A stretch of 64,000 nucleotides of DNA, taken from positions 118,544,001 to 118,608,000 of the forward strand of contig NC_082707.1 of the NCBI RefSeq assembly GCF_030144855.1, written 5' to 3'. Positions 1 to 64,000 of this stretch are shown piece after piece. This DNA comes from Hypanus sabinus. Its lineage: Eukaryota. The first letter of the stretch is position 1. The number at the start of each line of letters is the position of its first letter. The notes under the pieces are model-generated. The model ran no database searches and had not been told where the DNA came from. It was given only the letters and a program-made list of their open reading frames with translations. The position numbers and the translations under genes are program-made.

Positions 1-1284
1 GTAGTTTCACGATTTGACCATTCAGGGGCTCTCAGTGAAGCACGGAATTGTTTCCACATCCTTAGCCAAAAACAGGCTGTATTAAGTTTTTCAGTTCAAA
101 GTGTTACCTAAATTCTCTGAGGTCATTTGCCCCACACACTTTCCTTCTCATTTGAAACACAAGACTGCCACATCCTAATTCAGTCCAGCAAAATCTTTCT
201 GTTGTGAATTTGTTATTCTGCACATCTGTAATTGTACTCTCTCAGCCAATGATGGCTGCGTATTAGCTGCCCCAATCTTTGGAATTCTCTTCATAAGTTT
301 TCCCACCTCTCTATCTCCTCCACTGCTTGTTAATGTGACCCTTCACCTGATGTGATATTTTGTGGTATTTTCTTTGAAACCTCCTTCCATTAGTATGGAG
401 TAATGCTTTATAGTGCAAGTTCATGGGAGAATCACAATTATGGAGCGAGATTCAGTTGCAACTGAGAGTTCACAAACCACTGGTACCCCTGCCATGCTTG
501 CCATTTGAGGACAGGCTGCTCCTTGCCATGTCTCCATTTCAAAATGTTGCAAGCAGTCAGCTCCTCATGAACCGGTTAATTGTAGCTTCCTTGTTACAAA
601 TTAAAGGCTGACACTTGGTGCTGGATGTGAATCTTTCACAGGATGGGAATTTATTCTGAATTTGGGAGGTTCATCACATTGAGTCACTTTCCTTTCTGTT
701 TTCTACTTATTCTGCTGCTCTGAGAGCACCAACTTCCTGGGTCAATGATTTGATGATGATTCTAGAGCACATCCTGCAGCTTGCATGTTGTTTTGCATGA
801 GTGGAGCATTATCTTAGTTGTCTATCCAACAACGTCAAAGTTTAATCTTAGCTGTAGATTTCACCATCATTTAGCCATGCACTCTGCAATGTAAATGATC
901 ATTAATGTAAGGGCTTGTGTCTCTTTTCACTTAACTATAGGTAATGGAAGGTGCTCCGTGAACATGTGTGTATCTTTTTAATCCTGAGTTCTAATATTAA
1001 AATTGTAACTATGCACTCAAGTGAGATTGGTTGATAAAGTATTCCATTACACTTAGATCTTTCTGATGTGAAAGGATTCCCAAAGCATATGCAGGTTCAT
1101 ATCTTTCAGGGGAAAATGTTTATATTAGCTAGTCACACAGTCTGTAATCACATCTCAATGGAGATGTTACTTCATTGATCTTCTCAAGGATCTATTATAG
1201 CCCAAATTATTGTGGATTTACTTATTGATTCACCCGCGAATGCTATGCTGCATTATCTCTGACGAAGAGGCTTCTTGTGTCCAT

Positions 1285-1722
1285 TGTGGTTTAGCTCACT
1301 CACCTTTGGTAACCACCAGACACTCAACTGTGGCTCCAAGTAGCTGTTTTCATGTGACAGTGTCCACACTCCAGCACAGGTGAGGTTACCCAGCACGGCT
1401 TATACCCCAGGGAGATAGGGACCGTGCCTGACATAGCATGTAAAGTCAGCCATGGCAGACTGGGTGGATGAAATCAACAGTGAGATCCAATGGCTAGGAG
1501 GGTAGTTCTGCAACACGAGATGGAGAGTGAAGGGCATGACAAGGGAGCAAAGTAGTCGTGGTCATCTACTGCAACCAAGCAAGACCCCGGCTGTGATGAC
1601 AACTCATATCACTGGATCTGGACTTCTGAGGTTGAGAGAGTAGAACTGCCCCAGTGCAGTTCACATCATCTAAAGACAAACTGCACAAATCTAACTGTCA
1701 TCGTCAGAGCTGAAGGACAACC
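1285..1722 (-). mobile_element. Unclassified repeat, possibly the 5' UTR region of an RTE-clade LINE or a derived SINE
   Basis: More GC-rich block with no ORF. The minus strand starts ggttgtccttcagctctgacgatgac, reminiscent of RTE/BovB-type 5' ends. Recognised from memory only. Confidence 0.3.
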
Positions 1723-2732
1723 AATTGTTAATTAGTAATACGTTATAATAGGAAAAATAATGATAAAGAAAAACTGGCAAATCAATAACCAGAGATTGAA
1801 GATATTAATAAATGAATCAAGGAGTACTTTTGGAGAATTTTGTTGAGGCAATGGAATTAGATCTGAAATTGGTATTGAAAGGGGAAATTACTTGACATTG
1901 CCTGATATTACTTGAAAAATAAAAAAAATGGATATTAGAAATAGTTCCAATTAGAACTAGAGCACAACAAATTGAATGGATTTTTAGAGAATAATCATTT
2001 TCTTGAGAAGCTGATTGAGTTCTTCTGCTCGGTCATTTGATATGCAAGGACTAATCTATAGTTAAGTTCAGGGACAAATTTTCTCACCATTTTCACTAAA
2101 TAAACATGGCATTCATTTACCTGCTTGTAGTACTAATTATTTATCCATAGGTGTCAGTGGTTTGCTAGTTTCAGAATCAATGCTTCGTTCACATCTGAAT
2201 TTGTTTTATTCAGTATTTTTGGAATTGAGTTTGTGCTTATTCAGATATAACAGAAAGTAATCAGTGCGAGTAGCAAGTTCTCCCAGTTGAGTATAGAAGA
2301 AGTCTGCCTCATTAAACATGTACCATTTCAGTTATATGTAAATATGTTTATATATGAAACTTTCTACACAATGCCACATTTAACACTTGCAAGGTAATAT
2401 AGAATTAATTTAATACTTTTTGCTGGGATATATCAGTCTAGTATATACAGCATAGCACTAATTTCAGAGCAAGTATGGCAAGAGTTAAATGTGAAATAAA
2501 CTCCACTCTTAACACATGAAGTGTATACAGGATAAAACACCCTCCCAATTGATCTATCAAATATTCTTGAGTTATGTGTAGCATAGGTTAAATTTACAGT
2601 AGAGGCCACTTTACCCTGTCTTACCTGAACAAAAAGAAAAGTAGTCCTGCATGATCTATCCAAACACTACCAAGTGCAGAGTGAGCTAGCCTTAGTTTAA
2701 AATTTTCTTTAGACACTGAAGTCCTTCTCTCT

Positions 2733-2847
2733 GAACAACACATACACAAAAAAAAGAGTACAGTCAACGTTTCGGGCTGAGACCTTTGTTGAAGGGTCTC
2801 AGCCTGAAATGTTGATTATACTTTTTTTCATAGATGCTGCCTGCTGA
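2733..2847. mobile_element. Head-to-head pair of PLE 3'-tail/hammerhead fragments (fold-back)
   Basis: gtcaacgtttcgggctgagaccttt followed by gttgaagggtctcagcctgaaatgttgat forms an inverted repeat. Both arms match the PLE tails at 4327-4466 and 50204-50335. Confidence 0.8.
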
Positions 2848-2854
2848 CACAAAA

Positions 2855-3090
2855 CAACCATTTCATAACTCTTGGCAGTGACAAGAAACCTGATTCTGAT
2901 CCTGACCGGCTTGTTCAAGCACTTCATGATGGTGGATGTTAGAGCCACTAGGCAGCAGTAATTAAGGCATTTTATCTTGTTTTTCTTAGACACTGGGTTG
3001 ATAATAGGTTTCTTAAAGCAAATTAAAACCGGCGGAGGTGAGAAATGTCTCCAAATACCCTGTCTAGCTGATCTGTGCAGGATCTAAGGA
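2855..3090 (-). pseudogene. Rex1/Babar LINE RT fragment
   Basis: ORF 2799-2993(-) KKNKIKCLNYCCLVALTSTIMKCL matches the Rex1 motif PKK...CLNDYRPVALTSxIMKCFERL. Confidence 0.75.
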
Positions 3091-3149
3091 GATGCAGTCT
3101 TCATGTTGGGGTATTTGATGTCAGTTTCTTCAAATGTGGTGAACATTGC

Positions 3150-3470
3150 TTTTGTGCCGTCCTTCAAGATGGTGAAGCATTGCCTCCTTAAAGTGCTGTA
3201 GCCCTTCTGAAGAAGATGCTTCCATAATGTTATTCAGTTAGGGCATAAACCGGTATCGATGGGGAAAAAATAGTAATTTCTTCTTCTCAGGATGGTGTGT
3301 GACTTGGGAAGACAGAAAGCTTTAGAGTTGTGGGAGATGCTGTGGGAAAAGCTTTAGCAATCATTGCTTTGCATTGTGTAGACGATGTGCATTGCAGCCA
3401 TGGTATGCTGGAAATGAAGGGAGAGAATATCCATGTTGGTCGACAGAGTGCTGTCGGGACTGATGGTTTA
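3150..3470 (-). mobile_element. Degenerate CR1-type LINE 3' fragment
   Basis: caggatggtgtgtgacttgg-type antisense 3' sequence. A related plus-strand piece lies at about 33180-33300. Confidence 0.4.
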
Positions 3471-3596
3471 TTCTAGATGTGATGTGCTTATGTATGCAAT
3501 TACTCTCTTGCATGTGCGTTAACTTGGGTAGACAGCCAGAGGCAAACTCACAGGCTTATGGAGATATTCATTTGCTCACAATCATTATTTTACACT

Positions 3597-4466
3597 CAAC
3601 AAGATCCCACCACCAAGCACATCTTTCCCTCTGCCCCATCTACCCACTTTCCACAGGGACTCCCTTGTCCAGTCATCTCTCCCCACCAATCTCCCTCCTG
3701 GCAAGTGGAACAAGTGCCATACCTTCTCCCTCACTACCATTCAGGCCTAAACAGTCCTTCCAGGAGAGGTGACACTTCACCTGTGAGTTTGTTGGGGTCA
3801 CCTGCTGTACCTGGTGCTCCCAGTGTGGCCTCCTGTAGCACCAACAAAGATTGGGAGACTACTTTGCTCAGCGCCAATGCTCAGTCTGCCTGAAAAAGTG
3901 GGACCTCCTGGTGGACGCCCATTTTAATTCTGTTTCCCATTCCCACTCTGACATGTTAGTCCATGGCCTCCTCTACTGTCGCGATGATACCACACTGAAG
4001 ATGGAGGAGCTACACTTTGCATTCTGTCTGGGTAGCCTCCAACCTGATGGCGCGAACATTGATTTCTCAAACTTACGGTAATTCCCCACCCCTCCCTCCC
4101 TTCACCATTCCCATTCCGTTTCCCTATCTCACTTTATCTCCTTACCTGCATCTTCCATCATCTTCCTCTGGTGCTCTTTCCCCTTCTCCAACCCTTTATC
4201 TTTTTCACCAATCAACTTCCCAGCTCTTACTTCACCACCCCCTTCTGGTTTCACCTATCACCTATATGTTGCAGTTTTCCCTCTCCTCCTCACGCCTTCT
4301 TACTCTGACTTCTCATCCTTTTTCTCCAACCCTGAATAAGGGTTTCGATCCAAAACATTGGGTGTTTACACTTTTCCATAGATGCTGTCTGGCCTGCTGA
4401 ATTCCTCCAGCGTTTTGTGTGTGTTGCTTGGATTTCCAGCATCGGCAGATTTTCTCTTGTTTGTGA
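3597..4466 (+). mobile_element. Penelope-like element (Neptune-type), 5'-truncated: GIY-YIG end, pyrimidine-rich 3' region and HHR-bearing tail
   Basis: ORFs QDPTTKHIFPS and LGDYFAQRQCSV..DLLVDAHFNSVSHSHSDMLVHGLLYCRDDTTLKMEELH..LGSLQPDGANIDFSN are paralogous to 23035-23358 and 49437-49976. The tail ends cagattttctcttgtttgtga. Confidence 0.9.
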
Positions 4467-5261
4467 TTCTTTTATACTTACTGGGTTCACAATTGCCTTC
4501 TTGCTCAGGCATGCATAATAAACACTCATTTGTAGCTATGTTTGCACATTTTACACACTTCTGTGCATGCAGAGCATGGTGACAGCAGTATGGCCTCCTG
4601 CTTGTGAGTAGTTCAACATACTCTAGGGAATGCCTGACTAGAATCCTACCAGATTGTGAAATCACTACTAGTCCTAAAGGCAAAATGTATGGATCAGTGA
4701 GGCTCAGAGGAGAAAGTTATAAGATTCAGACAGAACTAAACAGCAAGCGATTTGGACCACTGGCATTTTGTTAGAAATCCACCAGCAGTGATTACTAAAA
4801 GAGTACTGTTAGCCTTGGATTCCACTGATGATATAGAGTTAGATTTAATGGTGTATTAAAGGCCAAGTGAAACAGATGTGCAGAGCTTCAGAAAAATGTT
4901 TGAGCTGAAGAGTTGTGGGTGTGGGGATTAAATGGGAAGTAGTACAAGTGGGTAACTAAATACACATTCAGGGATATGCTCAGAGCAGAAACACTATTGC
5001 TAAAATTACAGAGAATAAGTAAGCAGCTCAGAATCAGCCTGAAGGCAGGATAAAATTAAAATTACGGTCCTGGTAATCAGAGTACTGGGACTTAGAAGTC
5101 ATTTGAGGATAGTGAAACATGAATGAAGAAGACAGCATAGCAGGAAATTCTGGAAAGGAGCCAATGATACTAGGTTTGATACAAACTAAATGTATGATCA
5201 AGAACATATGGGTGTTTTATGAGAGATTTTGCCTAAAGCTGCTTGTATCAGACATCTTGTC

Positions 5262-5465
5262 CTTCAGATGAGATGTTAAGCCACAAACTCTGCAGGACCA
5301 TGTTGGAAAGGGAAACACTTTCCCAGTGTCCAGTTAATATTCATCTGGCAAATTGTAACTGTTCTGTTTGTGGGAGCTTGCTGTGCACAAATTGGCTGCC
5401 AGCTGTAAAGGATTGTGTGTATCCTGGAAGTTGTGAGGAATATAGAAGCAAACATGACTTTTTTT
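5262..5465 (+). mobile_element. DeuSINE/SacSINE1-like remnant
   Basis: tcagatgagatgttaagc...ctgtttgtgggagcttgctgtgcacaaattggctgcc matches the Deu-domain core. Confidence 0.65.
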
Positions 5466-6489
5466 TACAAAGTGGACAGTGTACCATTGGCATGCCTTTT
5501 AATGTGATTTAAGATTAATTTATATCAGAATATTGATATATGACTATAGCTTGGGCTCACTCTAGATCCATAAAGCGGAGGAGGTCCTTAGGAGACTATG
5601 TGGTGGCCACCTCAGCCCACATAATACACTCCATACAATTTTTCTCGCCACTCCAGGAAGACCATTCTGTAGAAATAACCCCTTTGTGCTATGATACAAA
5701 GGCAGTCCTTTGCTGTGGTTAATGTTTTAGGTAGGGTGCAGAAAGATTCCCTTGGGCATGAAGGTGTTAAAGTGGAATCATTTCCCCTCCCCCTCCCATG
5801 CCGTGAATGGAGAACGAACAGATGTTCTGTCTGAGACACTGCATTATAACAGCCAAAAAGAGCCAGGAAGTTTCCCAAAGCCAGTTTAGAGAGACACTGC
5901 TCCTTTTGTAGGCCCCGAACAATCTTATGCACACAACATCCTCTCATTCCCCTCTGTCTTATCCTGCTCTCACAAACCACCTCCAAAATGTGCTCAAATA
6001 CATAGAACAGTTCCAAAGAAGTAGTGTTCTCATTTTCTGTAAGATTTGGGGTGAAAATCTGAAGTAAACTTAAAATCTGAAAGTGGTGTTTGTGAATACA
6101 CTAGGTTTAACCCATCATGTACCAAAGCAGAATGATCGGATTTTACGATTGCTTGTCCATAGATGTCACTATCACATATTTTCCTATTCTTCCCCCCATT
6201 TCTGATTAAATGGTTTTCTGTTTTATAATTTTGCATCCAGTTTCCTTTTAAAAACAACAACTTTAGGTTCTGTTTTTTGGTAATATTTTTCCATTTCTCT
6301 CTTTTATAAGGTCAGCGTGGGCAACTTTTAGAATTTAACTTTGTGTTATCAACTTTTCAGTGAAACATTCTTATATTCCTGTGAGCAATTATCCTTTTTC
6401 CTAAGTGTAATTGAAAAGTGAACTAATAAGTGAACTAGAGGGATGCCAAGGTCTTAAACAGTCCTTCCAGGTGAGACAGACATTCGCGT

Positions 6490-7560
6490 TCCTAGACATG
6501 TGCTTAAATAACTACAGCCCAATGGCTCTGACATCTACCATCATTAAGGTGCTTTGGGAGGCTGGTTATGGCATACATTAGCTCTTGCCTCTCAGACAAC
6601 CTTGACTCACTGCAATTTGCCTATCGCCGAAACAGATCTACAATCTCCCAGGCCCGACATTCATCTCTGGAGCATCTGAACAGTAAAGGAACCCATGTCA
6701 AACTATAGTTTAGGGTTAGGGTTAAATTCTTTGCTCTGCAATGGGATTCTTGACTTCCTGGCCAAGAGACTGCACTCAGTAATGATAGGCAGCAACATCT
6801 CTGCCACAATTATTCTAAATACTGGTACTCCACATGGTTACATCTTCAACCCCCTACTCTACTCCCAAAACACTAGTGACTGCATGGCATTCTACAAGTT
6901 TGCTGTCGTTCTCACTGTATTTGGCCATATCTTGAATATTAATGAGTCCCAAGTACAGAAAGGAGATAGAGAGCTTAGTAGCATGGTGCCAAGACAGGAA
7001 CATTTCTCTCAATGTCATCAGAACAGAAGACCTGGTCGATGACTTCAGGAAGAATGGCAGAGTACATACTCCTGTTCACATCATTGATGTTGAGGTTGAC
7101 AGGACTGAGGGCTTCAGGTTCTTAGGAATGAACATCACCAACAGCATGTCCTAGTCCAACCACATAGATAGCATGGCCAAAAGAGCTCACCAGTGCCTCT
7201 ATTTCCTCAGGAGGCTGAAGAAATTTGATGTGTTTCTGTTGAGATTTATATTGATGCATCGTAGAAAGCAACCTATTTGGATACATAACAGTTTGCTATG
7301 ACAACTGCTCTGTGCATGACCACAAGGAACTGCGGATTTGTGGACACAGTTCAGCACATCATGGAAACTGGCCTCCTCTCAATGGACTCTAGTTATTCTT
7401 GTTGCTTCAATAAATTAGCTAGTATAATAAAAAATCCCACCCACCCCAGACAATCTCTCTCCTCCTGATTTCTATCAGATACAAAAAGCCTGAAAGAACG
7501 TTCCACCAGGCTCAAGGCCAGCTTCTACCCTGCAGTTTTAAGACTGCCAAACAGTTCCCT
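6490..7560 (+). pseudogene. Rex1/Babar LINE RT to C-terminal fragment
   Basis: LCNGILDFL..HSVMIGSNISATIILNTGTPHG..NPLLYS; YRKEIESLVAWCQDRNISLNVIRTEDLVDDFRK; FRFLGMNITNS. Frameshifted. Confidence 0.85.
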
Positions 7561-7619
7561 AGTATGATAAGGTGGACTATTGACTTCACAATCTATCTCC
7601 CTATGGTCTTGCAGCTTAT

Positions 7620-8350
7620 TAGGAAGGTGCAGGCTGACCTCTCCTCACAGCATGTAAACAGCTCCTCCAAGGAGGGAGTTTGGAGCAGCAAATTTCTGGG
7701 GGTGCATATAAAGGACAATTTCACCTTGTCTCTCAGCACCACTTTTTAAATCAAGAAAGCACAGCAGTGTCCCCATTTCCTGAGGAGATTGAGTTGAGTG
7801 AGGCCTCACCCACCTCCAACCTGTTCAGTGTAACCAATTTTTACAATAGTTTTTCTTTACAAGAGCAGTATTGAGAGTGTTCTGACCAGTTGCATCACTG
7901 TTGGTACAGGAATTGGAAGGCATCTGTTTGCAAGACGCCACCAAGGATTGCAAGTACTGCTGAGAGGATCATTGGGCTCTCTCTTGCACCCATCCCAAAG
8001 TATTATTCAGAAACCTGTGTATGCAAGGCCCCTCCCCCTCCCCCTCCTATCAGACAGAAGGTACCATAGCACTGGACAAGGACTGTTAGGATGCGGATCA
8101 GCTTCTTCCCTCAGGCTGTGAGACTACTGAACTCCCTGCCACCACCAAGGTTTCAATTATGAGGTGCCAGTAATGTTATGGTATTTACATTTTTTTACTT
8201 GTATCGTAAATGCATCTTAAGCTAAATGCCAATATTCTGGAATGTATATAATTTATTTGAGGTAATATTGCTTTATGTGCTGTGTGTGAGTTATGTGTAC
8301 ACCTTGGTCCAGAGGAAAGTTGTTTCATTTGGCGGTATGCATGTACAATG
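7620..8350 (+). pseudogene. Second Rex1/Babar 3' fragment with 3' UTR
   Basis: SSKFLGVHIKDNFT.., ESVLTSCIT.., and a SFFPQAVRLLN-like end near 8100-8135. Confidence 0.7.
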
Positions 8351-8358
8351 CAAACTAG

Positions 8359-8668
8359 ATGGGTTGTAGAGGTTTCGCTGGCTACTCACTCTGCAGAACC
8401 TACTCTCTCCTCAGCATTACAAGGGCTGCAAAGGGAAGAAACATCAGGACCATCACAGAGGCTGCTGAGGGAGCCTCCAGGTGGCTATGGATCAAGAGGT
8501 GTGACCCATGGACCAGTGCTGCTGGGACATGTGAAGAAGCCTGATCAACTTTGGCTGGGTCACTTGGGTGAGAGTGCCTGATGCTGAAAGACCCGAAGCA
8601 CCCAATGATCCAGGTTACATCATGGATGATGTGGATGATGAGTTCCAGTGCATCCTAGGGATATATCT
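8359..8668 (+). mobile_element. HERO-like (RLE-domain) non-LTR retrotransposon 3' end
   Basis: ORF 8359-8544 (V)GCRGFAGYSLCRTYSLLSITRAAKGRNIRTITEAAEGASRWLWIKRCDPW matches the EVGCRGF...AAERASRWLWIKR C-terminus of HERO-clade restriction-like endonucleases. A short structured 3' UTR follows. Confidence 0.7.
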
Positions 8669-10049
8669 CACCATTATACGGTTGAACCTGAGCAAGATAA
8701 ATGCATGAGGGAGAAATGAATAGAAGGTAATGCTGATAGGATAATATAAGTTAGAGCAATTTGAGCACGAATGCCAGTGAGTTAAGACAAATGGCCAACT
8801 TGGCTTTGCAAGGAATTTTGTGATTTAAATACTCTAGAAGTTGTAATAATTAAACTCATAAGGCATATTAATTACCTAGCGGTGCTCCTGTTCAGGAGGC
8901 TGTATAGCTTCATTGGACTCTAGAGCACACAGCTTGTAATATTGCAGATACGCTAATCTGCAAACTTTGCCTGCGTAGACTGAACACAATGACCCTAACA
9001 ATAACCATATGTATTTTGAACCTGTTTAAAGTCTCCTAGCTTTTATATCAATTCTCTTAAAGCATGAATGTTGACTAAAACTTCCAGCCTGTCAGCAACA
9101 ACATTCGGTCATTTAAGAGGTCAGTGCGTAAATTCAACTTGTCCAAATTTTAGTGGGATATTTTTTTCTTATTCCTTGAAACTTTTTGAATTTCTATCAA
9201 TTGTCAGGCCTTATATAAATATGAGTTTAGGCTGGTCCAGTCATGAGGGACTTAGTCTAATTTAGTTTGGAGAAACTGTGTTTACTTACATTAGAACAGA
9301 ATGCTAAAAAAGATATGGAATAGTGTTGTTCAAAATCAAAAGGGTCTCATGTATCTGGAAGGATATGACCTTGCAGCAGTTTAGCATTGTGGCAAATGGA
9401 TGGCAAAGATTTGAAATGCAGAAAAGATGAAGTGTTGTGATATGTAGTGCCTTTAAGTATGGTGGTAACTGATTCTGTAGTAGATTTATAAAGAACAAAC
9501 TTGAAAATTCAGGACTGAGGGAAGAGAACAGGAGATGGGGATTGATTGGATCAATTCAAAGAACCAGCAGAAGCACAAAGAGCCTTTTATCCTGAACTGC
9601 ATGATTCTATAATTTGCCAAACAAGCGTATAAGAGAAAGAAAACATGCTCTTAATCCTGCAAGAGTATAAGAAACTGACCCATTGCTCTCTCTGAAGCCA
9701 TTTAGAGAGTGAGTAAAGGTGGCACAAACAAATGAATGCATTTGTACCCAAGGAGCTGAGCTGCAAGCTGGAATTCCACACGCAGTCCCTGCGAGTTCTC
9801 CTGCTGGGCTGTGGTCATGTAGTACTCTGTTTGGTACTGACCCGTGTAATGCTTCAGCTCAATCAAAAAATAAAGTGTTTCTACGGCTGGCTTAGTGTGT
9901 CAATACTGACATCTGTTAAAGGCTTCAAACTCTTCAAAAAGCAGTTGTTTGTTCTTAGTGGCCTGCAGTTTAGACTGAGTGCTCTGAAGGTTACAAAGTG
10001 CATTCAGAATGAAAGACTGACCACAATAATAAACTAAGTAATTTTAGGC

Positions 10050-11480
10050 CCGTTGGGTTAACTTTAGCGATGGGCAAATTATTGGAGTTGATTCTAAGGA
10101 AAAGTATGAGCCTTCCTAGAGAAAGTTGTAGATTAATTGGGTACAACCAGCATGGATTTGCTAGGGGAAGGTCAAGTCTGAATAACTTGATTTAATTCTT
10201 TGAGGACATTTGGTGAGAGTGGTGTGGCGTTTAGAAAGGCTTCATATTAGCAAGCTGGTCAAAGAGTAAAGGTCCAGTGGCAAGTTGGATCCAAAATTGG
10301 CTCAGTGGTGTTGTTCAGGACACTTTTTTTTAAACTGCAGGGCAGTCCCAGTGGGAATCCATAGAACTCTAAGCTCAGTCCTTGTTTTACATAAAATACA
10401 GTTCTGATTTATTATATGTAGTAAAGTAGTATCTATGATATGAGTGTAGGGTTCAGAAGTTCACAGCCAACAATGTTGAATGCAGAAACAGCATCATGTT
10501 TAAGAATTTCTAGGATGAGTAACTGAAATGCTGTGATCTAAATGTAGGGGATGTGATGAAGAATTTTAGAGGTAATCAATACTTGTAGTTTACAGTGAGG
10601 GGGAAAACTTCAAACAGTAGGAAGATATAGGTGACACACACCAAATGTTGGAGGAACTCAGCAGGCCAGGTCTATGATCCTGCTGAAGGGTCTCAGCCTG
10701 AAACATCATCCGGACTCTTTCATAGATGCTGCCTGGTCTGCTGAGTTCCTCCAGCATTTTGTGTGTGTTGCTTGGATGTCCAGCACCTGCAGATGTTTTC
10801 TTGTTTGTGATAGGAAGATACAAGTCATTTGTGCCAAAGAATTTCAAGTAGAATTTAATTTATAGAGTTGAAATAGTCCAGGTAGAGAAATGCGACAAGG
10901 TCAAGAGAATATACAATTAATGGGATAAACTTGAATGGTGTGGTGGAACAGAGAATCATGGACTGTGAAAGGTAGCAAAGTAAGTCAATAAGATAGTTAA
11001 TACGTATGGATTATTTTCCTCTGTTAGACAAAGCATAAAATATATAAGCAAGGAGGTTATGGTAGAACAGTACACCACACTAGGTAGGCCTCAGCTTGAC
11101 TATTCTTGCTGTTCTGGTCAGCAGACTATAGGAGAGATGTGATTGCTCTGGAGCAAGTACAAAGGAGATCAATGAAGTATTGCTATGACTGGAGTTTTGT
11201 AGCTATGAGGAAAGACTGGATAAGATCAAGTTGTTTTCTTTGAAATAGAGTAGGTTAAGAAGGGACCTGAAAAAGGTATAGAAAACAGAGGGGTTTAATG
11301 CAAGTAAGGAGATCTGTTTCCTTTCGCAGAAGAGATATAGATTTAAAGTAACTGTTAGAAGTATTACAGGACAAATAAGGCAAATAAATCACCTGAAAAG
11401 TAGTAGAGGTTTAGAACACACAGTCTGCAAGGTTGGTTGAGATAGAAACCTACATAATATTTAAGTGTTCAAGGATATTT
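10050..11480 (+). pseudogene. Highly degenerate CR1 LINE (RT to 3' end), interrupted by a PLE tail
   Basis: aaccagcatggatttgctaggggaaggtca (QHGF.GRS), ggtaggcctcagcttgactat (RPQLEY-like) and CR1 3' motifs. Confidence 0.6.
10633..10810 (+). mobile_element. Short non-coding PLE-tail element with hammerhead motif and 5' inverted segment
   Basis: HHR-like CTGCTGA-A-GGG-tctcag-CCT-GAAAC at 10680-10704, with the tail running to gtttgtga at 10810. 10634-10670 is an inverted copy of 10732-10767. Confidence 0.85.
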
Positions 11481-11699
11481 AATGAAGTGTCATAACTGGA
11501 AGATGGGATTACATTGGGTTGTTCTCTTTCACCAGCTTCAACACATTAGGCCAAAGAAACTCCACTTGTTTTGTAAATTTTCTGTGATTCACTCCTTTAT
11601 TCACAAATGTGTGGACCAAGTCTTTTCAAAAAAAGAAAGCTTCGCTAAGGGGAAGAAATGCGTCAAATGAGCAAATCCATTCAAAAGACTTAAACAAAT

Positions 11700-11945
11700 A
11701 ATGGGCCATAAGACTTGTTCTTGTGCTGTATGATTGTAAGGTTCCTGAATCAAGCTGCATCGATAATCCAGGTTCCTCTTGAAGGATTTGCCAGTGGATG
11801 CAGTATTTGACATACATCCATACTTGGGTATCTGCTGCATATTGAGTGAACCTTTGGTTTTCAGCTGTACTTTCCTTGATTATCATCCAATGGCTCTTCA
11901 TTAGTCGGGGCTTGTTGAGGGACATAGGTGAGGATAGGATCATCT
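11700..11945 (-). pseudogene. Possible ancient LINE RT remnant
   Basis: Only QYAADTQV (similar to YADDTQL) in ORF 11626-11943(-). Confidence 0.3.
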
Positions 11946-12699
11946 ATGCTATTCCTTGTATGTGTTAGTTTTACAGTATATCTTACCCAAAGGCTGGCAC
12001 GGATTTTGTTTTATAAACTCCCATGGAGTGTATATTTATGTATAATATAAAGTGTTCCACAGAGCAGGGAGATTCCTGATTCAGACCTCAATATGGCCTT
12101 GCACCTTTTCTGCCTAAACTGCACTCTGTAACTCTACACTGTATTCTACATTTTGTTATTGCTTTTCCCTCAATGCACTGATATAGGAAATGTTCTGTAT
12201 GGATGGCAGCAGAACAAAGTATTTTCCTGTACCTCGGTGGATGTGACAATAATAAACAAATTTACCAATTTCTCCGGTCACACTCTGAAATAAGAAAAGG
12301 GGAAATTAATCAGACTTGTAACTGATCATCACCGACGTTCTGAATTTCTTGGACTGGAGATGGTGTGGTAAGGGAGCACTTGCCACACTTTCTCTAGTCC
12401 AAGAAGTGGATCCAATTCAACCCAATCTTTGCAGTGACATCATATTCAAATCTTAATGCCTTATAATATTGAGTAATTAAAAATAAAAATTGACAAAATT
12501 TCTTGTCCATCCCCTGAGTTCAATGTTGCCCTCAGTTGTTAAGTAATGGCAGTGGGTCACTTTGTCATCGCCAATATGTTGAAGAACATCCTGTAGGAAC
12601 ACTCTCACCGTTTATAGCAAAGGGCTCAATGGGAAGAGGTAAATCACAGTGTGCACAGTTTTCTAGGAATGCTGACACTCCATAACTGCCTCTATTGTC

Positions 12700-12900
12700 A
12701 CAATATACAAAATGTTAGATAATCTGCAGTGATGTAATTTGAGGGATAACTATGGGTTAGGACATCAAAAAAAAGTTGTGTGCTCTTTTTATATTGCATA
12801 GGAACTCCCTATTTCACTCAGAGGGAATAAGTAGGTACAGTTTAAATCTCATCTAATGGAAGAGATCTGATGGCACTGCTAAAATTGTGTCCCTATCACT
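12700..12900 (-). mobile_element. DeuSINE/SacSINE1-like remnant
   Basis: Antisense Deu-domain pieces: agataatctg..ttgagggataa..ggacatca and gtttaaatctcatc. Confidence 0.45.
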
Positions 12901-13629
12901 GGTTTGGTATTTCAACCCTAGTCTCTTGCCATTGAACTACAGGTAAAGCTGGAAAATATCTTTGCATGTTTCCAAATCAAAATGAAGTTGGTGCAAGTAT
13001 TATGTGAATTCTGTTCATTTTTTTCCCATAACAGCTTCTTGTAACCATTCCTGTAAATAATTTTGTGGTTTAACTGGACATGGGTTCTGTTTGTTTTTCA
13101 GGTGCTTTAGTCTATTGTATCTAGTGAAAAATACATCCTTGTTTGACTTCTAATACATCCGATAGGTCACGATTTATCCTTTGTCAGCCCAGCTAAACAT
13201 TCTGTTTCATGGGTCATCACACTTCTGACTGTCCTCATATCCAGTGCATTCTGTAAATTTTCTGACGTCCCAAGCTGTTATAGTGTTGCGCTAACTGTGA
13301 GACTACCGTAGCATTTAAGCTTAAATAAAAGTCCGCTCGTGTCTAATGTTATACTAAGTTCCTTTTATTCATCACCTTCTCACACAATGGCCACGTTTAA
13401 CCTCTGGACTGGCAATAACTTGGATTTAAAATCCTTCACATTGTTTTCAAATCTTTCCGTGGCCTCTTTAATCTTCTTCAGCTTGACATTCCTCCACAAA
13501 TTCTGCCCTTGTATCATTGTTGGTTTAATCATCCTACAGTTCTGTTCAGCTGTCCAGGACCTTACTCAGAATCATGTTTCATGTCACTGGCATATGTTGT
13601 TAAATCTGTTAACTTTGCGGCAATTCATG

Positions 13630-14995
13630 ACAAATAGAAAAAAAACCTGAATTACAGTAAGTATATTTATGTGTATTAAATAATTTAATTCAAATAAGTA
13701 GTGCTAAAACAGAAATAAATTGAAAATCATAATGAAGTAGTGTTCATGGGTTCAATGTCCATTTAAAAATCAGATGAAAAGGGGAAGAAGCTGTTCCTGA
13801 ATCTCTGAGTGTGTGCCTTCAGGTTTCTGTACTGCCTTCTTTATGGTAACAAGTGGGCATGTCCTGGGTGGTAGAGGTCCTTAATGATGGGCACTGCCTT
13901 CCTGAGGTACTGCTCCTTGAAGATGTCATGGAAACTACGGGGGTAAGTACCCATGATGGAGCTGACTAATTTTGCAATTTATTGCAACTTTGATCCTGTG
14001 TGATAGCCTTCCCCCTTTGCCAGATGGTGAAATAGCCAGTCGGAATGCTCTCCGCGGTTAATCTGTAGAAGTTTTCGAGTGTTTTAGGTGACAAACCAAA
14101 TCTCTTCAAACTCCTAATGAAATATAGCTGGTCTTGCCTTCTTTATTGCTGCTTCAATATGTTGCATCCAGGTTAGGTCCTCAGAGATATTGACACCAGG
14201 AACTTGAAATTGCTCACTCTCTCCACTTCTGATCCCTCTATCTGGATTAGTGTGTGTTCCCTCATCTTACCCTTCCTGAAGTCCACAATCAGCTCTTTGG
14301 TTTTACGAATGTTGAGTGCAAGGTTGTTACTAGGACCCCACTCAATTAGCTGGTATATCTTGCTCCAGTACACCCTCTCGTCACCATCTATGATGCTGCC
14401 AGCAATGGTTGTATTATGAGCAAATTTATAGATGGCATTTGAGCTCTACCTAGCCGCACAGACAGTCATGGGTGTAGAGAGAGTAGAGTAGTGGGTTAAG
14501 CATACATTCCAGTGGTGCTCCTGTGTTGATTGTCAGTGAGGTGGAGATTTTTTTTACAATCTGCACAGATTGTGGTCTTCTGGTTAGGTAGTCGAGGATC
14601 CAGTTGCAGAGGCCCAGGTTCTGTAGCTTTTCGATCAGGACTGTAGAAATGGTGGTGTTGAATGCTGAACTATAGTCAATGAACAGCATACTGACATAGG
14701 TCTCTGTATTGTCCAGGTGATCAAAGGGAAGCCATTGAGGTTGCATTTGCCATAGACGTATTGTGATGCTTGAGAAATTGCAGTGGGTCCAGGTACTTAC
14801 TGAGACGGGAGTTGATTCTATCCTCTCAAAGCATTTCATCACTACAGATGAGAGTGCTACTGGACAATAGTTGTTAGGCAGCTCATGATGTTCTTCATGG
14901 GCACTGGTATAACTGTTGCCCTTTTGAGGCAGGTGGGAACTTCTGACCAGAGCAATGAGAGATTGAAAATGTCTTTGAATACTCCTGCCAGTGGA
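13630..14995 (-). pseudogene. Rex1/Babar LINE (RT, C-terminus, 3' UTR)
   Basis: ORF 14450-15034(-) [76 protein letters not shown]; ORF 14173-14373 NNLALNIRKTKELIVDFRK. Confidence 0.9.
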
Positions 14996-15408
14996 AAAAT
15001 GCTGTGGAATTTTGCCCCTATGATCTCTCCACACATCCCACCTCTCTTCTTTTATTTAGTATTTAGATGATTTGCACATCACTGGAAAGATTAATTTTTT
15101 GTAATCCATTCCTTTGAACCTGAGTCTTGTTTGAAGACTATGGAGGTTAACTTATAGTCATTGATGTCAGGGTTCAGATTCATGTACAGGTCAGACCAGG
15201 TAAGGATTGGGAGTTTCCTTGCCTTTAGTGAAGCAGGCGGGCTCTCACAGCACCTAGTAGCTTCATGTTCACTTCTACGGACACTAGCATTTTATTCCAT
15301 ATTAATTTCATAACTTTGAGTTTAAAGTTCATAGATGCCAAGGTAGGTTTTGCTCTGGCCCCTCTTGCTTCTAGCCTCCCAATCTGCACCACACCTGCTC
15401 TATTTCCT

Positions 15409-15845
15409 TTAGATAGATAGATACTTTATTCATCCCCAAGGGGAAATTCAACATTTTTCCAGTGTCCCATACACTTATTGTAGCAAAACTAATTACATAC
15501 AGTATTTAACTCAGTATAAATATATGTATCTAAAATCACCCTCCCAAAAAGCATTAATAAATAGCTTTTAAAAAGTTCTTAAATAGTTTACTAAAGTGCA
15601 TTGAGTGGTAACTTAAGCTCAGTCCTAACCCCGGCACTTTAACATGTCTTGCCCCTGGCGGTTGAATTGTAGAGCCGAATGGCGTTGGGGAGTAATGATC
15701 TCTTCATCCTGTCTGAGGAGCATTGCATTGACAGCAACCTGCCGCTGAAGCTGCTTCTCTGTCTCTGGATGGTGCTGTGCAGAGGATGTTCAGGGTTTTC
15801 CATGGTTGACCGTAGCCTACTCAGCGCCCTCCGCTCTGCCTCCGC
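15409..15845 (-). mobile_element. Young Rex1-type LINE 3' end with (CTAT)n tail
   Basis: The minus strand encodes an open AERRALSRLRSTMENPEHPLHSTIQRQRSSFSGRLLSMQCSSDRMKRSLLPNAIRLYNS and ends ccccttggggatgaataaagtatctatctatcta. CpGs are retained. Confidence 0.85.
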
Positions 15846-16269
15846 TTACCACACTCTTCTGTCTGGATCTATTCTGAGAGGTGGGGTAATGCTGCCCATG
15901 TTGGCTGCAGTTTACTGTACTGCATGTGGCTGACTCCAGACATGTGAGTTCGACATCTAGTCTGACGTTTCAGTAAAGTACTAAAGGTGTGCTATGCCTT
16001 GTTACCAAATAGACCTTCATAATCAAAATGCAAATTTACTGAGCCAGCCCATTTGTTTGGATGCTATTCATAGCTGCCCAGTTAAACAGCCTCATTCACA
16101 GGTAGTGGTGGGTCACCTCTTCCCAGAGGGTAATTTTTCTCTTGGGAGAGTTGAGGAAAATATAAATAGCATCAGCTGAACAGCTTAAATTTGTACAGGC
16201 ACAGAACACAAAACTATTATTTCTGATTTGGATCTCACTCGTAAATTTAAAATATTTGAATATACAGTA

Positions 16270-16660
16270 TGAGAACAAGGAGTGATCTTATAAACATGCA
16301 TAAAATCATCAGGGGCATGGATAGGGGGAATGTGCAGTCCTTTTCTCAGGTTGGGGAAATAAAGAACAAAAAGGCATAGGTTTAAGGTGAGAAGGGAGAG
16401 ACTTAAAAGGAACCTGGGGGGGGGGGGGCAACATTTTCACACACAAGAATGGTCTGTATGCAGAACGAGCTGCCAGAAGAAGTGGTAGAGGCAGGTACAC
16501 TAACGACATTTTAAAAAGTACTTGGGCTGCTACAAGTTTAGGGAAGGTTGAGAGAAACATATAAACTAAATGCAGGCAAATTGGACTAGCTTAGATGGAC
16601 TCCTTGGTCAACATGGACTAGTTGGGACCAAGGGCCTGTTTCTGTCCTCTACTTGTCTGT
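16270..16660 (+). mobile_element. CR1 (HER1-like) 3' end
   Basis: ggcataggtttaaggtgagagg.., ttttcacaca.., tail gttgggaccaagggcctgtttctgt. Confidence 0.75.
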
Positions 16661-17269
16661 ATTCTCACTGAAACCACAGTCGTTCCTCTGCCTGCCTCAC
16701 TGACTGATTCCCTATATAGCAAAGGTTCAAATTAAATCCTTGTTTTCAAATACTGTGTTAGTTTTCCTTCAAAGCTTTTCTCCATTCTGTTTTACTAAGT
16801 GTTTTGTAATATCTTACACAGTTAATGTTAGTGTATAAGTGCAAATTGTTTAAATAATTAAAATTCAGGCCTTTGGGGACCTTAAACTTTGAAATGTTCT
16901 GGCTGAGAAGGTACTCACCAGGGATCAGAGCTGATAATTCAAAACCAAGGCTAGAAGTTAGAGTAGTTCAGTTTTCAATTAGCAACAGTTATTTATTAAA
17001 TGCAGATCTGATATGTTATTTTCACATAATCATTGGTGCACTACACAGAGGCAAATTGATTGCTTTTTTTGCAGGTTGAAGGCTTTTTTCCCACATCTGG
17101 AATTTAATTCTGTGCACCACTGTCACGTGAGCCTGTGCTGCTGGTTTCAAGCATCTGGGCAGAGGCATATGATGATAATTCCTGTTATGTATCTAATGCT
17201 TCTGGGATCCTTATTCATGATGTCTGATTCCCCTTTGATCTGCCTAACTTCAACTTACTGATGTCGTAG

Positions 17270-17690
17270 CATTATTCAGCAAGGAAACAGGCCAGTTGGC
17301 CCAACTCATCCATGCCTGACAAAGAGTATCCTTCAGTGTTAATTCTGTCTTCCAGCATTTGGTTCATGACCTCTATTCCTGGGCTATTCAGTTGCTCATC
17401 TAGATACTTATTAAACCACCTGTCTATAAGCCAGCTTCAACCACTCTCTTGGGCAGTGCATTCCAGAGACTTATCAGTCTCTCGGTGAAGGAAGTCCCCT
17501 TATATCTCCTTTGTATCTCTTCCCTCTTACCTTAACTCAATGTCCTCTAGTTTTATCTTCATCTAATAATGGGGGATTTTTTCCTGTAGTCTACGCTATC
17601 TCTGCCCTTCATTTTATTTCTTGCAGCATGATTCTTATTCTCTTTTGCCCCAGAGAGAACAGATCCAGCTGCTCGTCTCTCCTCATAGAT
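17270..17690 (-). mobile_element. CR1 3' end
   Basis: Antisense tail ggaaacaggcc..ggcccaactcatccatgc followed by CR1 C-terminal antisense sequence. Confidence 0.65.
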
Positions 17691-18003
17691 CTGTTCACCA
17701 AGATAACATGTAGAATTTGGCCCATCAGCATCTACCCTGTTGAAATGAATTCTGTCTGATCTGCATTCCTCAACCTAATCATGATTGCATGTTGATGCTT
17801 AACAAAATGAATCCAATTTCTACTTAAGTTACAGTTAAATTAGTTTTCATTTAAATCCCCAACTCAATTTCATCTTGGGGCGAAACCATGGAGTCATAGA
17901 GAATGGAAACTGGTCCTTTAACCCCCAGAGTCTGTGCTAACTACGAGTCACTCATTTACAATAATCTTGAGCTAATCCCATTTTATTTTCTCCACATTCT
18001 CAG

Positions 18004-18256
18004 GTGCTGGCATGGTAGTGTCATGATTAGAGTAATGTTATTACAGTGCCAGTGATCTGCGTTCTATTCCGCTGCTTTAAGGAGCTTGTACATTCTCCTC
18101 ATGAGCACTTGGGTTTCCCGTGGATTCTCTGGTTTCCTTTCATAGTCCAAAAATGTACTGATTAGTTGTTTAGTTAGTTACATGGGTGCAATTAGGCAAC
18201 GGGGCTAGTTGGGCTGAAGGGGCCTGTTACTGTGCTGTATATTGAAATAAATAAAT
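18004..18256 (+). mobile_element. tRNA-derived V-SINE (HE1-like)
   Basis: tRNA-like head, V-domain (ggagcttgtacattctcc..gggtttcc..tctggtttcc..tccaaa), CR1-derived tail gggcctgttactgtgctgtat and aaataaataaa. Confidence 0.8.
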
Positions 18257-18289
18257 TCATTAAATAAATTCTAATCAACAACCCAATTT

Positions 18290-18465
18290 CCCCACCCCTC
18301 AGGTTCTACTACTCCCCTACACACTAGCTGCAATTTGCAGAAGCCAATTAATGTTATCACCCACATGCCTTTGGAATGTGGGAGGAAAACAAAGAACTCA
18401 GAAGAAGCCCACATGGTCATGGGGTGGGCATGTGTGTGTGTTCTGTCTCACACAGAGAGCACCTG
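18290..18465 (-). mobile_element. V-SINE fragment
   Basis: ctttggaatgtgggaggaaaac..cccacatggtcatgggg is antisense V-domain. Confidence 0.7.
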
Positions 18466-19414
18466 AATCCCGCAACTTATTTATAAATTCTTTAAATCAC
18501 CTTGAAGTTTGAGGTATTCTTTAAATGAGGCAGCAAAGAGTATAACAGTAGAGAAGTAGTTTGAGACACTTTATTTTAAGAATTGTATTTCTCAGGTTTG
18601 TCTGGAGTTTATAGTGTTGCCAAAAGATTTGCACTGTGCCACCCCATCCTCCCGGAATAAGACAAATACATCTTTGAGACTATGTTCTGAGCCATTGAAG
18701 TCATAGCCCTTTTAAAAATAAAACTTTGAAATAAATAAGAGGTGTGAGATAGCCCCAGATAATTTGGTTTATTTACAATTTGTTCTGCTGTTCTCTCCTG
18801 AAGGTGGTGACTCTACATTTTAATCAAAGGCCTGATAGGATATCTAACATTGAGAAGGCAATTGTGTAACTCCTTTCATCAGAGAGAGGATGGGGTGAGA
18901 GATTACTGGGAGAGAGGCAGTTAAACTGGCATCATAAATGCCTTCCGTAACATTGAAGCATGCAGCACCCTTAAAGTACAGCAGTATCTTCCTACTGAAT
19001 TAGAGTTTCCTTACTTATTCTCAGTTAATGTCTCTGACTAGGATACTGTTTTACATAATCCCCAAATACCTCTGGACTGAAAGTCTTGCTCAGTCACTTC
19101 TGTGGGTAGCTAAGTCAACCACAGCAGTGGAGCTGGAGTTACGTATGGGTCAGATTCAGCACGGACAGTGTATTCTTTTTTTGACAGAACATTAACCTGC
19201 ATTGCATACTCATGTCCTGCAGTGGGCTTTAAAGCCACGGCCTTCTATTTCCAAGGAGAATGCTATTACTGTGCCAAGCCACATGAACCACAATGCAAGA
19301 ACATATTGGATAGAGTAATTAGTGACTAGAGAAGCTGAAGAGGCTGAGAGACTTTCCGGTGGAACTTCCAGCCAGTTAAAACTCTGGTTTGGCACAAACT
19401 GGAGAATTCAGATG

Positions 19415-19660
19415 TGGCTCAGTGACTCACATCTGAGTCAAGTTTATGGGTTCAAGACCATCTCATGAGGCTTAAGCACATAATCTAAGTGAATGGTTCA
19501 GTGCTGAGCATGCCATTGATGTTTTCAGGAACTTGTGTATACAGTCGACTGTTGTGTTACCTGCAATAGCATTACTAGTGGGATTTAAGTAACTATGTTC
19601 TTCATTTTGAAACAAACTGAGTTTGTGAAAGCCACTATATGAAATATTTTTCTTCTTCTA
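19415..19660 (+). mobile_element. DeuSINE/SacSINE1-like element, internally deleted
   Basis: Head gtggctcagtg..tctgagtca..gggttcaag and tail gtgaaagccactatatgaaat. Confidence 0.5.
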
Positions 19661-20164
19661 TTGAGTAATTCATAGTGGTGAGTGTATGGCATTGATTGCC
19701 AGCTCCTTGTGCACTGAGTTATGCTTCAGTCATTTCAAATTGAGTACTTTGAAGTGCAGATCTGTTTTCTGCTGGCATAATTCATATTTTCCATTGATGG
19801 TGCCAACCTTCCCCTGTGGTCTATCATAAGCTTAGCGTGTTTGGTTAACACAGAATAGTGAATAGCACAAGTGTTGATATTAGTTCCTCTTCCATTAACT
19901 GACTCAAAACAAGATTGTCACTCACCCCTAACCTACCTTACCATTATCGGTATGAAACCTCTGCTGTACTGTTGGTGACTGGTTCTGCAAGGTGTTTGTT
20001 CTCCACTACAAGGCACAGTGACCAATTAGCTGGCAGAGAAGGATAGCAGTAATACATTGTGTTTGATCTTTCCAGAGTCACATGTCTGACTGCAGGGCAT
20101 TCCAGGATGACTTAAACCCAATTAACAATTTTGAAGTATGATCATCAAGTATAATGCAGAAAAT

Positions 20165-20775
20165 GTGGATTTCAGTTGTAGGAGAGTCTCAGACAAAGGG
20201 ACATAGTTATGAGATAAAGTTTGACCATATTGAACTGAAGTCTGAAAATTTCTTCTGGCAGACAGCAGTGAATCTCTGGAAGTCCACCCCTGAAAGGCTA
20301 CAGAGACCAAGTCATTAGAAATATTTAAGATGAAGTTAAGTAAATATTTGAAAGATCAAGGAATTGAAGACTAGTGGGAGCAGGCACAGTAGAGTGTTTG
20401 GTCACCAGCAGTGATCAGCCACAGAGCATTGCACATCACAGCAGTTGAATCACTCAAACTGGTAATTAAATACCCAGCTAAACTAATTCCTTCTGCTGAC
20501 ATAATGTTCACATCTCTCCATTCCCTGCAAGTTTGTGTGCTTATTTAAGAACCTATTAAACACTTTGTTGTATATGCTCCCACTGCCACACCTGACTGCC
20601 CATTCCAGGCAATCTCTGCTTTGTGTAATAAAAAATTGCTCTGCATATCTTCTTTGCACTTGCCCTTCTCACCCTGTGCAAGCCCACTTGAATCAGGCAT
20701 CTCTATTATGTGTTTATCTATGCCTCTGATAATCTTTTAAACTTTCATCGTGTCTCCCCTCAGTCTCAGCTGAGA
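20165..20775. mobile_element. Two degenerate CR1 3' fragments, tail-to-tail (+ then -)
   Basis: ggagagtctcagacaaagggacatag.. on +; antisense gctaaactaattcc..ataatcttttaaac.. on -. Confidence 0.55.
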
Positions 20776-21094
20776 TGTGGAAGTCACAGAGTGCAGCATT
20801 GGTACTATTGTATCTATGATAGTACCTGGAAAGAATTGTCCGTCCATGTCACAAATCTTTAGAGGTATTCAACTATTTTTTTTACCAAGTTATTATTTAA
20901 CTTCCTTCTGCACATTTGAAATTGGCATGTGTGCAACTGATTTGGTATTGGAAATGGTTTCACGTTTTGTTCTGTCTAAACACTGCATATATTTTTTTAT
21001 ATCCATTAAAGTTCCCCTTAAATTTCCCTCAGCTAGCTACAGGTTCTGAGGGCATGCAGTCTTAACCCAAACATAGACAAAAGAGTTGAATTCT

Positions 21095-21648
21095 CATACA
21101 CAAGAGAAAATCTGCAGACACTGGAAATTCAAGTAACACATGCAAAATGCTGGAAGAATTCAGCAGGTCAGGCAACATCTATGGAAAAAAATCCTGTTGA
21201 TATTTCGTGCTGAGACCCTTAGGCAGTACTAGAGAAAAAAAGTTGAGGAGCAGACAAAAGATGGGTGAGAGGAGAGAGAAGCACAAGGTGACAGGTGAAG
21301 GGAGGGGGAAGGATGAAGTAAAGAGCTGGAAAGGATTGGCAAAAGAGATACAGGGCAGGAAAAGGGGAGTCCTATAGGAGAGGACAGAAGGGCATGGAAG
21401 AAAGAAAGGGGTGCAGGCAAGGAGATAAAATGAGAGAAGGAAAAGGGAAATGGTGGACATTATCAGAAGTTGGAGAAATCAACAATCATGCCATCAAGTT
21501 GGAGGCTACCCAGCTGGAATATAAGGTGTTGCTCTTCCAACCTGAGTGTGGCTTCATTGCGACAGTAGAGGAGGCCATGGATTGACATAATGCAATGGGA
21601 ATGGGAAGTGGAATTAAAATGGGTGGCCATTGGGAGATCCTGCTTTGA
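21095..21648 (-). mobile_element. Inverted PLE 3' segment (GIY-YIG C-terminus, 3' repeat and HHR motif)
   Basis: The reverse complement encodes DLPMATHFNSTSHSH..SIHGLLYCRNEATLRLEEQHLIFQLGSLQLDGMIVDFSNF*, followed by the tail with an HHR remnant at 21194-21230. Confidence 0.9.
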
Positions 21649-21689
21649 GATATGCAGATACGAATTCAGTGGGGCAGGACAGACAGGAT

Positions 21690-23445
21690 CCCACTAAGGA
21701 GCACCAGGTCATTGTCTCCCACACCATCACTGAGCTTTTTAGCTCAGGGGGTCTCCCATCCTCTGCCACCAACCTCATAGTTCCCGCACCCTGTACCTCC
21801 CATTTCTAACTCCTACCCAAGATCCACAAACCCGATTGTCCAGGTAGACCCATTGTTTCAGCTTGTTTCTGCCCCACTGAACTCATAACTGTGTACCTCA
21901 ACTCTGTTTTATCCCACCTAGTTCAGTCCCTTCTACATCCTACATCCATGACACTTCACATGCTCTGGATCTTTTCAATAATTTCATGTTCCCTGGTCCC
22001 CATCATCTTTTTTTCACAATGGCTGTCTAGTCCCTATACACCTCTATCCCCCACCAGGAAGGCCTCAAAGCTCTCTGTTTCATTCTGGACACCAGACTCA
22101 ACCAGTTCTCTTCCACCACCACTCTCTCCGTCTAGCAGAATTTGTCCTCACTCTTAATAATTTCTCCTTTTGGTCCTCCCACTTGCGTCAAACAGAAGAT
22201 GTAGCCATGGGCACTCGCAGAGGTCCCAGCTATGTCTGCTTTTTTTTCCAGCTACATGGGCCAGTCTATGTTCCAAGCCTACATCAGTGTCACTCCCCCA
22301 CTTTTCCTTCACTACATGATGACTGCATTGGTGCTGCTTCCTAAACTGATGTGGAGCTCGTTGACTTAATCAACTTTGCTTACAACTTCCACCCTGCCTT
22401 CAAATTTACCTGGCCTATTTCTGACACCTCTCTTCCCCTTTCTCGATCTTTCTGTCTGTATCTCTGGGGATAGCTTAACTACTGATGTCTATTATGAACC
22501 CACAAACTCTCACAGCTATTTGTACTATACCTCTTCCCACCCTGTTACCTGTAAAAATGCCATACCCTTCCCTCAAACTTATCAGTCTCCATCGCATCTG
22601 CTTTCAATGTGAAGCTTTTCAATCTAGAACATGTCTTTCTTTTTCAAAAAAAAGGGCTTCCCTTCCTGCACCATCAATCCATTTTATGCACATCTGCTCT
22701 TATCCTATCCTCCTGCCACCCTATCAGAGATGAGGTTCCTCTTGTCCTCACCTACCATCCCATCAGCTCTGCATCCAGCACATAATTCTCTGTAACTTCC
22801 ATCATCCACCATCTCCAGTGGGATCTCACCACCAAGCACATTTTCCCTCTTCCCTCCCCCACCTCCCCACTTTCTGCTTCCGGCAGGGATCTCTCCCTAC
22901 GCAACTCCCTTGTCCATTCACCCCTCCCCACTGATAACCCTTCTGGCACCTATCCTTGCAAGAGGAATAAGTGCTATACCTGCCCCTACACCTCATCCTT
23001 CACTACCATTCAGGGCCCCAAACAGTCCTTCCAGGTGAGGCAACACTTTTCTTGTGAGCTTGTTGGGGTCATACACTATGTCCGCTGCTCCTGGTGTGGC
23101 CTCTTGTATATTAGTGAGATCCAACGTAGATTGGGAGACCGCTTCACCAAGCATCTACGCTCCATCTGCCAGAACAAGCAAGATCTGCTAGTGGCCACCA
23201 ATTTTAATTCCACTTCCAATTTCCATTCAGATATGTCAATCCATGGCCTCTACTGTCGAGATGAGGCCACACTCTGGTTGGAGGAACAGTGCCTTATATT
23301 CCGTCTGGGTAACCTCCAACCTGATGGTATAAACATCAATTTCTTGAACTTCCAGTAATGCTTCCCCCACCCCTTTTTCCTCTCTCACCCTATCTCCTTG
23401 CCTGTCCAACACTTTCTTCTGGTGCTCCTCCCCACTTTTCTTTCT
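21690..23445 (+). pseudogene. Penelope-like (Neptune-type) RT + GIY-YIG endonuclease, degenerate
   Basis: LLPKIHKPDCPGRPIVSAC..PTEL; SLYTSIPHQEGL; LTLNNFSF; VAMGT..GPSY; PFLDLSV..SLTTDVYYEPTNSHSYL; C-x4-C-x2-C linker; GVIHYVRCSWCGLLYISEIQRRLGDRFTKH. Confidence 0.92.
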
Positions 23446-23446
23446 C

Positions 23447-25650
23447 GATCACAATATGATCGAATTCAACTTGAAATTTGACAGGGGGAATGTAAAATAT
23501 AATGTAGCAGTATTTCAGTGGAGCAAGGGAAATTACAGTGGTTTGAATGAGGACTTGGCCAAAGTAAGCTGGAAGGAACTGCTTGCAAAGATGTCAGCAG
23601 AGCAACAATGGTGTGCATTTCTGGGAAAAATGAGGAAGGTGCAGGACATATGTATTTCAAAAATGAAGAAATACTCAAATGCTGAAATAGTACAAGCATG
23701 GCTGACAAGGGAAGTCAAAGCTATTATAAAAGCAAAAGAAAGGGCATACAACAAAGCAAAAATTAGTGGGAAGATAGAGGATTGGAAAGTTTATAAAAAC
23801 CTACAGAGAGCAACTAAAAAATCATTATAAGGGAAAATATGAAATATGAAAGCAGGCTAGCAAATGATATCAAAGTTGATAGTGATAGTTTTTTCAAGGA
23901 TGTTAAAAATAAAAGAGAAAAGATAATAGATATAGGACTGCTAGAAAATGAGGCAGGAGAAATAACAATGGGGGACAAGGAGATGGCTAATGAACTAAAT
24001 GAGTATATTGCATCAGTCTTCACTGTGGAAGACACTAGCAATGTGCCAGATGTTGTAGTGTGTGAAGGAAGAGAAGTGGGTGCAGTTACTATTACAAGAG
24101 AAGAAGGTACTCAAAAAGCTGAAAGACCTAAAGGTACATAAGCCACCCAGACCGGATGAACGGCACCCTAGGGTTCTGAAAGAGGTAGCGTTAGAGATTG
24201 TGGTGGCATTAGAAATGATCTTTCAAAAATCACTGGACTCTGGCATGATGCCAGAGGACTGGAAAATTGCAAATGTCACTCCACTCTAAGAAAGGAGGAA
24301 GGCCGCAGAAAAGAAATTATAGACCAGTTAGCCTGACCTCCGTGGTTGGGAAGATGTTCGAGTCAATTGGTAAGAATGAGGTGATGAAGTACTTGGTGAT
24401 ACAGGACAAGATAGGACAAAGTCAGCATAGTTTCCTTCAGGGAAAATCCTGTATGACGAATCTGTCAGAATTCTTTGAGGAGATTGCAAGTAGGATAGAT
24501 GAAGGGGATGCAGTGGATGTTGTATATTTGGACTTTCAGAAGGCCTTTGATAAAGTGCCACACATGAGACTGCTGACCAAGATAAGAGCCCATGGTATTA
24601 CAGGAAAGTTACTAACATGATTAGAGCGTTGGCTGATTGGTTAGAGGCAGTGAGTGGGAATAAAAGGATCCTTTTCTGGTTGGCTGCCAGAGGCTAGTGG
24701 TGTTCTGCAGGGGTCAGTGTTGGGATCACTTATTTTTATGCTGTATATCAATGATTTAGATAATGGAATAGATGGCTTCATTGCCAAGTTTGCAGATGAT
24801 ATGAAGATTGGTGGAGGGGCAGGTAGTGCTGAGGAAACAGGTCGGATGCAGAAAGACTTAGATTAGGAGAATAGGCAAGAGAGTGGCAAATGAAATACAA
24901 TGTTGGAAAGTGCATGGTCATACACTTTGGTAGTAGGGAGAAATAAATGTGTGTATTATTTTCTAAATGTGGAGAAAATTCAAAAATCTGAGATGCAAAG
25001 GGAGATGCAAACCCTAACCCTAATACATTCATTTCAAGAGGTCTAGAACACGAGCAAGGGTCTGATGCTGAGGCTTTATAAGGTACTGGTGAGGCCTCAC
25101 CTTGAGTACTGTGAACAGTTTAAGGCCCCTCATCTTAGAAAAGATGTGCTGTTATTGGAGTGGATCCAGACCAGGTTCACAAGGATTATTCCAGGATTGA
25201 AAGGGTTATCATATGACGAACGTTTGATGGCTCTGGGTATTCTCTGGAATTCAGAAGGATATGGAGGGATCTCATTGAAACCTTTCAAATATTGAAAGGC
25301 CTAGACAGAGTCGATGTGGAAAAGATGTTTCCCATGGTGAGAGGGTTTAGGACAAGAGCGCACAGCCTCAGGATAGAGGGATGCTCTTTCAAAACAGAGA
25401 TGTGGAGAAATTTCTTTAGCCAAAGGGCGGTGAATTTGTGGAATTTGTTGCCACATGCAGCTGTGGAGGCCAGGTCGTTGGGTGTATTTAAGGCAGAGAC
25501 TGATAGGTTCTTGATTGGACATGGCATCAAAGGTTATGGGGAGAAGGCGAGAACTGAGGTTGAGAAGGAGAGGGAAAAAGGGATCAGCCATAATTGAATG
25601 GTGGAGCAGACCTGATGGGCCTATGTTCTGCTCCTATGTCTTATGGTGTA
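23447..25650 (+). pseudogene. CR1 LINE ORF2 (about 2.2 kb, 5'-truncated)
   Basis: PEDWKIANVTPL, NYRPVSLTSVVGK, VDVVYLDFQKAFDKVPH, SGVLQGSVLG..KFADDMKIGG, LYKVLVRPHLEYC; tail tctgctcctatgtcttatgg. Confidence 0.95.
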
Positions 25651-25927
25651 TTATTGGTTGAGAAATATGCAAAATTGCTGCAAATTACTATCAAATTACT
25701 ATAAATTACAAAATAAATAAATAATGCCATAAGGAAATAGTGAGGTGGTATTCATGAACTGTTCAGAAGTCTGATGATGGAGGGAGAGAAGCTGTTCCTC
25801 AATCATTAACGATTAACGAGGACCCTTGAAGATGCCAGTAAAGAAGTGCTTTGAGAGATTGGTGATGGCTAGATTTAACTCCAGTCAGAGCGAATATCTG
25901 GAGCTGCTGCAATTTGCATACTGTACT

Positions 25928-26148
25928 GGTTGGCGCCAGCAACCCAGGTTCAGCTCTATCGTTAGCTGTAACGTGTTTATACATTCTTGCTGTGACCATG
26001 TGTGTTTCCTCCAGGTGCTCCGGTTTTCTCCACATTCCAAGGACATGTGGATTAGTAGTTTAATTGGTCACATGGCTGTAATTGGGCAGCATAGGTTCGT
26101 TGGGCAGGAAGTGCTTGTTACTGTGCTTTATCTCTAAAGAAATAAACA
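25928..26148 (+). mobile_element. V-SINE
   Basis: gtgaccatgtgtgtttcctccaggtgctccggttttctccacattccaagga.. with tail tgttactgtgct..tctctaaagaaataaa. Confidence 0.8.
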
Positions 26149-26220
26149 AGTGACCAGCAGACGCAATCTCACTGGTTCTCTACTCTGCACATTGGAGCAC
26201 GTAAACAACTGCAAAACATA

Positions 26221-26422
26221 CAGTGGTCCTAGAAAGTTTGTGAAATATTGAATCACTTTCCTCAATAAATAAATAAACAGGTATAATTTTTTGTGCTATT
26301 TATTTAATTGGGTTCTCTTTATCTAGCTTTAGGACTTACATGAAGATCTGATCACAGTCTAGGACATATTTTTGCAGAAACAGAGAAAATTCTACTGAGT
26401 TCACAAACTTACTAGCTCCAAT
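26221..26422. mobile_element. Tc1-derived MITE (about 200 bp) with TA duplication
   Basis: TA-cagtggtcctagaaagtttgtgaa ... ttcacaaacttactagctccaat-TA are imperfect TIRs. Removing the element restores the Rex1 coding sequence. Confidence 0.8.
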
Positions 26423-26739
26423 TATGTAAGGCTGCTGTTTATTGATTACAGCTCAGTATTCAATAACATCATTCCCTAAGAATGACTTACCAAGTGTCCG
26501 AACCTGCGCCTTTGTACCTCTCTCTTCAACTGGATCCTCGACTGCCATGTTGGGAGAACACAGTCATTCTGGATTTGTGGTAACATCTCCTTGTCACTGA
26601 CAATCAACACATCAAGGATACATGCTTAGCCAACTGCTTTACTCTCTCTTCACTCACGACTGTGTGTCCAAGCATAGTTCGGAAACCATTTACAAATGCA
26701 CATTTGACTCTATTGTGGTTGGTAAAATCTCAGATGGGG

Positions 26740-27180
26740 TGTTGGTAGGAAGGATTGTTCCTGTAATGGAACTGACTGAGTCTGCAATTTCTGCAGCCTC
26801 TTCCAATCCTGCACATTGGATTGAAACTCCATATCAGGCAGCCAGTCAGAATGCTCTCCATTGTCCATCTGTAAAAAAAACCTGACATACCAGACCTCCT
26901 CATACTCTTAATGAAGTAGAATCATTGCCATGTTTTCTTTGTGATTGCAACAATGTGTTGGGCCCAGGACCAATCCTCAAAGATGTTGACAACTAGGACC
27001 TTGAAGCTGCTCACTTTTCCCACTACTGACCCCTCCATGAGGATTGGTGTGTATTTTCATAGTTTCCCTTCCCAAAGTCCATAATCGGTTCTTTGGTTTG
27101 CAGACATTGACTGCAAAGTTGTTTTTTGACATCATTCAAACTAGCTGATGTATTTCACTCCTGTATATATGCTGCTCGTC
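26740..27180 (-). pseudogene. Rex1/Babar fragment
   Basis: Antisense aaccaaagaaccgattatggactttggga (KTKE..DF) and gcttcaaggtcctag (FKxLG). Confidence 0.65.
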
Positions 27181-27499
27181 AGATAATGCTGCAGTCCATT
27201 TCAACCTGCTGTAAGAGTTGCACAGTGTTCAAGCCTGGCTGATCAATTTGCACTCCATGAATGGCAGGCAATGAGGATCTACAACAAGAGGGAATCTCAC
27301 TTTGCTATGATATTCAGTCTGATCGCTATTGAATATACCTCCACAATTTCTGTAGTCAAGAAAACAGTGATGAGAGCTACATGGACCCTGAAGTAATGAC
27401 AACAATATTCTAAACAAATCAGACAACGTAGGGGATATCAGTATTTATAATGAAGTAAGAGAACTTCAATTTCAGATATCTTTAGGAAAATAATATCAA

Positions 27500-28330
27500 A
27501 TTAGGCAAAGGTAATTGTCTAAATTAACATCGGCAAGATAGTTGGGTAATCCCAAGATCCAGATGGTTTCCGTCCCAGGATATTTAACAACACAGTTTAA
27601 AATCTTTATAGTGGTAGAACAATGATCTTAAAATGTTCTTTCATTTCTGGAACCATTCCTTTGAGGTTGGAAAATACTGTTTGTCGCTCACTATTTCAAA
27701 AATATGGAAGGAAATTAGAGGGCGGGCAACTTTATATATGTTGTTGGGGAAATTAATGGAGCCTATAATTAAGAAAAGAATAGTAGAACTCCTTGAAAAT
27801 TTTCAGTTGATGGAAATTCATAGTTCCTGCCTGATGGATTGTTTTCTATTTGAAGAAGTAACTGAAGTAGTGACGGGGTTTTTTAAAATAGAAGAAATTT
27901 AATAATGTCTTTCAAAAGGTGGCACCGTGTTTGAGGTGGGTGGCAAATTAGCTAAGCTGTATGAGGGAGGAGTAATGGGTGTGCAGTTAACTTCAACAGT
28001 TTGTGACATAATGTTCCACAAAGATTTGTATTGGGACCATTTTTATAAATCTTGGAAATAATTGTTTAAGATGAGACAGAAAGCCAAGTACAAAGTTCAC
28101 TAGTTTCACAGAGCTGGGTAGCATTTTAAACTCTATTACTGCATGCATAAATTACAAGGTGAATTATTAAATGAAGTGGATAAAACTGGGAAATAGATTT
28201 CATTCTCTACAGATGTGAGGCCATCCATTTTGGATAAAAGAAGCAAAACAGATGGAGTACCTCCTAAATGGTGAAAGGCTAGAAGTCATGTAACTTCAGT
28301 GAGCCTTCTGATCTACATACTTGATAATTA
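27500..28330 (+). pseudogene. Highly degenerate CR1 fragment
   Basis: ORF 27633-27902 LLGKLMEPIIKKRIVELLENFQL..SCLMD..FEEVTEVV. Confidence 0.55.
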
Positions 28331-29030
28331 GAGCACCAGTCCTTTCAGTAATGAAATTAGGAATAGCCTATGCACACAGCATTGTAGAAAACACAGAATT
28401 TTTCACTTTAAAGTGCAAATTGATTCGGGGGTGGGGGGGGGGGGTGGCTCCATTACTAAAATTGAAAGGCTATTGCACTACTCATGACAAATATTAGTAG
28501 TGGTTTATAGTTATGGTGTGGGTATATGAAGATACATTACAGAATAGTGACAGGATCAAACACTTGAGGCCTTGTCATGTTCCTTTTGTGCATTGCCAAA
28601 ATCTGCACCTCTACCATCCTGCAAGGTCACTGAATTTAATTTGGCCAGCCATCTAAGTTCTGTGCCTGACTATCTAGGATAATTAAATTGACCCAAATTC
28701 TATTAATCATTTACATGGCAAAAGCCAGGAATGTGAAGGAATACTCTCCAGTGGACCTCTCATGATGGACTTCCATCATGCAGGAAAAGGTGGCTGTTGA
28801 ATTCGCAAAGCTAGAAGATAGAGAACAAAGCCAGCACACAAAATAAACCTTTAGTTGTATACACCAGGATGCCTTTCTTAGACCTGAAGATGGATGACAG
28901 TGGCATGTGAAGAGTAAGCAGAGCAAAGTGTATGTGATAAAGCATCTTGTGGAATTTCTTCACAGCAAAGATGATTCCCAAGGCTTGCTTCTAGATTTGT
29001 CCATGGTTCCTTTCTGCTGTAATCAGTGAT

Positions 29031-30573
29031 GTACCTAAAGGTATACAAGTCACCCAGACCAGATGAACTGCACCCTAGGATTTTGAAAGAATTAGCGGTA
29101 AAGATTCTGGTGACATTAGTAATCTTCCAATAATCTTTCAAGAATTATTGGACTCTGGCATGGTTACAGAAGACTGAAAAATTGCAGATGTCACTCCAGT
29201 CTTTAAGAAAGGAAGAAGGCAGCAGAAAGGAAATTATAGACCAACTAACCTGAACTCAGTTGGAGTTCAGATGTTGGAGACGATTGTTAAGAATGAGGTT
29301 ATGGAGTGTTTTGTGATGCAGGACAAGATAGGACAAAGTCAGTGTAGCTTCCTTAAGTGAAAATGTTGCCTGATGAAGCTGTTGGAATTTTTTGAGGAGA
29401 TTACAAGTAGGATAGATAAAGGGGATGTAGTGGATGTTGTGTATTTGGACTTTCAGAAAACCTTTGACAGGGTCCCACATATGAGGCTGCTTGCCAAGTT
29501 AAGAGCCCACAGTATCACAGGAGAGTTACTGGCATATTTAGAGTATTGGGTGATTCATAGAAGGCAGCAAGTAGGAATAAAAGGATTCTATTCTGGTGAT
29601 TAGTGGTATTCTGCAGGGGTCAGTGTTGGGACTGCTTTTTATGCTGTATATCAATGATTTAGATGATGGAATATATGGCTGTTGCCAAATTTTCAGATGA
29701 TACAAAGATTGGTGGAGGGGCATGCAGTGTTGAGGAAAGAAGAAGGCTGCAGAAAGACATAGATGGATCAGGAGAATGGGCAAGAAAGTGGTAAATGAAA
29801 TACAACGTTGAAAAATGCATGGTCACTTTGATCGAAGAAATAAATGTGCAGACTATTTTCTAAATGGGGAGAAAATCCAAAATTCTGAGATGCTAAAGGA
29901 CTTGGGAGTCCTTGTGCAGAACAACCTGAAGGTTCACTTATAGGTTGAGACAGTGGTGAGGAAGGCAAATGCCATGTTAGCATTCATTTCGGGAGGTCTA
30001 GAACTCAAGAGCAAGGATGTGATGCTGAGGCTTTATAAGGCACTGGTGAGGCCTCATCTTAGAAAAGATGAGTTGGTATTGGGAGAGGGACCAGAGGAGG
30101 TTCACAAGGATGATTAGAGGAATGAAAGGGTTATCATATGAGGAACATTTGATGGTTTGGGTACTCTGTGGAATTCAGAAGGATGAAGAGGGATCTCATT
30201 GAAACCTTTCGAATGTTGAAAGGACTAGACGGAGTAGATGTGGAAAAGGTGTTTCCCATGGTGGGAGAGTCTAGAACAAGAGGGCACAGCCTCAGGATAG
30301 AGGGGTGTCCATTTAAAACACAGATATGGAGAAATAGCTTTAGCCAGACGGTGGTGAATTTGTGGAATTTGTTATCAGGGACAGCAGTGGAGGTCAGATT
30401 GTTGGGGGTATTTAAGGCGGAGATTGATAGATTCCTGATTGGCCGCAGCATCGAAGGTTATGGGAAGAAGGTTAGGGAGAGGGGCTGAAGAGAGGTAAAA
30501 AGGGTCAGCTAGGATTGATTGGGGGAGCAGAATCAATGGGCTGAATGGCCTAATTCTGCTCCTATGTCTTATG
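29031..30573 (+). pseudogene. CR1 LINE ORF2 fragment inserted in the Gypsy RNase H
   Basis: LLEFFEEITSRIDKGDVVDVVYLDFQKTFDRVPH; ETFRMLKGLDGVDVEKVFPMVGESRTRGHSL. Same subfamily as 23447-25650. gtgat is duplicated at 29026-29030 and 30574-30578. Confidence 0.95.
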
Positions 30574-32751
30574 GTGATCTGGCTGCATGCATGACAGCTT
30601 TTTCAGAACCATCAGGGAAGCCATGGGATATGCCAACAGCCACTCTGTAATTGGATGCATTTGTCACATTGATGATTGGCAGTTCTTTGTTAAAATGCAT
30701 CAGGAGAAGGTCAGACAACAGCGTATTCTCCACCTGATCTAAAGTTTCTTGACATTGTTTGGACTACTTCAATGTGGCACCATTGTTGAGCAGGGCATTG
30801 TGTGGAACTGCGTTGCTGGGAGGAATCCTGAATAATGACTGATCATGCTCAAAAATGATTGTAAGATGCTGATTTTTGCTGGTGGAGGTATCTTTAAGAT
30901 AGCAGAGATGTTTTCGGGATCTGAGTGACAACTGTGCTATGATGAGCACCAGATACTTGATGATATCAAGAGGCTGTATTTTTCTGTTCCAAGTCACAAC
31001 CCAAAAATCTTGTAGTTTGTTTAAAATGTGGTCCTGTGAGTTTCCCAACACTTCTACCTGGAGATGGCACTCAGTCAAGTCTAATTTTGCAAAGTAGCGA
31101 CCTCTGATCAATTTTGCTAAAACATCTGTAGGTGCCGGTAGTGGGTACTAGTGTGTCTCCAGAGCCGCAATGAGACCAATTGAAAAGTGTGCACACAATC
31201 TTGCTGTACAGTTAGCTTTCCTGATGATGACTACTGGAGCTGCCCAATGTGAGTAGTTGACAGCTTTGATCACATCAGCTTGTTATAGGTGATTTAGCAC
31301 TTGCTTGGTGATTGGTAAAGCTGCATATGGCACTGGTCTTTTGGAACAGAGACTGGCTTTGCATCTGGACGTAGATGATGTTTTGCTTGCAGTTTGGTGC
31401 AGTGACCTAAACCATTTTGAAACACTGAATGGTAGCCCTGTTGCAGTTGTATGTTTTCCCATATTGATGGTGTTATGGTAGTGACTGACATGATTTGAAC
31501 TGCCACTTGCCACTGTCTTTGTACAGACCCCATCCAGAGTGATGCTCCAGAGATCAAGCTTGTCCATTCAGTCAATGCCAAGGATGTTCAGATCTAGTTG
31601 GTTTGTTTGGGTAACACGCACTATTGACTTAGTTACCATTCAGCTTCATCATTCAGTGCAGTTTACCCAATGCACTACAGGCTGATTGACGAATTGTCTT
31701 GACTGGTAGGGATCCAAGTGCCTGCTACATGCATTTGGAGATAATGGTGATGTCGTATTGAGTTGTAGCTTGACCAATTGATTTTTGATAAATGCGTTGA
31801 CGTACCATCTCCAGGAGGTGAAGTCAACTTTGAACGTGGCTATTAAACTCCTAATAGATTTGTATGGCAAAACCCTTCTCTGTGACCACACGTTGTCATT
31901 TGCTGCAAATGTGGTTCTTATTTTGGCAGTTTCTGGTGTAATGCCATGCACTACAATTCCAACAAGCTGTGGTTGGCCGCTTGGAGACCTGCTGAGTGAT
32001 GATGTCTAGGCCGTTGAAAACTGTGTTTACACGGTTCTGTTCAACCAGGTTGGAATCATGTTTCAGATGATCAACTGCTGACATTCTTGAGTGACAGCTT
32101 GTAGAAACATATTAGGGTCTTGATCCAGTCTGGCCAAGAGCAGTTTGTAATTGTCTGCATCACCAGGTGCCTGAAGTCTACAAATTAAAAAATCACACAT
32201 TTGAACTGTGATTCAGTCATGTTACCCAGCTTGAACTTTTCACATTCACAGTTAACAACAGCAGCATTTGTGATTAAGTCATTGGCATCATGTTTGACGA
32301 GTTTTAGGCAGTGGTAGTGAACACTGGAGAAAGATGACTGCTGTCCAAAAATGCTTGTGAGCTGTTGGACAGTTTTGTCAAATGACTGTTCATGTGGGTT
32401 CTTCGGCAGGATAAAATTGAAATGATCCTTCAGTTGTACCCAATCTTTAGGGCAATTTGTGTGTCTTCCATGAGTTGTCTCTACTGGTGACCTCCATCTG
32501 GAAGATATCTTTGTAATATATGAATCAAGATTCAACCGTAACTCCCAAAGTAGTATTGAACTGGAAGTTGGTAATGGAAGCAACAAGTGACTCACACAAG
32601 TTTTCAATGTTTGATATTGATGTCATTGGACTGACTAATAACCTGCTGGTCAAGGTTTTGATTAACTTCAGCTGCAGCTATTGTAGAATTGCCTAAGTGT
32701 TCTGCTGAAATTGTCAGGTTGATGTAACAAAGCACTTTGTCGCCATTTTAT

Positions 32752-33046
32752 TGTGTTTGCTCACCTATAACTACTGATGAGACCCAAAGCCAGGAGATAG
32801 ACCATAGCTGAAACACAAAATAAAATTTATTCAATAAAACCATGCAGCCAAAAAACTCAATGGTGCTTCTGAAACATGACTATTTAAATGGTTTATGAAG
32901 ACGTCGTTAGGAACAATGACCAACCAGTGAAAGTCAGACTGAGATTAGTTGTCAGCCGACAAATGGGCATTGGTTGTTGTGGCTTGCCATGACAGTAGCC
33001 TGCTGGATTGCTGCCCTGAATATTCACTCCCTCCATCACTGACACA
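32752..33046 (-). repeat. 5' LTR of the Gypsy element (about 295 bp) followed by PBS
   Basis: TGTG...CACA termini, minus-strand TATA-like tttaaata (32881-32888) and AATAAA (32826-32832). PBS-like TGGCGAC lies just internal (plus-strand gtcgcca, 32739-32745). A partial second copy is at about 28790-28848. Confidence 0.7.
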
Positions 33047-33411
33047 ATTTGGCTGTGGAAGGTGTACAATCTATAAAATATACCGCAGAACAGCAACTCA
33101 TCAAAGTTTCTTTGACAGAATCTTCAAAACCCTTACCACTTAAAAATACAAAGCCAGTAGATGCATGCAAATACTAGTTCTTGCAGGTTCCCTTTCAAGT
33201 TGTGTACCATCTGACTTGGAAATATATCACTTCATTACCATGGATTGAAATCATGATACCATACCAAACAGTACTGCAGATGCATTATCAGGCTGTGAGA
33301 CTTCTGACTAGCAGGCTACCACCCAGTGCACATTATTTATGACAGTGCCAGTAGCAGTAATACAGTTAAATATTTATATGTTGTATATGCACTTTATGTC
33401 AACTTGAATGT

Positions 33412-33431
33412 CTACATACATACATGTATAC

Positions 33432-33467
<36 letters not shown>

Positions 33468-33468
33468 A
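33412..33468. repeat. Compound (TACA/TA)n(TG)n microsatellite
   Basis: catacatacatgtatacatatatatatatgtgtgtgtgtgtgtgtgtgtgtg. Confidence 0.95.
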
Positions 33469-35284
33469 TGGTTGAATGACATTGAGCTTGAACTTGATTG
33501 TTAGAATTGCAGTAGTTCAAATTCTCAAGCCTTTGGGATAATTTTACAATGTTAGCCTTGTAGGCAGTGTTCAGGAAGAGTGAATTATTGATATGAAATG
33601 ATTGATCTCTTGCAGATCTATTGTTTTCACATTTACTCAAGTGTATGACTGGCTGCCTTTGTTCTTGCTGCAGCAGCCTGACTTAATTTTCTGTAGCATA
33701 CGTCCATCCTGTGCAAAGCCTTCACTAATAGTCTTCTGGATGAGGGGACAATGAAGTCAATGAATTGTTCATTTGCTGGTCCTGCTTCAATAAAAATAAT
33801 TCAAAGGCAATCTCAAAGTATTGCCTTTAGATTTTATCCCCTATATTTATCTATATATAGTGCTTAGGTATGTAGCTTCCGTATGTCATTTCAGACAAAA
33901 AAATTCACTCAAGTTTGTTTCATTGCTCAACATCATATACAGAGCCTGAATGCACTCTTGGTTTATAGCAGTTTAGCAGTGCAGGATTTAGTTCTCTGTA
34001 TTTTTAAACGATTTTGTACAAAATATGGAGTGAATATTTACGATGACTAATCTGGGCTTCATGGTCTCTTGTCAGACCTACATACAGGTCCTGTTGACCC
34101 TCATTTGCAGTAAGACTAAACTGCTTTGTAGTCTTCATGTTTCTGACCATATAAGCATCATCACTGAATTCTGGAAAAATGCATATATCCCTTATTAAAT
34201 TAATTGTGTATCCATGCCAAAGACAAATACTAGTCAAAAATTATATAAAAAGCGAGACTTTTCGGCTTCTTGTTCTGTTATTCAAGTAGAACATGGCCCA
34301 ACTGTATTTTAACTTAATTTGCTTCCCTGGATTAAATAGCCTTCAACATCTTCCAAACAAAAATTAAGTTTGTGAAGGTTTCAATTGGTTTAATCATGAA
34401 AATGAGTTTGGTACTCCCAGATGTCCGAGACTGTTTGTACCGGGGTGTTCTGAAAATCATGAACACTGTGAAGGGTGTATTTTTTTAAAACTTGAAGTAA
34501 AATTGAGGCTGTCATACTTTCTTCAGCATTCAATGTAGCCGACAGGTGTCCTGCTCTGCTTGAGTTTCCAAGAGTATTAAGTTAACTAGGTTTCTAATGC
34601 CAATGGCTTTGAATAGATGTTGGCAGCTGTGTTTATTCAATGACCTCATTGTGATAATATGAAGTTACAGCTCCTCGTTTTATGCTAAATGTTATTGCAT
34701 ATCTATACATAGCTTTAAAGTCAAGGCCACAGTTTAACAAAGCACCGAGTGTTGCTGTTGTTTTGACTTTTTCTCTGATGATATTTAAATAAGGTTTGTT
34801 TGTTTTGGATTGAAACCTGGAGTGAGGATATCATTGTTCTTTGGTGAATGCGCTGTTAGTTCTTTAAAATGCTTTGACCTGTATGAGTATGTAGATACTG
34901 ATTCAAATGTAGAAGTATGTTTAGGTCAGTGGAGAGTGAGGCTTTGGTTTTGAAGACCGACTGTACAATAAGCAACATGAGTGAAAATGGCCATTTAAAA
35001 GATTGGATGAACATGAATAGGAGTAAATTTTGCAAGCCTTTCAAGTTATCCCTTTTCTCTTTTATGGACCAGAGCTCTTGATACTACCCTCAAGTGGTCA
35101 TGTACACTTCTGTGCCAAATTATAATTATCATTAAGTCTTGATACCTGAATATTGTCATAATTCTGGCACTTCTGAGATCTCTTAACATGTTTTTCTCTT
35201 CACAAGTGAGGGAAGTGAGGCCATAAATATATATGCCAAATGTTTCAATACTTCACTTGGGATTTTGTCTGATTCAGAGGCTTT

Positions 35285-36236
35285 GTTTTTTGGCAGTGCG
35301 ATGTTTGCTTCCAGAATTTGCTGGTATTTAATTGAATTCACTCTTCCCTCTACCAGTGAAATGTTCCCCGTGCCACTGGCTGCAACATTCACTGTGGCCA
35401 AAAAGTTCTATTTTAACTTCATCAGTCCACAGAACTTGTTTCCAAAATGCATCAGGCTTGTTTAGATGTTCCTTTGCAAACTTCTGACACTGAATTTTGG
35501 CCACAATGAGCAAAGGTATGTTTGGAGAAAAAGGGTGCAGAATTTCCTGAAAAGTGCACCTCTCCAACTGTTAAGCATGAGGGTGGATCGATCATACTTT
35601 GGGCTTGTGTTGCAGCCAGTGACATGGGAAACATTTCACCGGTAGAGGGAAGAATGAATTCAATTAAATACCAGCAAATTCTGGAAGCAAATATCGCACC
35701 ATCTGTAAAAAAGCTGAAGATGAAAAGAGGATGGCTTCTACAACAGGATGATGATCCTGAACAACCTCAAAATCCGCAATTGGCTACCTCAAGAGGCGCA
35801 AGCTGAAGGTTTTGCCATGGCCCTCACAGTCCCCCAACCTAAACATAATTGAAAATCTGTGGATAAACCTCAAAGAGCAGTACATGCAAGACAGCCCAAG
35901 AATCTCACAGAACTAGAAGCCTCTTGCAAGGAAGAATGGGCAAAAATCCCCCAAAGAAGAATTGAAAGACTCTTAGCTGGCTACAGAAAGCGTTTACAAG
36001 CTGTGATACTTGCCAAGGGGGTGTTACTAAGTACTGACCATGCAGGGCGCCCAAACTTTTGCTTTTTTGTTATTTTGAAACTGTAAAAGATGGAAATAAA
36101 GTAATCTTAAAATATTAAAGAAATGTGTCATCTTTAACTTTATGCATTTTGGAAATCAGGTCATCTTTTACTTGCTTAGCTATTCACAGTAACAGAAATT
36201 TTGACCGGGGTATCCAAACTTTTGCATGCTGCTGTA
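35285..36236 (+). mobile_element. Tc1-family (IR/DR type) transposon remnant with an inverted 5' part
   Basis: + strand: PTVKHEGGSIILWACVAAS..MNSIKYQQILE..LLQQDDDP and WPSQSPNLNIIENLW. - strand 35390-35495: KFAKEHLNKPDAFWKQVLWTDEVKIELFGH. The right end ccaaacttttgcatgctgctg-TA has an inner direct repeat at 36050-36062. Confidence 0.9.
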
Positions 36237-36279
36237 TATGTACTTTGATAATAAACTTACTTTGAAATATGAACTATAT

Positions 36280-37045
36280 GTCAGCAAGATGGAAGAGTTG
36301 GTTGTTGACCCAAGGAAGCAGGGGGAATGAGCATCATAATTGAAGGAAATTCTGTGAAAATGGGTAACAGTTTCAAGTTCCTTGCATCCATATTGTCAGC
36401 AATCTCATTGATGCATTGATGAAGAAAGCATATTTACTTTCTTAGGTATTTGAGAAAATTCAGAATGTCCATTAAGAGTCTCCCAAATTTCTACAAACGT
36501 GCTACAGGAATTATCCATACAGGTTGCATCTCTGCCTGGTATGCTAAATGTTCTGATTTGGAACCTACAGAGAGTGGTAAACACAACAAAATGTATCACA
36601 GGCTTATCACTTCCTTCTATCCAGTCCCTCTTCATCGCATATTGTTTCAAGAAGACAACTGTATCATCAAGGATGTCTGCCACCTGGCCATTCCCTTTAC
36701 TCTCTGAGAGAGGAAGCTGGAACTTTGAAAGCACAGGCATCCACATTCAAGAACAGCTTCTTCTCCACCGCTATCAGGCTCCGGAGTAATTAACTCTGTC
36801 ACATCCCTTTCCCAGTGGTGCATCTGAATTTTTTGCATTCTCAATTCTACAGATACTTAGTTATTCTGTTGTTGATGTTTCAGCATTTCTTTTTGCACTA
36901 CTTCAATTTGCACCACCATCTTTGCACCATTTTGCTGTTTCATGCTCATTCTTGTATTTCTTATTGGCATGTATACTGTCTACTCTGTGAACTCCATGTG
37001 AGCAGAAGATTCCGTTGTGCCTTAGTGTATGTAACAATGAACTAA
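36280..37045 (+). pseudogene. Rex1/Babar 3' fragment
   Basis: FKFLA.., LRKFRMSIKSLPNFY..IHTGCISAWYA, ..NSFFS.AIRL-like end. Confidence 0.75.
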
Positions 37046-38129
37046 TCTGAAATTTGATTCATTTTCATATTGCCCTAACACTCCTATTAATGGTGACATT
37101 TGTCTGTAATGTAGTAAAGTCTGTTGTTTCATCCTTGGGGCCTTTGTTAATGTTGAGGTGTGACTTCTGCAGGAAAGTTTTTCTTAGTATCTTGTTAGAC
37201 TTATACAATGTCGGTGATCTATCTTGCCAACCTTAGCAATCATGGAATGTTCACTTGCAAAATGGGACATTCTTAACAGCAGCCTTTCAGCATGAGCTTG
37301 TCACCAGAAGAACATAGTCTAAAGGTAATTGCTTTCAGGATTGTTTTTCAGTTGGGGGCATGGAAGTAGTCTTTGAAGTGTTGGGGTGTCTGGATAGAAA
37401 TTGAAAAAGGTTAAAATAGGCAGATTGTTGTATGTAATTCAAAACCTGCTAGAAAAGCAGAATATTCCATCTTTGAACATGTTCAGCAAGTGGAACTCCT
37501 TTGTGTTTCAACAGCTTGTATTTAATGTAATGGCTGATGACTAACATCTCGCCGTCCTTGCAAGTATACCAGACTGCTTTTGATGGACTGTGGAGCTGGG
37601 AGGTGTGACCATATACATTAGCAAGTGAGGAGAGAAGCTTGGCTAGTAAGGGAAGCAGGGAGCCTGGGTTACATGAGCATTTGGGGGGCTTTGGCTGCCT
37701 TTTCTTTGCAGTGCTTCATTGTAACAGGATTCCATTTAGATTAACTGATTAAATTCATGGTTCCTGTGCATTTCAAGGCCTTGACTGAGCTGCTGTTTTT
37801 TTGTCACTGCCGATATTGTTTCTCTCTCAATTTGTCTCATTCAGTGTGCCTGCTGGAGCAGAATGACATTCTGCACACTGTTGCACTCTGTCCTTTGAAG
37901 TCATTTTGTTCTAAAAGGCAATTGATTTCTCCCAACCCAACTCAAAGATATTGTGTCAAATACACAGTGTTAGAAATACCCAGTAGGTCTACTGAGGTGT
38001 GGAAATTAAAAAAAGCAGATTTACGTTAATGTACACTCATTCTGCTTGAATTCCAAAACATTTCTCACAGTTTATTGTAATGTTTATAAAGAAATAGAAA
38101 CAGAAGTCTGTAAGGCCAGAGTGCACTTG

Positions 38130-38900
38130 CAAGATGCTGTACTTGAACAAATTAAACCAGGGAAGGACATGCACTATAAATAGTGGGGCCTTGAATAAAG
38201 TGTTGTAGGCCAGAGAGCCCTGAGATACACGTACAAAGTTCCCTAGAAGTGGCATCACAGCGAGACAGGGTGGTGATGAAGGCATTTGGTGTATTAGCCT
38301 TCCTGAGTCAGGGCACTGAGTACTGGAGTTTGAATGCCATGTTGCACCTTTACAAGTCCTTGTTGAGACTACAATTGGAAAATTTTACACAGTTCTGGTT
38401 GTCCAGCTAAAGGAAGGATGTCATTAAGTTGAAAAAGGTGTAGGAAAGATTCACCAGGATGCTTTTGGGAGGCCTTAAGTTTTAAGGAGAAGCTGAATAG
38501 GCTGGGACTCTTTCCCTGCAGCATAAGAGGCTGAGTAATGACCTTATAGAGGTTTAAAATTATTATGTGTGTAGATAAGCTAGATGGTCACAGCTTTTCC
38601 CAGGGAAGGAGATTCTAAAACTAGAGGAAATAGATTTAAATGTGAGGAATAAATTTAAAAGAGAACTAAGGGTTAACATTTTCTCACAGAGGATGGTGGA
38701 TATAAGAACTGAGCTGCTAGAGGAAATGGTGGAAGTGAGTACAATTGCAATGTGTAGAAGACATTGGGACAGTTATGTGGATAGAAAAGGTTTTGATGGT
38801 TATGTGTCAAATGCAGGTATATGAGATTGTCTCTGATAAACATCCTGGTTGGCTTGGACAAGTTGGGTCCTCACTGTATATCTCCTACAACACTCTGACA
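38130..38900 (+). pseudogene. Degenerate CR1 3' region
   Basis: RNKFKRELRVNIFSQRMVDI..VEVSTIAM..; LYKSLLRLQLE-like. Confidence 0.7.
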
Positions 38901-39859
38901 TGGGTAATTCATTGTTCGTACAAATGCAATGTTAATAGTAGCACTGCCCTAGAGAATCTATAATTTGAGCAAATCTCTAATTGACAGTGGCCAGCAGACT
39001 GATCTTCCAGCAGATGGGTGGTTGTCACTCTGTACTTGGCTTGGCTTCAAGGATGCTTGTTGCAGGCCTTAGAGTCTTCACACTGTTAGCTCAAGCTGAT
39101 AATCTGATTGGACAGTATGAAATACTCATAGACAGCACCTGACTGTTGATGCTTACTCCTCAAAAAACTGAAATTTATGCATGGATGTTGTATTGAAGAG
39201 ATCTAGGTGTGGATGATAGTTTTGGACATCTGTAACCACATTGGTTCAGATGTACTCAGCAAACTTCTTGACTTTGAGGAGTGCTTTTCAAAACTAGTGT
39301 TCTTTCTTCAAGATGGAGTCACTGTAACTCTTCCATCTTAAAAATGCTTTAATCCTTGACATTCTCCTGGTGATCACTCTACAAAGATAATGGATGCCAG
39401 TTAATTGAGACACATCAGGAACAGTACATTTTCCCCAATTAAGAGGCTGCCCAATTTAGCCGAAATTCAATTGGAAATAGTTAAAAAGATATTTTAAAAA
39501 AAGGCAAATTAATGATTTAACTGAGTAACAATTTATGTATTTAAATGAAATACAGAAAAAATTAGAACTCTCTACCAATACACTTACAGTACTATAAAAC
39601 TCTGTATTAACAATGGAGGAATTTATTCAGTGTACGCTGCTGTGTTCTTTTGAAAACTGCAAATGAACAAAATCAGTACAGACACCTAGTGCAGACAGTA
39701 GACTGCCTTCATGCCATGCTTTTGATTTTTATATCTGACAATTCTTCATTTTAATTGTATTATTCAAGTTGACTGTCAATACCTTCAAATTCTTCTTCGT
39801 TCTTAACTTGTTGAAGTTGTGAAATTGTTTCATTTTCATTTCCAGCCTTTCTCGTATCT

Positions 39860-39953
39860 CCAAGTAATACACACAGAATGCTGGAGGAGCCAGGCAGCAT
39901 CTTTTGAAAAGAATAAACAGCCGATGTTTCAAGCTGAAACCCTTCAATAAGAC
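39860..39953 (-). mobile_element. Short PLE-tail/HHR element
   Basis: Reverse complement gtc-ttattga-aggg-tttcag-ctt-gaaac-atc-ggctg..gatgctgcctgg..ccagcattctgtgtg; ctccaa is repeated on both sides. Confidence 0.8.
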
Positions 39954-40273
39954 ATCTACAGCTCCAAACCTGAATGCTTGAAACCACAATGAGCAAAACA
40001 GTTCTGAATAGTCTTACTGCTTATTTATCGCCAACTATTAGTGACAAATTTTGCTGCTTTTTGAACACAAGCACACGTAACTGATGCTATTTAAAAATTG
40101 TTCACTCTCAAGAAGGTGTAATATCTAACAGCCACACAAGTGCACACAACTGTAGCCAGTTAGAAACTATTCGGCAACAGTCTGCTGACCCAACTAAGCA
40201 TCATAGTATCCCAAATAAAAGGAATCCAGGTTATTTTGTTGATTAATTTTTATTCTTTAAGAGTTGTCCCAAC

Positions 40274-41105
40274 CATAGTGTCTATAAAAAGTATTCACCA
40301 CCCTTGGAGGTTTTCATGTTTTATTGTTTTACAACATGGAATCATAGTGGATTTAATTTGGCTTTTTTGACACTGATCAACAGAAAAGGTTCTTTTGTGT
40401 CAAAGTGAAAAAAAATTATTTAAGTTGGTCTAAATTGATTACAATTATTAAACACAAAATAATTGATTGCATAATTACTTACCGCTTTCAAGTCAGTATT
40501 TAGTAGATACAGGTGTCCCCGCTTTACGAATGTTTGCTTTACACCACTTTGCTTTTACAAAAGAACTACATTAGTAACCTGTTTTCGCATTACAAAGAGG
40601 ATTTTCGCATTAACAAACATTTTCCCCATATAAATTAATGGTTCTTTGCTTTACACCATTTTGGCTTAAGAAAGGTTTCATAGGAACGCTCTACCTTTGT
40701 AAAAGGGTGGGGGTCACCTATATACCTTTGGTAGCCTTGCGTCTGTGTGGATCAGGATCTCTTATCAGGTTTGCACATCTGGACACTGCAATTTTTCCCT
40801 ATTCTTCTTTACAAAACTGCTCAAGCTGTGCCAGATTGCATGGGGATCGTGAGTGAGCATCCCTTTTCAAGTTCAGCCACAAATTCTCAATTGGATTGAA
40901 GTCTGGACTTTGACTTGACCAGTCCAGGGCATTACCTTTGTTGTTTTTAAGCCATTCCTGTGTAGATTTGGCTTTATGCTTGAGGGCTTTGTCTTGTTAG
41001 AAAACAAATCTTCCAAATCACAGTTCTCTTGCAGACTGCATCAAGTTTTCCTCCAGGATTTCCCAGTATTTTGCTCCATTCGTTTTACCCTCTACCTTCA
41101 CAAGT
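40274..41105 (-). mobile_element. Tc1 transposon 3' part
   Basis: TIR-like atagtgtctataaaaagtattcacc. The minus strand encodes QDKALKHKAKSTQEWLKNNK..DWSSQSPDFNPIENLWLNLKR. Confidence 0.85.
40510..40720. mobile_element. Tigger-like MITE with TA duplication inside the Tc1
   Basis: TA-caggtgtccccgctttacgaa ... tttgtaaaagggtgggggtcaccta-TA. Confidence 0.75.
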
Positions 41106-41479
41106 CATCTAGGGACGGTGTATTTTTGAAAAGCTCTGTAAGTGGCTGCCTCGATTAATCAATGGTCCAATTAATCAAAATCTATTGTAATTACAGAACT
41201 TGCAAAACTGCTATGAATGTTGATGCACTCTCTTTCGATGCTACACAGTCCTGGGGACCTTGTGTAAATCTAGCATATGCAAGATTATGATGCTGATGGA
41301 AGAGACAATTTCTCAATATATATTTAATTATTATGGAAATGTACATAATTGCAGCATTTTACAATGTTAAATGGTGCTTTGTAAATGCACCGTGTCCAAA
41401 TATGTTTTATAGGGAAATTGACATTAAACTACATAAGGATGTATTAAGACAGGTGCCCCAAAGCTTTTTCAAAACTGGT

Positions 41480-41990
41480 GAGAAGTTAGTTGAATTGTAT
41501 TGGTTTATTATTGTCACATGTACTGAGATACAGTGAGAAAGATTTTGTTGGCATTCCAGCCAGACAGATCATTCTATGCATGTAACATTGAGGTAATAAA
41601 AAGAGAAACAAAATTCAGAATCTAGCCACAGTTATGGTACAGTGCAGGTAGACAAATAAAGTGCAAGGCTCACGATGAGGTAGATTTGGAGATTGAGAGT
41701 TCATCTTTTAGTGTATGAAGTTTGTTGAAGAATCTGATAACAGTGCTTCAGTCTAGTCATTTGTGCTCTTAGGTTTTTATATTTTATTTCCTAAGTGAGA
41801 GGGGAGAAAAGCGAATGACCAGGATGGGAAGGGTCCTTGATAATGTTGGTTCCATTCCAAGACAGTATAAAGTATATATGAAGTCAATGAAGTTTTCGTG
41901 ATGGACTGGGCTGTATTTGCAACTCTCTTCAATTCTGCAAATGGAGAAAAATGAAAAGTGGAAAGGTTTAGAGAAGACATTTCTGAGTCT
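41480..41990 (-). mobile_element. Rex1/Babar 3' end
   Basis: Antisense 3' UTR (ttggtttattattgtcacatgtactgagatacag); minus ORF ELKRVANTAQSITKTSL. Confidence 0.7.
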
Positions 41991-43339
41991 GGTCTTTAGG
42001 CCAGAACACAAATAGTGGAGCAGTAAAATCAGGGTTATAACTTAATTTGAGAAATAACAGCAAGAATATGACATCTGAGCTTAAAATGGTGCAAATGGAA
42101 TACAGTATAATAACTTTATTGATTTTTCATTGAACAGTTGAATTTATTATTTAGCTGTATGTGGTGTTATGCATTGGAATTTTGCCATTATCAGCTCAGC
42201 ATAATCAGTTTGTGGGAGATTTCGCTATATGATTGCTAACATGACCAACCTTGTGGCCCTGTCTAGTTTTGCTGATCGGAAGATAAATTGAAATTTTGTT
42301 CATTGGGGATCTTCCTTTCACTTGCAGTATTAGTGAATGGGCAAAGCAAGTTTGGTTTGTGTTCTAACCAAATCAATGAAAGTTTTGTTCCAATGGTCCT
42401 GAGAATTTCTTCTCTGATTGCCCATAGCAGAAATTTAAATATTTATTTCATGGACACTAATCAGTATGGGAGGGTTGAAAATTCTTTTTGGCTCAGCTGA
42501 AACGACCCCCTCAACCACCACTACCACTGCAGTTTTAACTGATAATCAGATACCATGGTCATGGATATTAATGTAACTGAGGTCCCTTCAATAAAGTTGG
42601 TGGAGAAAATACAAAGGTATGATAAAAAAAATTTCCCCAGTCTTGAATTTATGTAGCAATTATGGAGCAATCGCCACAGGCAAGACTTGAAGCAGCTAGC
42701 AAATAAAAGGTAAATCACATTTTTCCTTTCTGTGTCACGGTGCTGAGGAATCACTGACAATGCTATGTGCCCTATGTACTGAGCACTCATGATAATTATC
42801 ACTAATTGGTGGAAGAGAGACCCCAATGATCCTCTTAACAATCCTTGCAATCCTTTGTAGGGACCTATGGTCCAATACCTTACAAATCCCGTATTAAACA
42901 TTGATGAGCTGGTCAGGATACTCTCAACAGTACTCTTGTTAAAACTGTTGGGGGTGGGGGGGTAGCCTCATTTGTCCTAACCTCCTCTGTAAGTGGAGAC
43001 ATTGATGTGCTTTCTTGACCAAAAAGGTGGTGTTGAGGGACCAGGTGAGATCAGGTGATATAGTACTTTTAGATTCTTTTTCTACAGGCATTTACAGGAA
43101 AATAAATTAATACAATAGAATTAATGAAAAAACATATAGAAAAAAAATTGATAAGCAACCAATGTGCAAGAGAAGACAAACTGTGTAAAAAAAAACAAAC
43201 TGTGAATAAAAGTTGTAAAGAGTTCTTGAAAGTGAGTCTGTAGGCCATAGAATCATTTCGAAGTAGTGGTGATTGAAGTTGTCTACAGTGGTTTAGGAGC
43301 TTGATTATTATCAGCAAGTTTCTTGAGAACTTGTGGACC

Positions 43340-45170
43340 ACAAAATCAACAATCTGGCTGTTCTCCAACAGAAAACTATGGATGAATCAGGAGATCCACT
43401 CCTGACCGAAGTCTAGGACTGCACTCTTCAAATCAGGTGACCATGACATTTACAAGGATTCAAAATACAACCTTTGTAAAGCTATCAGAGATGGCAAGGG
43501 ATAATTTCAGTCCAAAGTCGAGTCCTAGACTAGCTATCAGTTGTGACAAGGCTTGCATACTATAGTGAGCAAAAAACCAAAGTTGGACAATTTTATGAGT
43601 ACAGTACACCCCTTCCCTATGAGCTTAATACATTCTGTGTACTTTTTGAACGGCAGGCATTTGTCACCACTTATCCCAGTAGCATCCAGTACATTTGAAC
43701 ATACAATTAGGGCGGTGGATGCAAAATAAGTCTTCCAGAGATTCCGTGGAAATCATCTAGCCCGGATGGTGTTCCTGGCCTAAGCAAATCTGCTGGTGGG
43801 GGAATTTGCAGACATTTTTAACCTCTTCCTTCTTCAGTCTGAGGTTTCTACCTGATTTAAGAAGACCACTATCATCCTAATACCTAAGAAAAACAAGTTA
43901 ACTGCCTTCTTGACTACTGCCCATTAGCTCTGAAATCTGCCATTATGAAATGCTTTGAGGCTGATCATGGCATGCATTAACTCCAGCCTCCCAGACAACC
44001 TTGACCCACTGCAGTTTGCCTACTGCCAAGACAAGTCTATGCTGAATGCCACACTCACTTTGGAGCATCTGGACAGATAAAAAACACTTAACTGACACTA
44101 TTGAGTAATGAGTACATCTTGGCCTTTAATATTTAATCTCGGCCTTTAATCCAAGCAAACTCATCACTATGAGACCTGGGAAGGAGCACCTCCCTTTGCA
44201 ACCGGATGCATGACTTCTGAAACCAAAATACTACAGTAACTGAGGATATGCAGGAACACTTTCGCCACTATTACTCTAAGCACTCCTCAAGCTCTTTTGT
44301 ACTCCCCATTTACTCATGACTGCATGACCAGTTACGGCTCTACCTCAATCTATCAGATTGCAATTGATTCCACTGTAGTGGGCTGTATCTCAAGTAATAA
44401 TGAGTCATAGTACAGGAAAGCAATAGAGACATGGTATTAATATTTCCCTCAATATCAACAATGCAAAAGAGCTAGTCATTGATTTCAGAAAGGGGAGCAG
44501 TACACATGTTGTGTCTACATCAGCAGTGCTGGGGGTTGAGAGCTTTAAGTTCCTGGAGTAAACATCACAAATAGGCTGTACTGGTCCAACAATAAAACTC
44601 AACAACACTTACACTTCCTTAAGAGGCTAAAGAACTTTGGCATGTTCCCAATGATTCTCACCAGGTTTTATTGAGACACTATAGAAAGCATCCTATCTGG
44701 GTGCTTCATGGCTTGATTTTGCAGCAGCTCTGCCCATGACTGCAAGAAATTGGCGAGAGTTGTGTACACAGCTCAGCACATCACAGAAACCAGCCTCCCT
44801 TCCACGGTCTCTGTCTATCCCTCTCACTACTTCAGTAAAGCAGCCAGCCTAATCAAAGACCCATCTTGGACATTCTCCCTTCTCTCTGCTCCCCTCTCCC
44901 GTTAGACAGAAGGTACAAAGCCTGACTATTGAGTGATTCCTAGTAGGATAAGAAGGTCTCTTGAGCTCACAATCTACCTTGTTATGATCTTGCACCTAAT
45001 TGTCTACCTGCACTGCACTTTCTCCATAGCTGTTTATACTATTCTGCATTTTGTTTTGTTTTACCTTGTACTACCTCAATGAACTGGGTAACAAATTGAT
45101 CTGTGTGAGCAATATTTAAGACAAGCTTTGCATTATATCTTGGTACCTGTGCGTGTAATGAATCAATTCA
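43340..45170 (+). pseudogene. Rex1/Babar LINE (about 1.8 kb, RT to 3' UTR)
   Basis: gcagacatttttaacctct (ADIFNL), cctaagaaaaac..gactactgcccattagctctg..atgaaatgctttgag, gacccactgcagtttgcctac (DPLQFAY), tttaagttcctgg (FKFLG). Confidence 0.85.
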
Positions 45171-45484
45171 AATTCCAAATACTCCCCAGATTCAGAGTTA
45201 TCACTTGCTGTTTATTCTTGGGCAGTGAAGAGGAATCATGGAAGATACATTTTTGAATGATGAAATGAAGCAGCTTGTAAACCTTGCAGATATTTCCATT
45301 CCCCTTTGGTGTATGTTGCTATTCAAGGTGAATAATCTTTGGTGTCTCGGTACTCATTTCCTCATCTTGTCTTTCAGAATCCCAAGGGTGGCATTTGTTC
45401 TCATACACACATTAGCTTGCATGAAACACTGCTATTTAAAACAAGGTGGATTGGAAACTGCCGCAGCCTTTCCAAATGATAAAT

Positions 45485-45800
45485 TTTCCTCAAGTGTTCT
45501 GGTTAATATCCAATGAAACAAATACCTTATTGCCTTATCATTGTTTCATTGTCTCTGTGTAAATTGGCTACCATGTTTCCTACAGTTGAACAATGGCTAT
45601 ACTTTAAAAAAAACATGCACTTGAAATACTAACTTTACTTCTCCCCCATGGATGCTGCCTGAATTGCTGTGTATTTGCTACTTTTATTTCATATTTTTAA
45701 TATCCACTGTACTTTGTAATCAAAAGTAATTTATGAGCTTTGAAATACTTTGCAATGTCCTCAGGATATGAAGAGCACTGTTATAGCAAGTTTTCCCTTT
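45485..45800 (+). mobile_element. DeuSINE/SacSINE1-like 3' half
   Basis: tgtgtaaattggctaccatgtttcctacagt..aaaagta..tttg..gtcctcagga..gcactgttatagcaagt. Confidence 0.5.
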
Positions 45801-46794
45801 AATCTACCATATGAAGTTAATTGGCCCACTTGATGTCTTTGCCAGATAAGGTGCCTGTTGGGACCAGGTTTGGCATCTTGAAGTGGAAAGTCAGTGAAGT
45901 ACTCTGAGGGTATGAGCAACATTCTGACTGTCTTTGGGAGCAGGTATGACATGTACCTATTTGTGTCATGACCTGATTAAAGATTCTTGAGCACAGAACT
46001 CTTATGAATAATCAGTGAATACAATACTCAGCTTGTGGATTGTTGTTCTTACAATGTTGTGCTTGCTCCTCCCTATGTATCTTTGCCAAAGGCTGAGCAC
46101 AGGAAACAATCTAGACAGCTTTGGAAATACTTAAACATAGGCTGCTTGATGTTTGAAATGGGAGTAATTGAGCTGTATTAATTTACAATCTGGCAGTTCA
46201 GGCTATACTTTAATTGGTGCTGCATTTGAAAAGTACAGATATTGCCGGAGTTTCTTTTGACACCATTTTCTTCTCTTCTAAAAGGACAAACTCTCTTTGC
46301 ATCAAACCTCCGCAGCTGCAGTATAACCTCCAACCCAATCTGGCATTCAGCTTGAACTAGCCTTAGCAATGAATGTTGGCAAACTATTCAGCTGTGTGAG
46401 TGGAGTCTGACGTTGTGTCCATTGGTATTTACAAAACAGCAGACTTGGATTTGTATTGCACTTTTAACTGCTACATAGAAAGTTTTGGGGTAATAACTAG
46501 AAAAAAACTGCTCAAGGAATGGGCTATCAGGCAGCAAAGGAAGAGATAATAGAATCAGAGGAGGGAATTACACTAAATACTGTAGAGCCTGCTGAAGATT
46601 ATGTCACCAATGGTGAAGCAGTGAGATTGTTGCTCAGGAAGGGAGATTTCAGGATATTGTAAAAGTCAGGGTAGGCTTTATATGGTTATGTTCAAATACA
46701 GAATTTACAGTACAGAAATAACCATTTTGTCCCTGTTGGTCTGTGGTGATGTTAATACTCAGTACAAACCTATGCTTGACCTCAACCAAATACA

Positions 46795-47755
46795 CTCAGA
46801 CCCTGCTTAATGCTGAGGATACGCTGTGTAAATGAGCACTATGCAGGGTTATTATAACATTATGTAAATGGACATGTGTGCCTGATTTTTAAAAAAATCA
46901 AACCCGTGATATATGTTATATACATAGTAATTTGCGGAGTAGCAAACAGGCAAATGGACCTCACCTGTATATCAGCAACACATCCCAGCAGCAGCAGAGG
47001 GAAGCGAGTAGTGGTTACATCTTAGAGGATGGACCAGGCTGTGGGTCTGCCTCTATCTTCGGCTTCTTCTTCAAGTAGGCGTTAAGATTTGACTGCTTTT
47101 TCTTAAGTTTCTTCTCATGAAGCAGTTCTTGTTAGCAGGTAATCATGTCACGAACACCTCTCTTTGCCTCATTGCTTCGCTCCCAGTCAAGGTCATTATC
47201 GATAAACTGGACAATGATATGTGAGATTGTGGTGATGCTAATGCTGAGGAATTTTGTGAGGTTTCTTGCTGGTGTTTCTTCTTCTTGATCCATATCCTCA
47301 GATTCACCCAGGATGTGTTGTTCTGTCAATTCTCAAAGCTCTTCATTATTAAGGCTCTTGTAGTCTGCATTAGCTGCTTTACCAGAGATAGGTATGCTAT
47401 GGAGGTTACTGCGCTGTTTAAATCTATTAAGCCAACCTTTACTGGCTGTGAATGTTACTGACGTATCATCATCTTTTTGAATATAATTGAAGATGCTTCT
47501 TGCTTTTTCCATTATTATCATCTGGCTTAGGCACATGTTCTGTTGTGTTTGGTCACCCATCCATATATTTAGTCTATTTTCCACTTTTTCAAGCATATCA
47601 CCTTCATTGATGATAGCTTTGAGATCATTGTTGCAGAAGCTTTTATCTTGCCTACATTTTTTATAATTGTTCTGATCATCAATATATCCAATTTCAAAGA
47701 GGTGCCAACTTTAACCTGACTCTCACCAGCTTCCAAAAGCCATACAACATTTTCA
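46795..47755 (-). pseudogene. Tigger/pogo transposase remnant (CENP-B-type HTH; most of the DDE domain missing)
   Basis: LEAGESQVKVGTSLKL..IRTIIKN; LEKVENRLNIW..LSQMIIMEKARSIF..FTASKGWLNRFKQR..SGKAANAD; C-terminal DNDLDWERS..KR. Confidence 0.85.
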
Positions 47756-48380
47756 TGTATTTCATTTGCCACTTTTTTGCCCATTGTCCTAATCTATTTA
47801 ACTCTTTTTGCAGCCTACCTGTTTCCTCAACGCTACCTGCCCCTCTGCCAATCTTCATATCCACTGCAAACTTGGCAGCAAAGCTATCTATTCCATCATC
47901 TAAATCTTTGATATACAGCATAAAGAGAAGTGGTCGCAACACCTAACCCTGTGGAACACCACTAGTCACTGGCAGCCAACCAGAAAAGGATCCTTTTATT
48001 CCCAGTTGCTGACTCCTACCAATCAGCCAATGCTCCCAGAAACCCCTGCCATTGCTGCTCAGCTGTCATTCCTGCCAGTGTTCCCTTCCAATCAATTTTC
48101 ACTACCTCCCCTCTCATGCTTCTGTAATTCCCTTTACTCTAATGTAATACAGATCCATCTGACTTTAGCCTCTCCCTCTCAAATTGCAGGGTGAATTATA
48201 TCATATTATGACCACTCCCCTAAGGGCACCTTCACCTTAAGCTCTGTAATGAATTCTGGTTCTTCGAACAGCAACCAATCCAGAATAGGTGATCCCCTAG
48301 TGGGCTGAACTATGAGCTGCTCTAAAAAGCCATCTCATAGGCATTCTACAAGTTCCCCTCTTGGGATCCAGCACCAACCT
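47756..48380 (-). pseudogene. CR1 fragments
   Basis: LRPLLFMLYIKDLDDGIDSFAAKFAVDMKIGRGAGSVEETGRLQKELNRLGQWAKKWQMKY. Same subfamily as 23447-25650. Confidence 0.85.
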
Positions 48381-49154
48381 TCAGTGACAATCTCTCTGAC
48401 AACAGAAGTTCATCCCCAACCACTAACCACCACCTTGCTCCTGTACTCCTGACTTATGCAGTATCACATTGCAGTCTGTAAGAAATTTCTGTGTGTACTC
48501 TGTAAGAACTTCATGGCTTCTAAACCTTCAGGATGTCCTGTGAAATGCAATACAGCATATAAATTCAGGAGTTTCTTGATTGATCGTTCCCTATGGAAGC
48601 TGTCAGTCGTTTGGCAGAGATCTCAGGGACCAGAATATTTAAACAAGCATCAAGACTTTGTTTGGCTGGCGGTGAATGTGTTAAGTTGGAAACTGGCATG
48701 AATGCTGCCTCTTCCTGCCCTGAAACAAAAATAACCAGGGTGGAGCAACAGTTTGGTAATTACGAAGTGAGAGCTCTATCTGCCCTCATAACTACCCCCT
48801 GTGATCGAGGTTTGGACTGGAGGGGGGCTGCTGGACTTTATGTCTTTGCTGCCACTCAGTGTTCAAGTGCCATCAAAGTGTGGGGGCAGCTGCTCCCACT
48901 AACTCTCATCACATCCCACATATGAAGATTTCCCAAACACAGAACCTCTGAGCGTGAGAAATCTGTGAGCAAGGCTTTTCCTGCTGTTATATATACACTC
49001 TCATTCCCAGCAGTAATTAAATCCAGATGGATGGTAAACGCAGCATGGAAATCAATTAATGCACATGGCTTATTTATTAACTTTTCTGGAACAAAGGCGC
49101 AAAAGCTTTATTCCTTGGCATGTATTGGAGGAGAATGATAAAATGTCAAAATGC

Positions 49155-50335
49155 TATCCCTTTCTCTCAATTCCTCCGCCTCCGCCGCATCTGCTCTCAG
49201 GATGAGGCCTTTCATTCTAGGACAAAGGAGATGTCTTCCTTTTTTTAAAGAAAAGGGCTTCCCTTTGGCCACTATCAACTCTGCCCTCCATCACGTCTCC
49301 CGTATTTCACGCACCTCTGCCCTCACCCCATCCCCCTGCCAGCCCACCAGGGATAGAGTCCCCCTGGTCCTCACCTATCACCCTACCAGTCTACAGATCC
49401 AACGTATAATCCTCCATAACTTCCACCATCTCCAACGTGATCCCACCACCAGCCACATCTTCCTCTCCCCCCCCACTCTCGGCTTTCCGCAGGGATCGCT
49501 CCCTACGCGACTTCCTTGTCCATTCATCCCCCCCATCCCTCCCCACCGACCTCCCTCCGGGCACTCATCCCTGCAAACGGAAGAAGTGCCACACCTGCCC
49601 CCACATTTCTTCCCTCACCACCATCCCAGGCCCCAGACAGTCCTTTCAGGTGAGGCACCACTTCACCTGCGAGTCAGCTGGGGTGATATACTGTATCCGG
49701 TGCTCCCGATGTGGCCATTTATGCATTGGGGAGACCCGCCGCAAACTGGGAGACCATTTCGCCGAACACCAGCGCTCAGTCCTCCAGCAGTGGCGGGAGC
49801 TCCCTGTGGCCACACATTTCAATTCCACAGACCACTCCCACTCCGACATGTCTGTCCATGGCCTCCTCTACCGTCAAGATGAGGCCACACGTAGGTCGAT
49901 GGAGCAATACCTTATCTCCCGCCTAGGTAGCCTCCTACCTGCCGGCATGAACATCCAACTCACAGACCTCTGTTGATACCCCTGCCCCCCCTTACCCCCA
50001 TCCCCATCTATTATTTTAGTCTGGTTCTCTTTCTGTCTCTTTTTTCCCCCCTCACTATAATCTCCCCCAGCCCTACCTTTCTTTTATTTCCCATAATTCT
50101 CCACCTTCCCCCTAGCCCATTTCCCTCCAGCCTATCACTTCCCAGCTCTCTACTTTATCCCTCCCCCCACTTCTTATCCCCCCTCGACCTTCTCATGTTA
50201 CTTCACTCCTGATGAAGGGTTTCGGCCCGAAACATCGTCACTACCTCCTCCCATAGATGCTGTCTGGCCTGCTGAGTTCTGCCAGCATTTTGTGTTTTTA
50301 TTTATTTCCAGCATCTGCAGATTCACTCATATTGT
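49155..50335 (+). mobile_element. Penelope-like (Neptune-type) element, best-preserved copy: RT thumb, Zn linker, GIY-YIG and 3' tail
   Basis: AIPFSQFLRLRRICSQ..FFKEKGFP..DRVPLVLTYHPTS..; GTHPCKRKKCHTC; FTCESAGVIYCIRCSRCGHLCIGETRRKLGDHFAEH..PVATHFNS..GMN. Many CpGs retained. Confidence 0.95.
50204..50241 (+). ncRNA. Minimal hammerhead ribozyme motif (intact catalytic boxes) in the PLE 3' repeat
   Basis: CTGATGA (50209-50215), extra A, GGGT-TTCG-GCCC stem II, GAAA (50229-50232), then C-ATC-GTC. Stem I pairing is poor in this copy. Confidence 0.7.
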
Positions 50336-50589
50336 CTATTTTATAAGGAATGTTGGTTCAAACTAAAACCCATTTCAAATATTTGTTATTTAATCTTTGC
50401 TTTGTACAAAGGATAAATAACAATTGCTTAATCGGATTGGCCAGTCTGCTGGGTTATTAAGAGCTATTGTTGACATGGGCAAAACTGGCTAGGTTGATTT
50501 TTGGCTGTAGGTCTTGCAAAAGGGAATGTGGATCTTCAAAGCATGTGATATGGTGCCTTGTGGTCATCAGGCCTCAGCCAAGAAATTGA

Positions 50590-51090
50590 CAGTCTGCTTG
50601 ATGAGCCATCAAACAAAATTCACCATTTCCCACAGAGTTTCAAGGACGTTGACTTGGAGTTGATAAAGATGTTCTGAGCAAGCTTTGCTATAAGGCCTGT
50701 TACAATCCAATTGAATAGAGCATTCCTTGGCAAGATGGTCAGGCAGCTTCAAGGACAGCACATAATGACACTTAGCAAATTCCTTCCCAGGGTTAATACA
50801 CAGCTTGATACAACCCATACTGAGGTGGCTATTTGGATGAAGGCCTCATTAGGGCATTCTGATCTCCCCTGCTTTTTCTCTGGTATGATGTACATTGTGT
50901 CTCTGTAGATACTGGATCCATTCTTGATCTCCAGATGAAATAGAATGTGAATGGGGTGACTTATGTATGGTCTCCCCTTGCACCATGAACACCAACATTC
51001 AGAGAACCTTGCACCTCGATATGGTTCTTTTCCATAATTGAGATGAAGCACTCCAGATTCTGCTTCACCTTGGTTGGACACTTAATTCTT
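50590..51090 (-). pseudogene. Possible ancient Gypsy RT remnant
   Basis: IKLCINP..KCHY..LPDHLAKE..QLDC..PY resembles IRLCIDP..RxHYP..L.KAK.FS.LD; WVVSSCV precedes it in another frame. Confidence 0.35.
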
Positions 51091-51162
51091 GGTGCATGCT
51101 CTGCAAACTATTCTCCCATCTCTATCAGGTCATCTGATGGTGAAGTGGACAGAATTCACCAG

Positions 51163-51498
51163 AAACAAGAGAAAGTCTGCAGATGCTGTAGATCTGAGCG
51201 ACACACATAAAATGCTGGAGGAACTCAGCAGGCCAGGCAGCATCATGGGGAAAAAAAAGTACAGTTGATGTTTTTGGCTGAAACCCTTCGGCAGGGTTGG
51301 AGAATAAAAGCTGAGGAGCAGATTTGAAAGGTGGGAGGAGGGGAAAGAGAGACGCCAGGCGACAGCTGAAACTTGGAGGGGGAGAGATGAAGCAAAGAGC
51401 TAAGAAGTTGATTGGTGGAAGAAACAGAAGGCCATGGAGGGAAGTGTGAGTGGGGGGAGAGCAGCAACAGAGGGAGGCGATGGGTAGGCAAGGAGCTA

Positions 51499-51533
<35 letters not shown>

Positions 51534-51640
51534 AAATGGATGGGAGATGGAGGTGGAGGCTCTACTGGAAGTTTGAGAATTTGATGTTCATGCCATCAGG
51601 TTGAGGCTACCCAAAAGGAATATAAGATGTTACTCCTCCA
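51163..51640 (-). mobile_element. PLE 3' end (EN C-terminus, 3' repeat with (GA)n, HHR remnant at 51262-51299)
   Basis: Reverse complement EE.HLIF.LGSLN.DGMNIKFSNFQ, then the tail to ctcttgttt. Confidence 0.85.
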
Positions 51641-52109
51641 ATAATGGAATTCACCAGACCATCTTACAAAGACTCTACTTTATTTCTGCTGTGATTCTCT
51701 TTGGCTCAAGGTCAGTTGTACCTGAGTGCAGGAGAGGAGCCATCATGGATAAGAGTAGAAAACTGGGGAAGCTTAGACCCAAGTTCCTCTATTGCCTGAC
51801 ATCATCACTTTCCTTATGTTGGCATACTTTCTGATGGATTCAACAAGAAACTTACTTCAATATGAAAATAAGGCAGAGGAGGGATAGCAGTCTTGCCTGA
51901 CTGAATTTGATTGGAAAGCTTTCCATTTCTCACCTGTTTAGATTCCCATCCACATATTGATTGAATTATTAATGCCCCTGGGGGATGCTCCCCCTCATAC
52001 CCTTTTCGTAGAGCATAGTTGCTCTTCTCCTTTGGGATATCTCTATTGTTCACTGATATGAGAGGCATTACAATCCACTTAACTTTAATCCATCGTCAGC
52101 ACTTCCACT

Positions 52110-52335
52110 GAGAAAAGGAGACATGCATTTCTATTTGTGTTGTAGGATCCAAGAGTATTTCACAACCATTAAAACACTTTGGTATTGGAATCAATACTGT
52201 AATAACTGCAAACAGCAAAGTCTCACTATCCACAATGAACGGGTAATTTAGCTGAGGATAAATGTCATTAAGGGGATTGGTGAATTTCCCACTCTTCTTA
52301 AAATAAAGCACCCGGGTGCTTTATGTCCCAGCACA
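52110..52335 (-). mobile_element. DeuSINE/SacSINE1-like remnant
   Basis: Antisense: catgcatttctat..tttcacaacc..cagcaaagtctcac..tgaggataaatgt..ctcttcttaaaata. Confidence 0.45.
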
Positions 52336-53104
52336 TGGAGGCACCAGAAAGAATGCTTCTGAGTCAGCTGCTGTTGAGAAACTGTGTGCGAATATTGTTT
52401 GAGCAGGACTTCTCTTGAATGCCAAGGGGAAGGAGGTTCAGTCTGGAGAGGAAGTTCGATGGATAGCTCTCATGTATGTAATGTGTGCTCTGTACTCAGT
52501 CGTATAACACTCATTAGGTCATTCCACATGATGTTTTGGAATCTCAGCCCAGTCTTAAGTCTTGGCTGCTTACTCAAGTTATTATGTTTTACAACTTTCC
52601 TCTCCTCCAGTCAACACCTCAGACTGGTATCAGTATTGAAATGGTTTGGAAGATTTGTGCTAATCCTGCTACCTTCTGAAATCTAATCCTTCTAGTGTAT
52701 ACATGTAATAGGATATAAAGCATATTTGTTCATTACTTTTAAAAAGGTGAGGACGTGCTCACCAACGTCCTAACCAATATTTTCCTTGGCCAACAAATTA
52801 TCAAGTCACTGCTGATCTTGATCTTGCTGAATGCAGATATATAAAGCCAGTAGAATATTGTATGTAGGGAAGACCAAAGAATCATAACTAATAAATCCAC
52901 TAAGTAATTTCTGGGGCACTTCTTTATGCAAAGTTAAAATATGAAACTTGCTACTATAAGGAATTGAGGCTAATTGCTTTGATATATTTAAAGGGAAGCT
53001 GGAAAAATTAATGTAGGAGATAAGAATAGAAAAATACTGGTGTGAATTACTGGCACAGATCAGTTGGCCTGAATTATCAGGTTTCTGAATACTATATGTT
53101 TATT

Positions 53105-53250
53105 ACAGCACATATAAAATGCTGGAGGAACTCAGCAGGTCAAGCAGGTTCTATGGAAAAGAGTAAATAGTTAAATAGTCGACGTCTCAGGCCAAGACCC
53201 TTCATCAAGTCCTGGATTTCCAGTATCTGCAGATTTTCTCGTATTTATGA
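53105..53250. mobile_element. Short PLE-tail/HHR element with an internal inversion
   Basis: 53105-53212 is the tail on -, with HHR ttgatga-aggg-tcttgg-cct-gaga-c-gtc-gacta. 53212-53250 is the terminal part on +. Confidence 0.8.
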
Positions 53251-53879
53251 CTATATTTATATCTCTCCTTACTTAACTATCCACCTTTGCCTGTTATGTT
53301 GTTAACCTGTAACTTGTCCTCCCAATAATCCAAAGCAACTTCTTTTCAACATTTTCTTCCTCTCACGAGACAACAGTGCCAGTTAAAAATGTAGCCACCC
53401 CTCCCCAATTTAATATTTCACGTATAGCTTTGATGAAAAAGTGAGCAATACAAATCATGAAGTCCTGGTTCTGTTACTTATCAGTCTTCTTGAGAACAGT
53501 AAGCAATAGGGCTACTGGTTGCAATTACTTGGAGAATATCCCAGTGTATCAACTCAAGTTGAATTTTATCACATGTGATTCATATACTCTGACTTTTGCA
53601 TTGCTTACAAATGTGTTACCAATCAGCTGAAAATGGTAGTGTGGATTTAAGCAGCTCAAAGGTGAAGTAAAGCTCCAAGAAGATTCCATCTTATCTTTGA
53701 TGATGGCAGCATGTGTGAAGAAAAAACAAAGCTGAAACATGTTTGGAACTTCTGAGTGGAGGATGCACTTTAGCTACAAGGTCCTCACCCTGACAAAAAG
53801 TCATCCTTCAATTGAATCAATACATTTCACATAATAGCATGACATTACTGGGATCTCATTTAGAAAACTTCAAGATATT

Positions 53880-56210
53880 CTACAAGTAGATAAAGAACAG
53901 GAGAAAGACTAGAGTGAGCATAGTACTGATCAGGGATAAAAGAGGAAATATGTTTTTGGAATCGGAGGAGGTAGGAGAAGTCCTTGGGGAATACTTTGCT
54001 TCATTATTTACCAATGATAGGGACCTTGATAAATGTAAGGATAACATAGAACAGGCTGGAACATAGAATGCTGGAACACATTAGCCATATTCTCTCGATG
54101 TTGGATTTTTTGAAAAACATTAGGATGAATAGGTTCCTGGGACTGGATGGGATATAGAAACATAGAAAATAGGTGCAGGAGTAGGCCATTCGACCCTTCG
54201 AGCCTGCATCGCCATTCAGTATGATCATGGCTGATCATCCATCTTAGAACCCTGTACCTGCTTTCTCTCGGTACCCCCTGATCCCATTAGCCAGAAGGGC
54301 CATATCTAACTTCCTCTTAAATATAGCCAATGAACCAGCCTCAACTGTTTCCTGTGGCAGCGAGTTCCACAGATTCACCACTCTCTGTGTGAAGAAGTTT
54401 TTCCTCATCTCGGTCCTAAAAGGCTTCCCCTTTATCCTTAAACTGTGACCCCCTGGTTCTGGACTTCCCTAACTTCGGAAACAATCTTCCTACATCTAGC
54501 CTGTCAAATCCCTTTAGAATTTTATATGTTTCAATAAGCTCCCCCCTCAATCTTCTAAATTCCAGTGAGTATAAGCCTAGTTGATCCAGTCTTTCTTCAT
54601 ATGAAAGTCCTGCCATCCCAGGAATCAATCTGGTGAACCTTCTTCTTACTCCCTCTATGGCAAGAATGTCTTTCCTCAGATTAGGGGACCAAAACTGCAC
54701 ACAATACTCTAGGTGCGGTCTCACCAAGGCCTTCTACAACTGCAGCAGAACCTCCCTGCTCCTGTACTCAAATCCTTTTGCTATGAATGCCAAAGGTTAC
54801 TATAGGAAAAGAGGAAGGAGATTGCTGGACCTTTATGTCCTCAGTGGCTATAGGAATAGTACCAGAAGATTGGAGGGTGGTAAATGTTGTTACTTTTCTC
54901 AAGAAAGTTAATGGGGTAATCCTGGGAATTATAAATCAGAGAGTTTTACATCAATGGTGGGCAAACTATTGAGAGGGTTATGAGAAACAGGATTTATGAG
55001 CTTTTGGAAAGACATAATCTGTTTAGAGATAGTCAGCATAGTTACTGAGGGGTTGGTCATGCCTCACAAGCCTGACTGAATTCTTTGAGGAAGTGACAAA
55101 ACAGATTGATGAAAATAGAGCAGAGGATACGATGGATATAGATTTTAGTAAGGTGTTCAACAAGGTTCCCCATGGTAGGCTTATTCAGAAAGTCAGGAGA
55201 CATGGGATCCAGGGAAACCTGGCTGTGTGGATCCAGAATTGGCTTGTCCAAAGATGGCAGAGTGTGGTAGTAGAGGAATTATATTCTGCCTGGAGGTGAT
55301 GTTCCACATGGATTTGTTTTGAGACCCCTGCTGTTCGTGATCTTTATGAATGACTTGGAGGAGGAAATGGAAGAATGTGTTAATAAGTTTGCAGTTGACA
55401 TGAAAGTTGGTCGAATTATGGATACTGTTGAAGGTTTTCATAGGTTACAATGGGACATTGATAGGATGCAAAGGCGGGCTGAAAAGCGGCAGATGGAGTT
55501 CAACCCAAAGGAGTATGAAGTGATATGCTTTGCAAGGTTGAACTTGAAGGCTGACTATAGGGTTAATGACAGGATTCTTAGTAGAGAGGAGAAATAGAGG
55601 GATCTTGGGATCCACATCCACAGATCCTTCAAAGTTGCTGTGCAAGTTGATAGGATTATTAAAAAGGCATATGGAATGTTGGACTTCATTAGTTGAGGGA
55701 TTGATTTCAAAAGCCACAAGTTAATGTTACAGCACCATAAAACTGGCTAGACCACGCTTGGAGTGTTGTGTTTTGTTCTGGTTGCTTCATTATAGGAAGG
55801 ATGTGGAAGCTTTAGAGAGTGTGTAATGGAGATACTGTCTGGATTAGAGAGTATGTCTTATAAGGATAGGCTGAGAAAGCTAGAGCTGCTGTTGTGCCTT
55901 CTTTGTAATTGCATCAATGGATTATGCCCAGGATAGATCTTAAGAGAAGTTGACAACCCAGAGTTATGGTGATTGGAGGAAAGTATAGGGGCTATGTCAG
56001 AGGTAGGTTTTCTACTCATTGGTAAATGCACTGCCAGGGGTGGTGGTAGAGACAGACAGATCAGAGACATTTAAATAGACTCTTGTAAATGCATTTGGAT
56101 GAAAGAAAATGGAGGGTTATGTGGGAGGAAAGCATTAGATTGATTTCAGAGTTGGTTAAAAGGTCAGCACATCATCATATGCCAAAGGACCTGTATACTA
56201 TTCTATGTTC
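53880..56210 (+). pseudogene. CR1 LINE ORF2 remnant interrupted by a younger CR1
   Basis: PEDWRVVNVV, DFSKVFNKVPHGRLIQK, PLLFVIFMNDL..KFAVDMKVG..QMEFNP. Confidence 0.9.
54153..54790 (-). mobile_element. Young CR1 3' end (opposite orientation)
   Basis: ORF 54416-54727(-) LVRPHLEYCVQFWSPNLRKDILAIEGVRRRFTRLIPGMAGLSYEERL..; tail (tttctatg)n at 54153-54170. Confidence 0.93.
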
Positions 56211-56439
56211 AAAGATGAAAGAAGGCCAACTTAAGCTCTTCAGAATTTATGCAGAGAATATTAGGTTTGACTAATCTATTAGAGTCCATTGAGGATATGA
56301 CTAGCTGAATAGGTTAGAGGGAAGCAACTAATTTTGAGATATTTAGATTAACAGAAAGCTTTCGATTCAGTTCCAGGACACTGGAGCACATGGAATTGAG
56401 ATGACGCACAGGCATGAATTGAGGTTTGTTAACACTTAG

Positions 56440-56790
56440 GAAGCATGGAATGGGAATAAACTTTTTTTTGCTGTTGCTAGGCTGTGGGGATTGAGCTTTG
56501 GCGTATTTATTTATCATCTATGTCAATGATTTGGCAAAGGAGACCAAATGTTATAATTCCAAGTTGGCTGCTGATTCAAGACTAGGTAAGTGGATGTAAA
56601 GAAACTTCAAGAGCATATGGGCAAACTAAGTGAGGGGATGAGAACATAGCTTATGAAGTGTAATGTGAAAATAAAATGTGAAGTTTTCCATTTCAATGTT
56701 TAAAACAAGAGAGTAGAATATTGTTAAATTGTGAGAGAGTTGGGGATGTAGATGTTCAAAAGGACTACATGTGATTGTATGCCACTGAAC
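56440..56790 (+). pseudogene. Degenerate CR1 RT fragment
   Basis: atctatgtcaatgatttgg..tccaagttggctgctgattcaag (IYVNDL..SKLAADSR). Confidence 0.6.
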
Positions 56791-57019
56791 ACAAAAAAAT
56801 TAGGCTGGCATCTGAAATTCCTATATGATAATGGATTTCATCTATTTCCTGTAAGCTTGCTCCCACCCCCTCTTTTCCCTTGCAGTTTCTGCTAGCTCTA
56901 AGGACATCTCACAACTAAATGCATCTGCTCCTGTCAGCTTTCAGAATTTCAAAGGGACTGTCCCCAGCACAATTCCCAGCTCTGCTGATGGTACTTCCGT
57001 GGAATTGTATGTGCATTTA

Positions 57020-57200
57020 GTTCTGTGTTTCCTGTTGCTTGTGGAAATCCACTTCCACTCTGACCATCTGACTGTGGTCTTCTGAACTGTAACACTGTGG
57101 TACAACAGTATCTTGAGGAATAACACCTCAATAACACTTTGAGGATCATCCATCTTGACAACCTTATGGACTCTACTTCAAATTCCACCACTTCAAGAAA
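57020..57200 (+). pseudogene. Very degenerate PLE endonuclease C-terminal remnant
   Basis: cctgttgcttgt..cactctgac..ggtcttctgaactgt..cttgaggaataacacctc resembles PVA.HF..HSD..GLL.C..LEEQHL. Confidence 0.4.
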
Positions 57201-57377
57201 TGCGATTTTTCTGCCTATTTCAGAACTACCTATTTCAGGTCATTCATCTATGATATTGGCCTGCTTGTTCTTTCTATAAGTAAAGCCTGCTCTTCTGATA
57301 ATTTCCTATTATAGTGAAGATTCACCGGGTTCCATGGCAAGTTTGATATATGAGAATATATGATATATGGGATGAGT

Positions 57378-57508
57378 GAGGTAGCACAGTGGTAGAGTCA
57401 CTGCTTCACAGCTCCAGGGTCTCAGGTTCAATACTAACCTTGGGTGCTGTTTGTGTGGAGTTCACATGCCCTCGCTGTCACCGTATCAGTTTCCTTCAGG
57501 TGTTCTGT
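57378..57508 (+). mobile_element. V-SINE (HE1-like) 5' part, truncated by a CR1
   Basis: A-box gtagcacagtgg, B-box caggttcaatac, V-domain tgtgtggagtt. Confidence 0.75.
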
Positions 57509-57509
57509 T

Positions 57510-59627
57510 GAAGCATAAGTTGGAAACAGATGTTCTCAGGGAAACGTACGGAAGAAATGTGGCAAATGTTCAGGGGATATTTGTGTGGGGTTCTGCATAA
57601 GTATGTTCCAGTGAGACAGGGAAAGGATGGTAGCGTACAGGAACCGTGGTGTACCAAGGCTGTTGTGAATCTTGTCAAGAAGAAAAGAAGAGCTTACGAA
57701 AGGTTCAAAAAAACTAGGTAATGATAGAGATCTAGAAAATTATAAGGCTAGCAGGAAGGAGCGTAAGAATGAAATTAGGAGATCCAGAAGGGGCCATGAG
57801 AAGGCCTTGGTGGACAGGATTAAAGAAAACCCCAAGGCATTCTACAAGTATATGAAGAGCAAGAGGATAAGACGTGAGAGAATTGGACCAATTAAGTGTG
57901 ACAGTGGAAAAATGTGTATGGAACTGGAAAAGATAGCAGAGGTATTTAATGAATACTTTGCTTCAGTATTCACTATGGAAAAGGATCTTGGCAATTGTAG
58001 GGATGACTTGCAGTGGACTGAAAAGCTTGAGCATGTAGGTATGAAGGAAGTGGATGTGCTGGAGCTTCTGGAAAGCATCAAGTTGGATAAGTCACTGGAA
58101 CCGAATGGGATATACCCCAGGCTACTGTGGGAAGTGAGGGAGGAGATTGCTGAGTTTCTGGCGATGATCTTTGCATCATCAATGAGGATGGGAAAGGATT
58201 CAGAGGATTGGAGGGTTGTGGGTGTTGTTCCCTTATTCAAGAAAGGGAGTAGAGATAGCCCAGGAAATTATAGGCCAGTGAGTCTTACTTCAGTGGTTGG
58301 TAGGTTGATGGAGAAGATCCTGAGAGGCAGATTTATGAACATTTGGAGAGGTATAATATGATTAGGAATAGTCAGCATGGCTTTGTCAAAGGCAGGTCGT
58401 GCCTGTCAAGCCTAATTGAACTTTTTTGAGGATGTGACTAAACACATTGATGAAGGTAGAGCTGTAGATATAATGTATATGGATTCAGCAAGGCATTTGA
58501 TAAGGTACTCCATGCAAGGCTTATTGAGGAAGTCAGGAGGGATGGGATCCAAGGGGACCTTGCTTTGTGAATCCAGAACTGACTTGCCCACAGAAGGTAA
58601 AGAGTGGTTGTAGACGGGTTCATATTCTGCATGGAGGTCAATGACCAGTGGTGTGCCTCAGGGATCTGTTCTGGGGCCCCTTCTCTTCATTATTTTTATG
58701 AATGACCTGGATGAGGAAGTGGAGGGATGGGTTAGTAAATTTACTGATGACACAAAGGTTGGGGGTGTTGTGGATAGTGTGGAGGGCTGTCAGAGGTTAC
58801 AATGGGACATTGATAGGATGCAAGACTGGGCTGAGAAGTGGCAGATGGAGTTCAATCCAGATAAGTGTGAGGTGGTTCATTTTGGTAGGTCAAATATGAT
58901 GGCAGGATATAGCACTAATGGTAAGATTCTTCGCAGTGTGGATGATCAGTGGGATCTTGGGGTCCAAGTCCATAGGACACTCAAAGCTGCTACGCATGTC
59001 GACTCTGTGATTAAGAGGCATATGCTCCATTGGCCTTCATTATCCGTGGGATTGAGTTTAAGAGCTGAGAGGTAAAGTTGCAGTTATGTGGGACCCTGGT
59101 CAGACCCCACTTGGAGTACTGTGCTCAATTCTGGTCGCCTCACTACAAGAAGGACGTGGAAACCATAGAAAAGATGCAGTGGAGATTTACAAGGATGTTG
59201 CCTGGATTGGGGAGCATGCCTTATGAGAATAGATCGAGTGAACTTGGCCTTTTCTCCTTGGAGTGATGGAGGATGAGAGGTGACCTGATAGAGGTGTACA
59301 AGATAATGAGAGGCATTGATCATGTGGATAGTCAGATGCTTTTTCCCAGGGCTGAAATGGCAACCAGCAGAGGGCATAGTTTTAAGGTGCTTGGAAGAAG
59401 GTACAGAGGAGATGTCAGGGGTAAGCTTTTTACGCAGAGAGTGGTGGGTGCGTGGCCGGCAGCGGTGGTGGAAAGGGTCTTTTAAGAGACTCCTGGATAA
59501 GCACATGGAGCTTAGAAAAATAGAGGGCTAAGGGTAAGCCTAGGTAGTCCTAAGGTAAGGATATGTTCAGCACAGCTTTGTGGGCTGAAGGGCCTGTATT
59601 GTGCTGTAGGTTTTCTATGTTTCTATG
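57510..59627 (+). pseudogene. CR1 LINE ORF2 (about 2.1 kb)
   Basis: ORF 57672-58361 IKENPKAFYKY..EDWRV..PLFKKGSRDSPGNYRPVSLTSVVG; 58641-59075 TSGVPQGSVLGPLLF..KFTDDTKVGG; tail ttctatgtttctatg. Confidence 0.95.
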
Positions 59628-60000
59628 AAAAGCAATGCAGTATAGTAGGCCTATTTAGAAGACTGAGAGGTGATCTCCATGAAGTCATCAAGATACAAGA
59701 AAGGTGATTTTCCCTGGTTGGTGAGTATAGAACTGGGTTGAATAGGAGTAGACCAGTTATAAATGAGATAGAGAAATTTCTTCTCTATATAGGTGGTGAA
59801 TCTTGGGAGTTCACTACCCTTGAGGACTGTAGAGGCTCAGTCATTGATTGTATTCAGAGGTTGTTTTCTGGATATTAAGGGAATCAAGGGAGATGGGAAT
59901 AATGCTGGAAGGCAGAGTTGTAATAGATCAGCCAGGATCTTCTGCTGTTAATTCTTGTGTTCTTAGGTTGTTATTCCCATTGATGGTTGTACAATTTTCA

Positions 60001-60128
60001 ATCACAAACAAGAAAAAATCTGCAGATGCTGTAAATTCAAGCAACACACAGAAAATGCTGGAGGAACTCAGCTGCAGTTATGGGAAAGAGTACCATTGAC
60101 AGTTCGGGCTGAGACCCTTCAATAGGAC
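60001..60128 (-). mobile_element. Short PLE-tail/HHR element
   Basis: Reverse complement gtc-ctattga-aggg-tctcag-ccc-gaac-tgtc..ctgagttcctccagcatttt..cagattttttcttgtttgtga. Confidence 0.8.
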
Positions 60129-60674
60129 CTTTGAAACCAGCACAGTTTTCAATTCCATTTGCAATACAGCTGTTCATGCAACAAGTCACATAGATCTAAG
60201 TTTTCAGATCTAAGTACCATGTAATGACCATTTCTAATGAGAGAACTCAAACTGCCTGCAATTGGTGTTCAAAGCATAGACATTGCTAAGTCCCCTTCTA
60301 TCAATGTATGAGTTACCACTGTTGAAACGTATCTCAACTTGCCTTTTGTTTTCTTTGTGACAACAAGGGCTTGTCAGATTCTGAGTTTCATTTCTTGTCA
60401 CTTGATTGCCCAAGCCTTTCCAATGTCTACAAGATTCACCATGTTGCATTGCAATAATGGCAGGTTTGCTCCATGAGGAGAATTGCAGTAGAGTAGGAAC
60501 AGGTCAGGAGTGCAATGAAAAACTCTTCACTTGCCTGAATTTAGTGCAACTTCAATAGTGCTTGAGGATCTGGTACCATCTAGGTTAATACAGCCACCTT
60601 GATTGGCACCAATTCTTCATATTAAATATTCACTCCCTCTACTACCAGTGTGCCATAGTTGAGGTAAAGCAGTC

Positions 60675-63600
60675 TAATGTTCAAAGTAAATTTATTATCA
60701 AAGTACATATCTGTCACCATTTGCATCCCTGAGCTTAATTTTCTTGTGGGCATACTCAATAAATCTGTGGAATAATAACCATGAAAGAATTGGTGAAAGA
60801 CCACCAATCTCAGCTTTTCAACCAGAGTGCAGAAGGTAGCAAACTGTACAAATACAAAAAGAAGAAACAACAATAATAAATAAATAACCAATGAATATCA
60901 AAAACATGAGAGGAATAGTCCTTGAAAGTGAGTCCATTAATTGTGAGAACGTTTCAATGATGCAGCAAGTGAGGTTATCCCCTTTGTTTCAAGAGACTGA
61001 TGGCTGAGAAATGATAACTATTCCTGAACCTGGTGGTATGAGTGCTTGGGATCTTGTACCTTCTTCCTGATGGCAGCAGTGAGAAGAGAGCATGTCTTAG
61101 GTGGTGGGAGTCCCTGATGATGGATGTTGCTTTCCTGTGACAGCATTACATGTAACTGGGCTTAATGGTGGGGAGAGCTTTTCCGTGATGGACTGGGCCA
61201 TATCCACTACTGTTTGTAGGATTTTCTCTTCAAGAGCATTGCTCTTTTCATACCAGGCTGTGATGCATCCATTCAATATACTCTCCACTACACATCTATC
61301 GAATTTTGCCAAAGTTTTAGATGTGATGCTGAAACTCTGCAAACTCCTTCGGAAGTACAGGTGCGGTGTGTGCTTTCTTAGTAATTGCACTTGTGTGCTG
61401 GGCCCAAGACAGGTCCTCCAAAATAATCACACTTAGGAATTTAAAGTTGCTAACCCCCTGCTCTTCTGATCTTCTGATGAGGACTCATGGACCTCAGGTT
61501 TCCTTCTCCTGAAGTCTATAATTAATTCCTTTGTCTTGCTGACATTGTGAAAGACTTTGTTGTTGCGACACCACTCAGCAAGATTTTCAGTCTACCTCTG
61601 GTATGCTGTTTCATCACCATCTTTGATTCAGCCTATGACAATGGTGTCATCAGCAGACTTGGAATATACCATTGGAGCTATGCTTAGCCACACAGTCAAA
61701 AGTGTAAAGCGAGTAGAGCAGGGGACTAAGCACACTGCCTTGTGGTGCACCTAAGCCTATGGAGATCATAGAGGAGATGTTGTTGTCAATCTGAACTGAT
61801 TGGGATCTGCAAGTGAGGAAATCTGGGATCCAATTCCAGACAGAAGTATTGAGGCCAACGTCTTGGATCTTACTAATTAGTTTTGAGAGGATGATGGTAT
61901 TGAACGCTGTAGAGATGTTACAGGGTTGAGTGAAGAGCAAATGAGATGGCATCTGCTATGGACCTGTTGCTCCTGTAGGCAAACAGGAGCAGATCTAAGT
62001 CATCATCAACCTCTCAAAACAATTCAACACTGTGGATGTAAGTCCTACTGGGTGATAGTCATTAAGGCAGGTTACCACACTCTTCTAGGGCACCGGTACA
62101 ATTGAAGCTTGCAAGAAGCAGGAGGGTACCCTCCAACACCAAAGCAAGAGGTTAAAGATCTCACTGAACACTCCAGCCAGTTGAGCAGCATAGGTCATTG
62201 GCACTTGGCCAGGTATCCCAGCTGGGCTGGATACTTTCATGTGTTCACCCTCCCTGGAGGCTGCTTGCACATCAGCTTCAGAGCCTGAAATCTGAGGATC
62301 GTCAGGGGATGTGGGAGTTTGTGATGGTTCCTCCATGTTTTAATGGTCAAAGGAAGTATAGGAGGCAATGAGCTCACCTGGAAGCGGACCCCTTCTGTCC
62401 CTGTGTTGCTTGATTTAATTTTAAAAGAGACAATGGTATTCATGCCCTGCTGAGCATCCTTTGCTGATTCAAATTTGGTCCGGAATTGCCGCCTTACCCG
62501 TGAGATGGCTTTTTAGAGATCATACCTGGACCTCTCTTCACTTTTTTGGTCAGCTTGAATGCCCTTAATCGGGTTCTCGGCAAATTTCGAATCTCATGGT
62601 TCATCCAGAGCTTCTGATTGGGGAAGACTCCGAATGATTTTGTGGGACACCCTCATCTACAGCTGTTTTAATAAAATTTGTTACAACCATGTATTCATTC
62701 AGAATCCCAGATGAGCTCTTAAACACAGCCCAGTGACTTGATGCAATCCCGCAGCTGTTCCTCTGCCTCCTGCAACCATCTTTTAGCTGTCCTAATGTCC
62801 GGAGCTTTGCTCTTTAGCCTCTGCCTGTACGCAAGTAGGAGAAGGACAGCCAAGTGATCCGATTTACTGAAATGCAGTCTGGGCATGGAACTGTAGGCAT
62901 TCCTTATCTTAGTATAACAGTGGTCTAGTGTGTTGGGACCTCTAGTGCTACAGGTTAGATGCAGGATTTCCTTCAAACAAGCCTGCTTGAAGTCTCCGAC
63001 TATAATTTGAAATGTGTCGGAATGGACTGTTTCTTGTTTGGAGACATCATCAGGCAGTATTACAAGTGCTTGATTATAGTTGGCCACTGGTGGTATGTAA
63101 ACTGCAGTCAGGATTACAGTTGACAACTCCTTCAGTAAATGGAACGGAGGCATTTGACTGATGGGTGTTCCAAGTCAGGGGAATATGAGTTCGACAAAAC
63201 CGTCTCATTGGAGTTCCACTGAGAGTTTATGGAACACATACCTCCATGTTTTCCTTTATCTGAATCAGCAGTTTGGTCCATTCTATAAATCGAGAAGCCT
63301 TCAGGTCTGATTGTTGTATCTGGCGTGACTGGAGAAAGCTACGTCTCGGTCAGACATACAACAGGATCTTATTTCTCTCTGATACAACAACATTGCCCTC
63401 AGGCCTCAATTTTATTCTCCAGCGACTGCACATTTGACAACAAGGTACTGGGTAGAGGAGGCCTCGTCCCTCTGCGTTTCAGCCTGGCTAGTAGGTCCTC
63501 CCCCATCCCCACCCCCACTTCCGGCCATGGCAATGAACCTTCGTCTGCTTAAAGGTGTCATACCTGCCTTGTTCACTGAGTCCTTCAGACGATCGTGAGA

Positions 63601-63845
63601 TCTGTAGATTATTAAGTTGTTTTAAAAATATATTGTTTAGAGGGAAGTTGCTTGCTGCAGATTGCAGTGAGAGTAATTTACAAGAGGAATGAATAAACTT
63701 TTCTCTGGCTTCCAATCAGGTATATATATGCCAGAAAAGTACTAGATCCTCTTTTACAAGAGATATATTTAAAAAGTATACTTGGAGCCATTGTCTGTAG
63801 CCCACTGAAAGTCACCGATAATCACTGGCGCCATCTTAAATCGGG
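60675..63845 (-). pseudogene. Near full-span Rex1/Babar LINE (APE endonuclease, RT, C-terminus, 3' UTR), decayed
   Basis: EN: TAVYIPP..IIVGDF..TRGPNTLDHCY..KSDHLAVLL. RT: QLAGVFSEIFNL..IVPVP, TAFNTII..WNWIPDFL..GAPQGSVLSPLLYSLYT. C-term: VESILNGCITAWY. 5' end aagatggcgcc (plus-strand 63827-63838). Confidence 0.9.
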
Positions 63846-63879
63846 TCTGCAAGATGGTTCATTAGAGTCACTTGCTGAA

Positions 63880-64000
63880 ACTGTTTGGTATGGAGGCACC
63901 AGTGCACAGGACTGGAGGAAAACTGCAGAGTGCTGTAAAATCAGCCAGTTCCATCAGAAGTACTAGTCTCCCCACGATCAAGGACATCTTCAATAGGTGT
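63880..64000 (+). pseudogene. Rex1/Babar C-terminal fragment running off the window
   Basis: actgtttggtatggaggcacc..aaactgcagagtgctgtaaaatcagcc (TVWYG..KLQ..VKSA). Confidence 0.65.

What the first reader, a model, noticed from the sequence alone, without database searches (positions are those of the whole stretch)
2733..60128. Candidate SINE-like family of short non-coding ribozyme-headed units (about 60-135 bp) with a shared 5' boundary at the hammerhead
Seen: five loci (2733-2847, 10676-10810, 39860-39953, 53105-53250, 60001-60128) contain only the HHR plus the downstream PLE tail. In each, homology starts within about 5 nt of the CUGAUGA box (the - arm at 2786 breaks just inside it), whereas the long copies (3597, 21095, 49155, 51163) extend far upstream. 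Inference: random 5' truncation should not hit the same point five times. This suggests either an independent non-autonomous retrozyme-like element mobilised by PLE RT/GIY-YIG, or a structure-defined RT stop or template switch at the ribozyme. The boundary is the 5' edge of the ribozyme rather than the predicted cleavage site, which is unexplained.
Basis: partly seen in the sequence, partly recalled or inferred. Interest (0 to 1): 0.7.

Follow-up and report, generated by a model that had tools for sequence, protein, structure and literature searches.

The report
Short Penelope tails sharing one start
Five tiny retrocopies of the end of an old Penelope-like retrotransposon in a ray or shark genome all begin at the same base next to the element's hammerhead-ribozyme motif. 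That is too sharp for random truncation and suggests the element's RNA has a fixed 5' end there, but nothing shows a separate SINE family.

Summary
The window has nine 3' ends of one old Penelope-like element (PLE). Four extend 0.5-1.2 kb upstream into GIY-YIG coding remnants. Five lose all homology 1-2 nt 5' of the CUGAUGA box: four within ±1 nt, and one is a palindrome centred in the box. Target-site duplications show that at least three are complete short insertions. Chance truncation is excluded (P ≤ 2e-4).

The units are more complex than described. Three, perhaps four, carry inverted arms, and the last ~40 nt (the PLE 'tail') can be missing or inverted. Arms end at two 3' sites, about 90 and 131 nt from the box. 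These are published PLE insertion signatures.

The units are not retrozymes: no tandem arrays, ends not at the cleavage site, ribozyme cores mostly decayed. No separate SINE lineage is detectable: star tree, no diagnostic substitutions.

My best reading is inferred, not shown. PLE reverse transcriptase starts at its internal sites and runs off a discrete RNA 5' end at the ribozyme's edge.

The scan had already found this family on other pieces of this genome (truncated tails, fold-backs). The sharp boundary is the new detail.

The parts
2733..2787 (-). Inverted arm of a fold-back short unit. Its outer end lies at 3' site 1 and it has an internal ~40-nt deletion.
   Evidence: 0/500 shuffles reach the arm-to-arm score
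2784..2847 (+). Direct arm of the fold-back unit. It starts in or at the CUGAUGA box and its 3' part is lost. No target duplication was found.
3597..4469 (+). Long 5'-truncated PLE copy (873 bp): GIY-YIG coding remnant, 3' UTR, ribozyme motif and tail. Target duplication at 3588-3596 / 4470-4478.
10630..10677 (-). Inverted arm holding only the proximal tail. It ends at 3' site 1 and abuts the direct arm at the shared boundary.
   Evidence: 0/500 shuffles
10678..10810 (+). Complete short unit (box to 3' site 2; 131 nt from C3). One target duplication, 10618-10629 / 10811-10822, encloses both arms.
21098..21657 (-). PLE 3' end of ~560 nt. It is the inverted arm of a head-to-head complex.
21700..23418 (+). 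Direct partner copy with reverse-transcriptase and endonuclease coding remnants. Its 3' UTR end, ribozyme motif and tail are missing. The start coordinate is approximate.
39834..39859 (+). Likely terminal-tail segment, inverted in place relative to the adjacent short unit. Unexplained.
   Evidence: 10/1000 shuffles against the tail at 53211
39860..39952 (-). Short unit (box plus proximal tail). Its 5' boundary is at 39952. No target duplication was found.
49138..50335 (+). Long 5'-truncated PLE copy (~1.2 kb). It is the only copy with both hammerhead boxes and helix II intact.
51165..51646 (-). Long 5'-truncated PLE copy (482 bp). Target duplication at 51152-51164 / 51647-51659.
53105..53210 (-). 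Short unit (box plus proximal tail) that ends at 3' site 1.
53211..53251 (+). Terminal ~40-nt tail, inverted and joined to the 5' boundary of the short unit. The target duplication 53095-53103 / 53252-53260 encloses both pieces.
   Evidence: (E 5.6e-5)
60003..60127 (-). Complete short unit (box to 3' site 2).
60128..60141 (-). Fourteen extra nt between the 5' boundary and the target duplication (59991-60002 / 60142-60153). Origin unresolved.
45620..45671 (+). Weak, more diverged fragment of a related tail. Its boundaries cannot be defined.
   Evidence: (E 5.9e-4)

Best explanation
The short loci are dead-end retrocopies of only the last ~100-135 nt of an old Penelope-like element, made by the element's own enzyme. 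The element is Neptune-type by its zinc-finger linker.

Proposed steps:
1. Complementary DNA synthesis starts at one of two internal start sites on the element's RNA, about 90 and 131 nt 3' of the hammerhead box.
2. Synthesis runs to a discrete RNA 5' end 1-2 nt upstream of the box and falls off there. This gives every short copy the same 5' edge.
3. The free cDNA end is then joined to the target either directly or by jumping onto a second cDNA primed from the other target strand. This makes the inverted arms of variable length and puts the ~40-nt 'tail' at either end.

Most simply, the discrete 5' end is the start of the element's transcript inside its terminal repeat. An RNA longer than one unit would then carry the start sites twice, once near its 3' end and once within 135 nt of its 5' end. 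Initiation at the 5'-proximal copy would yield the short units.

Shown here: the boundary, the target duplications, the arms and the two 3' ends. Inferred: the RNA 5' end and the order of events.
For: - The boundary falls at the same 1-2 nt in four independent insertions, and a fifth lies within 5 nt. It is non-random.
- Target duplications enclose whole short units, including their inverted arms. So each unit is one insertion event.
- Direct arms always end at the fixed point. Inverted arms end at varied points: the tail only at 53211-53251, the proximal tail only at 10630-10677, and a mirror copy at 2733-2787. This is as expected if one cDNA runs off an RNA end and the other is caught unfinished.
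- Arms end at two 3' sites, 89-95 and 123-138 nt from C3. In each two-arm unit where both outer ends survive, only one arm carries the tail.
- This geometry matches the anole PLE. There reverse transcription starts internally at two adjacent sites, the ~34-nt tail lies between them (about 91 and 125 nt from C3), both target strands are cut and extended, and an RNA of roughly +20 to +172 suffices as template (PMC11167929).
- In that system cDNA length follows the RNA 5' end across the ribozyme, so there is no intrinsic stop.
- Inverted 5'-truncated copies and one-sided tails are described as general PLE features (PMC8557442).
- The Penelope terminal repeat contains the transcription start (PMC2377424).
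- Short and long copies have similar branch lengths in a star tree, which fits by-products of the same burst.
Against: - No RNA data could be obtained.
- No full-length copy lies in the window, so I could not check that an upstream terminal repeat begins at the same base.
- In Drosophila virilis Penelope the transcript starts about 120 nt upstream of the ribozyme (46 nt after splicing), not at its edge.
- A profile search found no long PLE protein that begins with the peptide encoded by the ribozyme-tail region. So the analogy 'unit start lies at the ribozyme, as in the anole element' is untested here.
- Only five short copies were seen, in one 64-kb window.
- Two details do not fit simply: the tail inverted in place at 39834-39859, and the 14 extra nt at 60128-60141.
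Confidence: 0.45

Rival explanations
1. The short unit is a self-propagating SINE-like element. It would carry an internal promoter with its start at the boundary, as Penelope's promoter lies downstream of its start site. Its read-through RNA would be copied because the PLE enzyme initiates internally. Short copies would then beget short copies.
For: - The short unit contains the whole region that suffices as template in the anole PLE.
- Penelope's promoter is internal.
- Short copies are as numerous as long ones (5 against 4-5) in this window.
- Non-autonomous PLE derivatives are known in other lineages.
Against: - The tree is a star and short copies are not clustered (3 label changes, the same as shuffled labels).
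- There are no significant diagnostic substitutions, and identities are equal within and between the classes.
- No tRNA-like head is present.
- Ages are similar to those of the long copies.
- The power of these tests is low (9 copies, ~130 nt, ~25% divergence).
Confidence: 0.15
2. Reverse transcriptase arrests or switches template at the 5' edge of the ribozyme or of the protein-binding region on longer RNAs. The boundary would then be a truncation hot spot and not an RNA end.
For: - The boundary coincides with the edge of the conserved core.
- Three of five junctions are template-switch-like joins to inverted sequence.
- The PLE protein binds this RNA region and assists ribozyme folding.
Against: - A structural block should stop the enzyme on the 3' side of a structure, not after it has copied all of it.
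- In the anole system product length tracks the RNA 5' end from -126 to +200 with no fixed stop, and ribozyme mutants do not change product size.
- The sequence just upstream in the long copies is an unstructured pyrimidine tract.
Confidence: 0.2
3. The short units are solo terminal repeats left after recombination between the two direct repeats of full-length insertions.
For: - The canonical full structure is an inverted arm, then the upstream repeat, body and downstream repeat. Its collapse would give exactly the layout seen at 10630-10810.
- The target duplications are retained.
Against: - It needs full-length insertions to have been about as common as truncated ones, whereas PLEs show heavy 5' truncation. 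The window has none.
- The repeats would be only ~135 bp.
- It still needs the repeat to begin at the same base, so it presupposes the discrete RNA end.
Confidence: 0.1
4. The pattern is chance coincidence of random truncation points, or an artefact of homology detection.
For: The sample is small and the copies are old and decayed.
Against: - Simulation gives P ≤ 2e-4 under every null tried.
- Target duplications prove that the units end there.
- The identity profile drops from ~70% to chance within 2 nt.
Confidence: 0.02

Closest known systems
5'-truncated Penelope-like element insertions with pseudo-LTRs, inverted arms and a one-sided 30-40 bp tail (Craig et al. 2021, PMC8557442; Cervera & de la Peña 2014, PMC4209133)
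   Same: - RT plus GIY-YIG remnants upstream.
- A minimal hammerhead motif near the 3' end.
- An inverted 5'-truncated copy abutting the direct copy.
- A ~40-nt tail on one end only.
- Target duplications.
- Most ribozyme motifs dispersed as single, truncated copies.
   Different: The literature describes truncation as variable. Here about half of the copies share one 5' end to within 1-2 nt, at the ribozyme's 5' edge.
Poseidon element of Anolis carolinensis (PAc): internal initiation of reverse transcription (Frangieh et al. 2024, PMC11167929)
   Same: - Two 3' ends, about 90 and 125-131 nt downstream of the hammerhead core, with the tail between them.
- Both target strands are primed.
- The ribozyme-proximal RNA suffices as template.
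- Even the motif just 5' of the core is similar (CAACC before CTGA.GA).
   Different: - It belongs to a different clade (Poseidon; this element has the Neptune-type linker).
- The RNA around the first start site is GU-rich here, not AC-rich.
- No class of short genomic copies with a fixed 5' end was reported for PAc.
- Nothing was tested biochemically here.
Non-LTR retrozymes of animals (Cervera & de la Peña 2020, PMC7229834; Li et al. 2026 preprint, 10.64898/2026.07.22.740005)
   Same: Short non-coding sequences that bear a hammerhead motif, are related to PLE terminal repeats and are thought to be mobilised by PLEs. 'Monomer' derivatives are reported.
   Different: - Retrozymes are tandem arrays of 170-400 nt units with canonical type I ribozymes, and they are processed at the cleavage site into circular RNAs.
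- These units are dispersed single copies with the PLE's own 3' end and a minimal, mostly decayed core.
- Their boundaries are unrelated to the cleavage site.
SINEs that borrow the 3' tail of a partner retroelement (general knowledge; not tested against a library)
   Same: Short, non-coding, flanked by target duplications, with a 3' end identical to that of an autonomous partner.
   Different: - No polymerase III-type head (no tRNA-like sequence).
- No evidence of a separate lineage.
- The whole unit is collinear with the partner's 3' end.
Twin priming / 5' inversion of LINE-1 (general knowledge)
   Same: Two cDNAs primed from the two target strands and joined head to head within one target duplication, as at 53104-53251.
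   Different: In LINE-1 the junction positions vary. Here one arm always ends at the same base.

Membership tests
Penelope-like elements (canonical EN+) | Single ORF with a reverse transcriptase followed by a C-terminal GIY-YIG endonuclease | tested here: met
   - Translations of 22126-23343 and 49138-49964 align with ray and shark proteins that carry the YIDD reverse-transcriptase motif.
- RT motifs (LPKIHK, RPIVSA) are seen at ~21.8 kb.
- The endonuclease block (VIY.I.C..C...YIGET) with a C-x4-C-x2-C linker is read directly.
- Caveat: Pfam's own models gave no hit on these decayed pieces.
Penelope-like elements (canonical EN+) | Minimal hammerhead motif in the terminal repeat | tested here: inconclusive
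   - The CUGAUGA-helix II-GAAAC(G/A)UC layout is recognisable across the copies.
- Only 50208-50240 keeps both boxes.
- Position A6 is A, C or T in three copies each.
- Rfam: no hit at gathering; 13.5 bits against 34; none for the best copy.
- Activity was not tested.
Penelope-like elements (canonical EN+) | Insertion signatures: an inverted 5'-truncated arm, a 30-40 bp tail on one end, and target duplications | tested here: met
   compared with PMC8557442 and PMC11167929
Non-LTR retrozymes | Tandem head-to-tail repeats of the unit | tested here: not met
   No tandem arrays. All profile hits are dispersed or inverted.
Non-LTR retrozymes | Canonical type I hammerhead, with unit boundaries set by self-cleavage | tested here: not met
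   Rfam Hammerhead_1 is below threshold. The unit starts ~25 nt 5' of the predicted cleavage site and ends ~105 nt 3' of it.
Non-LTR retrozymes | Expression as small circular RNAs | not testable with these tools
SINE | Head derived from tRNA, 5S or 7SL with an internal polymerase III promoter | tested here: not met
   No tRNA-like sequence in the window. No Rfam family at gathering.
SINE | Own lineage of master copies, distinct from the autonomous partner | tested here: inconclusive
   Star tree. Short copies are not clustered, and the one-clade hypothesis is not rejected (p-AU 0.28).
SINE | 3' end shared with the mobilising element | tested here: met
   The short units are collinear with the last 100-135 nt of the long PLE copies.

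The most novel reading that the evidence does not exclude
The ~135-nt unit is a true PLE-dependent short retroposon, a SINE analogue with a ribozyme motif as its head. Transcription would start at the boundary from a promoter inside the unit. Any read-through RNA would be a valid template because the PLE enzyme initiates internally. That would make it the first vertebrate SINE-like family driven by Penelope machinery, and it would give the conserved ribozyme-proximal region a role as promoter and enzyme-binding site, not as a cutter.
Probability: 0.12. Interest if true: 0.7.

Novelty: new member of a known kind. Interest (0 to 1): 0.42.

Why it matters
Little is known about how Penelope-like elements copy themselves, where their template RNA begins, or what their conserved hammerhead motif is for. 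A class of genomic copies that all begin at one base beside the ribozyme core would be a fossil record of the template's 5' end, or of a fixed switching point. Elasmobranch genomes appear to hold very many such copies. With whole-genome copies and RNA 5'-end data, the question becomes directly testable. It would also say whether the many dispersed 'single hammerhead motifs' reported in animal genomes are random debris or a defined product of the PLE mechanism.

Tried and rejected
3. Scans of viral and metagenome contigs for a 20-nt tail motif. There were no viral hits, and the six metagenome hits were chance matches in bacterial genes.
4. Upstream homology. Local alignments of the 120 nt upstream of each short copy against the long copies' upstream regions scored at chance level. 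This rejects the idea that the short copies are long copies of a sister family.
5. A 9-nt match between the extra 14 nt at 60128-60141 and a long copy's 3' UTR, and a similar word upstream of 39952. My rough estimates give about P 0.02 each. They are not consistent with a shared leader or a splice (no donor or acceptor consensus), so I left them unexplained.
6. Splice-acceptor reading of the boundary, as in D. virilis Penelope. Only one of the four long copies has AG before it, and the short copies carry no common upstream exon. Rejected.
7. Cleavage-product reading. The predicted cut after GAAAC(G/A)UC lies ~25 nt inside the unit. Rejected.
8. Coding test. A profile of the open frame through the tail found only short internal matches in ray gene models (Hemitrygon, Mobula) and no PLE N-terminus. 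Inconclusive.
9. RNAalifold of six tails predicts a 9-bp helix between the start of the proximal tail and the middle of the terminal tail, but its pairs show almost no covariation. This is not evidence.
10. An extra G just 5' of the boundary in 3 of 4 units could be a cap-derived base. One of the three is explained by the adjacent arm and P is only about 0.05, so I do not claim it.

Full report
**What is there.** The window is vertebrate DNA (41% G+C, no gaps). A blastn search with one tail and an nhmmer profile built from all copies find nine 3' ends of a single repeat family:
- Long copies: 4324-4462 (+), 21099-21234 (-), 50202-50333 (+), 51163-51302 (-).
- Short copies: 2784-2846 (+), 10672-10806 (+), 39854-39954 (-), 53105-53214 (-), 60006-60133 (-).
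- Three inverted pieces: 2752-2794, 10622-10704 and 53211-53245.
- One weak, more diverged fragment at 45620-45671.

Nothing else in the 64 kb matches.

**Which family.** Upstream of the four long copies lie decayed coding remnants. Read directly, they show a C-x4-C-x2-C linker and a GIY-YIG-type block, followed by a stop and a ~250-nt pyrimidine-rich 3' UTR. A 190-aa piece finds proteins of Hypanus sabinus and of Rhincodon typus. These carry the YIDD reverse-transcriptase motif and map back to 3552-4069, 21472-21657, 22126-23343 and 49138-49964. RT motifs continue to about 21.8 kb. Pfam models were silent on these pieces.

[quoted passage not shown] By the linker motif, which Craig et al. describe for Neptune and Nematis, it is Neptune-type. 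Earlier notes of this scan on other pieces of the same genome reached the same family assignment.

**Anatomy of the 3' end.** In the sense of the ribozyme motif I distinguish three segments:
- A: the CUGAUGA box, a 4-5 bp helix II, and GAAAC(G/A)UC.
- B: a proximal tail that ends in a GU run.
- C: a terminal ~40 nt.

Arms end at two places, 89-95 nt and 123-138 nt (typically 131) from C3. Seven arms end at the distal site. Three end at the proximal one: the direct arm at 53105 and the inverted arms at 10630 and 2733.

This is the geometry reported for the anole Poseidon element. There reverse transcription starts internally at two adjacent sites, and the optional ~34-nt 'tail' is the stretch between them, at nt 85-119 from the AUG. 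That is about 91 and 125 nt from C3.

**The boundary.** I anchored all copies on G8 of the box.
- From -40 to -8 the short copies are 17-28% identical to the long ones. From -6 to +25 they are 62-77% identical.
- Long copies remain 38-53% identical to each other upstream even without gaps.
- Local alignments of the short copies' upstream flanks against the long copies' upstream regions are at chance level.
- The break is at -7/-6 in four units. The fifth (2733-2847) is a palindrome whose centre lies between about -2 and -7.
- Target-site duplications of 9-13 bp enclose 10630-10810, 53104-53251 and 60003-60141, and also the long copies 3597-4469 and 51165-51646.

So the short units are whole insertions. 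Simulated truncation models give 4 or more of 9 endpoints within 2 nt in 0 of 20,000 draws, or 2e-4 for the most favourable null.

- The unit at 10676 begins at 10630 with an inverted copy of segment B.
- The unit at 53105 has segment C inverted and attached to the 5' boundary.
- The unit at 2733 is a mirror pair.
- Arm-to-arm scores for 10630 and 2733 are reached by 0 of 500 shuffles.
- At 39834-39859, segment C seems to be inverted in place (10 of 1000 shuffles).
- 21098-21657 is itself the inverted arm of a head-to-head complex. Its partner is a direct copy of at least 1.7 kb whose 3' end is lost.

Inverted 5'-truncated arms and a tail on one end only are published hallmarks of PLE insertions. 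In vitro the anole enzyme cuts and extends both target strands. The key regularity here is that direct arms stop at the fixed base, while inverted arms stop anywhere.

**Is it a ribozyme-headed element?** Only as an ancestral inference.
- One copy, the long one at 50208, keeps both boxes.
- Position A6 is A, C or T in three copies each.
- Rfam finds nothing at gathering, 13.5 bits against 34 for one copy, and nothing for the best copy.
- The motif is the minimal, dimer-dependent type described for PLEs.
- The predicted cut, after GAAAC(G/A)UC, lies ~25 nt inside the unit, so self-cleavage does not set either end.

**Is it a separate lineage?**
- Mean identities are 77% (short-short), 75% (long-long) and 74% (short-long).
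- The maximum-likelihood tree is an unresolved star with similar branch lengths.
- The 'short' label needs three changes, as do shuffled labels.
- Holding the short copies together is not rejected (p-AU 0.28).
- There is no tRNA-like head and no tandem array.

So there is no evidence for a SINE-like or retrozyme-like lineage, but the test is weak.

**Most likely mechanism (inferred).** The PLE enzyme binds the ribozyme-proximal RNA and starts cDNA synthesis at an internal site. In the anole system product length follows the RNA's 5' end across the ribozyme, and ribozyme mutants change nothing. So an intrinsic stop is unlikely, and a fixed cDNA end points to a fixed RNA end.

If the element's transcript begins at that base inside the terminal repeat, a more-than-unit RNA carries the initiation region twice. 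(Penelope's repeat does contain the start site and an internal promoter.) Starting at the 5'-proximal copy gives a 100-135 nt run-off product. A second cDNA primed on the other strand, caught at any length, gives the inverted arm after a template jump.

This also answers why the edge is the ribozyme's 5' side. In the anole element the core sits at the very start of the functional unit, next to the start codon.

Weak points:
- There are no RNA data.
- There is no full-length copy here.
- In D. virilis the start site lies ~120 nt upstream of the motif.
- My attempt to show that the region encodes the ORF's N-terminus found only internal matches in ray gene models.

**Rivals.** The rivals are a self-propagating SINE-like unit, an arrest or template-switch hot spot, solo terminal repeats, and chance. 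They are weighed in their own sections.

**Limits.** Collection scans gave no further copies. All quantitative statements therefore rest on nine copies in one window.

**Verdict.** This is a real, sharp and non-random feature of a known repeat family. The family had been seen before by this scan on other DNA of the same genome. The fixed 5' end is the new detail, and it is worth a genome-wide check.

Noticed in passing
window 10723-10810 and the equivalent parts of the other complete tails: Two of the three reading frames through segments B and C stay open in most copies. In 10680-10808 one of them is continuous with the AUG inside the CUGAUGA box. A profile of that frame matched only internal stretches of gene models in Hemitrygon akajei and Mobula birostris. 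So tail fragments are being annotated as coding exons in rays.
   Followed up: partly
window 10727-10735 with 10784-10792, and equivalents: The start of the proximal tail (…AGATGCTG…) is complementary to the middle of the terminal tail (…CAGCATCT…). RNAalifold predicts a 9-bp helix that encloses the most conserved stretch. The pairs hardly vary, so there is no covariation support.
   Followed up: partly
window 39834-39859: The terminal-tail segment lies inverted in place next to the 3' end of the short unit at 39860-39952 (tail-to-tail). It shares the variant CTCGTAT with the tail at 53211-53251. The two-strand priming model does not explain this.
   Followed up: partly
window 49095-49115: About 25 nt upstream of the 5' end of the long copy at 49138 there is a 16-nt match to the reverse complement of that copy's own proximal tail, including its private variant (31 of 500 shuffles). 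It may be a remnant of an inverted arm.
   Followed up: partly
window 58641-59072 (+) and 14450-15031 (-): Reverse-transcriptase remnants (Pfam RVT_1, E 1e-12 and 3e-3). They do not match the PLE proteins and presumably belong to LINEs.
   Followed up: no
window 24125-25000 vs 29033-29896; 24624-24899 vs 47756-48035 and 29541-29804: Other dispersed repeats at 77-85% identity that are unrelated to the PLE tail. The 29-kb ones lie within the stretch 28790-33046, which another note of this scan calls a Gypsy element.
   Followed up: no
window 45620-45671: Fragment of a more diverged tail family (…CCATGGATGCTGCCTGAATTGCTG…) without a recognisable CUGAUGA box.
   Followed up: no
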